Positions 1 to 64,000 of a stretch of 64,000 nt of DNA are shown here, piece by piece (the first letter of the stretch is position 1; each line of letters starts with the position of its first letter). Both the position numbers and the translations under genes were made by a program. Source of the DNA: Hydrolagus colliei (Eukaryota); the NCBI GenBank assembly GCA_035084275.1, contig CM068743.1, positions 130,696,001 to 130,760,000 on the forward strand, given 5' to 3'. The notes under the pieces are model-generated. The model did no database searches, was not told where the DNA came from, and saw only the letters and a list, made by a program, of their open reading frames with translations.

Positions 1-279
1 GTCACTTCAAGAACTGCTACTTGGGCAACAGACTCTAGTGTTTGGGTGTTTTTTATATAAATAATGAATCATTTATTGGATATGCAGCAACAACAATGTA
101 CATACAGCTACTATTGGGATGAAGTCTTGGTGCTTCACACAACTGGATGCAATTATATGCAGTCTTTTATGAGCAATAGTTAATTAATAGAAGATGACAA
201 GAGTAGTATCTTCAGTTCTTTGTGAAATGCATATACGTGAGCAAATAAGGTGATTTGTACTTTAGGCTGAGGTATCACC

Positions 280-560
280 ATAACAACAAATTGCATTTAT
301 ATAGCATTGGGGGGACATGCCAAGACCCATGACACTTGAAAATTTGCATTAAAAAATTGGATTGAGGGGTGGGGGCAAAGTGGGAAGATGACTGAAGGTG
401 GGTGACAGAGGATGGTCTTGAAACAGACTTTGAAGGAGGTGAGGGAAGGAGCAAGATGAAAGGATTTCCACATGGACTTCCAGAGAGTGGGGGCAGAAAG
501 GCTAACCATCGATGGCAGTGCCTGCTGAGTGGAAGGAGTGGGCAGGTTGGTCGGTCGGTT
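280..560 (-). mobile_element. L2 LINE 3' fragment (degenerate)
   Basis: Reverse-complement L2 tail and G-rich 3' region; similar pieces at ~3395-3680, ~27232-27390, ~29150-29500 and ~61670-62150. Confidence 0.6.
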
Positions 561-2276
561 GGGTACTGGTTTCTCAAGATTTTTTTGAACAAAGCTAACT
601 TGAAAGGCTTTTTTTTATTTACTGCTTTTGGCTGTGAGCATAGCCTTCTGCTAAATTGCTGTTTTGTTTTACCTTTTGCAATTTTTTAAAAAAAATAGAA
701 AGGTAGGGTTATCACAAGACCATTTTCAGTCCATTTGGTTTCATCCTTCCAAGAACTAACCATATCATCTTTCTTTTACAACATTGAGCTATTTCTAAAA
801 GCAGCCTCTGCCACTCTTCTTGGTAACTCCTTCCAGCTGTTAATTATCCTCTGTTAATTACAACTGTTAATTGCATTCAGTGAAAAGGTTTGTTAAAAGG
901 TTACAGCCAGAGAAAAGTAAACAATGCCTCCTACAATAAGATTGCTTTATAGATCATTAATACAGAACCAAAATGGAAAGTAATAATACTTGCATTTGAT
1001 AATGTGCCTTATCACATCTACGATAAGTCTCAAAACAATTCACATAATCTGCTGTAAAGTGAATTGACTGCATATTTTGTGGGTGAATGGTGGCAGCCAA
1101 CTTGTCCTGCCGAGGAATGAAACCTGGGGTCCTCTCGCTTGCTAGACGAGTGTTCTAATCAATACGATATAGGGCTCCAAGGCTCAACAAGTACAGAAAG
1201 TGATGTTTTTGTTTGTACAATTGGTCGATATTTAAAAATAAAACAGATACTGACTGGAAAAAGAATAGGTTAAGGAAAAACAGGAAACAGTTTGGGAAAT
1301 TGTATTGAAGGATCTAATACAATAGTTGAAAAGGGCTTGATGGGCTAGTTGACATAATCCTGTTACTGTTTTTTATCAGAACATCTGAAAGGTTTGGATA
1401 TAATCTGTAAGGGTTGGTAGTCTGGGAAGCAACTAGCTTGATGAGCTGAATGTCCTTTACTTGTGGTGAGCCTTATAGTATTAGCATTTCAAAGTAATGA
1501 TAGCAGAGTCTGTGTAATGCCTTAATTTTTAATTTATTTAAACAACTATAGAGACACATCCTAACAAATGTTTTGTTTTGCAGTTTTTTTTCACAAATAG
1601 AAAACAGGGGGAATCTTTTGAATTTTGAAACATTTCATGGAAATGTTCCAAAATGAACTGAAACATCTTGACCTCTTGTAATACTTCTCTTCAGAGGACA
1701 TCTTGTATGAATTGAATTGTTTTTGTCTCAAAACAAATCTTAATTTATCTTGCATATTTCAGCATCTCTGCTTGATTGAAGTCCAAATTCATCTCCTTTC
1801 TCTGGTCTATCAAGTTCCTTGCCTCCCTCAGTTTTTCCTTCCTGTTATCTTCCCTTGGGAATTAAAAACCCATTCCTGACCTTGATGGTTTCCTGCACAA
1901 TAGCTGAATAAAACAAAATGGCTGATAGCTACATCTAATGGGAATTTTTCTACCTAGTAAATGTTGATTTATTATAGTTTTCAGGTACTATCTTTGTAGT
2001 TTTTGTTTGTTTCACGTCTTTTACATAATTTCCACAACGAATATGGTTGGCAACATTCATTTGATCAATATTTATGCATCTGAAACTGGATTGAGCATAC
2101 ATAGTTGGGGTATGTGTATTTTATTTGCTTATGGAATAATTTGAATTTAATAGAGTTCTGTCATTTGTTTTAAACAGATAAACATATAGCTAGAGCTAAA
2201 TTAAAAACTAAAAGAGGATAATAAGTATTTTAAAAAACATTTTGCACATTACTTTGTATATTTCTGTTCCCTTTAG

Positions 2277-2443
2277 ATGCAAAACAAAACTGTATCCTGA
2301 AACCTTGCCAAAGACCAGTGTGGTGATAGTTTTTCACAATGAAGCATGGAGCACCCTGTTACGCACTGTGCACAGTGTGATCAACAGGTCGCCAAGACAA
2401 CTGCTGGAGGAGATAATTCTGGTGGATGATGCCAGTGAAAGAG
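2277..2443 (+). CDS. GALNT1: GALNT1 internal coding exon (167 bp), start of catalytic GT-A domain; upstream exons lie outside the window
   Basis: ctttag|A acceptor, GAG|gtagga donor; encodes [55 protein letters not shown] (ppGalNAc-T [12 protein letters not shown] motif). Confidence 0.96.
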
Positions 2444-4299
2444 GTAGGATAACATTTGCAAATAGTAAGGGAAGTGGCTGTCAAATATTCCTATAAATAC
2501 CCAGAATAGGAGTTTGGAGAGGAAGTGGATAAACAAGATGTTTCCATAGTAAGTTTCAATTTCTGCAATGACTAGTTGAAACAATAACTGGGGAAAACAA
2601 ATCTTGTTTTGCTGACTGACAAAAGTTCCGTGACTAGATTATCAGGTTGATGAAAGGTATTAGTCAAATGTAGGTATTAAATCTTTTTTTCTTCACAATA
2701 ATTTAGTCTAACTATAATTTAATCAACTGTAAATTAGTTTCATTTGCTTTTAGATGAATGTACAAAGAAGTTATGGAATATTTAATTTACAGAAACATGT
2801 AACCAGATATAAATGCACTGGTCCCCGATGGTAATGCTCTAACAAACTCAAACAGGATAACTCAATTGTACCTTGCTGGTACATGTCCATGAGCTCAGAT
2901 CCCTGCATCAAAAAGGAAGTGTGAAGAAATAGCCAAACTCTAGGAAATCAGTCACCACTGACCTCACTTGTTGTACCCCATGAGCATCTCTGATGTCACT
3001 TTCTATTCTTTGAGAGTTTATACTTACTTCCTTCATGACCTGACGTCAGGTGCTTCCTGCGTGTAGTACAGGACATCAGAAACATCCTTAGTCGTACAAT
3101 GTGCAAGAACTGATGTAAACAACAACCTGACAACACTGAAGTGGCTATTGTTTTAGTGTAGAAAGTCAGCTGGTCAGTACTAGAAATCAGGTGTCCTGCA
3201 CTTTCAGTATAGTGCATGTCCACAATCAACAGTACTTCATGTTACAAGCAAGCAGTCCAATGTTATAGCAGTTTGCATTCTGACAGAGTTTGGTATTGGG
3301 ATGTGTTTACTTATGCCTTCCTTTCTATAAACTCAGAATAGCTCTAGAATATGCAGAAGGACATATGGTCGGTGGTGCAGCAACAACACATTAATAACAA
3401 CAACATCAAAATTACACTTGTATGTAATTGTATGTAATTCATGCTGGAGGACGTTCCAAGGCACTGGACAGTCATTGTTTCAGACCTGAGCTGGGGTTGG
3501 CCAGGGAGGGTGGAGGGTAAGGGGGGGGATTTGGGTGACCGATGGGATTGTCGTAGAGGGGGGTCTTGAGGCAGGACTTGAAGGAGGCCAGGGAGGGGGT
3601 GAGGTGGAGGGACTGGGATGGAGTTCCAGTGGCTGAAGGCTCGCCTGTCTATGGTGGGGCTGGTAGGTTGGGTGACCTGGTTACTGAGTCACAGACAATG
3701 GGGGGGTTTATTGTACTTGGGATGTAAAATAAGTGAAAATATAACTAGATTTAGAAGTTATAGTTGGAGGGAGGGAATCTGTTGTGGATTTTTAAAATTA
3801 CAGTGTATTTTCAGTAGACACAGTAATTGGGAATAGCCTCATTGTAAGAAAACATTCCCAAATAAAATTAATTCAATGCTATTCCAAACTTCTTCCAACA
3901 GACTTTATACTGTTGCTATAGTATTGCATTGTACCATTCCTTCTTTCTAAAGTCATTTTCTCTGACTCTTTTCTCTCTTCAGTCAGCCTGGCTCAGTTGG
4001 ATCAAGCCCCACTTTGGGACTTAGAATCAAGTGACACTCCAATGCAGTTCTGGGTGGGTGTTGCATTGTCAGAGGTGCTGTCCTTCAGATGACAAGTTAC
4101 CAAAGTCCAGTCTGTCTGTTCAGTTGGATGTTAATAATCCCATGGCACCGTTCAAAAAGAGAAGGCAGTTACTCAAGAGCTATGGGGAGACTGCAGGGGA
4201 GTGGGATTGATTTGGCCAGTGTATCCCTCAAATAAAAACTGGTCACTCACTTGTCACTCACTAGTGGAGAATCTATTTCCGCTGGTGATTGGGTTGGTA

Positions 4300-4600
4300 A
4301 CCCGAACACACCAATTTAAAATAGCTGTTCAAAGAAACAGAAGGGAGGTGAGGAGAAACTTTTTCATGCAGTGAGTTGTTCGGATCTAAAATGCATTGCC
4401 TGAAAGGGTGTTGGAAGCCGATTCGATAACAACTTTTAAGAGAGAAGTAGATAATTATTTGGGAAGACACGTTTGCAGGGCTATGGGGAGACAGCGAGGG
4501 AGTGGAATTGATTTGGACAGCTCTTTTTGAAGAGCTGGCATAGAAACGATGGACCAAATGGCCTCCTTCTGTCCTGCATAATTCCAAGATTCTACTCCAT
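4300..4600 (+). mobile_element. CR1 3' end fragment
   Basis: Homologous to 6820-7060 (RVVRIWNALP region plus GGCC stem and ATTCTA tail). Confidence 0.8.
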
Positions 4601-5688
4601 GGTGTTTGTGGGACCTTGCTGTGCACCCATTGGCTGTTGTTTTCCCCACAGATTATGTGCTTTGAGACGTCTTACCTCAATACGGTGGTACAGTCAAATA
4701 CAAGGATACTATATCTTCCTTCTATGAGCTTCAGACACTGCCCGTACAGTGTGGAACTTCATTCCAGAGGCATTGTGACTTGCTCACGTCTCTCCACACC
4801 TTTAAAGCACAATTCTTTTAAGCCACTCTTTTGGGCACCTTTCTTATACTACACCCACTCCTCAGCTGCTGGCCCCCAGCTTGAACTCCCTGGTCATCTG
4901 AATGAAGCGTTTGGAATGTCCTTTCGTGAAACTCACTGCATAAAATTCTGATGCTTTTCTCTCTTTGACTTTCTTCTACCTTTGCATTGCTCGTTCATGG
5001 GTGACTTGTGGGCCCAGTAATCTCATGATCATGACCACAACTGGATTTTCTTTGCTGGTATAAGTCCACTTCTGCATTTGAGCCCGATGCAGATAATAAT
5101 CCTTGCCACTAAGTTCATGTTTGGATAGTTAGAGAAAATGCTGTGTTCTGCTGTAATTTATATTCTGTGGATGCTTCAGCTGTACCTAGGTGATGGCAAT
5201 GACTAGCTTTCAGGATTGTCTACAAAAAGTAGGTCAAGAGGGAAAGATGGGGAACATAAGCTTTGAAGCATAAGATCATGGTGCTTAGTAACTATTAATT
5301 TGGTCTCCTGGAATTTGAAAGGAATTCAAAATCCATTCAACTGCTTTAAAATTATTTGGTGTTTAAGCCTATTTAGACTGGGCTGGCCTTTATACTCAAT
5401 TAGAGGAGAAATAACCTTTTATTAGTTAAGATGTCACGAGTAATGGAACGTTCATTTAACTAAAGAAAAACGGAGTGGCATTATTGATAAATAAGCATTC
5501 CATTTAAGATGAACAATATTGGAATGCCTCAGAAGGGAAATACATTTTAGTGACTAAATATGAAAAATCTGTTAAATTTGAAGATCCCCAAACTAGATCC
5601 CTTACTTAATGGTAAATTGGAGCATCTCGTAGAACAGTGAGGTAGAAAAAATAATTAGGGAAATTCGAGGGATTTAGTTAAATCATAC

Positions 5689-7069
5689 GTCAGTCTAACG
5701 TCGGTAGTGGGCAAACTTCTAGAGTCCATAATCAGGGACAAGGTAGATCTTCACTTAGAAAGATATAGGCTAATAAAGGACAGTCAACATGGATTTGTTA
5801 AAGGCAAATCTTGCCTTACAAATCTGATAGAATTTTTTGATGAGGTAACGGAATGGGTGGATAATGGTAGCGCAGTTGATGTAGTTTACATGGACTTTCA
5901 AAAGGCATTTGACAAAGTGCCACATGAGAGACTTATTAGGAAATTAAAGGCCCATGGCGTAAAAGGGACAGTGGCAGCGTGGATCCACAACTGGCTGCGA
6001 GACAGAAAGCAGAGAGTTGTAGTGAGCAGCTGTTTTTCAGATTGGAGGGAAGTGAGCAGTGGTGTGCCACAGGGATCAGTTTTGGGACCATTGCTGTTTG
6101 TAATCTACATCAATGATCTGGACTTGGGTGTACGGAGTACAGTTTCCAAGTTTGCAGATGACACTAAATTAGGGAGAATAGTAAATAGTGAGGAGGATAG
6201 TAGCCATCTGCAAGAGGATATAGACAAATTGGTAAAGTGGGCAGACACATGGCAGATGAAGTTTAATGCAGAGAAGTGTGAGGTGATGCATTTTGGGAGA
6301 AGAAATAAAGGGAGGCAATATAGGCTAGATAGTACAATTTTAAATGGTGTGAAGGAACAGAGAGACCTGGGGATTTGTGTCAGTGACTCGTTGAAGGTGG
6401 CAGGACAGGTAGACAAGGCTGTTAAGAAGGCATATGGGATACTAGGCTTTATAAATAGGGGTATAGAGTACAAAAGTCAGGAAGTGCTGACTAACCTCTA
6501 TAGGACTTTGGTGAGGCCTCAGCTGGAATACTGTGTTCAATTCTGGTCACCACACTACAGAAAGGATGTGAAGGCATTGGAAAGGGTACAACGAAGATTT
6601 ACTAGGATGGTGCCAGGATTGAGGGACTTCAGCTATGAGGAGAGGCTAGATAGGCTAGGGTTATTCTCTCTGGAGCAGAGAAGATTGAGGGGAGACCTAA
6701 TAGAGGTTTATAAGATCATGAGGGGTTTCGACAGGGCAAATAGAGAAAAACTATTTCCACTCGTGGGTGAATCTGTGACTCGTGGTCACAGATTTAAAAT
6801 AGTTTCAAGGCGAAGTAGAGGGGAGCTGAGGAGAAATGTTTTCACTCAGCGAGTTGTTCGAATCTGGAATGCATTGCCTGAAAAGGTGGTGGAGGCTGAT
6901 TCGATAACAACTTTTAAAAGGGAATTAGATCTTTATTTAGGGAGAACAGGTCTATTAGGCTATGAGGAGCGGGCAGAGCAGTGGGATTGAATCGCTCTTT
7001 TCAAAGAGCCGGCACAGACTAGATGGGCCGAATGGCCTCCTTTTGTGCCGTAAAATTCTATGAATCTAT
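5689..7069 (+). mobile_element. CR1-clade LINE, 5'-truncated, young; open RT C-terminal ORF 5707..6990
   Basis: [30 protein letters not shown] and FADD motifs; short 3'UTR with GGCCGAATGGCC stem and ATTCTATG-type tail. Confidence 0.95.
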
Positions 7070-7393
7070 AGTAGAATTTTGCAAGGAAACTCTATCTTGG
7101 CTCGGACCAATATGAAACAGCTTGAACAGATGTTCCAGGGTTCTAATTGTTTTAATACATTATACTAAGAGTGCTTGTATTTCAGTGTTAGCAGAAAATG
7201 AAATGCTCTACTTGCTGTGCTGGCAACAGACCAATTTTTGCTATTATGTAATATTAGAATTGTTCCTCCACCTCCCAATGGACCAAAGTGATGAAATCAG
7301 TTTTGTGAAAAACTTATTTTTCCAAATTGAGGAAAATTGGCTACATAATATCAGCTGCCATATAAACCACTTCAGATCACCGTGACTGGTCGG

Positions 7394-8541
7394 TACGGTC
7401 CGGCGATATATCGATTAAAAACCCGATATAATTTTCATATCGGTATGCCGATATAGACATTTTTAAAATATCGATATCTCGAAAAAACGATATATCGAGG
7501 TAAAAAATCGGGATGCGAGCACACTGAACTACAAGACCCAGAATGCTCATCTCTATACACAATGCACAGACCGAGGTGCAAAGCCGCCATATTGTATTCA
7601 CAGTCCTCGAATACAATATACAGGTATGCAAGGGCTGGGGGGTGAGAGAGATGGCTGGGGGTGGGGGGGTGAGGGGGAGAGAGACGGCTGGGGGGAGGGG
7701 GAGAGAGACGGCTGGGGGGAGGGGGAGAGATGGCTGGGGGGGGAGGAGAGGGGGAGAGAGACGGCTGGGGGAAGGAGGAGAGAGACGGCTGGGGGGAGGG
7801 GGAGAGAGACGGCTGGGGGGGGAGAGGGGGAGAGAGACGGCTGGGGGGGGAGAGGGGGAGAGAGACGGCTGGGGGGAGGAGGAGAGAGACGGCTGGGGGG
7901 AGGAGGAGAGAGACGGCTGGGGGGAGGAGGAGAGAGACGGCTGGGGGGAGGAGGAGAGAGACGGCTGGGGGGGGGAGAGGGGGAGAGAGACGGCTGGGGG
8001 GAGGAGGAGAGAGACGGCTGGGGGGGGGAGAGGGGGAGAGAGACGGCGGGGGTGGGGGGGAGAAAGAGACGGCTGGGGGGGTGGTGGTGGAGAGAGACGA
8101 CGGGGGTGGGGGGTGCGAGAGAGACGGCTGGGGGGGAGAGAGACGGGTGGGGGTGTGAGAGAGACGGCTGGGGGGGAGGGAGAGAGAGACGGGGGTAGGG
8201 GGTGCGAGAGAGGGGGGGGGGGAGAGAGACGTGAGAGAGGGGTGGATGTGATAATATACAGATAGATAGAGATGGGGGGGATGTGAGAGAGGAGAGAGGG
8301 ATAGAGACACACAGACAGAAAAACACAAGAGATGGAGAGAGTGAGAGACACAGAGAGAGAAATATATTTACCTCCTGAGAAGATAGGCCCTGAATGCACG
8401 CGCACCCGGGATGCGCGCGCACTCCGAATGCACACGCGCATGCGCAGTACGAAAAAACTGAAAATATCGATATTTCGGTATATCTCGATATGAGCCCATC
8501 GATATATCTAATCGGAAAATTTTCCATATCGACGGACCCTA
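7394..8541 (-). mobile_element. Non-autonomous hAT-type DNA transposon (MITE), copy 1, with internal G-rich minisatellite
   Basis: TIRs TACGGTCCGGCGATAT / ATATCGACGGACCCTA; 8-bp TSD CTGGTCGG at 7386-7393 and 8542-8549; many CGATAT subterminal repeats. Confidence 0.9.
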
Positions 8542-9269
8542 CTGGTCGGCAAACTCCAAGATGTCAAACTTAGTCTCTGAGGCTTCCTTTCACCCCATCC
8601 TCACTGCCCTAATGGAACGTTCCATTACTTCCTGATCCCAACTCCAGTTCGGGTGTACATTCTTGACTGTTCAGACTTTGTGTCGTCCTCCTGACTTGAA
8701 AGGAGTTATGCAACTGTAATTTGCTGTTGTGGAGTACTTCCTGAGTTGAGCAGGGGACTTAAAAAAAAATTGTTATTCTACCGGCAGGATGGGACAACGT
8801 TGGTTGGTTTGAGGGTAACAGGGATGTGGTGCTGGATAGTTTATTTTTAATTTAAACATAAAATATAATAATTCATATAAAAGCCTAAACTATGGAATGA
8901 GAAAATTGGCATTCATCCAATCAAGTCATTGGCAAGTCTTCCACTAACTCTTCACTCACTATACCTAATGTGAATGTTTGATAGTCACAAGTGCATGTGG
9001 AATAATTATGCATTGCCAGGACAACCCTCCTGACAACCCTCATCTTGATGAAAACATTTGCCACAAAATAAAATTGTCCTCATGATTTTTTCATCCCTAT
9101 GGATCATGCATCCCCACAAAAACCCCAGCTCCTACTCCCCACTCTTCATTACTCCTACTCAGCCCCTCTCTCCTACTGCTTACCCTGTCTTCTCTCCCTC
9201 CTGGACCTACCCACAGCCTCCCTCTGCTCCAGCCTTGGGCATCCTCCACCGAGCCCACCGCAGATATTT

Positions 9270-10575
9270 CTGATCTGATCACCGCAGACAAGGTAATCTC
9301 AGACCACTTCCTCTTCTCCTCCTCTCACGTCACCAGCCTTCCATTATCTTATTCCACCACCAAAACTGGAGAAGTGACCCAGATCTCCCTCTTCCTCCTC
9401 ATTCTCCTGAACCTCTTCACTACGTTCAATACAGTTGACCACATCATACTCCACTGCCTCTCTTCCCTCTTTCACCTCAATGGGACCACACTCGCATGTT
9501 CGAGCTCTATTCCACAAACTGGCAATAAAATATCTGGGTAAATGGTTTCTGTTCCCACACCCGCCAGGTCACCTGTGGGTACCCTAAAACTCCATCCTTA
9601 GTCCCCTTCTTTTCTTTATCTACATGTTCCCTCTCTGTGATGTCATCTGCAGACATGGCAGCAACTTCCACATCTATGTCGATGACATCCAAATCTACTT
9701 CTCCTCCAGCTACTACTCTCAGTCAGCTGATGTCTTGTCAGCTTGTTTGACAAACATCAAGGCCTGGAATAGTGCAATTCTTCTGCAACAGCATGTCAGC
9801 AAGATAGAAGCCATACTCTTTGGCTGCAGTCAACGCTTCTCTCTTCAACCTCACTGAGTTATCCCTTAGAGTCACCGAACCCTTGCACAACTTAGGTGCC
9901 AAGTTTGATCCACAGCTTTCTTTTTTACCCCACAATCATTCCCTAACCAACAGAGCTTTTTTCACCTACGTCACATTGCCCGACTCTGTCCGTACCTCAC
10001 TACCAACTCAGCTGAAGTTCCTGTCTTCGCCTTCGTCACTTTCCAGCTCGACTATTCCAATGCCATCCTCGTTGGTGTCTCCACTCCAACAACCACAGAA
10101 TTGAACTAATTCAAAACTCACCTCCCTGTTTCTCATCCGCACAGAATTCCATACCCCCATCACACCAATCCTTCCTGGACTCCACTGACTCTCAATTACC
10201 GAACGGATTGATTACAAGATCCTCTCACTTGTTTTCAAATGCCTTCATGTCCTGGCATCTCCCTACCTATTCAATCTGCTTACCCCTTACTCCGCTGCCT
10301 CTGCTTGGCTGGCTCTGGCCTCCTGTTTGCCCCCTTATCATTCCACTTCACCTTCAGTGGTCATGTCTTCAGGCACTATGTCCTGGAACTCTGCCCCTCA
10401 ATCCCTCCGCCTTGTTCGCTCCCTCTACACTTTCAAATCCTGCCTTCCGTTTTTGAACGTGCTTGTGTTCACCTCCCCACCTCGCTCTCCCCCTGGCTCG
10501 GGGTCAGATTCCACCACTGTCAAACGCTTTAGGAGACTCCCCTGTATGAAGGGAAGTATGTAAATACAAGGTTGT
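9270..10575 (+). mobile_element. Degenerate L2 LINE
   Basis: Decayed FHIYVDDIQIY and HNLGAKFDPQLSF segments, pyrimidine-rich, L2-type tail. Confidence 0.8.
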
Positions 10576-10732
10576 TTCATTGTCGTGGTTAAACCACGGT
10601 CCTGTCTGACTATTCAGATGGACATTAAAGATCCCGCGGCACTATTCAAAAGAGAGGAAAGTTGCTTCTGGTGTTCTGACCAACAGTTCCCCAAATAAAA
10701 TTGATTTGTTTCAAGGCTGTTTGTAGTACAGT

Positions 10733-12720
10733 ATAGAATCATAGAATCATAGAATTTTACGGCACAAAAGGAGGCCATTCGGCCCATCTAGTCTGCCGGC
10801 TCTTTGAAAAGAGCGATTCAATCCCACTGCCCTGCCCGCTCCCCATAGCCTAATAGACCCGTTCTCCCTAAATAAAGATCTAATTCCCTTTTAAAAGTTG
10901 TTATCGAATCAGCCTCCACCACCTTTTCAGGCAATGCATTCCAGATTCAAACAACTCGCTGAGTGAAAAAAATTCTCCTCAGCTCCCCTCTACTGCGCCT
11001 TGAAACTATTTTAAATCTGTGACCACGAGTCACAGATTCACCCACGAGTGGAAATAGTTTTTCTCTATTTGCCCTGTCGAAACCCCTCATGATCTTATAA
11101 ACCTCTATTAGGTCTCCCCTCAATCTTCTCTGCTCCAGAGAGAATAACCCTGGCCTATCTAGCCTCTCCTCATAGCTGAAGTCCCTCAATCCTGGCACCA
11201 TCCTAGTAAATCTTCGTTGTACCCTTTCCAATGCCTTCACATCCTTTCTGTAGTGTGGTGACCAGAATTGAAAACAGTATTCCAGCTGAGGCCTCACCAA
11301 AGTCCTATAGAGGTTAGTCAGCACTTCCTGACTTTTGTACTCTATACCCCTATTTATAAAGCCTAGTATCCCATATGCCTTCTTAACAGCCTTGTCTACC
11401 TGTCCTGCCACCTTCAACGAGTCACTAACACAAATCCCCAGGTCTCTCTGTTCCTTTACACCATTTAAAATTGTACTATCTAGCCTATATTGCCTCCCTT
11501 CATTTCTTCTCCCAAAATGCATCACCTCACACTTCTCTGCATTAAACTTCATCTGCCATGTGTGCCCACTTTACCAATTTGTCTATATCCTCTTGCAGAT
11601 GGCTACTATCCTCCTCACTATTTACTATTCTCCCTAACTTAGTGTCATCTGCAAACTTGGAAACTGTACTCCGTACACCCAAGTCCAGATCATTGATGTA
11701 GATTACAAACAGCAATGGTCCCAAAACCGATCCCTGTGGCACACCACTGCTCACTTCCCTCCAATCTGAAAAACAGCCGCTCACTACAACTCTCTGCTTT
11801 CTGTCTCGCAGCCAGTTGTGGATCCACGCTGCCACTGTCCCTTTTACGCCATGGGCCTTTAATTTCCTAATAAGTCTCTCATGTGGCACTTTGTCAAATG
11901 CCTTTTGAAAGTCCATGTAAACTACATCAACTGCGCTACCATTATCCACCCATTCCGTTACCTCATCAAAAAATTCTATCAGATTTGTAAGGCAAGATTT
12001 GCCTTTAACAAATCCATGTTGACTGTCCTTTATTAGCCTATATCTTTCTAAGTGAAGATCTAGATTATGGACTCTAGAAGTTTGCCCACTACCGACGTTA
12101 GACTGACTGGTCTGTAGTTACCAGGCTTGTCCTTCTGCCCCTTTTTATACAAGGGAGTAACATTAGCTATCCTCCAGTCCTCTGGCACGACCCCTGTGTC
12201 CAAGGAAGATTGAAAGATCGTGGCCAGAGTCCCTGCTATTTGCTCCCGTGCCTCACTTAGTAACCTAGGGTGCATCCCATCCGGACCAGGTGACTTATCC
12301 ACCTTGAGCGACGTCAACCTTTTTAGCACTTCCTCTCTGGTTATAATTATTCTATCCATTTCTCCTACCCTCTCCTCTAATACCATGGCATTGGCTGTAT
12401 CCTTTTCTTTTGTGAAGACAGAGGCGAAGTACTCATTCAGTACATCAGCCATGCCCTCTGCCTCCACAATGAGATTTCCTCCTAGGTCCCTAATTGGCCC
12501 CACCCTCTCCTTGACCAACCTTTTACTCTTAATATGTTGGTAAAAAACCTTAGGGTTCCCCTTAATCTTACTCGCTAATTGTTTTTCATGCAGTCTCTTT
12601 GCCCCTCTAACTTCCTTTTTTAGTTCTATCCTACACTTCCTATATTCTGCTTTGTTCCCTTCTGAATTTTGAGCCTGACACTTATCATAAGCCTCTTCTT
12701 TTTGTTTTATTTTGGCCCCG
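10733..12720 (-). mobile_element. CR1-clade LINE, same subfamily as 5689..7069, inverted, 5'-truncated, disrupted
   Basis: Near-identical reverse complement; KSPGPDG and NYRPVSLTS motifs; 10-bp deletion near 12060, 2-bp deletion near 11565, CGA>TGA near 10947; (ATTCTATG)n tail. Confidence 0.95.
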
Positions 12721-15276
12721 AAATATACAGTACTGTATATTTCTTTATGCAATTGGGCTGCTTCATTCACCACCAATTGCAATGTCATGCAACGTCAGAG
12801 TAAATCCTGGGAAGCGCTCTCAGATGTACTCCTGACATGAAAGGCGCTATACCAAATTAAGGATTATTATTACAACATTTGGGTAGCATAATACAGTATT
12901 ATGCTCAGCATTTTATGTGCAAAATATTAAAGCATTGAAAATTCAGTTTTTATCTGTCTTGTTTTTTAAGCAGTAAGAAGATAAATATGTGGTCTTAAAA
13001 CCATAGGTTTAGAAGATTTATTTTTTCTCTCTTTTGCCCCCCCCCCCCCCCGAGGGTGGCAGCTATTTGAAACAGGATCTATAATGTAGTGAAGCCTTTA
13101 AAAAGGACCTGGATCAATATTGTGACATAAGAATAGTAACAACTGTGCTTGATCATCATGGGGTTAGGAAAAAGAGCAGGAGCCAAGGGATTAATTGAAG
13201 GAGAGGCAAGGGAATTGGTAATCATAATGGGCAAGCAGCACAAAGTTTATCAGTACTTTTGCATCATTTCAGCTGGCTAATTTTTATTAGTGTAACAACT
13301 GTGCACTTTGGGGTCCCTTAATGCCTTGGCTCACACCAGCCGCACTACAGGTATATAGAGGGGAAAAGAGATTACCAGTATGCACTCCCAAAATGACAAA
13401 ATTGCTTCTCTGCAATTTCAGTCATTGGAATTGTAGTCCCTCACAAATGACAAGGGATTTCTGTGTGTATTCGGCTGCCAGATGACCAAAAAGAGAAGAA
13501 ACCCAATTGCATTTCCCTACTCATCATGTTATTGAAATTGTAAATTATTGAGTAGGTAAGCGTTGGGTGCACAGGTATGACTCAGTTTGTATAAAACCAT
13601 GCTACTGCAGAGGTATGAAACCTAGTTAAAGGTGAGAATTTTTAACTTTTGTTATTTTATGTTTTCCAAGTTTCCCTTCAGTCATCTTTAAGCAGAAAAA
13701 AAAACAAGCATGTTTAATTGAATCTTCATAACTTAGTCCTTTGAGTCTTGGAATAATCATTATCCTTTGAGCTCTTCCAGTGCATCTGTGTCATTTTGAT
13801 AAATGATGACTGCATAATACAACTTGTTGTGACTTGTAATCCGAAGCTCTTACAATGCCTCCCTGCAGTTGACTTGCTTTGTTTACAACAACTTCACTGA
13901 CTAGATAAGGCATTATCAATGACCATGCCCAAAACAGCTTTCATGACTAATGGATAGCATTGCATGATATACGTAGAGTTCTGATGAAGGGTCATAGCTT
14001 TCTTTAGTTTCAGATGATGAAAGACCACTTATGGAATTCCAATATTTCCTATCTATTACATATGCTAACCATTTCCTTTTGCTAACCGTATTACCTTACA
14101 TTTATCTAAATTAAAATCCATTCTCAACCCATTCAATTAATCAAAATCTTCCTAAATATTATAAATATGATCTCTGCTTTTTTACCTGGCCTCATGGGTT
14201 TGTGTTATTGTTCAGTTTTACCAGATCTACCTAATTCATACATTGTGTGAAAAGCAAGAAAACTATGACATTATGGACCTCCACTGGATGCTGCTTCTCC
14301 TAAGCAGACTGTTGCCATTGATGAAAACCACCTACCCTTCAAAGCCAGTTTTCAATCCATTTGCAGAATGCATCTATTCCATGTATCCCAATCCCCCTTA
14401 CAAGTCTTGCATGATTAACTTTATCAAACACCTTTTTATATAAAATAATCCAAGTCAGCTATAACCAACTGGATAATTTACATCCATTATCTTTGTTATT
14501 GCCTCATGGTAGGCATGACCAATGACATCTAATGTTGACAAACACTGGAAAAAAGTGATACTATAAATGATTATGGTTTACATCTTGTAAATATCTTGTA
14601 CAAAAAGTCCAAATACCATTACAATGCTGAATAAGTCTTAAAAAAAGATTTAAAAAAAATTGAATAGGCTAGCTGAAAAATGAAACTTGCTAGTTACCAT
14701 GTACTGTATAATGTTCTTGAGCATTTTTCTCACTATGCAGTTTACCTCTTTTGTGAATATTTGTTATTCTTCAGCACTGCCCCAGTAATCAGATGAAAGG
14801 TTTACATTTTAATAGAACCATATCTTGTCAAAGTGGCTTGAATGGCTTCTTATGTAATTATTCTTGTGAATTGTGGTAGGGAAAAAAGCAGCAGCCTTTT
14901 ACATCAGGTAATAATTAAAATTTTTATCTGCATTCCCCTTATGTCCTTCAGTTGCCTTCCTCCTGAAGCTGTTGTCAGAAATGTCATTGCAAGCTATTTG
15001 AAAGAAAACCTTTTTAGGTTCATCTCTTCAGCTGTGCTAGACTTTATTTTGCATGTAGCAGGATTAGCAGAGGTGGCGAAGACATAGCACTTCACTGCCA
15101 TTTGAAAAATAATACTACACTCTGCCTCTGAGTCAGAATATGGAAATCAAGCTCCACAGCAGAACTTGGAACTCATAGTCGGAGCTGACACTCCAAAGCA
15201 GTCCTGGGGGTGTCACTACTGGAGGTGTTGTCCTTTGGCTGAGATGTTGAGGATCCCATGGAATTACTACAGTAAA

Positions 15277-15780
15277 CAACAACAAAATTACACTTGTATA
15301 GCGCCTTTCACGTCAGGAGGGTGTCACAAGGCGCTGGACGGTCATTGTTTCAGACCCGAGCTGGGGACAGGGAAAGGGAGGGATTTGGAGTGGCCAATGA
15401 GACCATTGAAGAGAAGGGTGTTGAGGCAGGACTTGAAGGAGGCCAGGAAGGGGCAAGGTGGAGGGACTGCGGGATGGAATTCCAGAGTTGGGGGCCAGAG
15501 TGGCTGAAGGATCGCCCGCCAACGGTGGGGTAAGTAGGTCGGGGAACGCGGTTCAGGCCAGAATGTGGGGCTTGTTGAGCGGAGGGGCGAGGAGGTCGCG
15601 GATGTAGGGTAGGGCGAGGCCATGGAGGGCTTTGAATGTGAGGACCAGGATCTTGAATTAGATCCTCTGGATGATGGGTAGCTAATGAAGTCGAGCAAGG
15701 ATGGGAGAAATGGGGTCACAAAGCTTGCAGCGGTGGAGGACACGGGCTGCAAAATTCTGGATTATCTGCACCCCATGGAG
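15277..15780 (-). mobile_element. L2 LINE 3' fragment
   Basis: (CAA)n then AAATTACACTTGTATAGCGCCTTTCACG; reverse complement of the L2 3' region. Confidence 0.8.
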
Positions 15781-17576
15781 GGAGTAAACCCACCGATTAC
15801 TGGATTCTGTGTCTTTGGAATTCTAACCAAGCCCCAAAGTGAATTTTTTTTTAAAAAAAATTCAACAGGACGAAACACAGACCTATGTGTAGAATACTGT
15901 CAGTTCAACTCTTCCAACATGCACCAACACTACGCTCAGCAGCTCATTTCGTTCCCACAGCTTTGCACCTCACCATTCTTGCTAGTCTTTTGTGGTGGCT
16001 GTCCTTCGCGGTGACTGCTAAATGTAAGCATGATTTGGTGAGCTAGGAGGAGTTTTTTTTAAATGCAGTTCCGGTAAAGCATAACCAGCAGTAATCACAC
16101 TTGGCCATAAATTCTGGTACCCCAAGTCACATCTCCTCCACCAAATTTGTCTGGCTAGTCAGCATTTTAGTGTAGTTTTCTTCTTTGAAAATGGAAAGGA
16201 GATTCTCCTGGTGGCCTAATTCGCAGTTTCTCATATAAAACTCATCCACCCAGTCTGTTTGTGGGATATTGCAGTGTGCTGATTGGTTGCTGCATTCACC
16301 CACAAAACACAATCACTCAACTTTGCAGGATATCCTGTGAAATTCTTTGAGATGCCTTCCTTGCATGCGAGACTCTACACCAAATGTAATGGTTATTATA
16401 ATTAGCCAGTCTCTACCCCCAACTGAAACCGCTGGACCATCTGCTCTTCATGTGTGGCACAAAACTTTGTGTTTTTATGGCTCCATATCAGAAGAGAACA
16501 TTGAGCTCTCGAGATGTGCTGTTCTATTAGATTTTACAGATCTCACCACTAACAAAGACTATTCTGCCTGTGATGGCTGCGTCTACCCAGGTTCCATTCC
16601 CACAGCTAATGTGTACTTTTGGGATAATGTTTTTTTGCTGTACATGTGTAACAAACTTTATTGTGTACTTTGTATTTCGGAGATACATACTCAATTTATC
16701 ATATTCTTATTTGTGCTGTTTTGTATCAGAGACAGAGTAGAGGAAATAAAATATTTACCAGCAAAAATCTCTGACCAAATAAAAGCTGGAAAATGTACTA
16801 GCAAAGATAAAAGTCAAGCGTGGGATTTTTTAAAATCTTTCTCTGTAATACATCTACATTAGTGTTTTAAAGCCACTTAATGATGGGATTAAAACCTACA
16901 TTTTAGTGATTTTCTTGGCCACTACTAACCTTTGCAGGATTTTTCAAAAATTGTCATATGAATACTGAAAGGTTGAAACCTGATTTAAAAAGTTACGATG
17001 TTGCTTTTAAAAAAAGCCTCTTAACTGACATTCAATGTTGATCAGTGCTTTCATGATCCTATTAATTACTTGAAATTACTTGAAGCACAGCCGTGACATT
17101 GTTATGTCATAATATAAGAGTTCTATAGATAATATCTGAACCTGGTTGAGTTCAATGCTTCAACTAGGGCCTACTGAAGAACACAAATAGGTGTGTAAAT
17201 CTCCTTGATAACAAACGATTGTAGAGCAGTTTAGTGGAATATAGTATAATTTTGGTTCATAGAATTATTCCTCATATCCTTTCGTACTGTTTTAGCACAA
17301 TAAATTTACATGCATTTGTCAAATGAATAAGCAAATCATTGAATTACATGGTTTTTGATTGTCCCAACAATAAAAAGTTATATTCTTTTGCATAACAGAT
17401 AACTGTGCCTTGGGACATCCTCCCGATGTGATAGTTGCTCTATAAATGTAATTTTGTGGTTGTTGTTGTTTGCTGATAACTAGTTTTATTTCTGCTCTTC
17501 TAAGACTAAAGATTAATTCCTAGGCTTATTAATTTAGAATGGGAAAAATCACTTGTATTTTGTAACAAGCAATGCA

Positions 17577-17880
17577 AATAATAATAATAAATAATAATAA
17601 TTCTTGCATTTGGTATAGCGCTTTTCACGACGTGTAGGCATCTCAAAACACGGAATATACTGTAAAATGAATTGACTGTACATATGTGGGCGAAACACGG
17701 CAGCTAATTGCCTACATCAGTGTCCTACAAACAATCATGGATTGAAATTACCAATTTTTCTAGGGATTATTATTAGGCATGCTGAGTAAGGAAACTTGCC
17801 CAAGGTGTCACCCTGTGTGGAATTGAAACCAGGTCTCTTGCTTGTAAGGCGAGTGCTCTAACCACTGAACTACAGGTCTC
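17577..17880 (-). mobile_element. tRNA-derived SINE, full-length copy
   Basis: Reverse complement of the 29823-30131 family. Confidence 0.8.
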
Positions 17881-20726
17881 TACAAATTCACTAAAGAATA
17901 ATAAAATAATAACAATCTAAAGTCTGCTTTTAAAGGTAACCTAGTATGATCATTTAAATAAATGAAACGTGATTCAGTCTAAATGCATGGAACTTTGCAT
18001 TCTCCTTTACTAGCAGGCTCCTGATACTGAACTCATAATTATAGATAAACTAGCTCATCTGCTTCCAAAAGTTTCCAATCAGCAGTCTTATCTGGTATTA
18101 TAAGAAAGTGTGCAAACTGTATTTTTTTTAAAAAACTACATGCCCAGGTTTCCCGAATATATAGGTTTTTGTTTGTTCTTATTAACCAAATTTAAAAATG
18201 ATCATAAGAGAAGTTTAGTCAGAGCTGAAAAGCACCAAACGATTAGATGGAACTGTTTTGCAGGCGTCTAAGGTGATGCAACCAACTTCCCCATCTTGTG
18301 AAACTGTCGTGTAGTATAAATGAGTAGATTTACCAACAGGGAGTCATTACTCTCAATGAACAGATTTGTATTCTGACTTGGATCTGAGCATAAACAAGGG
18401 ATTGGAGACTTGACAAGCTGGGGAGGCTGCCAACTTTCACTAGTATCTGGCTGTGGTACTGGATGAATGCAAGGTTTTCAGCTTATGAGGTCTAAAAATT
18501 CTGGCAGGGCTGTTTTTCTTTTACTATACTATCTGCACGTATTAGACTGACATTAATAGACCTAGACTATGAGCTCAACCTCTACCTAGCAGTGTTTGTC
18601 ATGTTGACGTAAGCTTATATATTCTAGGCTCCCACTTCAGTGCACTACTGGGGAATTGCTACATTGTTAGAGATGCTGCCTTTCAGAAGGTATGTTAAAT
18701 CAAAGCCCTGACTGCCTTTTCCAGTAGATGTTAGTGATTTAACATCACTGTTTACAAGTGAAGAGATTTTCTTCCAATGTCCTAGCCACCAGTCCATTGG
18801 TTTTTCATGTTATGGTTGTTATACACACATGGCTAACATGTTTGTCTTAAGAATGCAAGTTACTACACTTGAAAGTAGTTGCATGTGAAACATCTTTGGA
18901 TGTTTCAACATGGCAAGGGTTGTTATCAGACTAATGGCCTACGTTTGATGCATGTATAATAATAATCCTTGCATATGAATAGCACTTTTTATGTCTTCTA
19001 GACATCTCAAAGCACTTCACAGAATATACTATAAAGTGAATTGACTGTATATTCGTGGGTGAAATCTACATAAATCTGAAATAGTTCTAGCAATGTTTCT
19101 TCTCCAACAGTTGTCCAACAAACCAAAAGTTGTTACCAACACTGGAAAAAAAACAATCTTTAGCAACGATAATGTGTTGAGTGCACTAGTTTTCATTATT
19201 CTGCCAAGTTATCCTTTTGTCAATAATTTTCCTTTACACTTGATTATACTGCACATGTATTTGAAGAAAAATTCTGGGGGTCTATAATCATGGAAGTGTA
19301 CAGTATTTCTAACCACAATAGTTTATTTATGTTTAATGCTGCTTAAGGCAGAAATGACACAAGGAAGATCTAACTCTTTGGAAGACATGGGGATAGTCTT
19401 AACTAGCTGCTTCAGATATTCTGGGGACTTAAATTTCCCATTTTAAACCGTTTTCTTTGTTGTGGAGTCTCAGTTCCTTCCTGTTGCAAAAGAAAATGGA
19501 AGGAGTTTGCAGGAGAAAATTGAAAAACCTATTAATGTAGTTGAAGATGCTTCACATCAATTTCTCTTCCCTCCCATCTCTTCTCAGGGCAATGATTCAT
19601 GCCAGGAAGGGGTATGATTCTATGAGTCAGACCTGTGTTACCTTACCTTATTGTGGCTGATAATTGTCCGCAGGCTGTAAAACCAGTATGTCAAAAGCCA
19701 AGGCGATTCCTGCCTCCCCACTCGTCTTTGTTCAAATGCAAACACTTTCCACCACGAGTCATGAATAAATATTGGGACTGAGAAACCAATATGATTCATG
19801 TCCCTCTCTCAACACCATGGTTCACTGAAGTTAATTAAGGTCTCTCCACTACTGCCTCTGAGATAAGCTAACTTCAATGCTAAGATCTCAGGCATTTCTG
19901 TTGGTGTAGATTCCATGCTTGTTACCAATTATTTGGTCAGACAGTATATTGTATCGAACTGAGACAACTCTATTTAAATAGTAGATAGCCAGGAGGTCTG
20001 AGTAAACCCCAAACATCTGCCCAATGCCAATGTACTAAATTGTGTACTACAAATTCAGGCTGCAAAGGAGCGAATAATTCAGTGGAAACCAGTTAGTTCT
20101 ATCTGTCATTGAATTTACCACCAAATTAAGATCTCAGCAGTCATCCGATGCCATCTGGCTTCCACTCCGCCACCCCCCACCCCACCCCCCCACCACCACC
20201 ACCACCCAATCCATCTTTAATTCCCCAATATTTTACGCAGGTATGTTTTCAACACTTTGCCTTTAACCAACAAACAAGAGAAAGAATTCTGCCTGGCACT
20301 GCCATGAGGCTATATTAAGGAAATCTACAATTTCCTCTTTTGATTTGAGTTTACAAATGGAGTATAGTAGCTTGTTAGCAGATCACTTATATGTGGTGCA
20401 CAATATTCCTTATGCAACTCACTCTACCTTGTTTTAATTGAATAACACAAAAGCAGAGAACAGCTATCAGGATCCACTACAGATTGTTCTCTTTGAATAT
20501 GACCGCTTTATTCATTCAGTATATAGTTAATGATGAATTCCTAGTGTAATCCCAGTAATATTTCTACATTGGTAGAAATACAGGTTTGTGTTGCTGTCCA
20601 GACCCACAAAAGTTTTTTAAAAAAGCATTTACTTTTTTAAATGTTGGAGGATTTTCATGTTTCTAATCATTTTCAAAGGCTCCTATATGAACATTTGCAA
20701 GTAGAAAAAATTATATTGTTTTCCAG

Positions 20727-20934
20727 AATTTTTGAACCGGCCTTTAGAGAAATATGTAAAGAAATTGGAAGTGCCAGTTAGGATTCTGCGAATGGAACAA
20801 CGCTCTGGTCTGATCCGAGCAAGACTGAAAGGGGCAGCAGCTTCCAAAGGACAAGTGATCACATTCTTGGACGCTCACTGTGAATGCACAGTGGGCTGGC
20901 TGGAACCACTGCTGGCAAGGATTAAATTGGACAG
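20727..20934 (+). CDS. GALNT1: GALNT1 coding exon (208 bp) with the DxH Mn2+-binding motif
   Basis: ttccag|AA ... ACAG|gtaaga; [70 protein letters not shown]; phase matches previous exon. Confidence 0.97.
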
Positions 20935-22199
20935 GTAAGAGCAATCTTGTGTGTGTAAAAAAAAAAGGCTGCATGGATGAAAGGTCTTAATTAGAACTTT
21001 AGAGGTTAGTGACATTTTTTGAACTGGTTGGCTATTGCTAAATCAGAAAGAGACTAGTGAGCTGTTTCAGTCTCCAATTCAGGAAGCATCTTGTATGTTG
21101 CTACTGATTTGCAATATAGCCTTTAAAATCCCCAAATCAGCTTTTTTATCTTCAGTGTTGGTCCCACTTCAATTGCCACATCTCCTGACCTTTTATTGTA
21201 CAGAACGCATCTAATGAACTGTTAAAAGAACCATGAATTTAAATATAAATTGCATTATTAGCAAAATGCTGTATTCTTTCCTGTTTTCAATCTGTTCCAA
21301 AAAAGTTTTAGAAGAAATACGAATTATAATTCAAAAATGTTTAAGTGAACTTTAATATTTTCTGCATAGCTCATAATTTTCCTTTCAAAATTGGATCTTC
21401 TTTGAATAGTGGAACTAGTTAATGCTGAAGTTGATTTAAATAAAGCAGTCATTACCTAACCACTCTGCTCTAAACCTTGTATATAATATAACCTCAAATA
21501 TAACCTTAGCCTCTCATTGTAGCTAAAACCCATTCAACCCATGTGTTTTAGCGAATCATCACTGGACAAACCCCAAGGCTAGAACATTATAGTCTTCTTA
21601 AGAATACATGTCCCAAACTGAGCACAGTATTCCAAATGAGGGCTGATCAATAGTATAATTGGAGCAGCAACTCCTTACTTTTATATACCAGCTCTCTAGT
21701 AATCTTGTAATAAAAAATGTTTTGCCTTACTAACTGCTTTTGCAGGTACACAGTGGATTTTAATGATCGAGAACTAAACTAGAACCCCTAAATCTCTGCT
21801 CATTCCTATCTCTTAGTAGTTTGCATATAGAATGTATGCAGAATAAAAATTCTATCCAAGGTCTACTACCTGACACTTTGTAATATTTAACTTCATCTTG
21901 CATAGTTCTGTCCATTCGACGAATCTATCTAGATCTCTGATTTTCACCTGATCTCTTTACAATTTCTAATACAGGTAGACCCCGCTTAACGAAGGGGTTG
22001 GGGACTTTAAAACCCTTTGTTGTATGAAAAATTTGTTAAGCGAGAGTTTAACTGTATTACTGTATTTGGCCACAGCCAAAACGCCGCCCCGACCCTCCCT
22101 GCTAAAATCAGTTTACAGGTAGACCCCGCTTACCGAGCGCCCGGTTACCGAAACTTCACTATAACAAGGGTTTCTATTTGTATCACTTCTCCACTTAAC

Positions 22200-22474
22200 T
22201 TCTCCTTCAGTTTCTCCGCTTCCACCCTATGGAATGCCATCCCTCAATCCCTCCGTCTCGTTTCTTCCCTTTCCTCTTTCAAGGCCGGTTTGAAGACTTT
22301 CCTCTTCGATCGTGCCTTTTGTTCCACCCCAAACTCTTCTACCTCCCCTTCATGTTTTACCCCTTCCCAAACACTCCCCTCTCAGCTCGGGTCACGCGCC
22401 TCTTGTGCAGCGCCTTGGGACGTCCTCCCGACGTGAAAGGCGCTCTATAAATGTAATTTGTTGTTGTTGTTGTT
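22200..22474 (+). mobile_element. L2 LINE 3' end inserted in the inner element
   Basis: Matches the 3' end of the L2 at ~32280-32525; (TTG)n tail; TTAAC on both flanks. Confidence 0.85.
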
Positions 22475-22692
22475 AACAAAGGCTGCTTTCGCTATAACGA
22501 ATGTTGACACACACTTTAAATCTCGCGGGCTTCTCGTGCACAACTTCTCATGCGCAGCTTCTCTCTGGTTGTCCTAGCAACGCACACTCAGACTTAAGCG
22601 TGCCTCAGTTGAGCAGTGCAGTGCAGCCCCTCCCATATGGGAGGATCTTAATCAGCAGAATGCTTCGTGGCGTCAATAATAGTAAGTCGAGA

Positions 22693-23068
22693 TAGGGTCG
22701 GGGGGATAGAGAGATAGAAAGGAGGGGGGGATAGAGAGATGGGGGGGATAGAGAGGAGTGGGGGATAGAGAGGAGGTGGGGATAGAGAGGGAAGGAAGTG
22801 GGGATAGAGAGGGAGGAGAGGGGAGATAGAGAGGAGTGGGGGGATAGAGAGGAGGCGGGTATAGAGAGGGAGGGTAGGGGAGATGGAGAGGGAGGGGAGG
22901 GGGGATAGAGAGGAGGGGGGGATAGAGAGATAGAGAGGAAGTGGGGATAGAGACATGGGGTGAGGATAGAGAGGGAGGGAAGGGGGGATAGAGAGGGGGG
23001 GGGGGGTAGAGAGAAAGAGAGGAGGGGGGAGGTGTAGAGAGAAAGAGAAGAGGGGGAGGAAGAAAGAA
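22693..23068. repeat. Polypurine minisatellite (GGGGATAGAGAGGA-like units)
   Basis: Tandem degenerate G/A-rich units. Confidence 0.9.
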
Positions 23069-23397
23069 GCACGTCATGTGTCCTAAAATGCCTGGGCCCA
23101 GGTTGGGATATTTCAGTGTAGTGACTGTGAAGACCTGGCCTGGATTGGCGTTTTTATTCTTGCAATTTTTGTCACATTCTGGATTCCGGAACTCCGGACT
23201 TTTGGCTGTTCAACCTGTACACCGAAAATGTTAGCTCTAGGAATTAAACTGATGTTAGCAGGGAGGCTCGGGTCGGGCAGTTAATCTCTCGCTTAACGAA
23301 ATTTTCGCATAACAAAGGATATTAAACTCCTTAACCCCTTCGTTAAGCGGGGTCTACCTGTATTTCCTAGCAGTGATTAGCGCTAACATTTTCGGTG

Positions 23398-23863
23398 TAC
23401 GATTTGAGTGTCCAAAATCCGGAGTTCTGGAATACGGAATGTTACGGAGTACGGAATGTTACAGACTCGGGGAGGATTGGTGGCAGGATCGTCCGGAATC
23501 CGTAAAATGTTGCGGAATCCGGACACCCTGTCAAACCGTTTCCGTCGCCAGCCGGGCCCAGTGAAAAGTCAAAAAATGAAATCCAACTACTGTACAGTGA
23601 CAAACATCGCAAGAATAAAAACGCCAATCCTACCTGCTCCAGGCCAGGTTTTCACAGTCACTGCACCGAAATATCACAACCTGGGCCCAGGCATTTCCGG
23701 ACTCGGGACGGGCTTCTGGTGTTCCGAAGTCCGGAAATAGCCGAACCTGGGCTCGGGCGTTTCCGGACTTCAGACATCAGATACATGTTCCGAAGTCCGG
23801 AAAAACACGAAAACCGGCTTGGCCTCGGTCCCGAGGTTGCCGGATTCAGGACGCTCAACCTGT
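23398..23863. mobile_element. Tigger-like MITE nested within the outer element, rich in TCCGGA repeats
   Basis: Right end GGACGCTCAACCTG|TA, degenerate left end TACGATTTGAGTGTCC; inverted partial homolog at 23085-23220. Confidence 0.65.
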
Positions 23864-24228
23864 ACTAGCGAAGGCCTAAGGCAGATATAACTGCTATTGA
23901 AGGCTACACAACTTTAAATACAACAGTAAAATATTAAAATGTTAGTAAATACAACAATAAACAATAAAATAGACAGTCCTCGACTTACTATTATTGAAGC
24001 CATGAAGCAGTACAGTGCTGTCCATACCATATGGGAGGAGCTTAAGCGGCAGAATGTTGGCCAGCCAGAAAATGCTGCCCAGGAGAAGCCCACGAGATTT
24101 AAAGTGTGTGTAAACATTCGTCATAGCGAACGCAGCCTTCGTTAAGCGGAGAAGTGGTACAAATAGAAACCTTCGTTATAGTGAACCTTTGTTGACCGAG
24201 CGTTCATTAAGTGGGGTCTACCGCTTAA

Positions 24229-25008
24229 TAGGGAACGGCGATATGGGAGTTTTCCGGATATGGATATATCGGTTGGCTCATATCGAGATATACCGAAATA
24301 CCGATATTTTCCGTTTTTTCGTACTGCGCGCATCGGAGTGCGCGCGCATTCGGGGCCTATCTTCTCAGGAGATAAATATCTTTCTCTGTGTCTCTCACTC
24401 TCTCCATCTCTGTGTTTTTCTGTCTGTGTCTCTCTATGTCTCTCTCCCTCTCTCCTCTCTCACATCCCCCCCCATCTCTATTTATCTGTATATTATCACA
24501 TCCACCCTGTCTCTCCCCCCCCCCCCCCCCCACCAGCCGTCCCTCTCTCGCACCCTCCACCCCCCGTCGTCTCTCTCCCCCACCACCACCCCAGCCGTCT
24601 CTTTCTCCCTCCCCCCCCCCCCCCAGCCGTCTCTCTCCCCCTCCCCCCAGCCGTCTATCTATCTCCCCCTCACCCCCCCCAGCAGTCTCTCTTCCCCTCA
24701 CCCCCCACCCCCAGCAGTCTCTCTCCGCCTCACCCCCCCCCCCACCCACAGCCGTCTCTCTTCCCCCACCCCTTGCATACCTGTATTATGTATTCGAGGA
24801 CTATGAATACAAGATGGCGGCTTTGCACCTCGGTCTGTGTATAGAGATGAGCATTCTGGGTCTTGTAGTTGATTGTGCTCGCATCCCGATTTTTTACCTC
24901 GATATACCGTTTTTCGATATATCGGTATTTTTACAATGTCTATATCGGCATACCAATATGAAAATCATATCGGGTTTTACCGATATACCGATATATCGCC
25001 GTTCCCTA
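24229..25008 (+). mobile_element. Non-autonomous hAT-type MITE, copy 2
   Basis: Perfect 16-bp TIR TAGGGAACGGCGATAT; 8-bp TSD CCGCTTAA at 24221-24228 and 25009-25016. Confidence 0.92.
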
Positions 25009-28000
25009 CCGCTTAATGAACATCCACAGACTTAATGTCATCCACAGACTAAGAAATATTCCACTCTATTCCTGCATCGGGGTCATTGTTAAGGGTGAAA
25101 AGCTGGGGGCCCAGCACCACTTCTGGGGAACATTACTTGTCACTGTTCACCAATCAGAAAACAAACCTTTTTTTTTAACAAACTCGCTGCCTTCTATCTC
25201 TCAACTAATTATCTCTTTGTGTCACGATATTACCTTGACCTCCATGTGCCTTAATTTTAGCTGATCATTTTTTATGTGTCACTTTAATGCTTCCTGAAAA
25301 TCCATATCAATGGCATCAATTGATTTTCTCCCTTTATCATCACCGTGGTTCCGTCAAAGAATCCTGTTACATTTGTGAAATATGATTTACCCTTCAAAAT
25401 CCATATTGCCTCCAATGTGCATATTTATCTAAATGCTCTGTTATGTCCCTGGTGATAGATACCAGTAATTGTGCCTACCATTTGTGTTAAACTCACAGCC
25501 CTACAGTTGCTTACTTTGTCTCATCTTTCCTTGAGTTTTGGCATTAACATTTTCTGCCCTCCAATCCTCTAATAATTCCCGAAGCTATTGAACTTTGAAA
25601 AATCTGAATTCAAAACCTCTACAATTTCTTCCATTATTTGTGTTGGTACATGGGTTCTGGAGATTTGACTCACTTCAGATCTATTATTATACTGTTTAAA
25701 ATTAGACCTTTAATTTCCTCTCCTTCGTGCAGTCCTATACCTTAGTGGTTGGAGTCCTATACCTTAGTGGTTAGAGCACTTACCTCGCAAGTGAGAGGAC
25801 CTGGGCTGATACTCCGGTGTAGTGTTGTGGGGAGATGGAGCTTGTTTCTCTGGAGGGGCTGTCCTCTGATGTGGAACCAATGTTTTATTCAGGTGGTTAT
25901 AAAAGATCCCATGCCACTATTTGGAAGAGAATGGAGTTTTTCTATTCTGGCCAACAATCCTCTAAATTAAATTAGTTATTCTCTTTGTGACTGTTTATTG
26001 GGCAAATGATTTTTGCATAATCCTCTTTTCTCCCTTTCAAACCTGATATTGAATTCCATCTTAATGTCACTATTCTTAAGATGATCCCTTACCATCGGGT
26101 TGGTAGATATTTCTGTCTCATTACTCATAACCGAGTTTAGTATGGCATGGTTCCTTAGCCAGAGAGCGTACGAGAACTGTTCTGCTTGATGATTCAAGCG
26201 TTAATCTTTAACATCAATGTAAGACTTCAATAAAGATGAGAGATTAATTCAGTTGTAAGAATTATCTTTTATTTTGTTTTAAAAGTAATTTTTCCATTCC
26301 ATGGCTTAGAGTGTAAATGAATTATCCTTGAGTTGAATTCCTGATATAATAACTTAGCTATTCTTGGTTGAATTTGCGCAAGATAAATGCATGTTGTTGA
26401 TGTGAATCTCAAATATGAAGTCCATATTCTGGTAAGATTTAGAGTACAATAATCCTTGCCTTATCGCTTCACAGAAATGTCTTGAAGTCCTTCACAGAAA
26501 TTACTTTAGAGTGTAGTCATTGTATTTATAGGCAAGTTATTCAGTTCCCAAATTATGCTCATTCATCAAACTTTTTCGATTTAGTTTTTCTCTCTAGTTT
26601 GCTTCATCCCTTCACATATTCAACATTCTTTCCTCCCTTCACTAATTAACTTTCAATCTCTCATCTTTAACATCAATGCAAGGCTTCTCTCTTCCCTCCT
26701 TTTCTTTAGATCACTTTTAGTCATCTCTCCTCTTCTAATACTATATATGAATGTGTTTCACAAACCAATTTAATTGCACAGTGCTCTGCCCCTTTCAAAA
26801 TCTCAGTTTCTGTTGTTTCATTATTTCAATTAACTATTTTCAAATTTGGTGTGTAATGTAAAATTATTCCTTCAAAATGTCTTTGTTCATATTTGTGTGG
26901 GGGGGGCTGTGTTAATTATTTTGCTTTAAATGTTTCAGCTGCACTTTATGTTTAATTTTTTTGAATTTAATATAAATCTAAATTAAATCTAAACAAGTAA
27001 TCTGAGTTTAAATGTGTCTCAAGTCTTCACATTGTTTTCAATAGAATTCCAACCAGTATAGAAAGTTTTAGTATCTTCACATTATCTTTTTCATAAGTTA
27101 CCACAATAGCTGTAATGCAATACCGGATAGGATGGTAGAAGTTCAAGAAATTGCTCAATTCAGTGATGGGATGATTGCAGGGTTGGTATTCTGAAATGTT
27201 GAGATCTAATTTAGCTTGACTCAATTGGTAACAACAAGAATAATTTGCATTTATATAGCGCCCTCCACGCCGGGTGGTGTCTTCAGAGCGCTTCACAGTG
27301 GCGAAGGTTGAGCTAGAGGGAGGGGGAAGGTAACCATCAGCGCGGCCAAAGAGAAAGGTCTTCGGGCATGACCTGAAGATGGGAAAGGACTTGCCTCTGA
27401 GTCAGAAGGTTGTGGGTTCAAGTCTTACATTTGGACTTTGAACTCATACTCTGGGTTGAAATTCCAGTGAGTATTCAGGGTGTGCTGAGTTGTTGGAGGC
27501 ATGAAACATTTTACTAAGATCTCATCTGCATGTTCAGCTAGACATTAAAGATCCCATTGAACAATTATGAAGGTTTCTCATGAGGGATGAGGGTTTCTCT
27601 CGGTGTACTGTCTGATAATCCCTTTGCTTTTTTGCTACCTGATAGATGAATGGCTCTATTCTCTATTTTTTCACTGCTCAACACATCTGAGATAAGAAAA
27701 GCATTCAAAGTTCTGCAGTATGATTTTTTTCATTTGAAATTGCCCAATTTGTTGGTAATTAAATCTATAAATGCTCTTCGACTGTGCCTTTGGTCACCTT
27801 TCTACCCCTGCCCCTGGCTCGGTCCTGCTATTGTGAAGCGCTCTGAGACGCCGTCCGGCATAGAGGGCGCTATAAAAATCTAAGTTATTGTTGTTGTTGT
27901 AGATGTTCTGAGCTAACATTCTATAGTATAAATTGTCATTTGCACATTAAATGACCAGTGAGATAGATCCCAGTCTAAATCAGCCTTTCATTGTGAGAAA

Positions 28001-28520
28001 GAAAGAAAGTGCTCTTCAGAACTCAAAACATGGCAGAAAGGACTGTTCAAGCAAAACCTCTCAATTCCAAAACTGTTTATTTTACTTCTATCAACTAATA
28101 ACATTGTGCCTGTGCTGGCAAATTCTTTTTTCCACTCTGTTTGCTAACTATCTTAAATTATTGCTCTCTGTACACTAATTCATCAGTGAAAATATTTTTC
28201 TCCATTGACTCTATTCAAATCACCTCATAAATGATGGTTACCATTTATGCACTTAATCTTGTATGTGCCACTGTTTTGAAATTAATATAGTGATGTTTGA
28301 GAGTTAAAGATGCGTTAATAATAACATTTTGGCAAAGTCGGAGGGAGTGCTGTAGTTTTTGCTAGGCCTAATGTAACAAGATGCTTGAAAGTACACAAAG
28401 TGTCCTTCCCTCCATGGCAGCATAGCTTGAACTTCTGTGTGAAGTTGTAGCTCATCCCTTGTGTGAAAGTATGGTTTGCAATTGAGTGCTCACTATGGCT
28501 GTTTATTGTTCCCCTATTAG

Positions 28521-28691
28521 GAGTACAGTGGTCTGTCCAATAATTGATGTGATTAGTGATGATACTTTTGAGTACATGGCGGGATCAGATATGACCTATG
28601 GAGGATTTAATTGGAAGTTGAACTTCCGCTGGTATCCTGTACCTCAGAGAGAGATGGACAGAAGGAAAGGAGATAGGACTATTCCTGTTAG
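28521..28691 (+). CDS. GALNT1: GALNT1 coding exon (171 bp)
   Basis: tattag|G ... TTAG|gtaagt; [57 protein letters not shown]. Confidence 0.97.
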
Positions 28692-29822
28692 GTAAGTAGC
28701 TGGCAAAATTTAACAGAATGCCATGGGCTTTGGGATTCTTGTTAAATAATTCCAAATTACTGTTACAATGCATCAAAAGTGATATTTTTAAATATTATGT
28801 TTGGATTTCCTCTTTATAATCAGAAATATGATCATTTTATAAGTTAATTTACTTCCGTGCGTAATAAGGATAAAGCAGAAATGAATAAACTGACAAATTA
28901 TCATATGTACCAGTCATGCAGCGAATAATCTTGTATGTAAAGATAATTAAGGCCATATTTGTTTTTTAAAAATCTACAATAATAATTGATAATAGTAACC
29001 CTTGCACTTTGTGTGACATCTTTCATGTCAGGAGGACATCTCAAAGTACTTCACAGTGATGTGATGTGTATTTGTAGGTAAACCCAGTAAGTTATTTGCA
29101 AACAGCAATGTCCCACAAACAGCCATGAAGTGAATGACTGATATTACAAGAACAACAACAACTTGGATTTACATAGCACCCTCCACGCCAGAAGGCATCT
29201 CAGAGCGCTTCACAATAGCTGAGCCGGAGCCAGGGGGAGAGGGAAGGATGACCATAGGCACAGTTGTACAGAAAGGTCTTCAGGGGTGACCTGAAAATGA
29301 AAAAGGAGGGGGTGAAGCAGAGGTATTGAGAGAGGGAGTTCCAGAGTTTCGGGGTGTAGTGACTGAAAGTATGGCCACCGATGTTGGGGGGGACAAGGAG
29401 GAGGGCCAGACCCAGTAGAGCAGAGGGTACTGCTGTGAGGAGAGAGGAGGTTAGAGAGGTAGGGGGGTTGCAAACGAATGGAGGGATTTAAACACATTTG
29501 GGGGAATGTTGGACAATGCACCGGGTGAAATTCCCTTTTCTTCAAGTGAAGAAGTTAAGTGTTATATCAAATGCAAGTATTATTATGATGTAAATATTCA
29601 GCGTACAAGCAACATTCAGACACACAACATTTTTATAGAATTGCAATAGAATGTTCTGTATAATCTTCCAGCACCGTTTAGGACCCTTAAGTCACAGGAG
29701 ATTTTTGAAAAATAAAGTGTATTTGTTTTTCTTTCTTCATAATTATTGGCATGCCACTGGGTATGCCAATACAGGCGAAAGCAAGTCAACAGTTAATTAA
29801 ATTCGACAAACTCACTATTTGT

Positions 29823-30131
29823 GGAGTCCTGTAGTTTAGTGGTTAGGGCACTTGCCTTACAAGCGAGAGACCTGGGTTCAATTTCAGGCAGGGTGAAATC
29901 TTGGGCAAGTTTCCTTACTCCACATGCCTAATAATAATCCCTCAAGAAAAATAATAAATTGGGCATTTCAATTCACGAGTGTTCAATTCACAATTGCTGT
30001 GTGCAATTGGCTGCAGCGTTTCACCCACAATTATACAGTCAATTCACTTTACAGTACATTCTGTGATGTGCTTTGAGACATCTAGAAGACGTGGAAAGAG
30101 CTATATCAAATGCAATAGATTATTATTATTT
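29823..30131 (+). mobile_element. tRNA-derived SINE (tRNA-Val-like head, L2-type tail, (TAT)n end)
   Basis: A box TAGTTTAGTGG, anticodon-like CTTACAA, B box GGTTCAATT; other copies at ~1030-1178(-), 17577-17880(-), 39568-39859(-), 45015-45310(+), 56139-56312(+) and 62883-63230(-). Confidence 0.8.
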
Positions 30132-30229
30132 TATGTACAGAATAGAAACAGACTTAAGTAATTTTGGTGAATAATATTGTTGTCTTTATTTGAATATACT
30201 TTTTTTTAATGCATCTTCTCTTAAATTAG

Positions 30230-30347
30230 GACTCCCACAATGGCAGGAGGATTGTTCTCAATAGACAGAGATTACTTTGAATTGATAGGAACATATGATG
30301 CAGGCATGGATATATGGGGAGGAGAAAACCTAGAAATGTCATTCAGA
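30230..30347 (+). CDS. GALNT1: GALNT1 coding exon (118 bp), Gal/GalNAc-T motif WGGEN
   Basis: aattag|G ... AGA|gtaagt; [39 protein letters not shown]. Confidence 0.97.
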
Positions 30348-31084
30348 GTAAGTATTGAATGTTTCTTTGGACCACGATCAATCTTATTCAATAAATACAA
30401 AAGATGTAACATTTATGTTGGCGTTTCACAGGATATTTTCTCAATATTGGAAGCTTGCAAGATTAATTTCACATGAAATTTTTTTTTAATTGATTTGCAA
30501 ATAATCCAAAATCATTGAATATTGATATTTGCTGATTTCCAACAAATTTAACTCAAAAGGAGGCAGTATAATCTAATCTAAACAAGCTATCTATCTATCA
30601 CATCTATTTTACTTAAGGTGCTGAATGGGATATGACATGCTCTGAATATTACATGTAAAGCCTCCTTGGACATATTTTCCCTCATGTTATCAATTGGAAA
30701 TTCTATTTTACAAAAGAAAACAAATCTTGAAAAACATCAGGAAATTACATCATCACATTCCTGCTCTCCATTACATATACAGTATAAAGCCTGATTTGGG
30801 GGTCTTATTTTTATTCTTTTTCTCCTCTTTAACATTTTGTTTCTGTTCAACATACATTCACTTTACAGTATATTCTGTGAAGTGCGTTGAGATGTCCAGA
30901 TGACGTGAAAAGCGCTATATCAAATGCAAGGATTATTATTGTTGTTATTTCTTATTGTCTATTTAGCTGTAAAATAATAAAATAACAACAAAATTACATT
31001 TATACAACAACAGCAAAATTACACTTGTATAGCGCCTTTCACTTCCTATGGAGGACGTCCCAAAGTGCTTACTTGCTACTTAAC

Positions 31085-32525
31085 TGGACTGAACCTCCCG
31101 TTTTTATCCAAGGTCCTTGAAAGAGTGGTTGCCTCCCAGCTCCGCTCTTTCCTTTCAACTCACTCACTCCTTGAACCCCTCCAATCAGGTTTCCGCCCTA
31201 TCCACAGCACAGAAACTGCCCTGGTTAAGGTTACAAATGATATCCTAACCGCCTGTGACCAGGGCTCCCTTTGCCTCCTCGTCCTCCTTGACCTGTCTGC
31301 TGCGTTCGACACAGTCGATCACACCATCCTCCTCCAATGTCTTTCCTCCCACCTCAACCTTCAAGGCACAGTCCTTGACTGGTTCCATTCCTACTTGACC
31401 CACCGTTTACACTTTGTATCTTCCAATGGTTTTTCCTAAACCCCCGCACAGTTTCTCACGGCGTCCCTCAGGGCTCTGTCCTCGGCCCCCTCCTTTTCAC
31501 CATTTATACGCTCCCTCTGGGCGATGTCATCCGCAAACATGGGGTAAATTTCCACATGTATGCGGACGACACCCAGCTGTACCTTTCTGCCTCATCCCTC
31601 AACCCCAGACCATCGATGTTCTGACAGCATGTCTGTCTGACATCGAGTCCTGGACGAGGGAAAATTTCCTGCAATTGAACGTGAGTAAGACCGAGGCCCT
31701 CCTGATCGGCTCAAACCAGCGCCTCCGCACATCGGGCACTGCCAGCCTCAACATCCAAGGCTGTACTCTCCACCTCACAAAGCCAATCAGGAACCTCGGC
31801 ATCACGTTCGACCATAAACTCTCCTTCCTCCCCCACATCCGTGCCTTGACCGGCACCGCTTACTTCCACCTGCGAAACATTGCCAGGCTCCGCAACTATC
31901 TTACCCCCCACGCTGCCGAAACACTCATGCACGCGTACATCACCTCAAGGCTGGACTACGGAAACTCTCTCCTCGTCGGCCTCCCCAGTTCCTCCATTCA
32001 CAGGTTGCAGGTCATCCAAAACTCTGCAGCCCGTGTATTATCCCGCACCCGCCTCCGCGACCATATAACCCCCACCCTCGCCCGTCTCCACTGGCTCCTC
32101 ATCCTCCAGAGGATCGAGTTCAAGATCCTCGTCCTCACCTTCAAGGCCTTACACGGCCTTGCCCCGCCCTATTTAACCAATTTACTCTCCCCCTACAAGC
32201 CCACCCGGACCCTCCGTTCAGCAGGTCTTGGCCTGCTCCAAGCCCCTCGCCTGAACCGCCCCAACATCGGAGGCCGGGCCTTCAGTTTTTCTGCTCCGTC
32301 TTTATGGAATTCCAAACCCCAATCCCTCCGTCTCGTTTCTTCCCTTTCCTCTTTCAAGGCCGGTTTGAAGACTTTCCGCTTCGACCGTGCCTTTTGTTCC
32401 ACCCCGAATTTTTCGACCTCCCCTACGTGTTTCACCCCTCCCCGTACACTCCCCTCCCAGCTCGGGTCACATGCCTCCTGTGCAGCGCCTTGGGACGTCC
32501 CAAAGTGTAATTTGTTGTTGTTGTT
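31085..32525 (+). mobile_element. L2-clade LINE, 5'-truncated, frameshifted RT
   Basis: [42 protein letters not shown] and SRLDYGNSLL motifs over two frameshifts; (TTG)n tail. Confidence 0.93.
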
Positions 32526-33395
32526 GAATCTGCAGCATCACTTTGGATATCAAGCCAGCAGAGCATATCTCTCTTGGTTTGTTTCCAGTCAATTCAGCCT
32601 TGCAACCAGGCTATGATTTAAAATCTGTGTTGGATATCCTGGACTCATACCAGTGAATTAGTTACACATCTGTCTCCACGGGAATGCTGGTAATCTGTAG
32701 CAGGTTAATAAGCAGCTGAAAGAAAAATTAGTTTACATTTTTGGGTTTGCCCTTCATTTAAAAGATATCCAAGTTGCATCTGTTTTGCTGGTTTCCAGTG
32801 ATAGATTATTTTTACCAAGTGTGAATTCCCCTTGTTGCTCAGAAGAAGTGCTTGGTATGATTGGTTCATTTGCTGGAAGGTGTTATGAGCTGCATGGATG
32901 TCAAAGCCTGCTTCCTCGAGGTGTAGAGAGACCTCCAATATCCATTTGGGCATAAAAACAGTTCTTCACTCACAGATCAGATAGGGAATTAAGCAGGGAA
33001 CATTCATAGGTCCACCTAGAATGATGCATATGCTGTTCCATGTACACTCAGAGAAAAAACATTTGGGTCCTTTGAGACCCAGATGATTTTTCCAGCATTT
33101 TTCAAACTGACTGACTTTAGTTTAATATTTACTATTGTGTGACTAGCCATATACACTGTTGTGATAAGGCCATGTGTAAAATAATACAATTAATTTATAT
33201 CTATGCTTTTGCAGGGAAATTAAGGATTAATATTATAAAATGTTAAACTGGCTGTAACATTATGTATTTGAGCAGTAAACCCATATTCTGTTATCTGTAC
33301 TGTTTAAATACAGAAGTGGGTGTTGTAGAAGAAGCAGTCAGCAGCGATGTGGTTGTGATGTGATCTATTATAATTTTATTTAATATCTTTTCTAG

Positions 33396-33576
33396 ATTTG
33401 GCAGTGTGGCGGGTCTTTGGAAATCGTGACCTGCTCACATGTTGGTCACGTGTTTCGAAAGGCCACACCGTACACTTTCCCAGGAGGAACCGGGCAGATA
33501 ATAAATAAGAATAACAGGAGGCTTGCTGAAGTCTGGATGGATGAATTCAAAAACTTTTTTTATATAATATCACCTG
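33396..33576 (+). CDS. GALNT1: GALNT1 coding exon (181 bp); not in the ORF track
   Basis: ttctag|ATT ... CCTG|gtaagt; [60 protein letters not shown]. Confidence 0.97.
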
Positions 33577-34169
33577 GTAAGTACCATTAGTCTTACTGTA
33601 TATAAATTCAGTTGCTTTCTCAATGCTGTTTGGTACTATATTTCTGAGTTTCATCTTTTTGGGCATCATTCTGGATGCTGCATCTTCCATGTCACTGCAG
33701 CTGATTCCATCCTTGCATTGTACCCTGGGCTAGATTGTGGAGAGAGCAAAAGCCCTTCACAACTTTTTCATTTTGCAGAACCAGAATTAATGTGCTCTGG
33801 ACAGGTCAAACATGGGGGTGACTATCTAGATCACGGTGATCCAACTGTGGTCGCAGCCTGTCCGCAAACCATTCTCAACTTCATTGTTCACTAACCAAAT
33901 ACAATACATATGCAGGCCCAAGCCAATCAGGAAATGGTCACTGGGGCTCAGGCTTTGCCTGACAATCAGGATAGTCAATCAGGATAAAATATTGCTTACA
34001 TTTCTCAAATCTAGTTTCGGTCCTCAGCAGCCAAATGTGTGGACCACCCTGATCCAGATCATCAATCAGCTTGACTTATGAACTGTGTGAATGACTTCCT
34101 GAGACTCCACTTGATTCTGGTGCTGGCCAGACAATGTGATACTTGTCTAGTAGGTTGACAAACAGAACA

Positions 34170-34740
34170 TGACCCGAAGGCGCAGTCAAAGAGGAAGGTC
34201 TTGAGACCGGCCTTGAAGGAGGAAAGGGAGGAAGCAATGTGGAGGGGCTGCGGGATGGTTCCACAGTGAGGGAGCAGAGAGCCAGTGGAGATGGGCGAGG
34301 GTGGGAGTGATGTGGTCGCGAAGCCTAGTGAGGGAGAGGACACGAGCTGCAGAGTTCTGAATCATCTGCAGCCTGTGAAGGGAGGAGCTGGGGAGGCCGA
34401 CGAGGAGAGAGTTCCTGTGGTTGAGCCTGGAAGTGATAAAGGTCTGGATGAGAGATAAAGGAGTGGATGAGAGGTGCTGACTCACTGACCAGAGGAAATA
34501 ATTTCTCCCTATTGGTGCTATTGAAACCCCTCATAATTCTAATGGCTGCAAATCAAGTCACCCCTCAACCTTTCGTTCCCGTGATTGAAGTCCCAGGTCT
34601 TCCAGACCCTGCTCATAGGCCAAAGCACTCATTCACCACCCCTCCCAACCACAACATCAAGGTAGTAAATCTCTTTGAAACCCATCTATCGCCTTGATAT
34701 ATTTCCTAAAGTGAGATGGCCAATACTGAACGCAGCTAAC
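34170..34740 (-). mobile_element. L2 fragment (34170-34478) abutting a CR1 fragment (34478-34740)
   Basis: TSRLNHRNSLLVGLP..QNSAARVL (L2); NREKLFPLVSES (CR1). Confidence 0.75.
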
Positions 34741-35617
34741 TAGCAGTTTGTATATGTTTAGCATCTGCATGATCTTGTTAACCTTCATCTGAACTGCAGT
34801 TCCATTCATGTTCATTTTGCAGCAACCTCAGCATTTTATGACAGTCTTGGTTCACGTTCATTAGGAGGACATCCACTTGTCTCCTTTTATGAAAATATTC
34901 TGGAGATAATTTAACCCTGAGAGACCACGTCTCAAACTAAATTAGGATTTTCATTTAATCCTGCCTAGATTGATGCATGCACTTTCCAATCTTTCCTTTG
35001 AATTGAAGTACTTGTCATGGAAGATTGCACTTTTAGTTGCTTTAGTTTCAGCTCCACTGGATAGAGATGCATGCACTGGTCAGCCTGATCTGTGATTCTG
35101 ACTGAGCAGTCTTACACGGACCGCAGTTTCCTGCCGCACACAGTTAAAACAAGAAATTACCGTCCTTCTAAAAACAAACACTTGGAATATCCAACAGACC
35201 AATGCACATCTGACAACTGAGTTAATGAGTTTCTTTTTCAGGTGCTGATTGATCTGTTGTGGATTACTAGTGTTTGTGTTCATATTTCACATTTCCAGTT
35301 TCTGAAATGTTTCCAGTAGTCATCCCATCCTTTTTCTTTAAATCCGAGCAGGATTTTCATTTCCACTGTGTGCAATTGCTTGTCGAACTTTAGTCTCCTT
35401 GACAGACCAACTAAATCTCTCCTGACAAACTGAGCAATTGGTTGTCACTTTTGATCACAAGGTTATAGATAAATTGGTGTCCACATTGGATAAATAAGTA
35501 GTGAAATGTATGCTTCGTGGTTGCTATCTTTCTAGCAGAAGAAACCAGTGGTTCCACTAAAAGTTTATTTAATTGGTCCAATGGCCTAAGGATAATATTG
35601 GCAAATCCCAATATTAA

Positions 35618-35866
35618 GTAAAAATGCAAAATACTGCAGATGCTGGAAATCTGAAACAAAAACAGAAATCACTGGGAACACTCAGCAAGTCAGGCAGCAT
35701 CTATGGAGAAAGGAAAGTGGGTCAATGTTTCAGGTCCAGCACCTTCATCAGAACTTTTTAGATGGATGGTAATTTCTTGTCCTTTTGAGTTCTGACAAAG
35801 GGTCGTGGATCCGAAACGTTGACTAACTTTCCTTTCTCCATTGACGCTGCCTGAATTGCTGAGTAT
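35618..35866. mobile_element. Penelope-like element terminal repeats in inverted arrangement, with hammerhead-like cores
   Basis: Arms ~35680-35755 and ~35789-35866 are reverse complements; CTGATGA-stem-GAAAC motif; flanking 12-bp direct repeat TCCCAATATTAA. Confidence 0.7.
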
Positions 35867-38800
35867 TCCCAATATTAAATAATCTGCAAAACCACTACTG
35901 TTTGGATATGATGGGTATGGATGTTGCAACCTCGGTAGATTTGTTCTGGTGGATGCTGCCTCGGATCTTCCACAAGCACCGTCTCCCATGATTATTAGAT
36001 TAGTCCCCAGCAGCTAATGATGAACATTACCTTTGGACTTGGCTTTATTGTATGAATGCAGTCCTTTCCTCAGGGCTGTGGGATTGCCTACAACATGGGT
36101 TAATACGCATTGGTCAAAATGAACTTCACTGCAAAGTAAACACAGACCTTTATACTGTTTGAGAACAACGTCCCAAAAGATTTACAACGTACAGCACGAA
36201 AACAGACCACTCAGTCCAACCAGGTGCCTGTGGTTATAATCCATTGGGAGATGCCGATCTCTACTTGGCTGAAAGCAGTTCAAATTTGGATCTAAGTGAA
36301 GTGGGTGATCCTGTTTCCTCTGCTATTGCAAGTGTTTCAATGGTGTGTGCACAAAGTTATGTAACAAGGTATACTGGCAGAAATGAGTATGTGTTGATTT
36401 CAGTGGGGTTGTGGTGGGGGGCAAAGATTACTATTCTCTTTTGAGCTGAAACAACGAACAAATTTAAAAAAAGTAGTCCAAAAGTTTTTTGTTTGAAGAC
36501 TATTAATCGCCTCACCAACCACAATTAAGAGCTGTAAAACTGTTATCAAACTATTATCACTGTCGCTTTTATACTGTTAGTGGTTTCACCTTACCCCCAA
36601 GTAGATTTGGAACTGTAAACCTGATATGTAATTAGCAGCTCCAGATCACTTGTGTAGGGAACTTGCATGGAGCTTTGTGAATTGGAATTGAATATCTTGT
36701 GAGCTAACAGTATTCTTTTCTTACCTTGCATTCACTTTAATACTTCCTGGAGGTGTTAAGCACTGAGGGACGCTACCATGCGTGCGTGAAGGGGGGCTGT
36801 ATGAATGCAAGTTGTTGTACCGAAAAACGATCAGGATGATTTGTGTTACTTTCTATTTAATTTCTAGCCCAGCGTCAATGAGGCTAATTCCAATTCATAT
36901 ATCCAAAGATTGGTTTGGATGAAGAAAGCTCTCAGAGCCCACTTGATCATCCTTCCAGACTACCCACCCTATTTTTCTCCCATCACAGCATCAAACTGTT
37001 TTTAAATGAGTTCAGTGTCAGGCCTCATCCACCCACAGGTTACCCTTCTTGGTAACGTGTTCCAGTCATTATTTATCCTCTTAAGAAAAACCTTGCGGTG
37101 TCTGAAATTGCCGTTTGCAACTCTAAACCTATTGTATTTTGTTCTGCTGTTTTGGGGCATCCCAAAGTATTTTTTTATATGTTTACTTTTTCAATGCGTT
37201 TAAAAATGTTGGCACCTCTATAAGGTCCCCTCTGAGATGTCTTAAGATTCAGGTGCTAGCCATTCAGCATACTGGTTCAATCAGTTTATTAGCTTGTAAC
37301 AGATCTGTTAATTCTATTTTGTTACCTTTTCTCTTTTCATACATCTTCTCTTTTCTTAAACATCCCATTTGACCCCATCAATTCAAGGGATTTATAGTCT
37401 AGGTTGCACTTAACAAGAGTGGGGCATTATCAGAGATTGAACCAAGATCTCATCTGCTGATTTAAGATGAACTTTGCTTTGATTCTTCTAGATCTGAACT
37501 ACTCAGAAAAGTCATTATGAAAAGTAATGTTGGACCATCTCTTATCTTAGAGAAATACATTTGCACTTACAGTCAATAAGCATGTTTAAAACCTATTGCA
37601 ATATTATTATTCTCCTTTGTCAGATGCCCTTTGTATGCAGCTAATTACTGGAGAGCCACTGAGCCATTTAGCTCAGCTAGCACTGTGATCTTACTCCAAT
37701 TAATTCCCTATTAATTCCATAGATCAATTGATGCTGTCCTCTTTTATACCTCTTAATACATTTCTCCATACAACAACAACAAAATTACATTGATAGAGCG
37801 CCTTTCATGTCGGGAGGACGTCTAAAATACTATCCTACTGTACTCTATCCTACTGTACTTTCACATTCAACTTGGAAGCTAAATTGTCCTCCACTCCGCC
37901 ATCCTGAGGAGTTAAAGGCGAATTGTAATACTTCACTGGCTGTGTTGACTGATAATGTGATACGGTGCTATATCAAATGCAAGGATTGTTGTTGACATGT
38001 ATGAGGAACTTTTACACGTGAATTTCTTCCTCAGTTTTCAGAAATGAACATGTTTTGCTGCATGTTTTGTTAGTGATGATAGATTGAACTCACTATCTGA
38101 TGTTATCTATTTTTTGACATAATGACTGGTGGTGTGAGGTGAGATGCAGTGTTCTGCATTGGGTTTTTGTATTGGGTGCTGCGCTTGAGGGTGTTGACAT
38201 ACCTGAGGCTGAACAGGCCTGGTAACTCAGTTGTTCAAATTTAGCAGATTCACAGCTTCTACTATGGAGACCTGAATGTGCAGCACAAGAAATTGCACCG
38301 TACCAATTAAACACTTGGGGATATTTCAATTAAAGAAATGTTGGAAATGCAATGTTGGATAGATATATCTCTATCCGATGGATATGTTTTATTTAGTTAT
38401 TTTTAGACCTTTGTTTGCATGGGATTATGCCAACTCTGTAATCTGTTTCCAATAACTAAGTTGTTCATAAAACAGATGTCCTGATCTATTTTGGCTAACA
38501 TTTATGTTTAAGGCGATTGCAAAGGTAGCCAACCATTGTTTAGTAAAGTAAAATATATTTTAAGATTGGTTGCATATGTTCAGTTTTAACAACATGGCAA
38601 ATTCATAGAAAGTTAACCACACAGAAGCAAGCCATATGGCTTGTTGTCTGTGTTGTTGTTCCTTCCCTCCCCAAACTCGAGCCAATTCCTGTTAAGCCAA
38701 TGCTGTTCTCGGCTTAAACTGCCATTTATTTGTTGCTTTATCATCTATTTTGGGTAAGGCATTTCATGTTCTAACATTCCTCATTAGTGGTAGATTGCAG

Positions 38801-39567
38801 GGGAGGCTGTTAGCTCATTATGTTTGAAAACTAACCTGTAAAAATCTTCATCATGTACTAAATCCACTTCACAAGTGCCTTTCCCTCAGGGAAAGCCTGT
38901 GATTATATTCATATTCTGTTCACTCATCTATAAAAAGCAATGTGCTTCTAATTTGAAAAGGCTTCACCACCTGTTATCCAAACTTGTGCATCTACACAAA
39001 TAGTCTATTTTAAAAAGCCTGTATTTTACCCATCAGTTTCTCAAATGGTGAATAATAATAATCCTTGCATGTGATACAGTGCTTTTCACATCTTATCGAC
39101 ATCTCAGAGCGCTTCACGGAATATACTGTAAAGTGAGTTGACTGTATATTTGTAGGCGAAACCTGGCAGCCAATTGCACAAGGCAGTGTCTCGTAGATTG
39201 AAATGACCAATAATTATTTTTTTCTTGAATGATTGATTATCAGCCGATAAATGTGTCCCACAGTTAGGCACCAACCAGCCTGGTTACACTTTCCCAGAGA
39301 AACAGAAGCAAATTCTAAAGGCTGGTGTCAGAACAGATCGGTGATGGATCCAGAACAGGGTGTTTTAAAATAGGAAGCAGAAAATGGTGACATTGAACCA
39401 TGTGCCTGTTTAAAACTTTTTAAATAAATACGATAATGTACTGTACTTCATAAGTAAATACTGTGAAATCTAGTAACTATTTTGGAGGAAAACTTGTCAA
39501 CCATTTCCACTTGCAAAGTACCATAAACAGCTATGAGGTGAATAATAAATTGATTGCAAAATTGTTC

Positions 39568-39859
39568 TAATAATATTCCTTGCATTTTGATATAGTGCTT
39601 TTCATGTCTTCTAGACATCTCAAAGCTTTTCACTGAGTTAAAGCGAATTGGCTGTATATTTCTGGGTGAAACGCAGCAGCCAATCGCACACAGCAGTGTC
39701 TCGAGGATTGAAATGACCAAGTTTATGATGGGTTTTTTCTTGAATGATTATCAGGTGTGTGCAGTAAGGAAAGTTGCCCAGGGTTTTGCCCTGCCAGGAA
39801 TCGAACCCAGGTTTCTCGCTTATGAGGCGAGTGCTCTAACCGCTAACCTGGAGGACTCC
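39568..39859 (-). mobile_element. tRNA-derived SINE, full-length copy
   Basis: GGAATCGAACC (B box, reverse strand), same body and tail. Confidence 0.8.
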
Positions 39860-40958
39860 AGTTGTTGGCCAGAACACTGGAAAAAAAGAGTGCCAACTCA
39901 TCACCTCACCCAAAGTATTAAAAATGAACTTGATGAAAAGTATTTATTGTAGGATAAGTTGTGTCAAACCATCAGCAACTGTGCCTAATACACATTTGAA
40001 AATGACACAGAAACTCCCCCAATGGTTTGATTGCTAATTGCACCATATAAGCCTCTAGAGAAATATTTTATTAATTGAAAACTGCTGATGGAATATTCAT
40101 TTGTATCCACTTCGCAAATATGAAAAGACACCATGCAGATTGCCCATTGTTCTGTTTAAATGTGAAGTAACTGCAGCCTCTGTACATCTGTTGATCATTT
40201 TCTCAATCAATGCCCCAAATAGTGCTGCAAACTAGATCAGTGAAGTTAATACTGCAAAAGACCTTGCTTCCATGATGCATTAGAACAAGGTAATTCGTAA
40301 CAGTGTGAAGAACTCCTATATTAAGCATAACATGGATCTCAAGTTGATCGACAACCACAGGAAACCATTATTGAAACTATTATCTTCTACTCTCATCTCA
40401 TCATAAGCTTGCAAAAATGAAGTTGGTAGCTAGATTGAGACTGCAACAATTGCAGCATTTTAAATATGATCTCATATAGCAACAACAACAACAACTTTGA
40501 TTTATATAACACCCTCCACGCCGGATGGTGTCTCAGAGCGCTTCACAGTAAGCAATAAATGGCATCCATTACCCGCTTCCCTCTCCTTCCCCTAAACATA
40601 AATAAAATGCAGTCCCATAGGCAAAAATAATAACTTTGCAATGCGAAACAGCCAGAATGAAGGATTATATCTTTCTTTGAGAAAACAAAACCTATTTAAT
40701 CAAAAACTTAGGATGTTGGCTGTTTTACTACTCTGTTTGGGTTTTATATGAGAACAGTTTTAAACATCTGCTCTGAATTTCCAGCAGGGCTCAACAAATA
40801 TCTCTAAATGCTTAAAGAAATGTTAACCTGATATAGTCAAGGCTTGCATTCCCAAGGAATTCTGTTTATGTGAGAATTTTAATACCAGGGTAAAGATGAT
40901 GGTGCAGCATGTTCAATGATTAACTAAGATTTTTTTTAACTTTTAATCAATTCAACAG

Positions 40959-41098
40959 GTGTCACCAAGGTTGATTATGGAGATGTAACAGCACGTAAAG
41001 CATTAAGAGAAAAACTGTCATGTAAGCCTTTCTCCTGGTTTCTGGAGAATGTTTATCCTGATTCCCAAATTCCACGCCACTATTTCTCCCTGGGAGAG
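40959..41098 (+). CDS. GALNT1: GALNT1 coding exon (140 bp), end of catalytic domain and linker
   Basis: caacag|GT ... GAG|gtaagt; [47 protein letters not shown]. Confidence 0.96.
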
Positions 41099-41643
41099 GT
41101 AAGTATTTTGTCTTAACTGTTGAAACACTCTTTTTTTAAAAAGAGATGAAAAAGAAAGTTATAAAGTTATAAAAACACAGTTAAAAGGACTTCATTGTTG
41201 CACGAATCTGCTTATACAACAAGAACGGCTTGCATTTATATAGTGCCTCAGAGAGATGAATAACAACAAAATTACACTTGTATAGTGCCTTTCACGTCAG
41301 TAGGACGTCCCAAGTCACTGCTTCAGACCTGAGCTGAGGACAGAGGAGGTGGAGGGAAGGGGGAAATTAGGAGTTGCTGAATGTTGTTTGGGTCTGTTGT
41401 CACCAGAAGCATGGTGGAACACTTCCACCTTCTAGCATACACCGGCTGATTTCCTGTAGGTGCGTGCATGCATGCATCACACAAGAAGCCAGCCAGTAAA
41501 GGTTGCAAGCCTTATGACTACCTTTGCAAACATCTCTAGTCCTAGCTCATGAGCAAAGAGCTGGCTGGCTGACGTGTCAGCTTTCTGCTAGGGTTGGAAG
41601 TGACCTGAGTGATAACCCAATAACCATAAAGAGAAATAGGCAG

Positions 41644-42533
41644 TAGGGAACGGCGATATGGGAATTTTCCGGATATGGATATATCAGTTGGCTCATATTG
41701 AGATATTCCGCGTGCGCGCGCATTCGGTGCCTATCTTCTCAGGAGGTACATATCTTTCTCTCTCTGTGTCTCTCACTCTCTCCATCTCTGTCTTTTCTGT
41801 CTGTGTCTCTCTATGTCTCTCTCCTCTCTCACATCCCCCCCCATCTCTATCTATCTGTATATTATTACATCCACCCCGTCTCCCCCCCCCCCCCGTCCCT
41901 CTCTCGCACCCCCCACCCCCGTCGTCTCTCTCCCCCACCACCCCCCCAGCCGTCTCTTTCTCCCCTCTCCGCCCCCCCCAGCCGTCTATCTCCCCCTCCC
42001 CCCAGCCGTCTCTCTCCCCCTCCCCCCAGCCGTCTCTCTCCCCCTCTCCTCCCCCCCCAGCCGTCTCTCCCCCTCTCCTCCCCCCCCCCCCCAGCCATCT
42101 CTCTCCCCCTCTCCCCCCCCAGCCGTCTCTCCCCCTCTCCCCCCCCCCCCAGCCGTCTATCTCCCCCTCCCCCCAGCCGTCTCTCTCCCCCTCCCCCCAG
42201 CCGTCTCTCTCCCCCTCACCCCCCCCCAGCAGTCTCTTTCCCCCTCACCCCCCCCCCCCCCACCCACAGCCGTCTCTCTCCCCCCACCCCTTGCATACCT
42301 GTATATTGTATTCGAGGACTATGAATACAAGATGGCGGCTTTGCACCTCGGTCTGTACATTGTGTATAGAGATGAGCATTCTGGGTCTTGTAGTTGATTG
42401 TGCTCGCATCCCGATTTTTTACCTCGATATGTCGTTTTTCGATATATCGGTATTTTTGAAATGTCTATATCGGCATATCGATATGAAAATCATATCGGGT
42501 TTTAGCGATATACCGATATATCGCCGTTCCCTA
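41644..42533 (+). mobile_element. Non-autonomous hAT-type MITE, copy 3
   Basis: TIR TAGGGAACGGCGATAT; 8-bp TSD ATAGGCAG at 41636-41643 and 42534-42541. Confidence 0.92.
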
Positions 42534-43369
42534 ATAGGCAGCCATGTTTTTTTCACAGACTCACTATATACAGGGTTGCCTTGTATTTAGTCAAACCTCG
42601 CTGAGGTAATTGTTATGTTACTTCTACTCAAAACTGAAATCCTATTTAACCCTTTGGCAGACCATTTGTCATTCTATGTACTTTAGTGTGCTCTCTTTTT
42701 GTTATGGTTGTTAACAACAAAACAAAATTACATTTGTATACTGCTGAGAGGATGTCTTGAGTGCTGGTAATGATGCATATTTTATCATTTTAAATTCCTG
42801 TTCTGCTGCATTAGTTTTATTTGCAGTTTGTTCATGTAATACTGCACAGATGTGACATGTTATTGACTCAATGCAAAAATCAGGTCTCACGTGTAAACTG
42901 AACTGCAAGCTTAGGCCATCTGCATTCATATTACTTCAACACTACAACATTGTGCCAGTAAAGGGGGTGACCTGTTGACGAATCCTAGAATATTTTAGCA
43001 TAGAAACGGAGTTTAGCTCATTGTATCTGTGTCGATTGTGTAAACAATCCATTCAGTCCTACTACCTTTCTTCATCCGTTTATCCTTTCATACGTTTTTC
43101 AAATTATAGAGTTTATCAGCAGAACACTAGATGTATACTATCTATTGATAGATGCATTTATTTTCTGAATATTAGAATAATAAGTAATTAGCATAAGATG
43201 AAAATGTTTGCAAGCTGCATTGGTAAAGGAAGTGACTGGTGTTAATGTTGACATTTTCATTGGATGCATGTGATCAAATTGGATTGTAAACTGAAATGTA
43301 CTTACTCTGCTAATATTAATATTGTTAGTAAATCTTTCAAGGATCAGTTTGACCACGATGCATACAGTT

Positions 43370-44097
43370 TAGGGTCCAATATGAAAATATAATTTTCATA
43401 TTGAAAATATAATTTTCATATCGATACGCCGATATAGGCATTTCAAAAATATCGATATATCGAAAAATCGATATATCGAGGGGAAAAATTGGAATTCGCG
43501 CACACTCAACTACAAGACCCAGAATGCTCATCTCTATACACAATGCACAGACCGAGGTGCAAAGCCACCATATTGTATTCATAGTCCTCGAATACAATAT
43601 ACAGGTTTGCAAGGGGTGGGTGGGGGAGAGACGGTGGTGGGGGGGGGGGGCGGGTGAGGGGGAGAGAGACGGCTGGAAGGGGGAGGGGGAGAGAGACGGC
43701 TGGGGTGGGGGGAGGGGGAGAGAGACGGCGGGGAGGGGGAGAGAGACGGCTGGGGGTGGGGAGAGACGGCTGGTGGGGGGAGGGAGAGAGAGACGGCAGG
43801 GGGGGGAGAGGGAAAGAGACGGCTGGGGGGGTGGGGGGGTGGTGGGAGAGAGACGACGGGCGGGGTGTGGGGGGGAGAGAGGAGAGAGACACAGACAGAA
43901 AAACAGATGGAGAGAGTGAGAGACACAGAAAGAGAAAAATATTTACCTCCTGAGGAGATAGGCCCTGAATGCGCGTGCACCCGGAATACGCGTACACTCC
44001 GAATGTGCGCGCATGCGCAGTACGAAAATATCGATATATCTCGATATGATCCCATCAATATATCTAAATCGGAAAATTTCCATATCGATGGACCCTA
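43370..44097 (-). mobile_element. Non-autonomous hAT-type MITE, copy 4 (left end rearranged)
   Basis: Ends TAGGGTCC...GGACCCTA; 8-bp TSD ATACAGTT at 43362-43369 and 44098-44105. Confidence 0.9.
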
Positions 44098-44856
44098 ATA
44101 CAGTTAGACCCTGTTATAGAGGACTATAGAGTCCTCCCAACATGAAAGGCGCTCAATAAATGTAATTTTGTTGTTGTTATAATGTGCTTCAGTACAGTGC
44201 AAGTTTGTCAATAATCATTATCGAGGCCATCGTGGAGGCCATCCTCCATTCTCCGCAATTTATTTATCTTGCGTGACAGAAATGTGGAACTGTATTTTGC
44301 TTGCATTCCCTGTACCAATCTCTTTTTAGTCAATTGGGTTTCTGATGCATGAGGAACCCCATCAATATGTTTAAGAATATCCACATCAGAGTGAGTTTCA
44401 CATATGAATTTCACCTACAGATTGAAATTTCTATTTTTATTTGTGGAGACTATACCAGTCTCTAGATATTATCATTTTAGGAACAAACGCATGTTAGAAA
44501 TATTTACTACAATTTGGAAGCGCTTCTTGAAAATTGCCAGCATTCATCAGTGATGTGTTCTTCTATATAGCATTCACCCACGAGAAACAATTAAGTCCCA
44601 AAAGAGAGGTTAACACAATATTACAGTTGTATTATGAACCATGTAGAAAATTTATGATATCGTTTTATTTACAATTGGAATATCATCCGGCAAGATCAAA
44701 TTGATAAATCAAAACATTAATTCTTTAAAAATTCAGTTGTGTTGAAAGATGGGGAATATCATTTTACACATGCCTTTTTTAAAAATTGTCTGATCTGCCT
44801 TTAGATGATTTGCAATTTCTAATAACATTGATTATTTAATTCTAAAATCTTTTTAG

Positions 44857-44955
44857 ATCCGAAATGTAGAAACCAACCAATGCCTGGATAATATGGCAAG
44901 GAAGGAAAATGAAAAAGTGGGAATATTTAACTGTCATGGCATGGGAGGCAACCAG
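44857..44955 (+). CDS. GALNT1: GALNT1 coding exon (99 bp), ricin-B lectin alpha repeat
   Basis: ttttag|ATC ... CAG|gtgagc; [33 protein letters not shown]. Confidence 0.96.
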
Positions 44956-46446
44956 GTGAGCTATTCTTTATCTTTGATTCACTTTTTTTTCCTTGAGGAT
45001 CTACTTTCACTTGCTTCACTTAGTTAGAGCACGCGCTTTGCAAGCAGCAGACCTGGATTCTATTCCAGGCAGGGCAAAACATTAGGGAAGTTTCCTTACA
45101 CCACACGCCTGATAAATCCCTAAATCCCTAAAAAAAAGGGGTAAATTGGTCATTTCAATCCATGACTGTTTGTGGGACACTGCTGTGCACAATTGTCTGC
45201 TGCATTTTGCCTACAAATATACTGTCAATTCAATTTACAGTGTATTCTGTGAAGTGCTTTGAGACGCCTAGAAGATATGAAAGGCGCTGTATCAAATGCA
45301 AATTATTATGTGTTAGTTCATGAGGGACCTCACAACAACTTCAGTTGTGTTACATAATCTATTTGCTAGCAGCTCGTGGTCAGAACACCAGCAGCCCACA
45401 TACACACTAAAGCAGTCTATTTTCACATTGTACGTGGGTGGCCCTACCGCTGCTCATTTAGTGTAGTGGTTTAGCAGAGCACAGACTAATCTTATTTTCA
45501 GATATTATGAAGGTTTGATCAATGTCCTTGGGATTTGAATTTGTGATGCTCTTTGTGAGGCAGGCGCTTAACTCCTGGATTGCCTTGCAACCCATTTTGT
45601 ATCATTAGCAGTGAAGCAAAGGGAAACCAGTTTAAACTGGTCGTTAGACACATGCATCATTGGAAAAAGTCCCAAAATCTGTTGGCCCAGTGGTTTGTTG
45701 CATCCATTTTTGGTACATAGGCGGCAAAGAGACCGTGTTGAAGTGGGTGGGTTGGTCTCTTCTTTTGTCGCTTCATAAGGGATGTTTAATGGTTTGTGGC
45801 CTGCAAGGAGGAGGGACAGAAAGATTGGCTCAGCGTCGATGAAGCAAAGAATCTTATCAATCTTGAAACTTAATTGGTTCGAGAGCAAACAGAAAATCAC
45901 AGGATGGACTGTGAACAAGTTAAAAAATGAATAGCCAATGGAGAAGTTTTGCCAAAGATTTACCTAAAGTTAGTCTGCAGTGTTAAAGATGAAACCATCC
46001 ACTAATGCCTTAATGTATAGTTTAATTAGGAGTCTTGAGACTTGAAGCTTATTAACACTGTCCAATACCTGCTTTAATCAGCTCTCTGTCCCTCATTTAA
46101 GTATGCCGATTAGTCATTGTACATGATCTTTGCACATGAGGCTTGTAAAAAAAAGAAAATCACAGTACAGGTAATATAATATAAAATATATATTAAAACA
46201 ATCCTTGCATTTTATATAGAGCTTTTAACATCTTCTAGACGTCTCAAAGCGCTTCACAGATTATACTGTAAAGTGAATTGACTGTATATTTGTGGGCGAA
46301 ACATCAAGATTAAAAATACATAAAGCTAAAAGAAATTTAAGCAACATTGAAATAACTTTTCCTACATCAATTCTTGCCTTGTCATGAATTGGAATCCTAG
46401 TTGCTTTTTTGCAGGTTTAATCCATTCATGTTCTTTCATTCGCTAG

Positions 46447-46581
46447 GTATTCTCCTATACTGCAAACAAAGAAATCCGAACCGATGATTTGTGCCTAGAT
46501 GTGTCCAAACTTAATGGTCCTATCATGATGCTGAAGTGCCATCATCTGAAAGGCAATCAGCTTTGGGATTATGACAATAGA
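46447..46581 (+). CDS. GALNT1: GALNT1 coding exon (135 bp), lectin beta repeat
   Basis: cgctag|GTA ... AGA|gtaagt; [45 protein letters not shown]. Confidence 0.96.
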
Positions 46582-46711
46582 GTAAGTGATTTATTGCAAA
46601 TATTTGTATTTAAAAATAAATGTAATGTCTTTTTCATTCACATGTTAGAATTGGTTAAGTTTCATAATGATCTGGTATAGTTAATCTGAATTTATAAATA
46701 AAGGCTCAAAT

Positions 46712-47277
46712 CATAAGAACATAAGAATTAGGAGCAGGAGTAGGCCATTTGGCCCTTCGAGCCTGCCCCGCCATTTGATAAGATCATGGCTGATCTTCTG
46801 ACCTAACTCCAATTACCTGCCCTATCCCCATATCCCCTAATCCCTCTATTTAAAAAAAAAATCTGTCAGTCTCAGCCTTGAAAATGTTCAAGGACTGAGC
46901 ATCTACAGCCTTCTGGGTAGTGAATTCCATAAATTCACTACCCTCTGAGTGAAGAAATGCTTCCTCAACTCTGTTCTAAAAGGTTGACCTTTAATTTTAA
47001 GACTGTGACCCCTGGTTATAGATTCTCCTACCAGGGGAAGCAGTCCCTCACTGTCTACTTTATCCAGCCCTTTAAGAATCTTACATGTTTCAATAAGATC
47101 CCCCCTAATTCTTCTGTACTCTAGAGAATACAGCCCTAGTTTATTCAACCTATCCTCATAGGTCAGTCCCCTCATCCCAGGAACTAACCTAGTGAATCTA
47201 CTCTGCACCCCCTCTAAAGCAAATATGTCCTTTATTAAATAAGGAGACCTAAACTGCACACAGTACTCTAGGTGCGG
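46712..47277 (-). mobile_element. CR1-clade LINE 3' fragment, second subfamily
   Basis: LEGVQSRFTRLVPGM..RGDLIE..FFTQRVVNLWNSLP; CATAAGAA-repeat tail on + strand. Confidence 0.9.
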
Positions 47278-47869
47278 TATCGTAAATCATAACTTTACAC
47301 CGTTGAACTTTGATTGAAAGTGCGAGGCCATAACATAATTCATCAGATATCCAGGTCGAACATCTTGTAATTCTACTTGTACAATGACCCCCTGACAGTT
47401 ATCAGAACCTTACTTTCGTCATTATTAACTCCATGGAGATACGAGACCACGTATAACTCCTGGAGTTCAGTGTGTCACAGGTGCTGGCAGGGATTGGTTT
47501 TTATGACTACAACAGCGATAGTTACAGGGATGAAAATAACTTTCGCTATTAGCCACTGATGATGGAGGAATAGGAACTTAACATACCAATTGCAAAATAT
47601 ACAGTACATTATCCAGCTCTGCTTGTATACTGGATACATATACAACAATGGACAGCATCATGCTGGTGAATTTTCTTTTATTTAACAATAAAAAGTGTTT
47701 TTTTGCCATCCTCTGAGCCGAAATTAAATCTGAATGATGTCCAAAGAATGGACATCTTTGTTTAAGAAATAAAGGATTTGCTCATTATAAATATCATTTA
47801 TAACTTTCCCAAATTAGATGCCAAGATCACAGTAGCAATGAGCAACTTCTACTAAACTTAATCATGTTG

Positions 47870-48650
47870 CCCATAGCACGGAGACAGCCCTGGTCAAAGT
47901 ATCTTAACGACATTCTAAACATCTATGATCAGGGCTCTCTGCCTCCTTGCCCGCCTTGACCTCTCTGCTGCCTTCGACACTATCGACCACTCCATCCTCT
48001 CCTCCCAGATCAATCTTCACAGACTCTATTTTTCTGCCTCTACCTTTGATTCCAGGACCACTGCTGTCCTGACAGACTGCCTGTCAGACATCAAGTCCTG
48101 AATGAGAGCTAACTTGCTACAATTGAATATCAACAAGACCGAGGCCCTCCTGATTGGCTCACACCAGTGCCTTCACACATCAGGCACTGGTAGCATGAAC
48201 GTCCACTCCACCTCACCAAGCCAGTCAGGAACCTTGTTTGTCAACTGTCTCTTCTCCCCCAAATCCAAGCCATGTACTCGGCCTGTCTTCCGTCATCTCC
48301 GCAACATTGCCTGACTCCGCCACTACCTCACCCCTCAGGCTGCTGAAACTTATTCATGCCTTCATTATGTCCAGACACAACTATGCCAATTCCCTGTTTG
48401 TCGGTCTCCCCCAATTCCTCCCTCCATAGCTGCAGATCATCCAGATCTCTGCAGTCTGTGTCCTCTCCTGCACCCTGCAACCCCATCTTCCCCCATTCTC
48501 GCCCAACTCCATTCATTCGGAGGATTCAATTCAAGATCCCGGTCCGCACGTTTGAAGCCCTTCATGGCCTTGCCCCACCCTACCTCTGCGACCTCCTAAC
48601 CCCCTATCAACCTGAAAGGGGCTATACAAGTGTAATTGTGTTGTTGTTTC
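47870..48650 (+). mobile_element. Degenerate L2 with internal deletions
   Basis: [20 protein letters not shown] and LQLNINKTEALLIG; a similar 3' piece lies at 58436-58860. Confidence 0.8.
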
Positions 48651-50252
48651 TATCATACAATGACCAATATTGTGGAGTATGTTTCACAGAATTTTAAAAT
48701 GTATTTTTTTTAAAAGGACTTCTCCTGGTGTAATGGCCAACAATCCCCCCAAACAAAATTGTTCACTCACTCTATGGTTGTTTGTGGCACATTGATATGC
48801 TCAAACTGGCCACCACATTTCGGACACAAAATACACAGACAAAATACATTTTACAGCGTATCCTGTGAACCGCTTTAGACGTCTCAGTGATATGATAAAG
48901 TGCTATGTCAAATGCAAGGATTATTATTTTGACAGTGAAACTCAATACATTATTTTTACATTCTGGAGGTTACTTCACACACATACACTCACACACACAC
49001 ACACACAACTGAGTAAATCTGACACCGAGTAAGTCTGTATGAATGAATCAACATAGGTTTAATATCCTATACGGAAATCATGTAAATAGCAGTTTTAATT
49101 AGTCTTACTTTTTTTTAAATCACCATTTTTGTTTGATTGTTTTATTTACAATAACAAACTCAGTTGTTTTTATAAGACTTACCACGAGCATCGGTGAACA
49201 CTGAATGAACCATTTGAACAACTGCATGCATTTTTCAACAGAGTTAATTTTCTTGTCCGACATTGGGTTTCTCCTGCAAACCACCATGCTGGGAGAAACC
49301 TTTAAATTGAGTTCACATTCCTTTGCCCCAGTAATTGAAAAGTTTCAACTGGATTGGATGAGGTTAAATTAAATTACTGTCCTTTCACCTTGTGTTATCT
49401 GGATTTGAGTCCAGACCAGAAGGATAAATGAAAGTCTTTTAGATTTAAGGATCTTAAACGGCATTAGTTTTGCCAATCACGACCTAGTTGCAGGCAATGT
49501 AAATGTGTAGGACAGAACAGTCGATGAGTAAGCCCTAATTGTGTTACACATGTTTTACCACGACTAATTTAAGTCGTGGTAAAACAACTTAAACGACTAA
49601 TTTAAGTCGGGGGGTGGGGGGGCGGGGGGTTGGTGGGTGATTTTAATGATTTAATTTCATCCAAAATACTTGTGCTACCAGTACTCAATGCTCATATTTT
49701 CAGTCATCTGAAAGCTGGTTACATGAATTAATGGTGCGAATTGGCTTCACTGTATAGCTGCCAATCTTCAAAGTTGGGTTCATTTTAATATTGACTGCTG
49801 TAGAAGACGCACACATTTGTCATGATAGGCCTGAGGTGAATTACTCACTGGTACAATACTACAGAAGGTTTCAGCATGATTAAGATTAACCTGCATTCTT
49901 TTCAAACAACCATTGAATTTGCTAGGAATCCATTAGAAATGTTGGCGTATCAGCTTGTAATGTTACAGGTTGACTAGCCATCATTTGCTATTATAACTGC
50001 CAAGTTGCAGTGTTCATATTTTTGTCAATTTTGCAAAAATGTGAGCAATTTTTAAACTGCCCTGAAGCATTTGAACCCTGCTACAGTTTTGAAGCTCTTA
50101 TTTGGGGGTTTGGTCTTATTCCCAAAGCATCTTGAATTCAGGATTTAGAAAATATTTTAATATAGAGCAATAAAACAGTTGGTAGGCTTGTTAATGTCCC
50201 ACATATGAGTTTTAATAGGTTCCTTAAACAAGTTAATTAGAATCTGGTTTAA

Positions 50253-50968
50253 CAGTAGAAGCCTGTTTATCCGTGACTCGATGAATCGGCACTTCCATAT
50301 AACCGGCACTCCAAAAAAAAGTCCCCATTCGATAAACCGGAATTTATCCGGAACAATAGCAGTGGAGCATTTGTAAATGCATAAATAATAACAGAATATT
50401 GTATTGGTACTTGTTGTTAAAACTACTATCTTGCGCTTCATGCTGCGCTTGAAGCCATGATGCTGCGGTTGAGGTTTATAGTCCAGCGATTCTTTTTAAA
50501 ATGGAGCACTCCAAGCAGATGAAAAAAACGGAGCGCGACTTTAAAGCCACACTAGTGGCAAGCCAATAACGCTAGCCGATAACCCACATTGTCGAGCAGG
50601 TGCAGTATTTCGGTTTGCTGCTAGTAGAGTCTAGAGCTATCGGTTTGTCGCTAGTAAAGTCGCGAGACTTTAAAATCACGCTGCCGTTTTTTTCACCCAC
50701 TTGGCGTCCTCCATTTAAAAAAGAATCGCTGGACTGTAAACCACAATCAGTAAAGGTGAGAAGCGCAAGAGAATAGTTTTAACAATAAGTACCAATATAA
50801 TATTCTGTTATTATCTGTTATTATTTTAGTCTGGTATGTATGGTTGTGTTAAAAGAACTTTAATTTTCTTGTGGTGGGTTTTCGATCGCGGGCTGCCTGA
50901 ATATCCTGCAGGCGCTTTAACCGGCATTGGCCAGGTCCCGCGGGTGCCGGATAAAAGGGCTTTTACTG
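50253..50968. mobile_element. Tigger/pogo-like MITE with a long internal palindrome
   Basis: TIRs CAGTAGAAGCCTGTTTATCCG / CGGATAAAAGGGCTTTTACTG|TA. Confidence 0.8.
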
Positions 50969-51248
50969 TATAACAAAATAATTCTCAGCACATTTTAATT
51001 TGTATAAACAAAACCAGAACCAGACTTGAATACTGTATCTAATTTGCTGTATTTAGCAGGTTTTTAATAAATGATTGGTGTTGCATAGTGGGGGTGTTTT
51101 TGGTAACAATATATATTATGCTAACTCTGAAAACAAATTACTTCTGATACAAATTCTGTCAAACCTTTATTAAATACTGGTGCAAAATAGGCCCCATTAG
51201 CTACTGTATAGGACCACAATTATATGAGAGCATATTTCTTGATTCTTC

Positions 51249-51390
51249 ATAAGAAAATCTACACCCGAAATAACCTAGGCCACACACATTCCTAACCGTA
51301 CGATTGAATCCATCAATCACTGAGAATACAAAGCCAAACTATACAAAAACATTTAATCACTCGCATTCAGGAGCCGGTTAGTCCATATGT
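51249..51390. repeat. 142-bp inverted repeat, intronic arm (partner 52538..52679)
   Basis: Reverse complement aligns without gaps; about 4 mismatches counted by eye. Confidence 0.93.
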
Positions 51391-51445
51391 AATAGACTTA
51401 CCATCTGTGTTTGACCATTAAAGATATGTATTTTTATTTTTTCAG

Positions 51446-51592
51446 AAGCTGACACTGCTCCACCTAAACAGCAATCAGTGCTTGGATAAAGCCATGGAGA
51501 CAGAGAGCCAGGTGCCCACCATGAAAGACTGCAATGGCGGTCGTTCTCAGCAATGGATTTTGCGCAATGTCACACTTCCTGATATTTTCTGA
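51446..51592 (+). CDS. GALNT1: GALNT1 terminal coding exon (147 bp to TGA), lectin gamma repeat
   Basis: tttcag|AAG; [48 protein letters not shown]. The C-terminus matches GALNT1 (...RNVTLPEIF) rather than the paralog GALNT13 (...RNMTLGT). Confidence 0.95.
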
Positions 51593-52930
51593 TGGCTCTG
51601 TTGTGAGAATGCAGTGGGCTACCTCTGTGCACTTTGCTGCTGGACCAGTCTTAAACTGAACATTCATCTCAGCAGTGAATTTGTTCTTCCTTTGAGCACG
51701 TGGACTCATTTTGAAGGATGTTTAATGCATAAATTTGTGGTCTTAGAACTGCCACCTTTCTTCAGGCTTAGAGACTACAGCTTTTTATGGAGAAAATGTG
51801 CACACTGATGTTTACATGATTGTTTCTAATTGGTTGTAAAAGGGGAAAGTGAAGACAACAAGATGGCTTGAATCCCAATGAAATGAACTTGCGGTTCACA
51901 AAGCGAATACGGTTTAATCTAGGAAGTGGCCTGTCATATCACTGTTTATCTGTGTCAGCGGTATATCATTGTAATTTAATCGCACAATTGTTGTACTTTT
52001 CTGGGAAGTGACAGAACCGGAAGCTAAAATTCAAAATATTGCTACGAGTCTAAGTTTACCCATAGCAACCGATGTACACAATATCAGAGGGGAAATGCAA
52101 AGAATATATATCAAACATGTTCATTTAAATCATTTTTGTATGAACAGAAATCTATACGATGGGGATAAAGTTCATGGGAAAAGTTGAATAATACAATTAT
52201 GACAGACTTAATTTTATGTAGATTTTTATACCTCAATGAACAATTAACCAGTTCTAATTTAGAAAATTGTGACCATTCTGTTTGATTGCCTTAGTAATCA
52301 TTTCAGTTAACTTTTTCTTAAAATATGGTGTATTAGAATAGTAGAAGCCACCAAGAGATAGGAAAATGTTACACACATATTCTTTTTCTTTAAGTGCTAT
52401 TCCATACCATCTTTTATTTTTCCCTTTCTGTCTGGGTTTCTTATCCCAGTTTTGTGAACTGTTAGATCTCAGTCTTTTTTTTGTTCTTTACCCAAATAAT
52501 AATCCTCTGAGAACTGCTGCTACGAACCAGTCAAGGAACATATGGACTAACCGGCTCCTGAATGCGAGTGATTAAATGTTTCTGTATAGTTTGGCTTTGT
52601 ATTCTCAGTGAATGATGGATTCAATCGTATCGTTAGGAATGTGTGTGGCCTAGGTTATTTCGGGTGTAGATTTTCTTATTAATAAAACCAAATCAAATTC
52701 ACTGTAATGAATGCTTGTTCATCAGTGGACTGGGCCGTAGCTGGAGTTTTTACAGGAGAAAGTCTTCACTCCGTCCATAAATGGTCTTATTACTCCATTC
52801 GCAAAACTATAGTAGAATCTGTGAAATACTGGTGATTGCTTTTTTTTCCCTAATAAAATATTTAAAATGATTTAATTGGGTGTGTTTTCTACATGAGTAT
52901 CGGGCATTAATAAAGAATTATTTTATGCGT
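51593..52930 (+). other. GALNT1: GALNT1 3'UTR (3' end approximate); candidate AATAAA signals at ~52681, ~52852 and ~52909
   Basis: AT-rich, TE-poor sequence after the stop codon with three AATAAA hexamers; the true cleavage site cannot be read from DNA. Confidence 0.6.
52538..52679. repeat. 142-bp inverted repeat, 3'UTR arm (partner 51249..51390)
   Basis: ACATATGGACTAACCGGCTCC...GTAGATTTTCTTAT. Confidence 0.93.
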
Positions 52931-53406
52931 GCCTTTTAACTGAATAGGATGTTAATTTTCAGGACCCTGAGCAAATGTAGAATTTTCCTTTGATACTGAT
53001 TTTCTGTGTCAGTTAAATACCATTGCAATTTAATTCCACAATTAATTGATTTTCAATCTTAATATTTTTATCCCTTTCCATACAGTGACCACATTTTGCA
53101 GGAAATATTCTGAAGTGCTTTGAGATGTTCTGCTGTGATAATGCGGTTTATCAAATCAAGCTTTTAATATATTATTTTGGATAAAGGGCATTACATAATT
53201 TTCTATTTTGGATTTCCTTGCGTTTTGTGGTCCAAATGAACCTTAAAACCTGAATTTGAACCCCGTTCTTGGTTAATGCTTCCCTGTGACGCTCCTTGAG
53301 CAAACGTGTTTGAGCAGGTTGAGTATGTGTAATAGGAAAGGGCTCATTCTCTTCCAAGCGGTTTGGGATGTCCTCCCGAGGTGAAAGGCGTTCTATAAAT
53401 GTAATT

Positions 53407-53422
53407 TTGATTGGTTGGTTGG

Positions 53423-53456
<34 letters not shown>
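53407..53456. repeat. (TTGG)n/(TTGA)n microsatellite grown from an L2 tail
   Basis: Tandem tetramers directly after AAAGGCGTTCTATAAATGTAATTT. Confidence 0.9.
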
Positions 53457-55170
53457 TACTGTATTAAACATTTCATAATAAGGGCATGAAAAAGTGATAC
53501 AGATGATGTTTGATCAGTGTGGTAAACTGACCAATGATATATTGTCCTACACAAATGGGATTGTTCGAATGCTGTTTCTGCAGTAACCTGATTTAATCCA
53601 TTGGAATGTAGCATTCACACTGCCAATTATTTCCAACCTAGTTCCGTGAATATTATACATTTTTCCACCAGTCCGGGTCACTCAAGCCTGCAAAATCATT
53701 CCAGAATTTTAATGATTCAACCCAACAAATTCACTGAATGTGGAATTAGGTATGATAACTATAATTGCTTTCAGACAGTTTGGAAGTTTCAGCAATAATG
53801 GTCTTCTCAAGTTAGATGTTATGAAGAGCTAAATTTAGTAAATTGGTGAAGTTTAGACTGTTCCCATCAAATGACTTGCTAGTGCATTTTATCGGATGTC
53901 TGTAGTGGCATCAGTGATGCATAAATTTACTTACTGGTTTGCAATCCTCTGATAAGTCAGGTTAGCGGTCCCAATTGCAACCGATGTTCAGCCAAGGTTA
54001 ATAAATGGATTAGTGTTGCACAGGCTGCTTCTGTAACTAGATGTGAGTCATACCAACAGGTCAGAACTACATTCTAATGTGCTACACTTTTGGAGGGTTC
54101 TTCCCACAGAAAGGGTTTTCTGAAGATGGAACTAATATAACTTAATATCCAAACAAAAATAGATGTGAGCAGGAATAAGTTTTTTTTTAGCAGTCCTGTG
54201 AGTAAAAGGGAAATAAACATAACGTTAATTCAAAGCATGTGATGCTTTATTAGCTGGAATAAGATGTCAGGTACAGCACTCTTGTTTTTCTTACAACAAG
54301 ATTTCAATATAAACAGATGATTTTCAATGAATATTCTTAAAAAGACACAGAAAAAGGTGGGAATAACTGGAGGTTGCATACTGATATAGTATAATGCTAT
54401 AGTACACTATAATGCATAGTGATCAGCAGGAATTGCTTTGTAGGGTTACACCAGTCACTGATTTGTAATAATTACAGTAGTGGACTTGCTTTCTGTTAAT
54501 GAGAAGTGGCAGGTCTGACTTGGGGTTAAATGAAGCGTCAGATCAGCTTATTAAGCCTATGGCTGCAGTGGCAGTTTAATATCTAGCTGCATGCGTGTAC
54601 CCTGGAGTCTGCCTTGGTTATTAAAACAGATGGAAGTGTAAACCAGAGGGAATAAATAGTGAAACTGTTTTTAAAAATGACTTGATTTTTTAAATGGGGT
54701 TGATTGTTTCACTCATAATTCACCAAAGAACATCATTTAAGTGGAAGAATTAAGAGACTGAAGTAAGCGTAGGTGTATGGTGCCATGCAAGAGGTTAAAG
54801 CCATGGGCAGATGCTTGGAGGTCACCAATGTTTTCTGTGGTACTAAAAGCATCATTTCTCCTGGAGTTTATTTGCAAGAGCAGAGATTTCTCAGCAATTG
54901 TGATCTTGAAATGTAAAAGGTTCAGGGCATTGTATGAATTGAAAGGATACAAATATGATTTATTTCTTAAATCAGTATACCTTTTGTAGAGGGTGACCAA
55001 AAAGTCATGATAACTATTATCTAAAAAACAAATTCTTGTAAGACTAATTAGACATTGTAATACATCACAACATTTTGGTCAACCTGTAGTTTATTGCAAA
55101 ACCAGCCATGTTCTCTTTTGTAAAAAAAATGCTATTATAAATATGCTTTGCGCTGCAGTTTATAGATATA

Positions 55171-55380
55171 CAGTAAAAGCCCGTTTATCCAGCACCCTCG
55201 GGACTTGGCCAATGCCGGTTAAAGCGCATGCCGGATATTTGGCCCAAAACACAAACAAAACCAAAAAAAAGCAAATTGTTCCGGCTAAATTCCGATTAAT
55301 CGAATGCGGACCTTTTTTTTTATGTGTTGGTTATACGGAAGTTACGGTTGATCAGGTGCCGGATAAACGGGCTTTTACTG
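55171..55380. mobile_element. Short Tigger/pogo-like MITE of the same family, opposite orientation
   Basis: Perfect 20-bp TIR CAGTAAAAGCCCGTTTATCC; TA TSD at 55169-55170 and 55381-55382. Confidence 0.88.
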
Positions 55381-58300
55381 TACTTAACCAACTAGAGGGA
55401 GTTAATTTTCAAGGTACATTTAGCTGGTGTCAGATTGTCTCAGATAAATGGTTAACTTATAATTAGCACTATTATTATTATTACAGGTACTGGAAAATTG
55501 TTAAAAAGGTCTCGGATCCATTTTCTCTTAGCTATATTTTTACAGCAGTCTCCAAAGACAGCTCCACGATGCTTTGAAACTATATGTGTTTGTGTCATTG
55601 AAATAACAGCTGGGAACAACTCGCCTATATGAATGAAACTTGATATTGTTAGATTGTTCATTTGTTGTTTATTGTTGTTGTTTGATTCCACCCCCACCCT
55701 TTGCCCCCTGGCCTCCCCCCCCCCCCTTCTTCTTTCCTCACTCCCTTTCCCCCATTTCTCTCCCCCTTCCCTCCCTTTTCCCCCTTACCCCGCTTTCTCC
55801 CTGATTTTAAGTCACCACCTTTCCCCCCCTCTCCCCCCTTATCCCCTTTCTCCCCTGGCCCCACTTCCATGACTGTTTGTGGGACACTGTTGTGCGCAAT
55901 TTGGTTGCCAAAAGTAAATTTTCCTACTTTCCTTCTGCCAACCACAACCCCTCTCTCCCTGCTGTGGTCCCTACCTCTTCTCCCCCCTTTCTTCCCTCTT
56001 GTCTTCTCCCTCCCCCCCCTGCTCTGGTCCCAACCTCGGGACGTTGTTGTATTCTGTGAAGCGCTTTGAGACGTCGATAAGACGTGGAAAGCACTATATA
56101 AATGTAAAGATTATTATTAATACTTGAACATTTAATATGGAGTCCTGTAGTTCAGTGGTTAGAGCACTCGCCTTACAAGTGTGAGACCTGTGTTCGAATC
56201 CAGGCAGTGAATTCACTCTACAGTATATTCTATTATGCGCTTTGTGATGCCTAGAAGATGTGAAAAGCGCTATATCAAATGCAAGGATTATTTATTATTA
56301 TAATAATAATAATACTTGCATTTTGTAAAGAACCTTTAAAAGTAAAGTTGAAATTTCAGAGACTTCGGATCTTAGCAATAGTCAAATTAGTGTGTTGATC
56401 ATTATAATGTCCTTACAAGAATTGCTGAAGTTTCTGAGAGAATACCTTAGTACCATTATTAGTTTAGTGGAAGTTGCTCATTGCTCTGTGATCTTGGCAT
56501 TTAGTTTGGGAGAGTTGAAATTGAATTTATAACGAGCAAATTCTTTTGTTTCTTAAACAAAGACGTCTATGGAATTCATTCAGATTTAGTTTGGGCTCAG
56601 AAGGTGGCAAAAAAAAACAAGTTTTTATTGTTAAATAAAAGAAAATTCACCAGCATGATGCTATTCATTGTTGTATGTGTATCCAGATATGACTGAGGAA
56701 GCTGGAACTCTATTTCGGGACTAATTGATGCCAAATTCCACAAATCCGGTTTCAAAAACTTGTAAGGAGATCAGCGTCTAATTGGCATTGCAACAAATTG
56801 GCCTCAACCCAAGCAGGTAGCTGGAACATTCACTAGTTACAGATCCATTTGTGGCCCTCTCAATCAGACACACTCTACAGATGCACCGCAATTTTTAGTT
56901 TATGCTGAATGACTATAGTTACCTTTTTGAAGGACAATCTTAATATGGCCGCCACTGGGTTAGCAAATATGATACATTAGTTAATTAACGCAGCTACAGA
57001 AAAGCATAAAACGAGGCAGAAAACTAAGCAGTTACTAGAAAAAGTGGTTATTCTCAGTCACTTCTTGGGCTCTGAAAACCTCTGGCAGGAGCTGGCTTTG
57101 CAAACGAATGGGGACCATGCAGGTTGCGAGCTGACATCCAGACTGGTCGCGCTGAGTGAGTCAGGAATAACTTACAATTAACAGATAAAATTCAGTGCCT
57201 GACTGACCAAGTGAAGCAGGGCACTGGAGGCACAGATACAACAATTAAAGGAAGATATAGATTCCCTTAATAATCAGACCCTCGTTACTCATCCAATTTG
57301 AATCACTCTTTGTCGGACCTAAAATAGATTAAATCAATTATCCACCTTTTTTAAAAAAAAGAGAAAATGAATGGCCATTCCAAAATCCTAATTATATAAA
57401 TATATGTAAAAGCTAGACCTTACATTAAAAATCTTTTGTTCTCTTTGATGATATCCTGGTGTAACCCAGACACACACGCAAATCTGTCTCCAGGTGCTGC
57501 AAATGTTATTTTCGTTACCGGAGTCTAGAATAGAATTGGACCTGACTAAGGCACAGTTAGACTGTCACACAATTGGTGTCATTCGAAGGTTTCAGGTCTG
57601 AACCAGGCAGGGACTCTGGCCATCACTCTGGCTAATTAACTCATGTATTATGTTTGCTAAACCATGTACCCAATATGCTTGACAGAAACTGATTCAGGCA
57701 TTAATTTGTTCATAACCCCAAATTTCGGAAGGGCGGCTATTTCAATCCAATTTAGCAAGAAAATAAATGAGTTACATATGAATACTGTGTGAGTGAAAGC
57801 CATGTTACAATCCATCTCACTGTTTCTATGTTACATAGTGAGGATCCTCTTTGGTCATTGATACGCTGGGCCCTTCAGTAGATAAGAAAGAGGTTACTGA
57901 TATGGAAACATGTGAAGCAAATTAAACCATTCAAAGGAAATAATTCTGACTGTTTAGAGATAAACAATTAACATGTTGTGGTTGTTGTGTTGCGCAGACT
58001 TGGCTCTGGTCAGTGTGATTTGCTTCAGACCAGGACCACCTGACCTTGGTTAAGCAGCAACAACAACAACTGGCATTTATGCGGCCTTCACGTGAGGGTA
58101 ACGCACCTTCACACAACCGCATCCCAGTACAATGGTACATAACATAACCAATGTTATCTGCTGGGTTAAACCCTTTGATGTTGTCACCATGTGACAACCT
58201 ATACGACTGTTTGTGGGACACTGCTGTGCGCAATTGGCTGTCGTGTTTCGCCCACAAATATACAGTCAATTCACTTTGCAGTATATTCTCTGAAGAGCTT

Positions 58301-59689
58301 TGAGATGTCGATAAGATGTGAAAAGCGCTATATCAAATGCAGGGATTATTATTATACATGAGCATAAAAGCATAATATTGAATCAATGCAAATGTCTTTT
58401 TGCCTTAGTAATTAAATGAGTCATTAAGCAATATTGCCTTACTCCACCATTACCTCACCCCTCAGGCTGCTGAAACCCTCATTCATGTCTTCATCACATC
58501 CCGGCTCGACTACGCCAGGCTTGTTGGCCTTCCCAATTCCTCCCTCCATAGGCTGCAGATAATCCAGAACTCTGCAACCCATGTCCTCTATTGCTCCAAG
58601 CTTCATGACCCCATTTCCCCCATTCTCATCCAACTTCATTGGCTCCCCAGAGGATTCAATTCAAGATCCTGGTCCTCATATTCAAAGCCCTCCACGGCCT
58701 CACCCCATCGTACCTCTGCTACCTCCTAACCCCCTATCAATCTGCTCTCCCCTTTCTCTCAGCAGGCTCTGGCCTGCTCCACATCCCCTGACCCACCCAC
58801 CCCACCATTGGCAGACAAGCCTTCGACCACTCTACCCCCAACCTCTGGAACCTCTGTTGGCTGAGTACATTAAGAGTTTCTTCCATTTAGTCACAAAACT
58901 TTCCTTTTTGCCACCTACTGACTTAAAGCAAAATCCCAGTGAATATCCAAGAATAAGATCTCTCTTTCTTAAACAAAATTAAATATAAACAAAGGATTAA
59001 ACACATGGACAGCCAAAACTTTGCAGGAGATGTGGGAAGTGCTGGGAACTGGAGTAAACACAAGAAGTTGTTTTTAGTAATACAGTATATAGCAATGGGC
59101 CCAGACCCGTTGTGAGCTGAAAATGTTAGGGTTTCTATGTTAAATGAGAATAAAAGAATAATATTATTTGACAATATTCATTTGGTTTTGAGTAGACTGA
59201 AAGTTAGCTTCAGAACACAACATTGGATAAATATTCAGAAGCAATTTGATGCTGTAATGAGAGATTGGAAATCTGGAAGGATGAGATCAAACAAGCCAAA
59301 GAGTTTTCTTTATCTGAACTTCTCTTGTGATCTTATGAGTTCCAGCGTGGAGTCACTATCTTTGCATCTGTGATGTTATTGTAGGTACCTTGTTATCTCG
59401 AGGTTGTGAGCCAATATTGCACACGGGAATCGTTGTTTGGTAAAATGTTGGGGGCCCGACCGAACCTTGGCCATGGGCCTCTGGGAGGGACACTCAGCAC
59501 TTCCTGTTTCTTGCAATCCCGGAAGCCGAGTTTAAGTCAAATGTCCTGCCATGGCTGATGAGCAGCAGGATTGGGATGAAGACAGGATACCCCCGAGTTA
59601 CCAGCGAACCTGGACTTCAAACCAACAACAACAAATGACATTTGTATTGCGCCTTTCACGTCGGGAGGACGTCCAAATTCGCCGTGGAG

Positions 59690-60030
59690 CTCACACTCTA
59701 GGCTGACAATCCAGTGTGGTGTAGGGCAGACGCTTGGCTGCAATTGTCAGAGGTGCCGTCCTTCTGATGAGACTTTAAACGGTCGGCCAGATAAGGTGGA
59801 CGGTGAAGATCCCACAGCATGATAGGAAAAGAGAAGGGAATTTCTCCCATTGTCCTGGCAAACAATCTCCAGAGTAAACAAGACAATCACTTCATGGCTG
59901 TTTGTGTCGCTGCAAACTGGTTGCTGTAATTGCCCACCACACACACAGTCACTATACTTCACAGTAAAATCTAATTTGGGACATCTTGAACATGTGATCA
60001 AGCATTATGTTAAACGTAGGGATTATTATT
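59690..60030 (+). mobile_element. Deu-domain-like SINE (AmnSINE/SacSINE-type core)
   Basis: GGTGCCGTCCTTCTGATGAGAC..TAAAC...AAGATCCC..GCA...TGTCCTGGC core; related copies at ~3985-4170, 10585-10720, 15123-15265, 18630-18790 and 27392-27620. Confidence 0.6.
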
Positions 60031-61422
60031 GAATAAAGGCCCATCTCAGGATATATTTCTTGAACCACATTTTCAGTCAGTTTTCCCTTCCCCCGTCCCT
60101 TTGGCTCCAACCCACAACTCGGGTGCCCAGCCAGTAATGTCAAGCGCTTTGAGACATCCCTCAAATGTGAAAGGCATGATATCAATGTAAATTGTATTGT
60201 GTAGTTGTAAAACATATTGTAACTCGGTTTCCAACATTTTGTGGTCAGTGTGCTTGTCACTAGTGTTTGTCCGTTTGCCAACTGTTTCAATCGTGTTGAG
60301 CTAAATTCCCTTTTTTTTGTATGAATGACAGTTTTATTAGTTTCTTTGCGTTACCTAGAACAACAGTCCCCACCCCACCCCCAAAACCTGTGCTAGTTAA
60401 GAGTAAAACCCATAATTTTAGTGAAGCACTATCACTAACCTGTACAGTAGCTTTGTCCCAAATCAGCCAATTCCTCAGGTTTACCAAGGTGTCTGTACGT
60501 CTGTTTTGCTGATGTGTCTATTTTGCTTGTCCTGTGAGGACCTCAGAAGTTGTATAAAGTAATTGGCTGATCCAAAGGGCAGTCTTTTTGAAGTATTCAA
60601 ACACATTATTTTCGAACGAGAGACAGTGTCCAGCATCATTCTGTTTACTTTTCCTAATTATTTCACCACATTGTCCTGACTGAGTATTATGAGGTTGCCA
60701 TCACTGTTGGGTTGCTTTCAGGTCTCTCTCAGCCAAACCAACTCCATTCAATGCCATACATGCAACTTGTTGTTGTTGTTGTGTTCATGGTAGACTAGTC
60801 ACAACTTCTTTTTCAATAAACCTGAATAAGTTACATCACATTTTCTCACCCCAGTCACACTGATATCATAAATGTTACTTAAGCAAAATGAGCTTTAACT
60901 GGAATAATTGATTGCAGGGAAAGTGATCAGCATCTAGCTGGTCTAGCCTAACTCTAACACAAACCTCATTGGGACCAATGATGCAAAATCTTTCATTCCA
61001 AGTGAGGTTCAATGCGAACAAGTGCACGCTTTCTGTTTATTCATAAGCTCTGCTGCTTTGTGGTTTGTGAAGAATTTATTTGCAGAATATTTTTCATCTA
61101 CTGTACGTTTCATGTCCTCCGGTGAAGCTGTGCGGCTGTCACTGAGATCTTTCAGCGGCTTCAGGACAATCCGTTCGACTTTATAATTCATTGTGTTAAT
61201 GATTTTTTTGTTTACAGGAAGGCCCATTAAACCCGAAAGCATGTTTACAACTGCCCTTCACCCTGGGGACTCTTACACAGACAACTGCCATCAATCAGCG
61301 ACGTTGATTTTGCAGATTGTAGCTGCCCACTTTCAATTATTTGGCCAACAGTTTAAACAACAAGTAGAGCAACCCCGGGATTATAGCGCTTTGGGTATCT
61401 TCCCAGAGTTCCTGCCCCTCCA

Positions 61423-61472
61423 TTTTTTTAAATGTTTGCGTTTCTAGACTGAAACGCAAACATTTAAAAAAA
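61423..61472. repeat. Perfect 22-bp-stem hairpin with 6-nt loop
   Basis: TTTTTTTAAATGTTTGCGTTTC-TAGACT-GAAACGCAAACATTTAAAAAAA. Confidence 0.9.
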
Positions 61473-64000
61473 ATCCGCTACTAATATGTAATACTGTTAG
61501 CCCCACTCTCCTATTATTCCCCTCCGCCTGCCTGACTGTACTCGCTAGCGCTGAAAACAGCCAGTAAATGCCAGTACTGTCATTGTATCTAGACATAGGA
61601 AAAATTCCAGCTCACCAGACCGGAACTTACCTCCGCCCCCCCCACCCCCCACCAACCCTAATCCGGCCAGACAGCATTGCTGTGCATTTACATTTATGTA
61701 ACACCTTTACTGTTGGTGGATATCCAAAGTGCTTACCCAGCTGTCTGGTGTCTGGTTTGGGAGTAGGGAGGATGGTGACTGAAAGCATGTTTTGCAAACT
61801 AGATCTTAAGGCTTGTTTTGGGCGGGGGAGAGGTAATCCAGACAGACTCGGAGATCCAGAGAACTGAAGCAGAATGGTTGAAAAGCCCATTAAACCTGCT
61901 TCATTTCCCCTACTTTTCTGCCCCACAATCACCTATTGATAGTGGGGTAGGCTCGAGGGGCTGAATGGTCTACTTCTGATCCTATTTCTTATGTTGTTGT
62001 TGCTGGAGGGAACGCCTGAGGCAGTAGGATTGCTGGACGTTACACAGATAGTTTGGGGATGATGAACCCTGCGTAGATTTGAATGTGAAGAAAGGTATTG
62101 TGAATGCAATCAGCTGGGGGATAAATAATAAACCTTACATTCAATATGGTGTCAGGAGCATTACCCAAAGTGCTTCACAGGATACACCGCAAAGTTTAGT
62201 GACTGTATTTTGTAGCACAGAGAGCTAGCGGAGCTGAACGAGGATGGGGCTTGGTGCAGAAGAGGGCATGGGCTGCAGAGTTCAGGATGGTCTGTGGCGC
62301 ATCAGGGTAACATGGGACGCGAGCTGGGTTAGTTAGCCCATTGATGTGATATTGTCACCACATTAATATATTTTACCTTTCCCCTGTTGAGGCTCCGACC
62401 TTAAAAAAATCAGAAAACATGTCAGACAGAGTGGGAGCCCACAGCACATGCTCAGTGAGTCTGTTTATATAGTTCTGGTCTCTGAAAATTCAGCGCCACA
62501 TCCATAACTCGCCAGCCCAGCTGCACATATATCAGGCTGGTTATTACACCTGGTCTACATCTACTCTGTTTGTTTAGTATTTCAATTTGGCAAATTCTAC
62601 ACAGACTTAATTCTGAAGCTGGTTTTCTGTCAATTTTTTTTAGTAAGTTTGCCAAACTCTGCATACTCCAAAATGCTAAGAAAATAGTGGAAATCTATAC
62701 CTACGTGTAATTTCTCCTGAACAAATCTATTTTCCTGAAAGAGCACCAGGGCATGCGATGAAGCTGAAACCAGGCAACTGTAATAAAATCATTGTAACGA
62801 AAGACCTCCAGAGCCTGGTTACCTTGAGGGGGCTGCAGATTGCAGCTGCATCAGGATTGCTTCTCTCTAACCGCGTTAACCATAATAATCCTTGCATTTG
62901 ACGTGATAGTGCCTTATCACGTCTTCAAGACGTCTCAGAGCGCTTCACAGAAAACACCGTAAAATGAATTGGCTGTATACTTTGTGGGTAAAATGTGGCA
63001 GTCTATTGTACACAGCTATGTCCCACTAACAGTCGTGGATTGAGTGACCGAATTATTATGTTCTTTGAGGAGATTATTACCCGCAGAAAAGCGATCCGCC
63101 AATCAACTAACGATTGGGTTCCTACTTACTGCGAGGTAAACAGCGGCGAGGTGAGCATGATAACTTACCTGGGTTTGCTCCCTGCCCGGGAATTGAACCC
63201 GGGGCGAGGGTGCTAACCACCACACCACAGACACCGCAAACTGTGTCATTGTTACATAGACAGAGCCAGAGTCACTCAGAACAGAGAGGACTTTTGTTCT
63301 CAGATTATATGTAGGAGGTGAACTAAAAGCAACAATCAATCACTTGTATGTTTTCCAATTATTATAATTTAATTGTTAAATTGCTAAAAGTAAAAGACTG
63401 TAGGGGGGGTGATTCCGCCTGTGCTAGATTTATTTTATGCAGCATTTTAGAGAGTCTAGAATGCAGCAAATTGTTGAATTCAGTTTTAATGTTGTTTTTC
63501 TGTAGTCCTTAAAAATAAACGTTTGGAAAATGGGATTCGAAGTACGGCCGTGTTTAAGAATCTGTCAAATTCTAAGATTCCAATTCCCATGTGTTGTTTT
63601 TTTCAGTTTTATTCCCCATTAACATGTTTTTCTAACAAGAGCAGGAGATGCTAACAACAGTACCTGAAGCACATTTGCCAGTTCAATCTCTGGCAGCGAG
63701 TCTGATTGTGTTCAGGTTTCAGGTGGTTGGAACAAATTGATTTCAGAGAGGCATAGAGGAAGACTGACAATTACACTGGAAATCTCCCCAGAGGCAGACA
63801 GCAGTGGGACCTTTGCTCAGGTCCACTGGGTAGCAACCCGACTGACGTCAAGTGGGTAATTGTCAAGTTGACATTGTGTAGTTGGACAGTTTGTCTCACA
63901 GCTTTCCTCAAGCTGTACTGCTTGTAAAACAGGGCTGGTGCTGAGGGTGGCAAAAATACGCCTTTACATCTGGTGCCTCTTACATAAGTGATGGTTGATT

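What the first reader, a model, noticed from the sequence alone, without database searches (positions are those of the whole stretch)
7394..44097. Mobile promoter-like cassette: hAT MITE family carrying ZNF143/THAP11-like, YY1 and NRF1 motifs in CpG-rich DNA
Seen: four independent insertions (7394-8541, 24229-25008, 41644-42533, 43370-44097), each with a different perfect 8-bp TSD. All four carry the identical 20-mer AACTACAAGACCCAGAATGC (7527-7546, 24851-24870 rc, 42376-42395 rc, 43508-43527). Nearby is CAAGATGGCGGC (24810-24821, 42328-42339; variant GCCGCCATATTG at 7583-7594). GCGCATGCGC occurs at 8436-8445 and 44009-44018. CpG density is far above the flanks. Known: RACTACAATTCCCAGAATGC is the ZNF143/THAP11 (SBS, GFY-Staf) motif, 2 mismatches away; CAAGATGGCGGC is the YY1 consensus; GCGCATGCGC is the NRF1 consensus. 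These motifs typify vertebrate housekeeping and bidirectional CpG-island promoters. Inference: the element captured or mimics a host promoter and spreads ready-made promoter/enhancer modules, or uses them to escape methylation. Four copies in 37 kb suggest a very high genome copy number.
Basis: partly seen in the sequence, partly recalled or inferred. Interest (0 to 1): 0.8.

Follow-up and report, generated by a model that had tools for sequence, protein, structure and literature searches.

The report
Intronic transposon family carrying promoter motifs
Four copies of a small non-coding DNA transposon sit in the introns of a vertebrate housekeeping gene and really do carry binding motifs typical of housekeeping promoters, but the sequence gives no sign that the copies act as promoters or escape methylation.

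Summary
Observation confirmed: four non-autonomous hAT-type elements (728-1148 bp), each with its own perfect 8-bp TSD, at the stated coordinates. The ZNF143/THAP11 (M4) and YY1 motifs are beyond chance (0 of 5000 shuffles each). The promoter-cassette reading is only partly supported. Just 11 of 178 CpGs lie in the motif core; most lie in AT-rich subterminal CGATA repeats (likely transposase sites), a G-rich minisatellite and a GC tandem. NRF1 is in 2 of 4 copies, on the far arm. YY1 is exact in 2, variant in 1 and CpG-deaminated in 1. The motifs are no better conserved than their neighbours in the core (p=1.0), although the core beats the subterminal region (p=0.006). CpG transitions are 2.9-fold elevated, as in an L2 control, which argues against methylation escape. 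All copies lie in introns of a GALNT1-like gene. Best reading: an ordinary hAT MITE family passively carrying its parent's regulatory end. TE-borne ZNF143 and YY1 sites have precedents. Dfam/Repbase, genome-wide copies and epigenomic data could not be checked.

The parts
7394..8541 (+). Copy c1 (1148 bp), subfamily with TAGGGTCC-type TIR; TSD CTGGTCGG at 7386-7393 and 8542-8549
7394..7526 (+). c1 left TIR and AT-rich subterminal CGATA/TATCG repeats (13 CpG in 133 bp, GC 36%); inferred transposase BED-finger sites
   Evidence: function inferred from PMC10368747 and PMC12549938
7527..7546 (+). M4/SBS2-like (THAP11 + ZNF143) 20-mer; identical in c2 (24851-24870, -), c3 (42376-42395, -) and c4 (43508-43527, +)
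7583..7594 (-). YY1-type site, one-base variant; exact in c2 (24810-24821) and c3 (42328-42339); CpG-deaminated in c4 (43564-43575)
7589..7619 (.). 11-bp inverted repeat with 9-nt loop whose left arm overlaps the YY1 site (11/11 in c1 and c4, 10/11 in c3, 9/11 in c2)
7635..8344 (+). c1 internal G-rich minisatellite (about 24-bp unit) grading into GA-rich sequence; accounts for the length differences between copies
8388..8446 (.). c1 right-arm 17-bp GC tandem ending in the NRF1 palindrome (8436-8445); also in c4 (44009-44018); lost by deletion in c2 and c3
8447..8541 (+). c1 right subterminal CGATA repeats and right TIR
24229..25008 (-). Copy c2 (780 bp), subfamily with TAGGGAAC-type 16-bp TIR; TSD CCGCTTAA; inserted at the end of a Tigger-like element
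41644..42533 (-). Copy c3 (890 bp), TAGGGAAC-type TIR; TSD ATAGGCAG
43370..44097 (+). Copy c4 (728 bp), TAGGGTCC-type TIR, left end rearranged by a 20-bp tandem duplication; TSD ATACAGTT; most diverged copy

Best explanation
This is a family of non-autonomous hAT-superfamily DNA transposons (MITE-like deletion derivatives) with two TIR subfamilies, moved in trans by a transposase encoded elsewhere. SHOWN: 8-bp TSDs, short TIRs, subterminal repeat arrays, no recognisable coding capacity, intronic location, a non-random M4 + YY1 core at positions about 134-206 from the left end. INFERRED: (1) the CpG-rich ends are arrays of CGATA/TATCGATA sites read by the transposase's BED finger, not a CpG-island promoter; (2) the M4 + YY1 core is a relic of the parent transposon's own regulatory end, where ubiquitous host factors would have driven transposase expression, and it is kept because it lies inside the roughly 200 terminal bp that hAT elements need; (3) the copies pass CpG-island thresholds because they are young and contain a GC-rich minisatellite, and they are mostly methylated passengers in introns. 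A few copies genome-wide may be co-opted, as known for other vertebrate MITEs.
For: TSD and TIR anatomy. 68 of 178 CpGs lie in AT-rich subterminal segments, 63 in the minisatellite, 36 in the right GC block and 11 in the motif core. 49 of 76 CGATA/TATCG words and 6 of 6 TATCGATA words in the window fall inside the copies, on 5.5% of the sequence. BED fingers of BEAF-32B and DREF bind clustered CGATA and TATCGATA (PMC12549938, passages). hAT BED domains bind subterminal repeats, and Tol2, Ac and Hermes need about 150-220 terminal bp (PMC10368747, passages). CpG transitions 9 of 178 copy-positions vs 20 of 1127 non-CpG (2.85x, p=0.012); controls L2 2.9x, tRNA-SINE 4.8x. Motifs not more conserved than the non-motif core. 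All four copies lie between coding exons of a GALNT1-like gene, two in each orientation. 0 of 10 scanned ORFs hit Pfam.
Against: No autonomous partner was found, so the relic-promoter step is untested, and which end faced the transposase is unknown. If the core drove inward transcription, the YY1 site is in the antisense orientation (orientation of the YY1 motif is recalled). The core is more conserved than the subterminal repeats (p=0.006), which a passive relic does not predict. The methylation signal is modest: against non-CpG C/G sites only it is 1.87x, p=0.21; c1-c3 alone show 6 of 132 vs 24 of 839 changes of any type (p=0.28), and a 5-fold CpG excess is rejected for them (p=0.005). Only four copies were available.
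Confidence: 0.55

Rival explanations
1. Host-factor-assisted transposition: the M4 (ZNF143/THAP11) and YY1 sites are under selection at the level of the element because host factors bound there keep the adjacent CGATA transposase sites nucleosome-free or unmethylated in the germline, raising mobility. The core is then a cis-requirement for jumping, not a promoter.
For: The 20-mer is invariant (0 of 20 columns) across both TIR subfamilies while the subterminal region varies (20 of 101, p=0.04); the whole core is more conserved than the subterminal region (p=0.006). The 20-mer directly abuts the last subterminal repeats, has no CpG, and lies within the terminal 200 bp. Left arms of c1-c3 show few CpG changes (1-2 of 31-32 sites per pair). 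The most diverged copy, c4, is the one that lost the YY1 CpG.
Against: The 20-mer is not more conserved than the rest of the core (p=0.34), and motif vs non-motif core gives p=1.0. Pooled CpG transitions match the L2 control. Youth plus selection on the transposase sites also explains intact CpGs. ZNF143 18-mer match is 13 of 18.
Confidence: 0.2
2. One reading: the element captured or mimics a host housekeeping promoter and spreads functional promoter/enhancer modules that escape methylation.
For: Three of the six or so motif classes that mark ubiquitous promoters occur in one element (10.1101/2023.06.27.546584, passages); non-random by shuffles; c1 carries all three types; copies pass CpG-island thresholds. 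Precedents: YY1-bearing DNA-transposon-like repeats tied to hypomethylation in Poecilia picta (PMC10760456, abstract and section 9); intronic hAT-N38_DR acting as a testis TSS in zebrafish (PMC9341505, passages).
Against: The motif core is CpG-poor (11 of 178). NRF1 is on the other arm and lost in 2 of 4. YY1 points toward the ZNF143 site, the reverse of the usual layout in which YY1 lies just downstream of the TSS and bidirectional motifs fire away from themselves (strand of the YY1 motif recalled). CpG deamination is visible, including within YY1 in c4. No source promoter lies in the window. Four strong internal promoters within one housekeeping gene would probably be selected against (inference).
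Confidence: 0.13
3. The motif matches are coincidental by-products of the element's composition and repeats (YY1 from a hairpin arm, NRF1 from a GC tandem).
For: The YY1 site overlaps an 11-bp hairpin arm, and the exact-consensus C is the base that breaks the hairpin. NRF1 arises in 1.1% of shuffles of its GC block. Many motifs could have been noticed after the fact.
Against: The 20-mer at up to 2 mismatches and the exact YY1 12-mer each arose in 0 of 5000 shuffles; the long M4 consensus is met with 1-2 mismatches. Chance can account for NRF1, hardly for M4 and YY1 together within 30-36 bp.
Confidence: 0.07

Closest known systems
Non-autonomous hAT elements / hAT MITEs of vertebrates (e.g. Xenopus hAT-N16_XT, zebrafish hAT-N families, Tol2-type ends)
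   Same: 8-bp TSD, short TIRs, subterminal repeat arrays, no transposase, intronic insertions; some copies carry TF sites and can be co-opted (PMC12676858, PMC9341505, passages).
   Different: Those reports concern tissue-specific motifs and have chromatin data. This family carries housekeeping-type motifs, a large variable minisatellite and two TIR variants. No sequence comparison with Dfam/Repbase was possible.
MLT1J retroelement carrying SBS2 (ZNF143/THAP11) sites
   Same: A transposable element bearing the ACTACA-extended ZNF143 motif, proposed to have spread it (PMC3627581, passages).
   Different: MLT1J is an ancient mammalian LTR retroelement with ChIP support. This is a young cut-and-paste element with a site matching 13 of 18 of the ZNF143 consensus and no binding data.
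YY1-motif repeats on the Poecilia picta X chromosome
   Same: Recently expanded, class II-like elements carrying YY1 motifs in a fish (PMC10760456, abstract and section 9).
   Different: piggyBac-like, superfamily unassigned, X-restricted, linked to measured hypomethylation; no ZNF143 or NRF1 described in the parts read.
DRE/CGATA sites of the BED-finger proteins DREF and BEAF-32B
   Same: Same words, clustered three or more within 100 bp in mixed orientation (PMC12549938, passages); BED fingers are shared with hAT transposases (PMC7471704, passages).
   Different: Those are Drosophila host factors. Binding of this family's transposase to CGATA is inferred, and hAT-derived domains have diverse specificities (PMC8097297, section 3).

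Membership tests
hAT superfamily | 8-bp target-site duplication | tested here: met
   4 of 4 copies, perfect and different
hAT superfamily | Short terminal inverted repeats | tested here: met
   16/16, 16/16, 14/16; c4 8/8 then rearranged. That hAT ends often begin TAG or CAG is recalled.
hAT superfamily | Short subterminal repeats in both ends | tested here: met
   11-14 CGATA/TATCG words per copy, all in the two end regions; feature described in PMC10368747
hAT superfamily | Cognate BED-DDE-hATC transposase with matching TIRs | not testable with these tools
   None in the copies (0 of 10 scanned ORFs, out of 23 overlapping ORFs of 100 aa or more, hit Pfam); no eukaryotic genome collection to search
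MITE | Short, non-coding, TIR + TSD | tested here: met
   728-1148 bp, of which 375-438 bp unique in c1 and c3; c1 and c3 exceed the usual 800-bp limit (recalled) because of the minisatellite
MITE | High genomic copy number | tested here: inconclusive
   4 in 64 kb; Poisson 95% range 1.1-10.2 per 64 kb; window was selected for the feature
ZNF143/THAP11 site (M4, SBS2) | M4 consensus | tested here: met
   Short M4 exact in 4 of 4; long M4 1-2 mismatches, 0.31 expected in window (consensus from PMC5006282)
ZNF143/THAP11 site (M4, SBS2) | 18-bp Staf/ZNF143 consensus (SBS1) | tested here: inconclusive
   13 of 18; 11 contiguous central positions match, 3' tail 2 of 6; not among 48 window matches at up to 3 mismatches
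CpG-island housekeeping promoter | GC and CpG o/e thresholds | tested here: met
   4 of 4 copies pass as whole elements; so does an L2 fragment; the motif core alone does not (GC 43-45%)
CpG-island housekeeping promoter | Absence of methylation-driven CpG decay | tested here: not met
   CpG transitions 2.85x, p=0.012, like L2 control; weaker (1.87x, p=0.21) against C/G sites only
CpG-island housekeeping promoter | Motifs conserved above neighbouring sequence | tested here: not met
   2 of 32 vs 5 of 76 variable columns, p=1.0; low power with four copies
CpG-island housekeeping promoter | TSS, open chromatin, H3K4me3, reporter activity | not testable with these tools
   No expression or chromatin data available

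The most novel reading that the evidence does not exclude
Vertebrate non-autonomous hAT elements keep a CpG-free ZNF143/THAP11 site plus a YY1 site directly inside their CpG-containing transposase-binding arrays so that ubiquitous host promoter factors open or protect the ends in the germline. Housekeeping-promoter motifs would then be a selected cis-requirement for transposition, and as a side effect one family would seed tens of thousands of ZNF143/YY1 sites across a genome.
Probability: 0.2. Interest if true: 0.7.

Novelty: new member of a known kind. Interest (0 to 1): 0.3.

Why it matters
As it stands, it is an ordinary hAT MITE family, possibly uncatalogued, in a gene's introns. It shows how young transposons mimic CpG islands through transposase-binding repeats and minisatellites. 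If the conserved M4 + YY1 core proved necessary for mobility or gave open chromatin at many copies, it would link cut-and-paste transposition to housekeeping-promoter factors and offer thousands of natural replicates for testing what makes a ZNF143/YY1 site functional. TE-borne ZNF143 and YY1 sites are each already in print, so only the combination and the mechanism would be new.

Tried and rejected
More copies or relatives: a left-arm reading frame of c3 found no homologue among proteins of similar length or longer ones (30 candidates, none significant); weak evidence, as the element is non-coding. A 27-nt core pattern had 0 matches in bacterial and archaeal genomes, as expected. No eukaryotic genome, Dfam or Repbase search was available, and viral and metagenome contigs stayed unchecked, so family identity, distribution, the autonomous partner and any host source promoter remain open. 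Rfam: 4 matches, all tRNA-like heads outside the copies. A 1.3-kb inverted repeat around c1 looked like a giant TIR but is two near-identical reverse-transcriptase LINE fragments in opposite orientation; rejected. Coding role: 0 of 10 scanned ORFs (of 23) hit Pfam. Other promoter motifs (panel of 13 short consensus strings, mostly recalled): ETS, full RFX and full BANP had 0 hits in the window; NFY, CRE, GC-box and E-box hits all lay outside the copies. A pooled test of all changes at CpG vs non-CpG columns was not significant (p=0.35 left, 0.07 right); only the transition-specific test was. Ten literature searches (others listed papers each, titles and abstract starts) showed no description of a hAT MITE with ZNF143 + YY1 + NRF1 sites; the library lacks most subscription journals and supplements were not read. 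The paper on YY1 position and strand in core promoters was not held, so YY1 orientation is recalled. Host lineage was not determined by any search.
Full report
OBSERVATION. All coordinates are correct. Each of the four elements is flanked by its own perfect 8-bp duplication, and the 20-mer, YY1 and NRF1 strings are where stated. The copies fall into two subfamilies: c1 and c4 end in TAGGGTCC and lie on the plus strand; c2 and c3 end in TAGGGAAC and lie on the minus strand. TIR identity over 16 bp is 14, 16, 16 and 10. Left arms are 83-96% identical pairwise and right arms 80-91%. Blastn with the eight unique arms finds no further copy in the window, so the count is 4 in 64 kb (5.5% of bases; Poisson 95% range 1.1-10.2 per 64 kb). 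The window was chosen for this feature, so extrapolation to the genome is biased upward.

ANATOMY. From the left end: TIR; about 130 bp of AT-rich subterminal repeats; a 101-108 bp core holding the 20-mer (position 134-139), the YY1-type site 29-36 bp further in, and an 11-bp hairpin overlapping it; a G-rich minisatellite region of 304-710 bp; a right arm with a 17-bp GC tandem ending in the NRF1 palindrome; right subterminal repeats; TIR. None of 10 scanned ORFs, out of 23 ORFs of at least 100 aa overlapping the copies, matches Pfam.

CONTEXT. Nine coding exons of a polypeptide GalNAc-transferase run along the plus strand from 2277 to the stop at 51592. Six of the eight exons scanned hit the expected Pfam domains, and one exon's best solved-structure match is GalNAc-T1 (E 1.5e-32). 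All four copies are intronic, 0.5-12 kb from the nearest exons; c3 and c4 share one intron. The gene's 5' end is upstream of the window. The host is a vertebrate. The mix of CR1-like and L2-like LINEs and tRNA-derived SINEs suggests a cartilaginous fish, but that and the CR1/L2 labels are recalled, not tested.

ARE THE MOTIFS REAL? Yes. The quoted ZNF143/THAP11 consensus has 4 matches in the window against 0.02 expected. In 5000 dinucleotide shuffles each of the c1 and c3 arms, neither the 20-mer at up to 2 mismatches nor the exact YY1 12-mer ever arose. NRF1 arose 5 and 2 times, and in 226 of 20000 shuffles of its own GC block. The site meets the long M4 consensus (PMC5006282, passages) with 1-2 mismatches. 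It matches the 18-bp ZNF143 consensus at only 13 of 18, with a poor 3' tail. The four hits descend from one ancestor and count once. No copy has all three quoted strings exactly: c1 has M4, a one-base YY1 variant and NRF1; c2 and c3 have M4 and exact YY1 but lost NRF1 by deletion; c4 has M4, NRF1 and a YY1 site whose CpG is deaminated.

WHERE THE CpGs ARE. The copies hold 4.6-5.2 CpG per 100 bp against 1.53 elsewhere, and they are 4 of the 5 regions passing 500-bp CpG-island thresholds; the fifth is a LINE fragment. Of 178 CpGs, 68 are in subterminal segments of 30-45% GC, 63 in the minisatellite, 36 in the right GC block and 11 in the motif core. Of 76 CGATA/TATCG words in the window, 49 are in the copies, as are all 6 TATCGATA words. 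These words are the sites of the BED-finger proteins BEAF-32B and DREF (PMC12549938, passages). hAT transposases bind subterminal repeats through BED fingers and need about 150-220 terminal bp (PMC10368747, passages). I infer that the arrays are transposase sites. hAT-derived domains vary in specificity (PMC8097297, passages and section 3), so this is a good fit, not a proof.

CONSERVATION. Variable columns in the left arm: 20-mer 0 of 20, spacer 1 of 36, YY1 2 of 12, after YY1 4 of 40, subterminal 21 of 101 (20 substitutions used in the tests). Motifs against non-motif core: p=1.0. 20-mer against the rest of the core: p=0.34. The first 43 columns (TIR and the rearranged end of c4) and the minisatellite were left out. 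Four copies give little power.

METHYLATION. Against a majority consensus (tied columns, columns with fewer than three copies, the first 43 left and first 12 right columns dropped), CpG transitions are 9 of 178 copy-positions against 20 of 1127 elsewhere (2.85x, p=0.012). Controls in the same window give 2.9x for six L2-like fragments and 4.8x for nine SINE copies. All 5 CpG changes private to c4 are deaminations. Results that cut the other way: against non-CpG C/G sites the ratio is 1.87x (p=0.21); each arm alone is not significant (p=0.11); counting all change types was not significant; and c1-c3 show too few CpG changes for a 5-fold excess (p=0.005) but fit 2-3-fold (p=0.40, 0.11). Perfect TSDs indicate young insertions. 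The data fit ordinary methylation of young copies and give no positive sign of escape. [quoted passage not shown]

GEOMETRY. In human promoters YY1 is strand-specific and lies just downstream of the start, while ZNF143 and NRF1 act bidirectionally and fire away from the motif (10.1101/2023.06.27.546584, passages). Taking the CAAGATGG strand as sense (recalled; the source paper was not held), YY1 here points toward the ZNF143 site and the left TIR, the reverse of the usual layout. NRF1 is about 450-850 bp away across the minisatellite in the two copies that have it. The three motifs do not form one compact promoter.

MECHANISM. Most likely (0.55): a hAT deletion derivative whose ends are transposase-binding arrays and whose core is a passive relic of the parent's regulatory end; copies are mostly methylated intronic passengers. 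Rivals: host factors at the core aid transposition (0.2); a captured promoter spreading active modules (0.13); coincidence (0.07). The element class is shown; every functional step is inferred.

COMPARISON WITH WHAT IS KNOWN. It meets the testable hAT and MITE features; the cognate transposase and Dfam/Repbase identity could not be tested. [quoted passage not shown] PMC7471704 (passages) was used for the BED-hAT link. Ten searches (listings only) showed no report of this three-motif combination in a hAT MITE; supplements were not read. My recollection, from no call, is that such motifs are common inside fish and amphibian non-autonomous DNA transposons, which would lower the surprise further.

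VERDICT. Real element, real motifs, overstated function. New member of a known kind; interest 0.3. The reading that host promoter factors are a selected requirement for transposition remains open (probability 0.2, interest 0.7).

Noticed in passing
window 2277-51592 (+): Nine coding exons of a GALNT1-like polypeptide GalNAc-transferase (about 2277-2443, 20727-20934, 28521-28691, 30230-30347, 33396-33576, 40959-41098, 44857-44955, 46447-46581, 51446-51592), apparently intact; hosts all four copies.
   Followed up: yes
window 5744-7060 and 10750-12794: Two young CR1-like LINE fragments, 98-99% identical, in opposite orientation 3.7 kb apart inside one intron; they mimic a giant inverted repeat around c1.
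   Followed up: yes
window 21972-24237: Nest of TA-flanked Tigger-like elements (21972-23360, 22116 onward, 23220-23397) with its own G-rich minisatellite (22700-23056) and weak promoter-like words (RFX half-site at 22573); label recalled.
   Followed up: partly
window 24203-25050: c2 inserted into a short palindrome at the end of the Tigger-like element, followed by an 18-bp tandem duplication (25012-25050); looks like hairpin-type repair at a transposon end.
   Followed up: no
window 7589-7619; 43570-43600: An 11-bp hairpin overlaps the YY1 site; the base that makes YY1 exact in c2 and c3 is the one that breaks the hairpin, so either state could be derived.
   Followed up: partly
window 7635-8344, 24395-24769, 41773-42287, 43616-43919: Minisatellites are strand-asymmetric and hold 4-8 G-quadruplex-type patterns per copy; the neighbouring Tigger-like element has 6.
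   Followed up: no
window 50385-50814 and 55171-55380: Further small inverted-repeat elements; the first is palindromic, CpG-rich (o/e about 1) and holds a BANP-core-like word at 50660.
   Followed up: no
window 51243-51390 and 52538-52685: 148-bp inverted repeat, 96% complementary, bracketing the last coding exon and start of the 3' UTR of the GALNT1-like gene; could pair in the pre-mRNA.
   Followed up: no
window 17808-17879, 29825-29896, 39786-39857, 56145-56207: tRNA-like heads of a SINE family with about 9-10 copies in the window; used as the CpG-decay control.
   Followed up: partly
window 30981-32616: Young L2-like LINE fragment that passes CpG-island thresholds as well as the MITE copies do.
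   Followed up: yes
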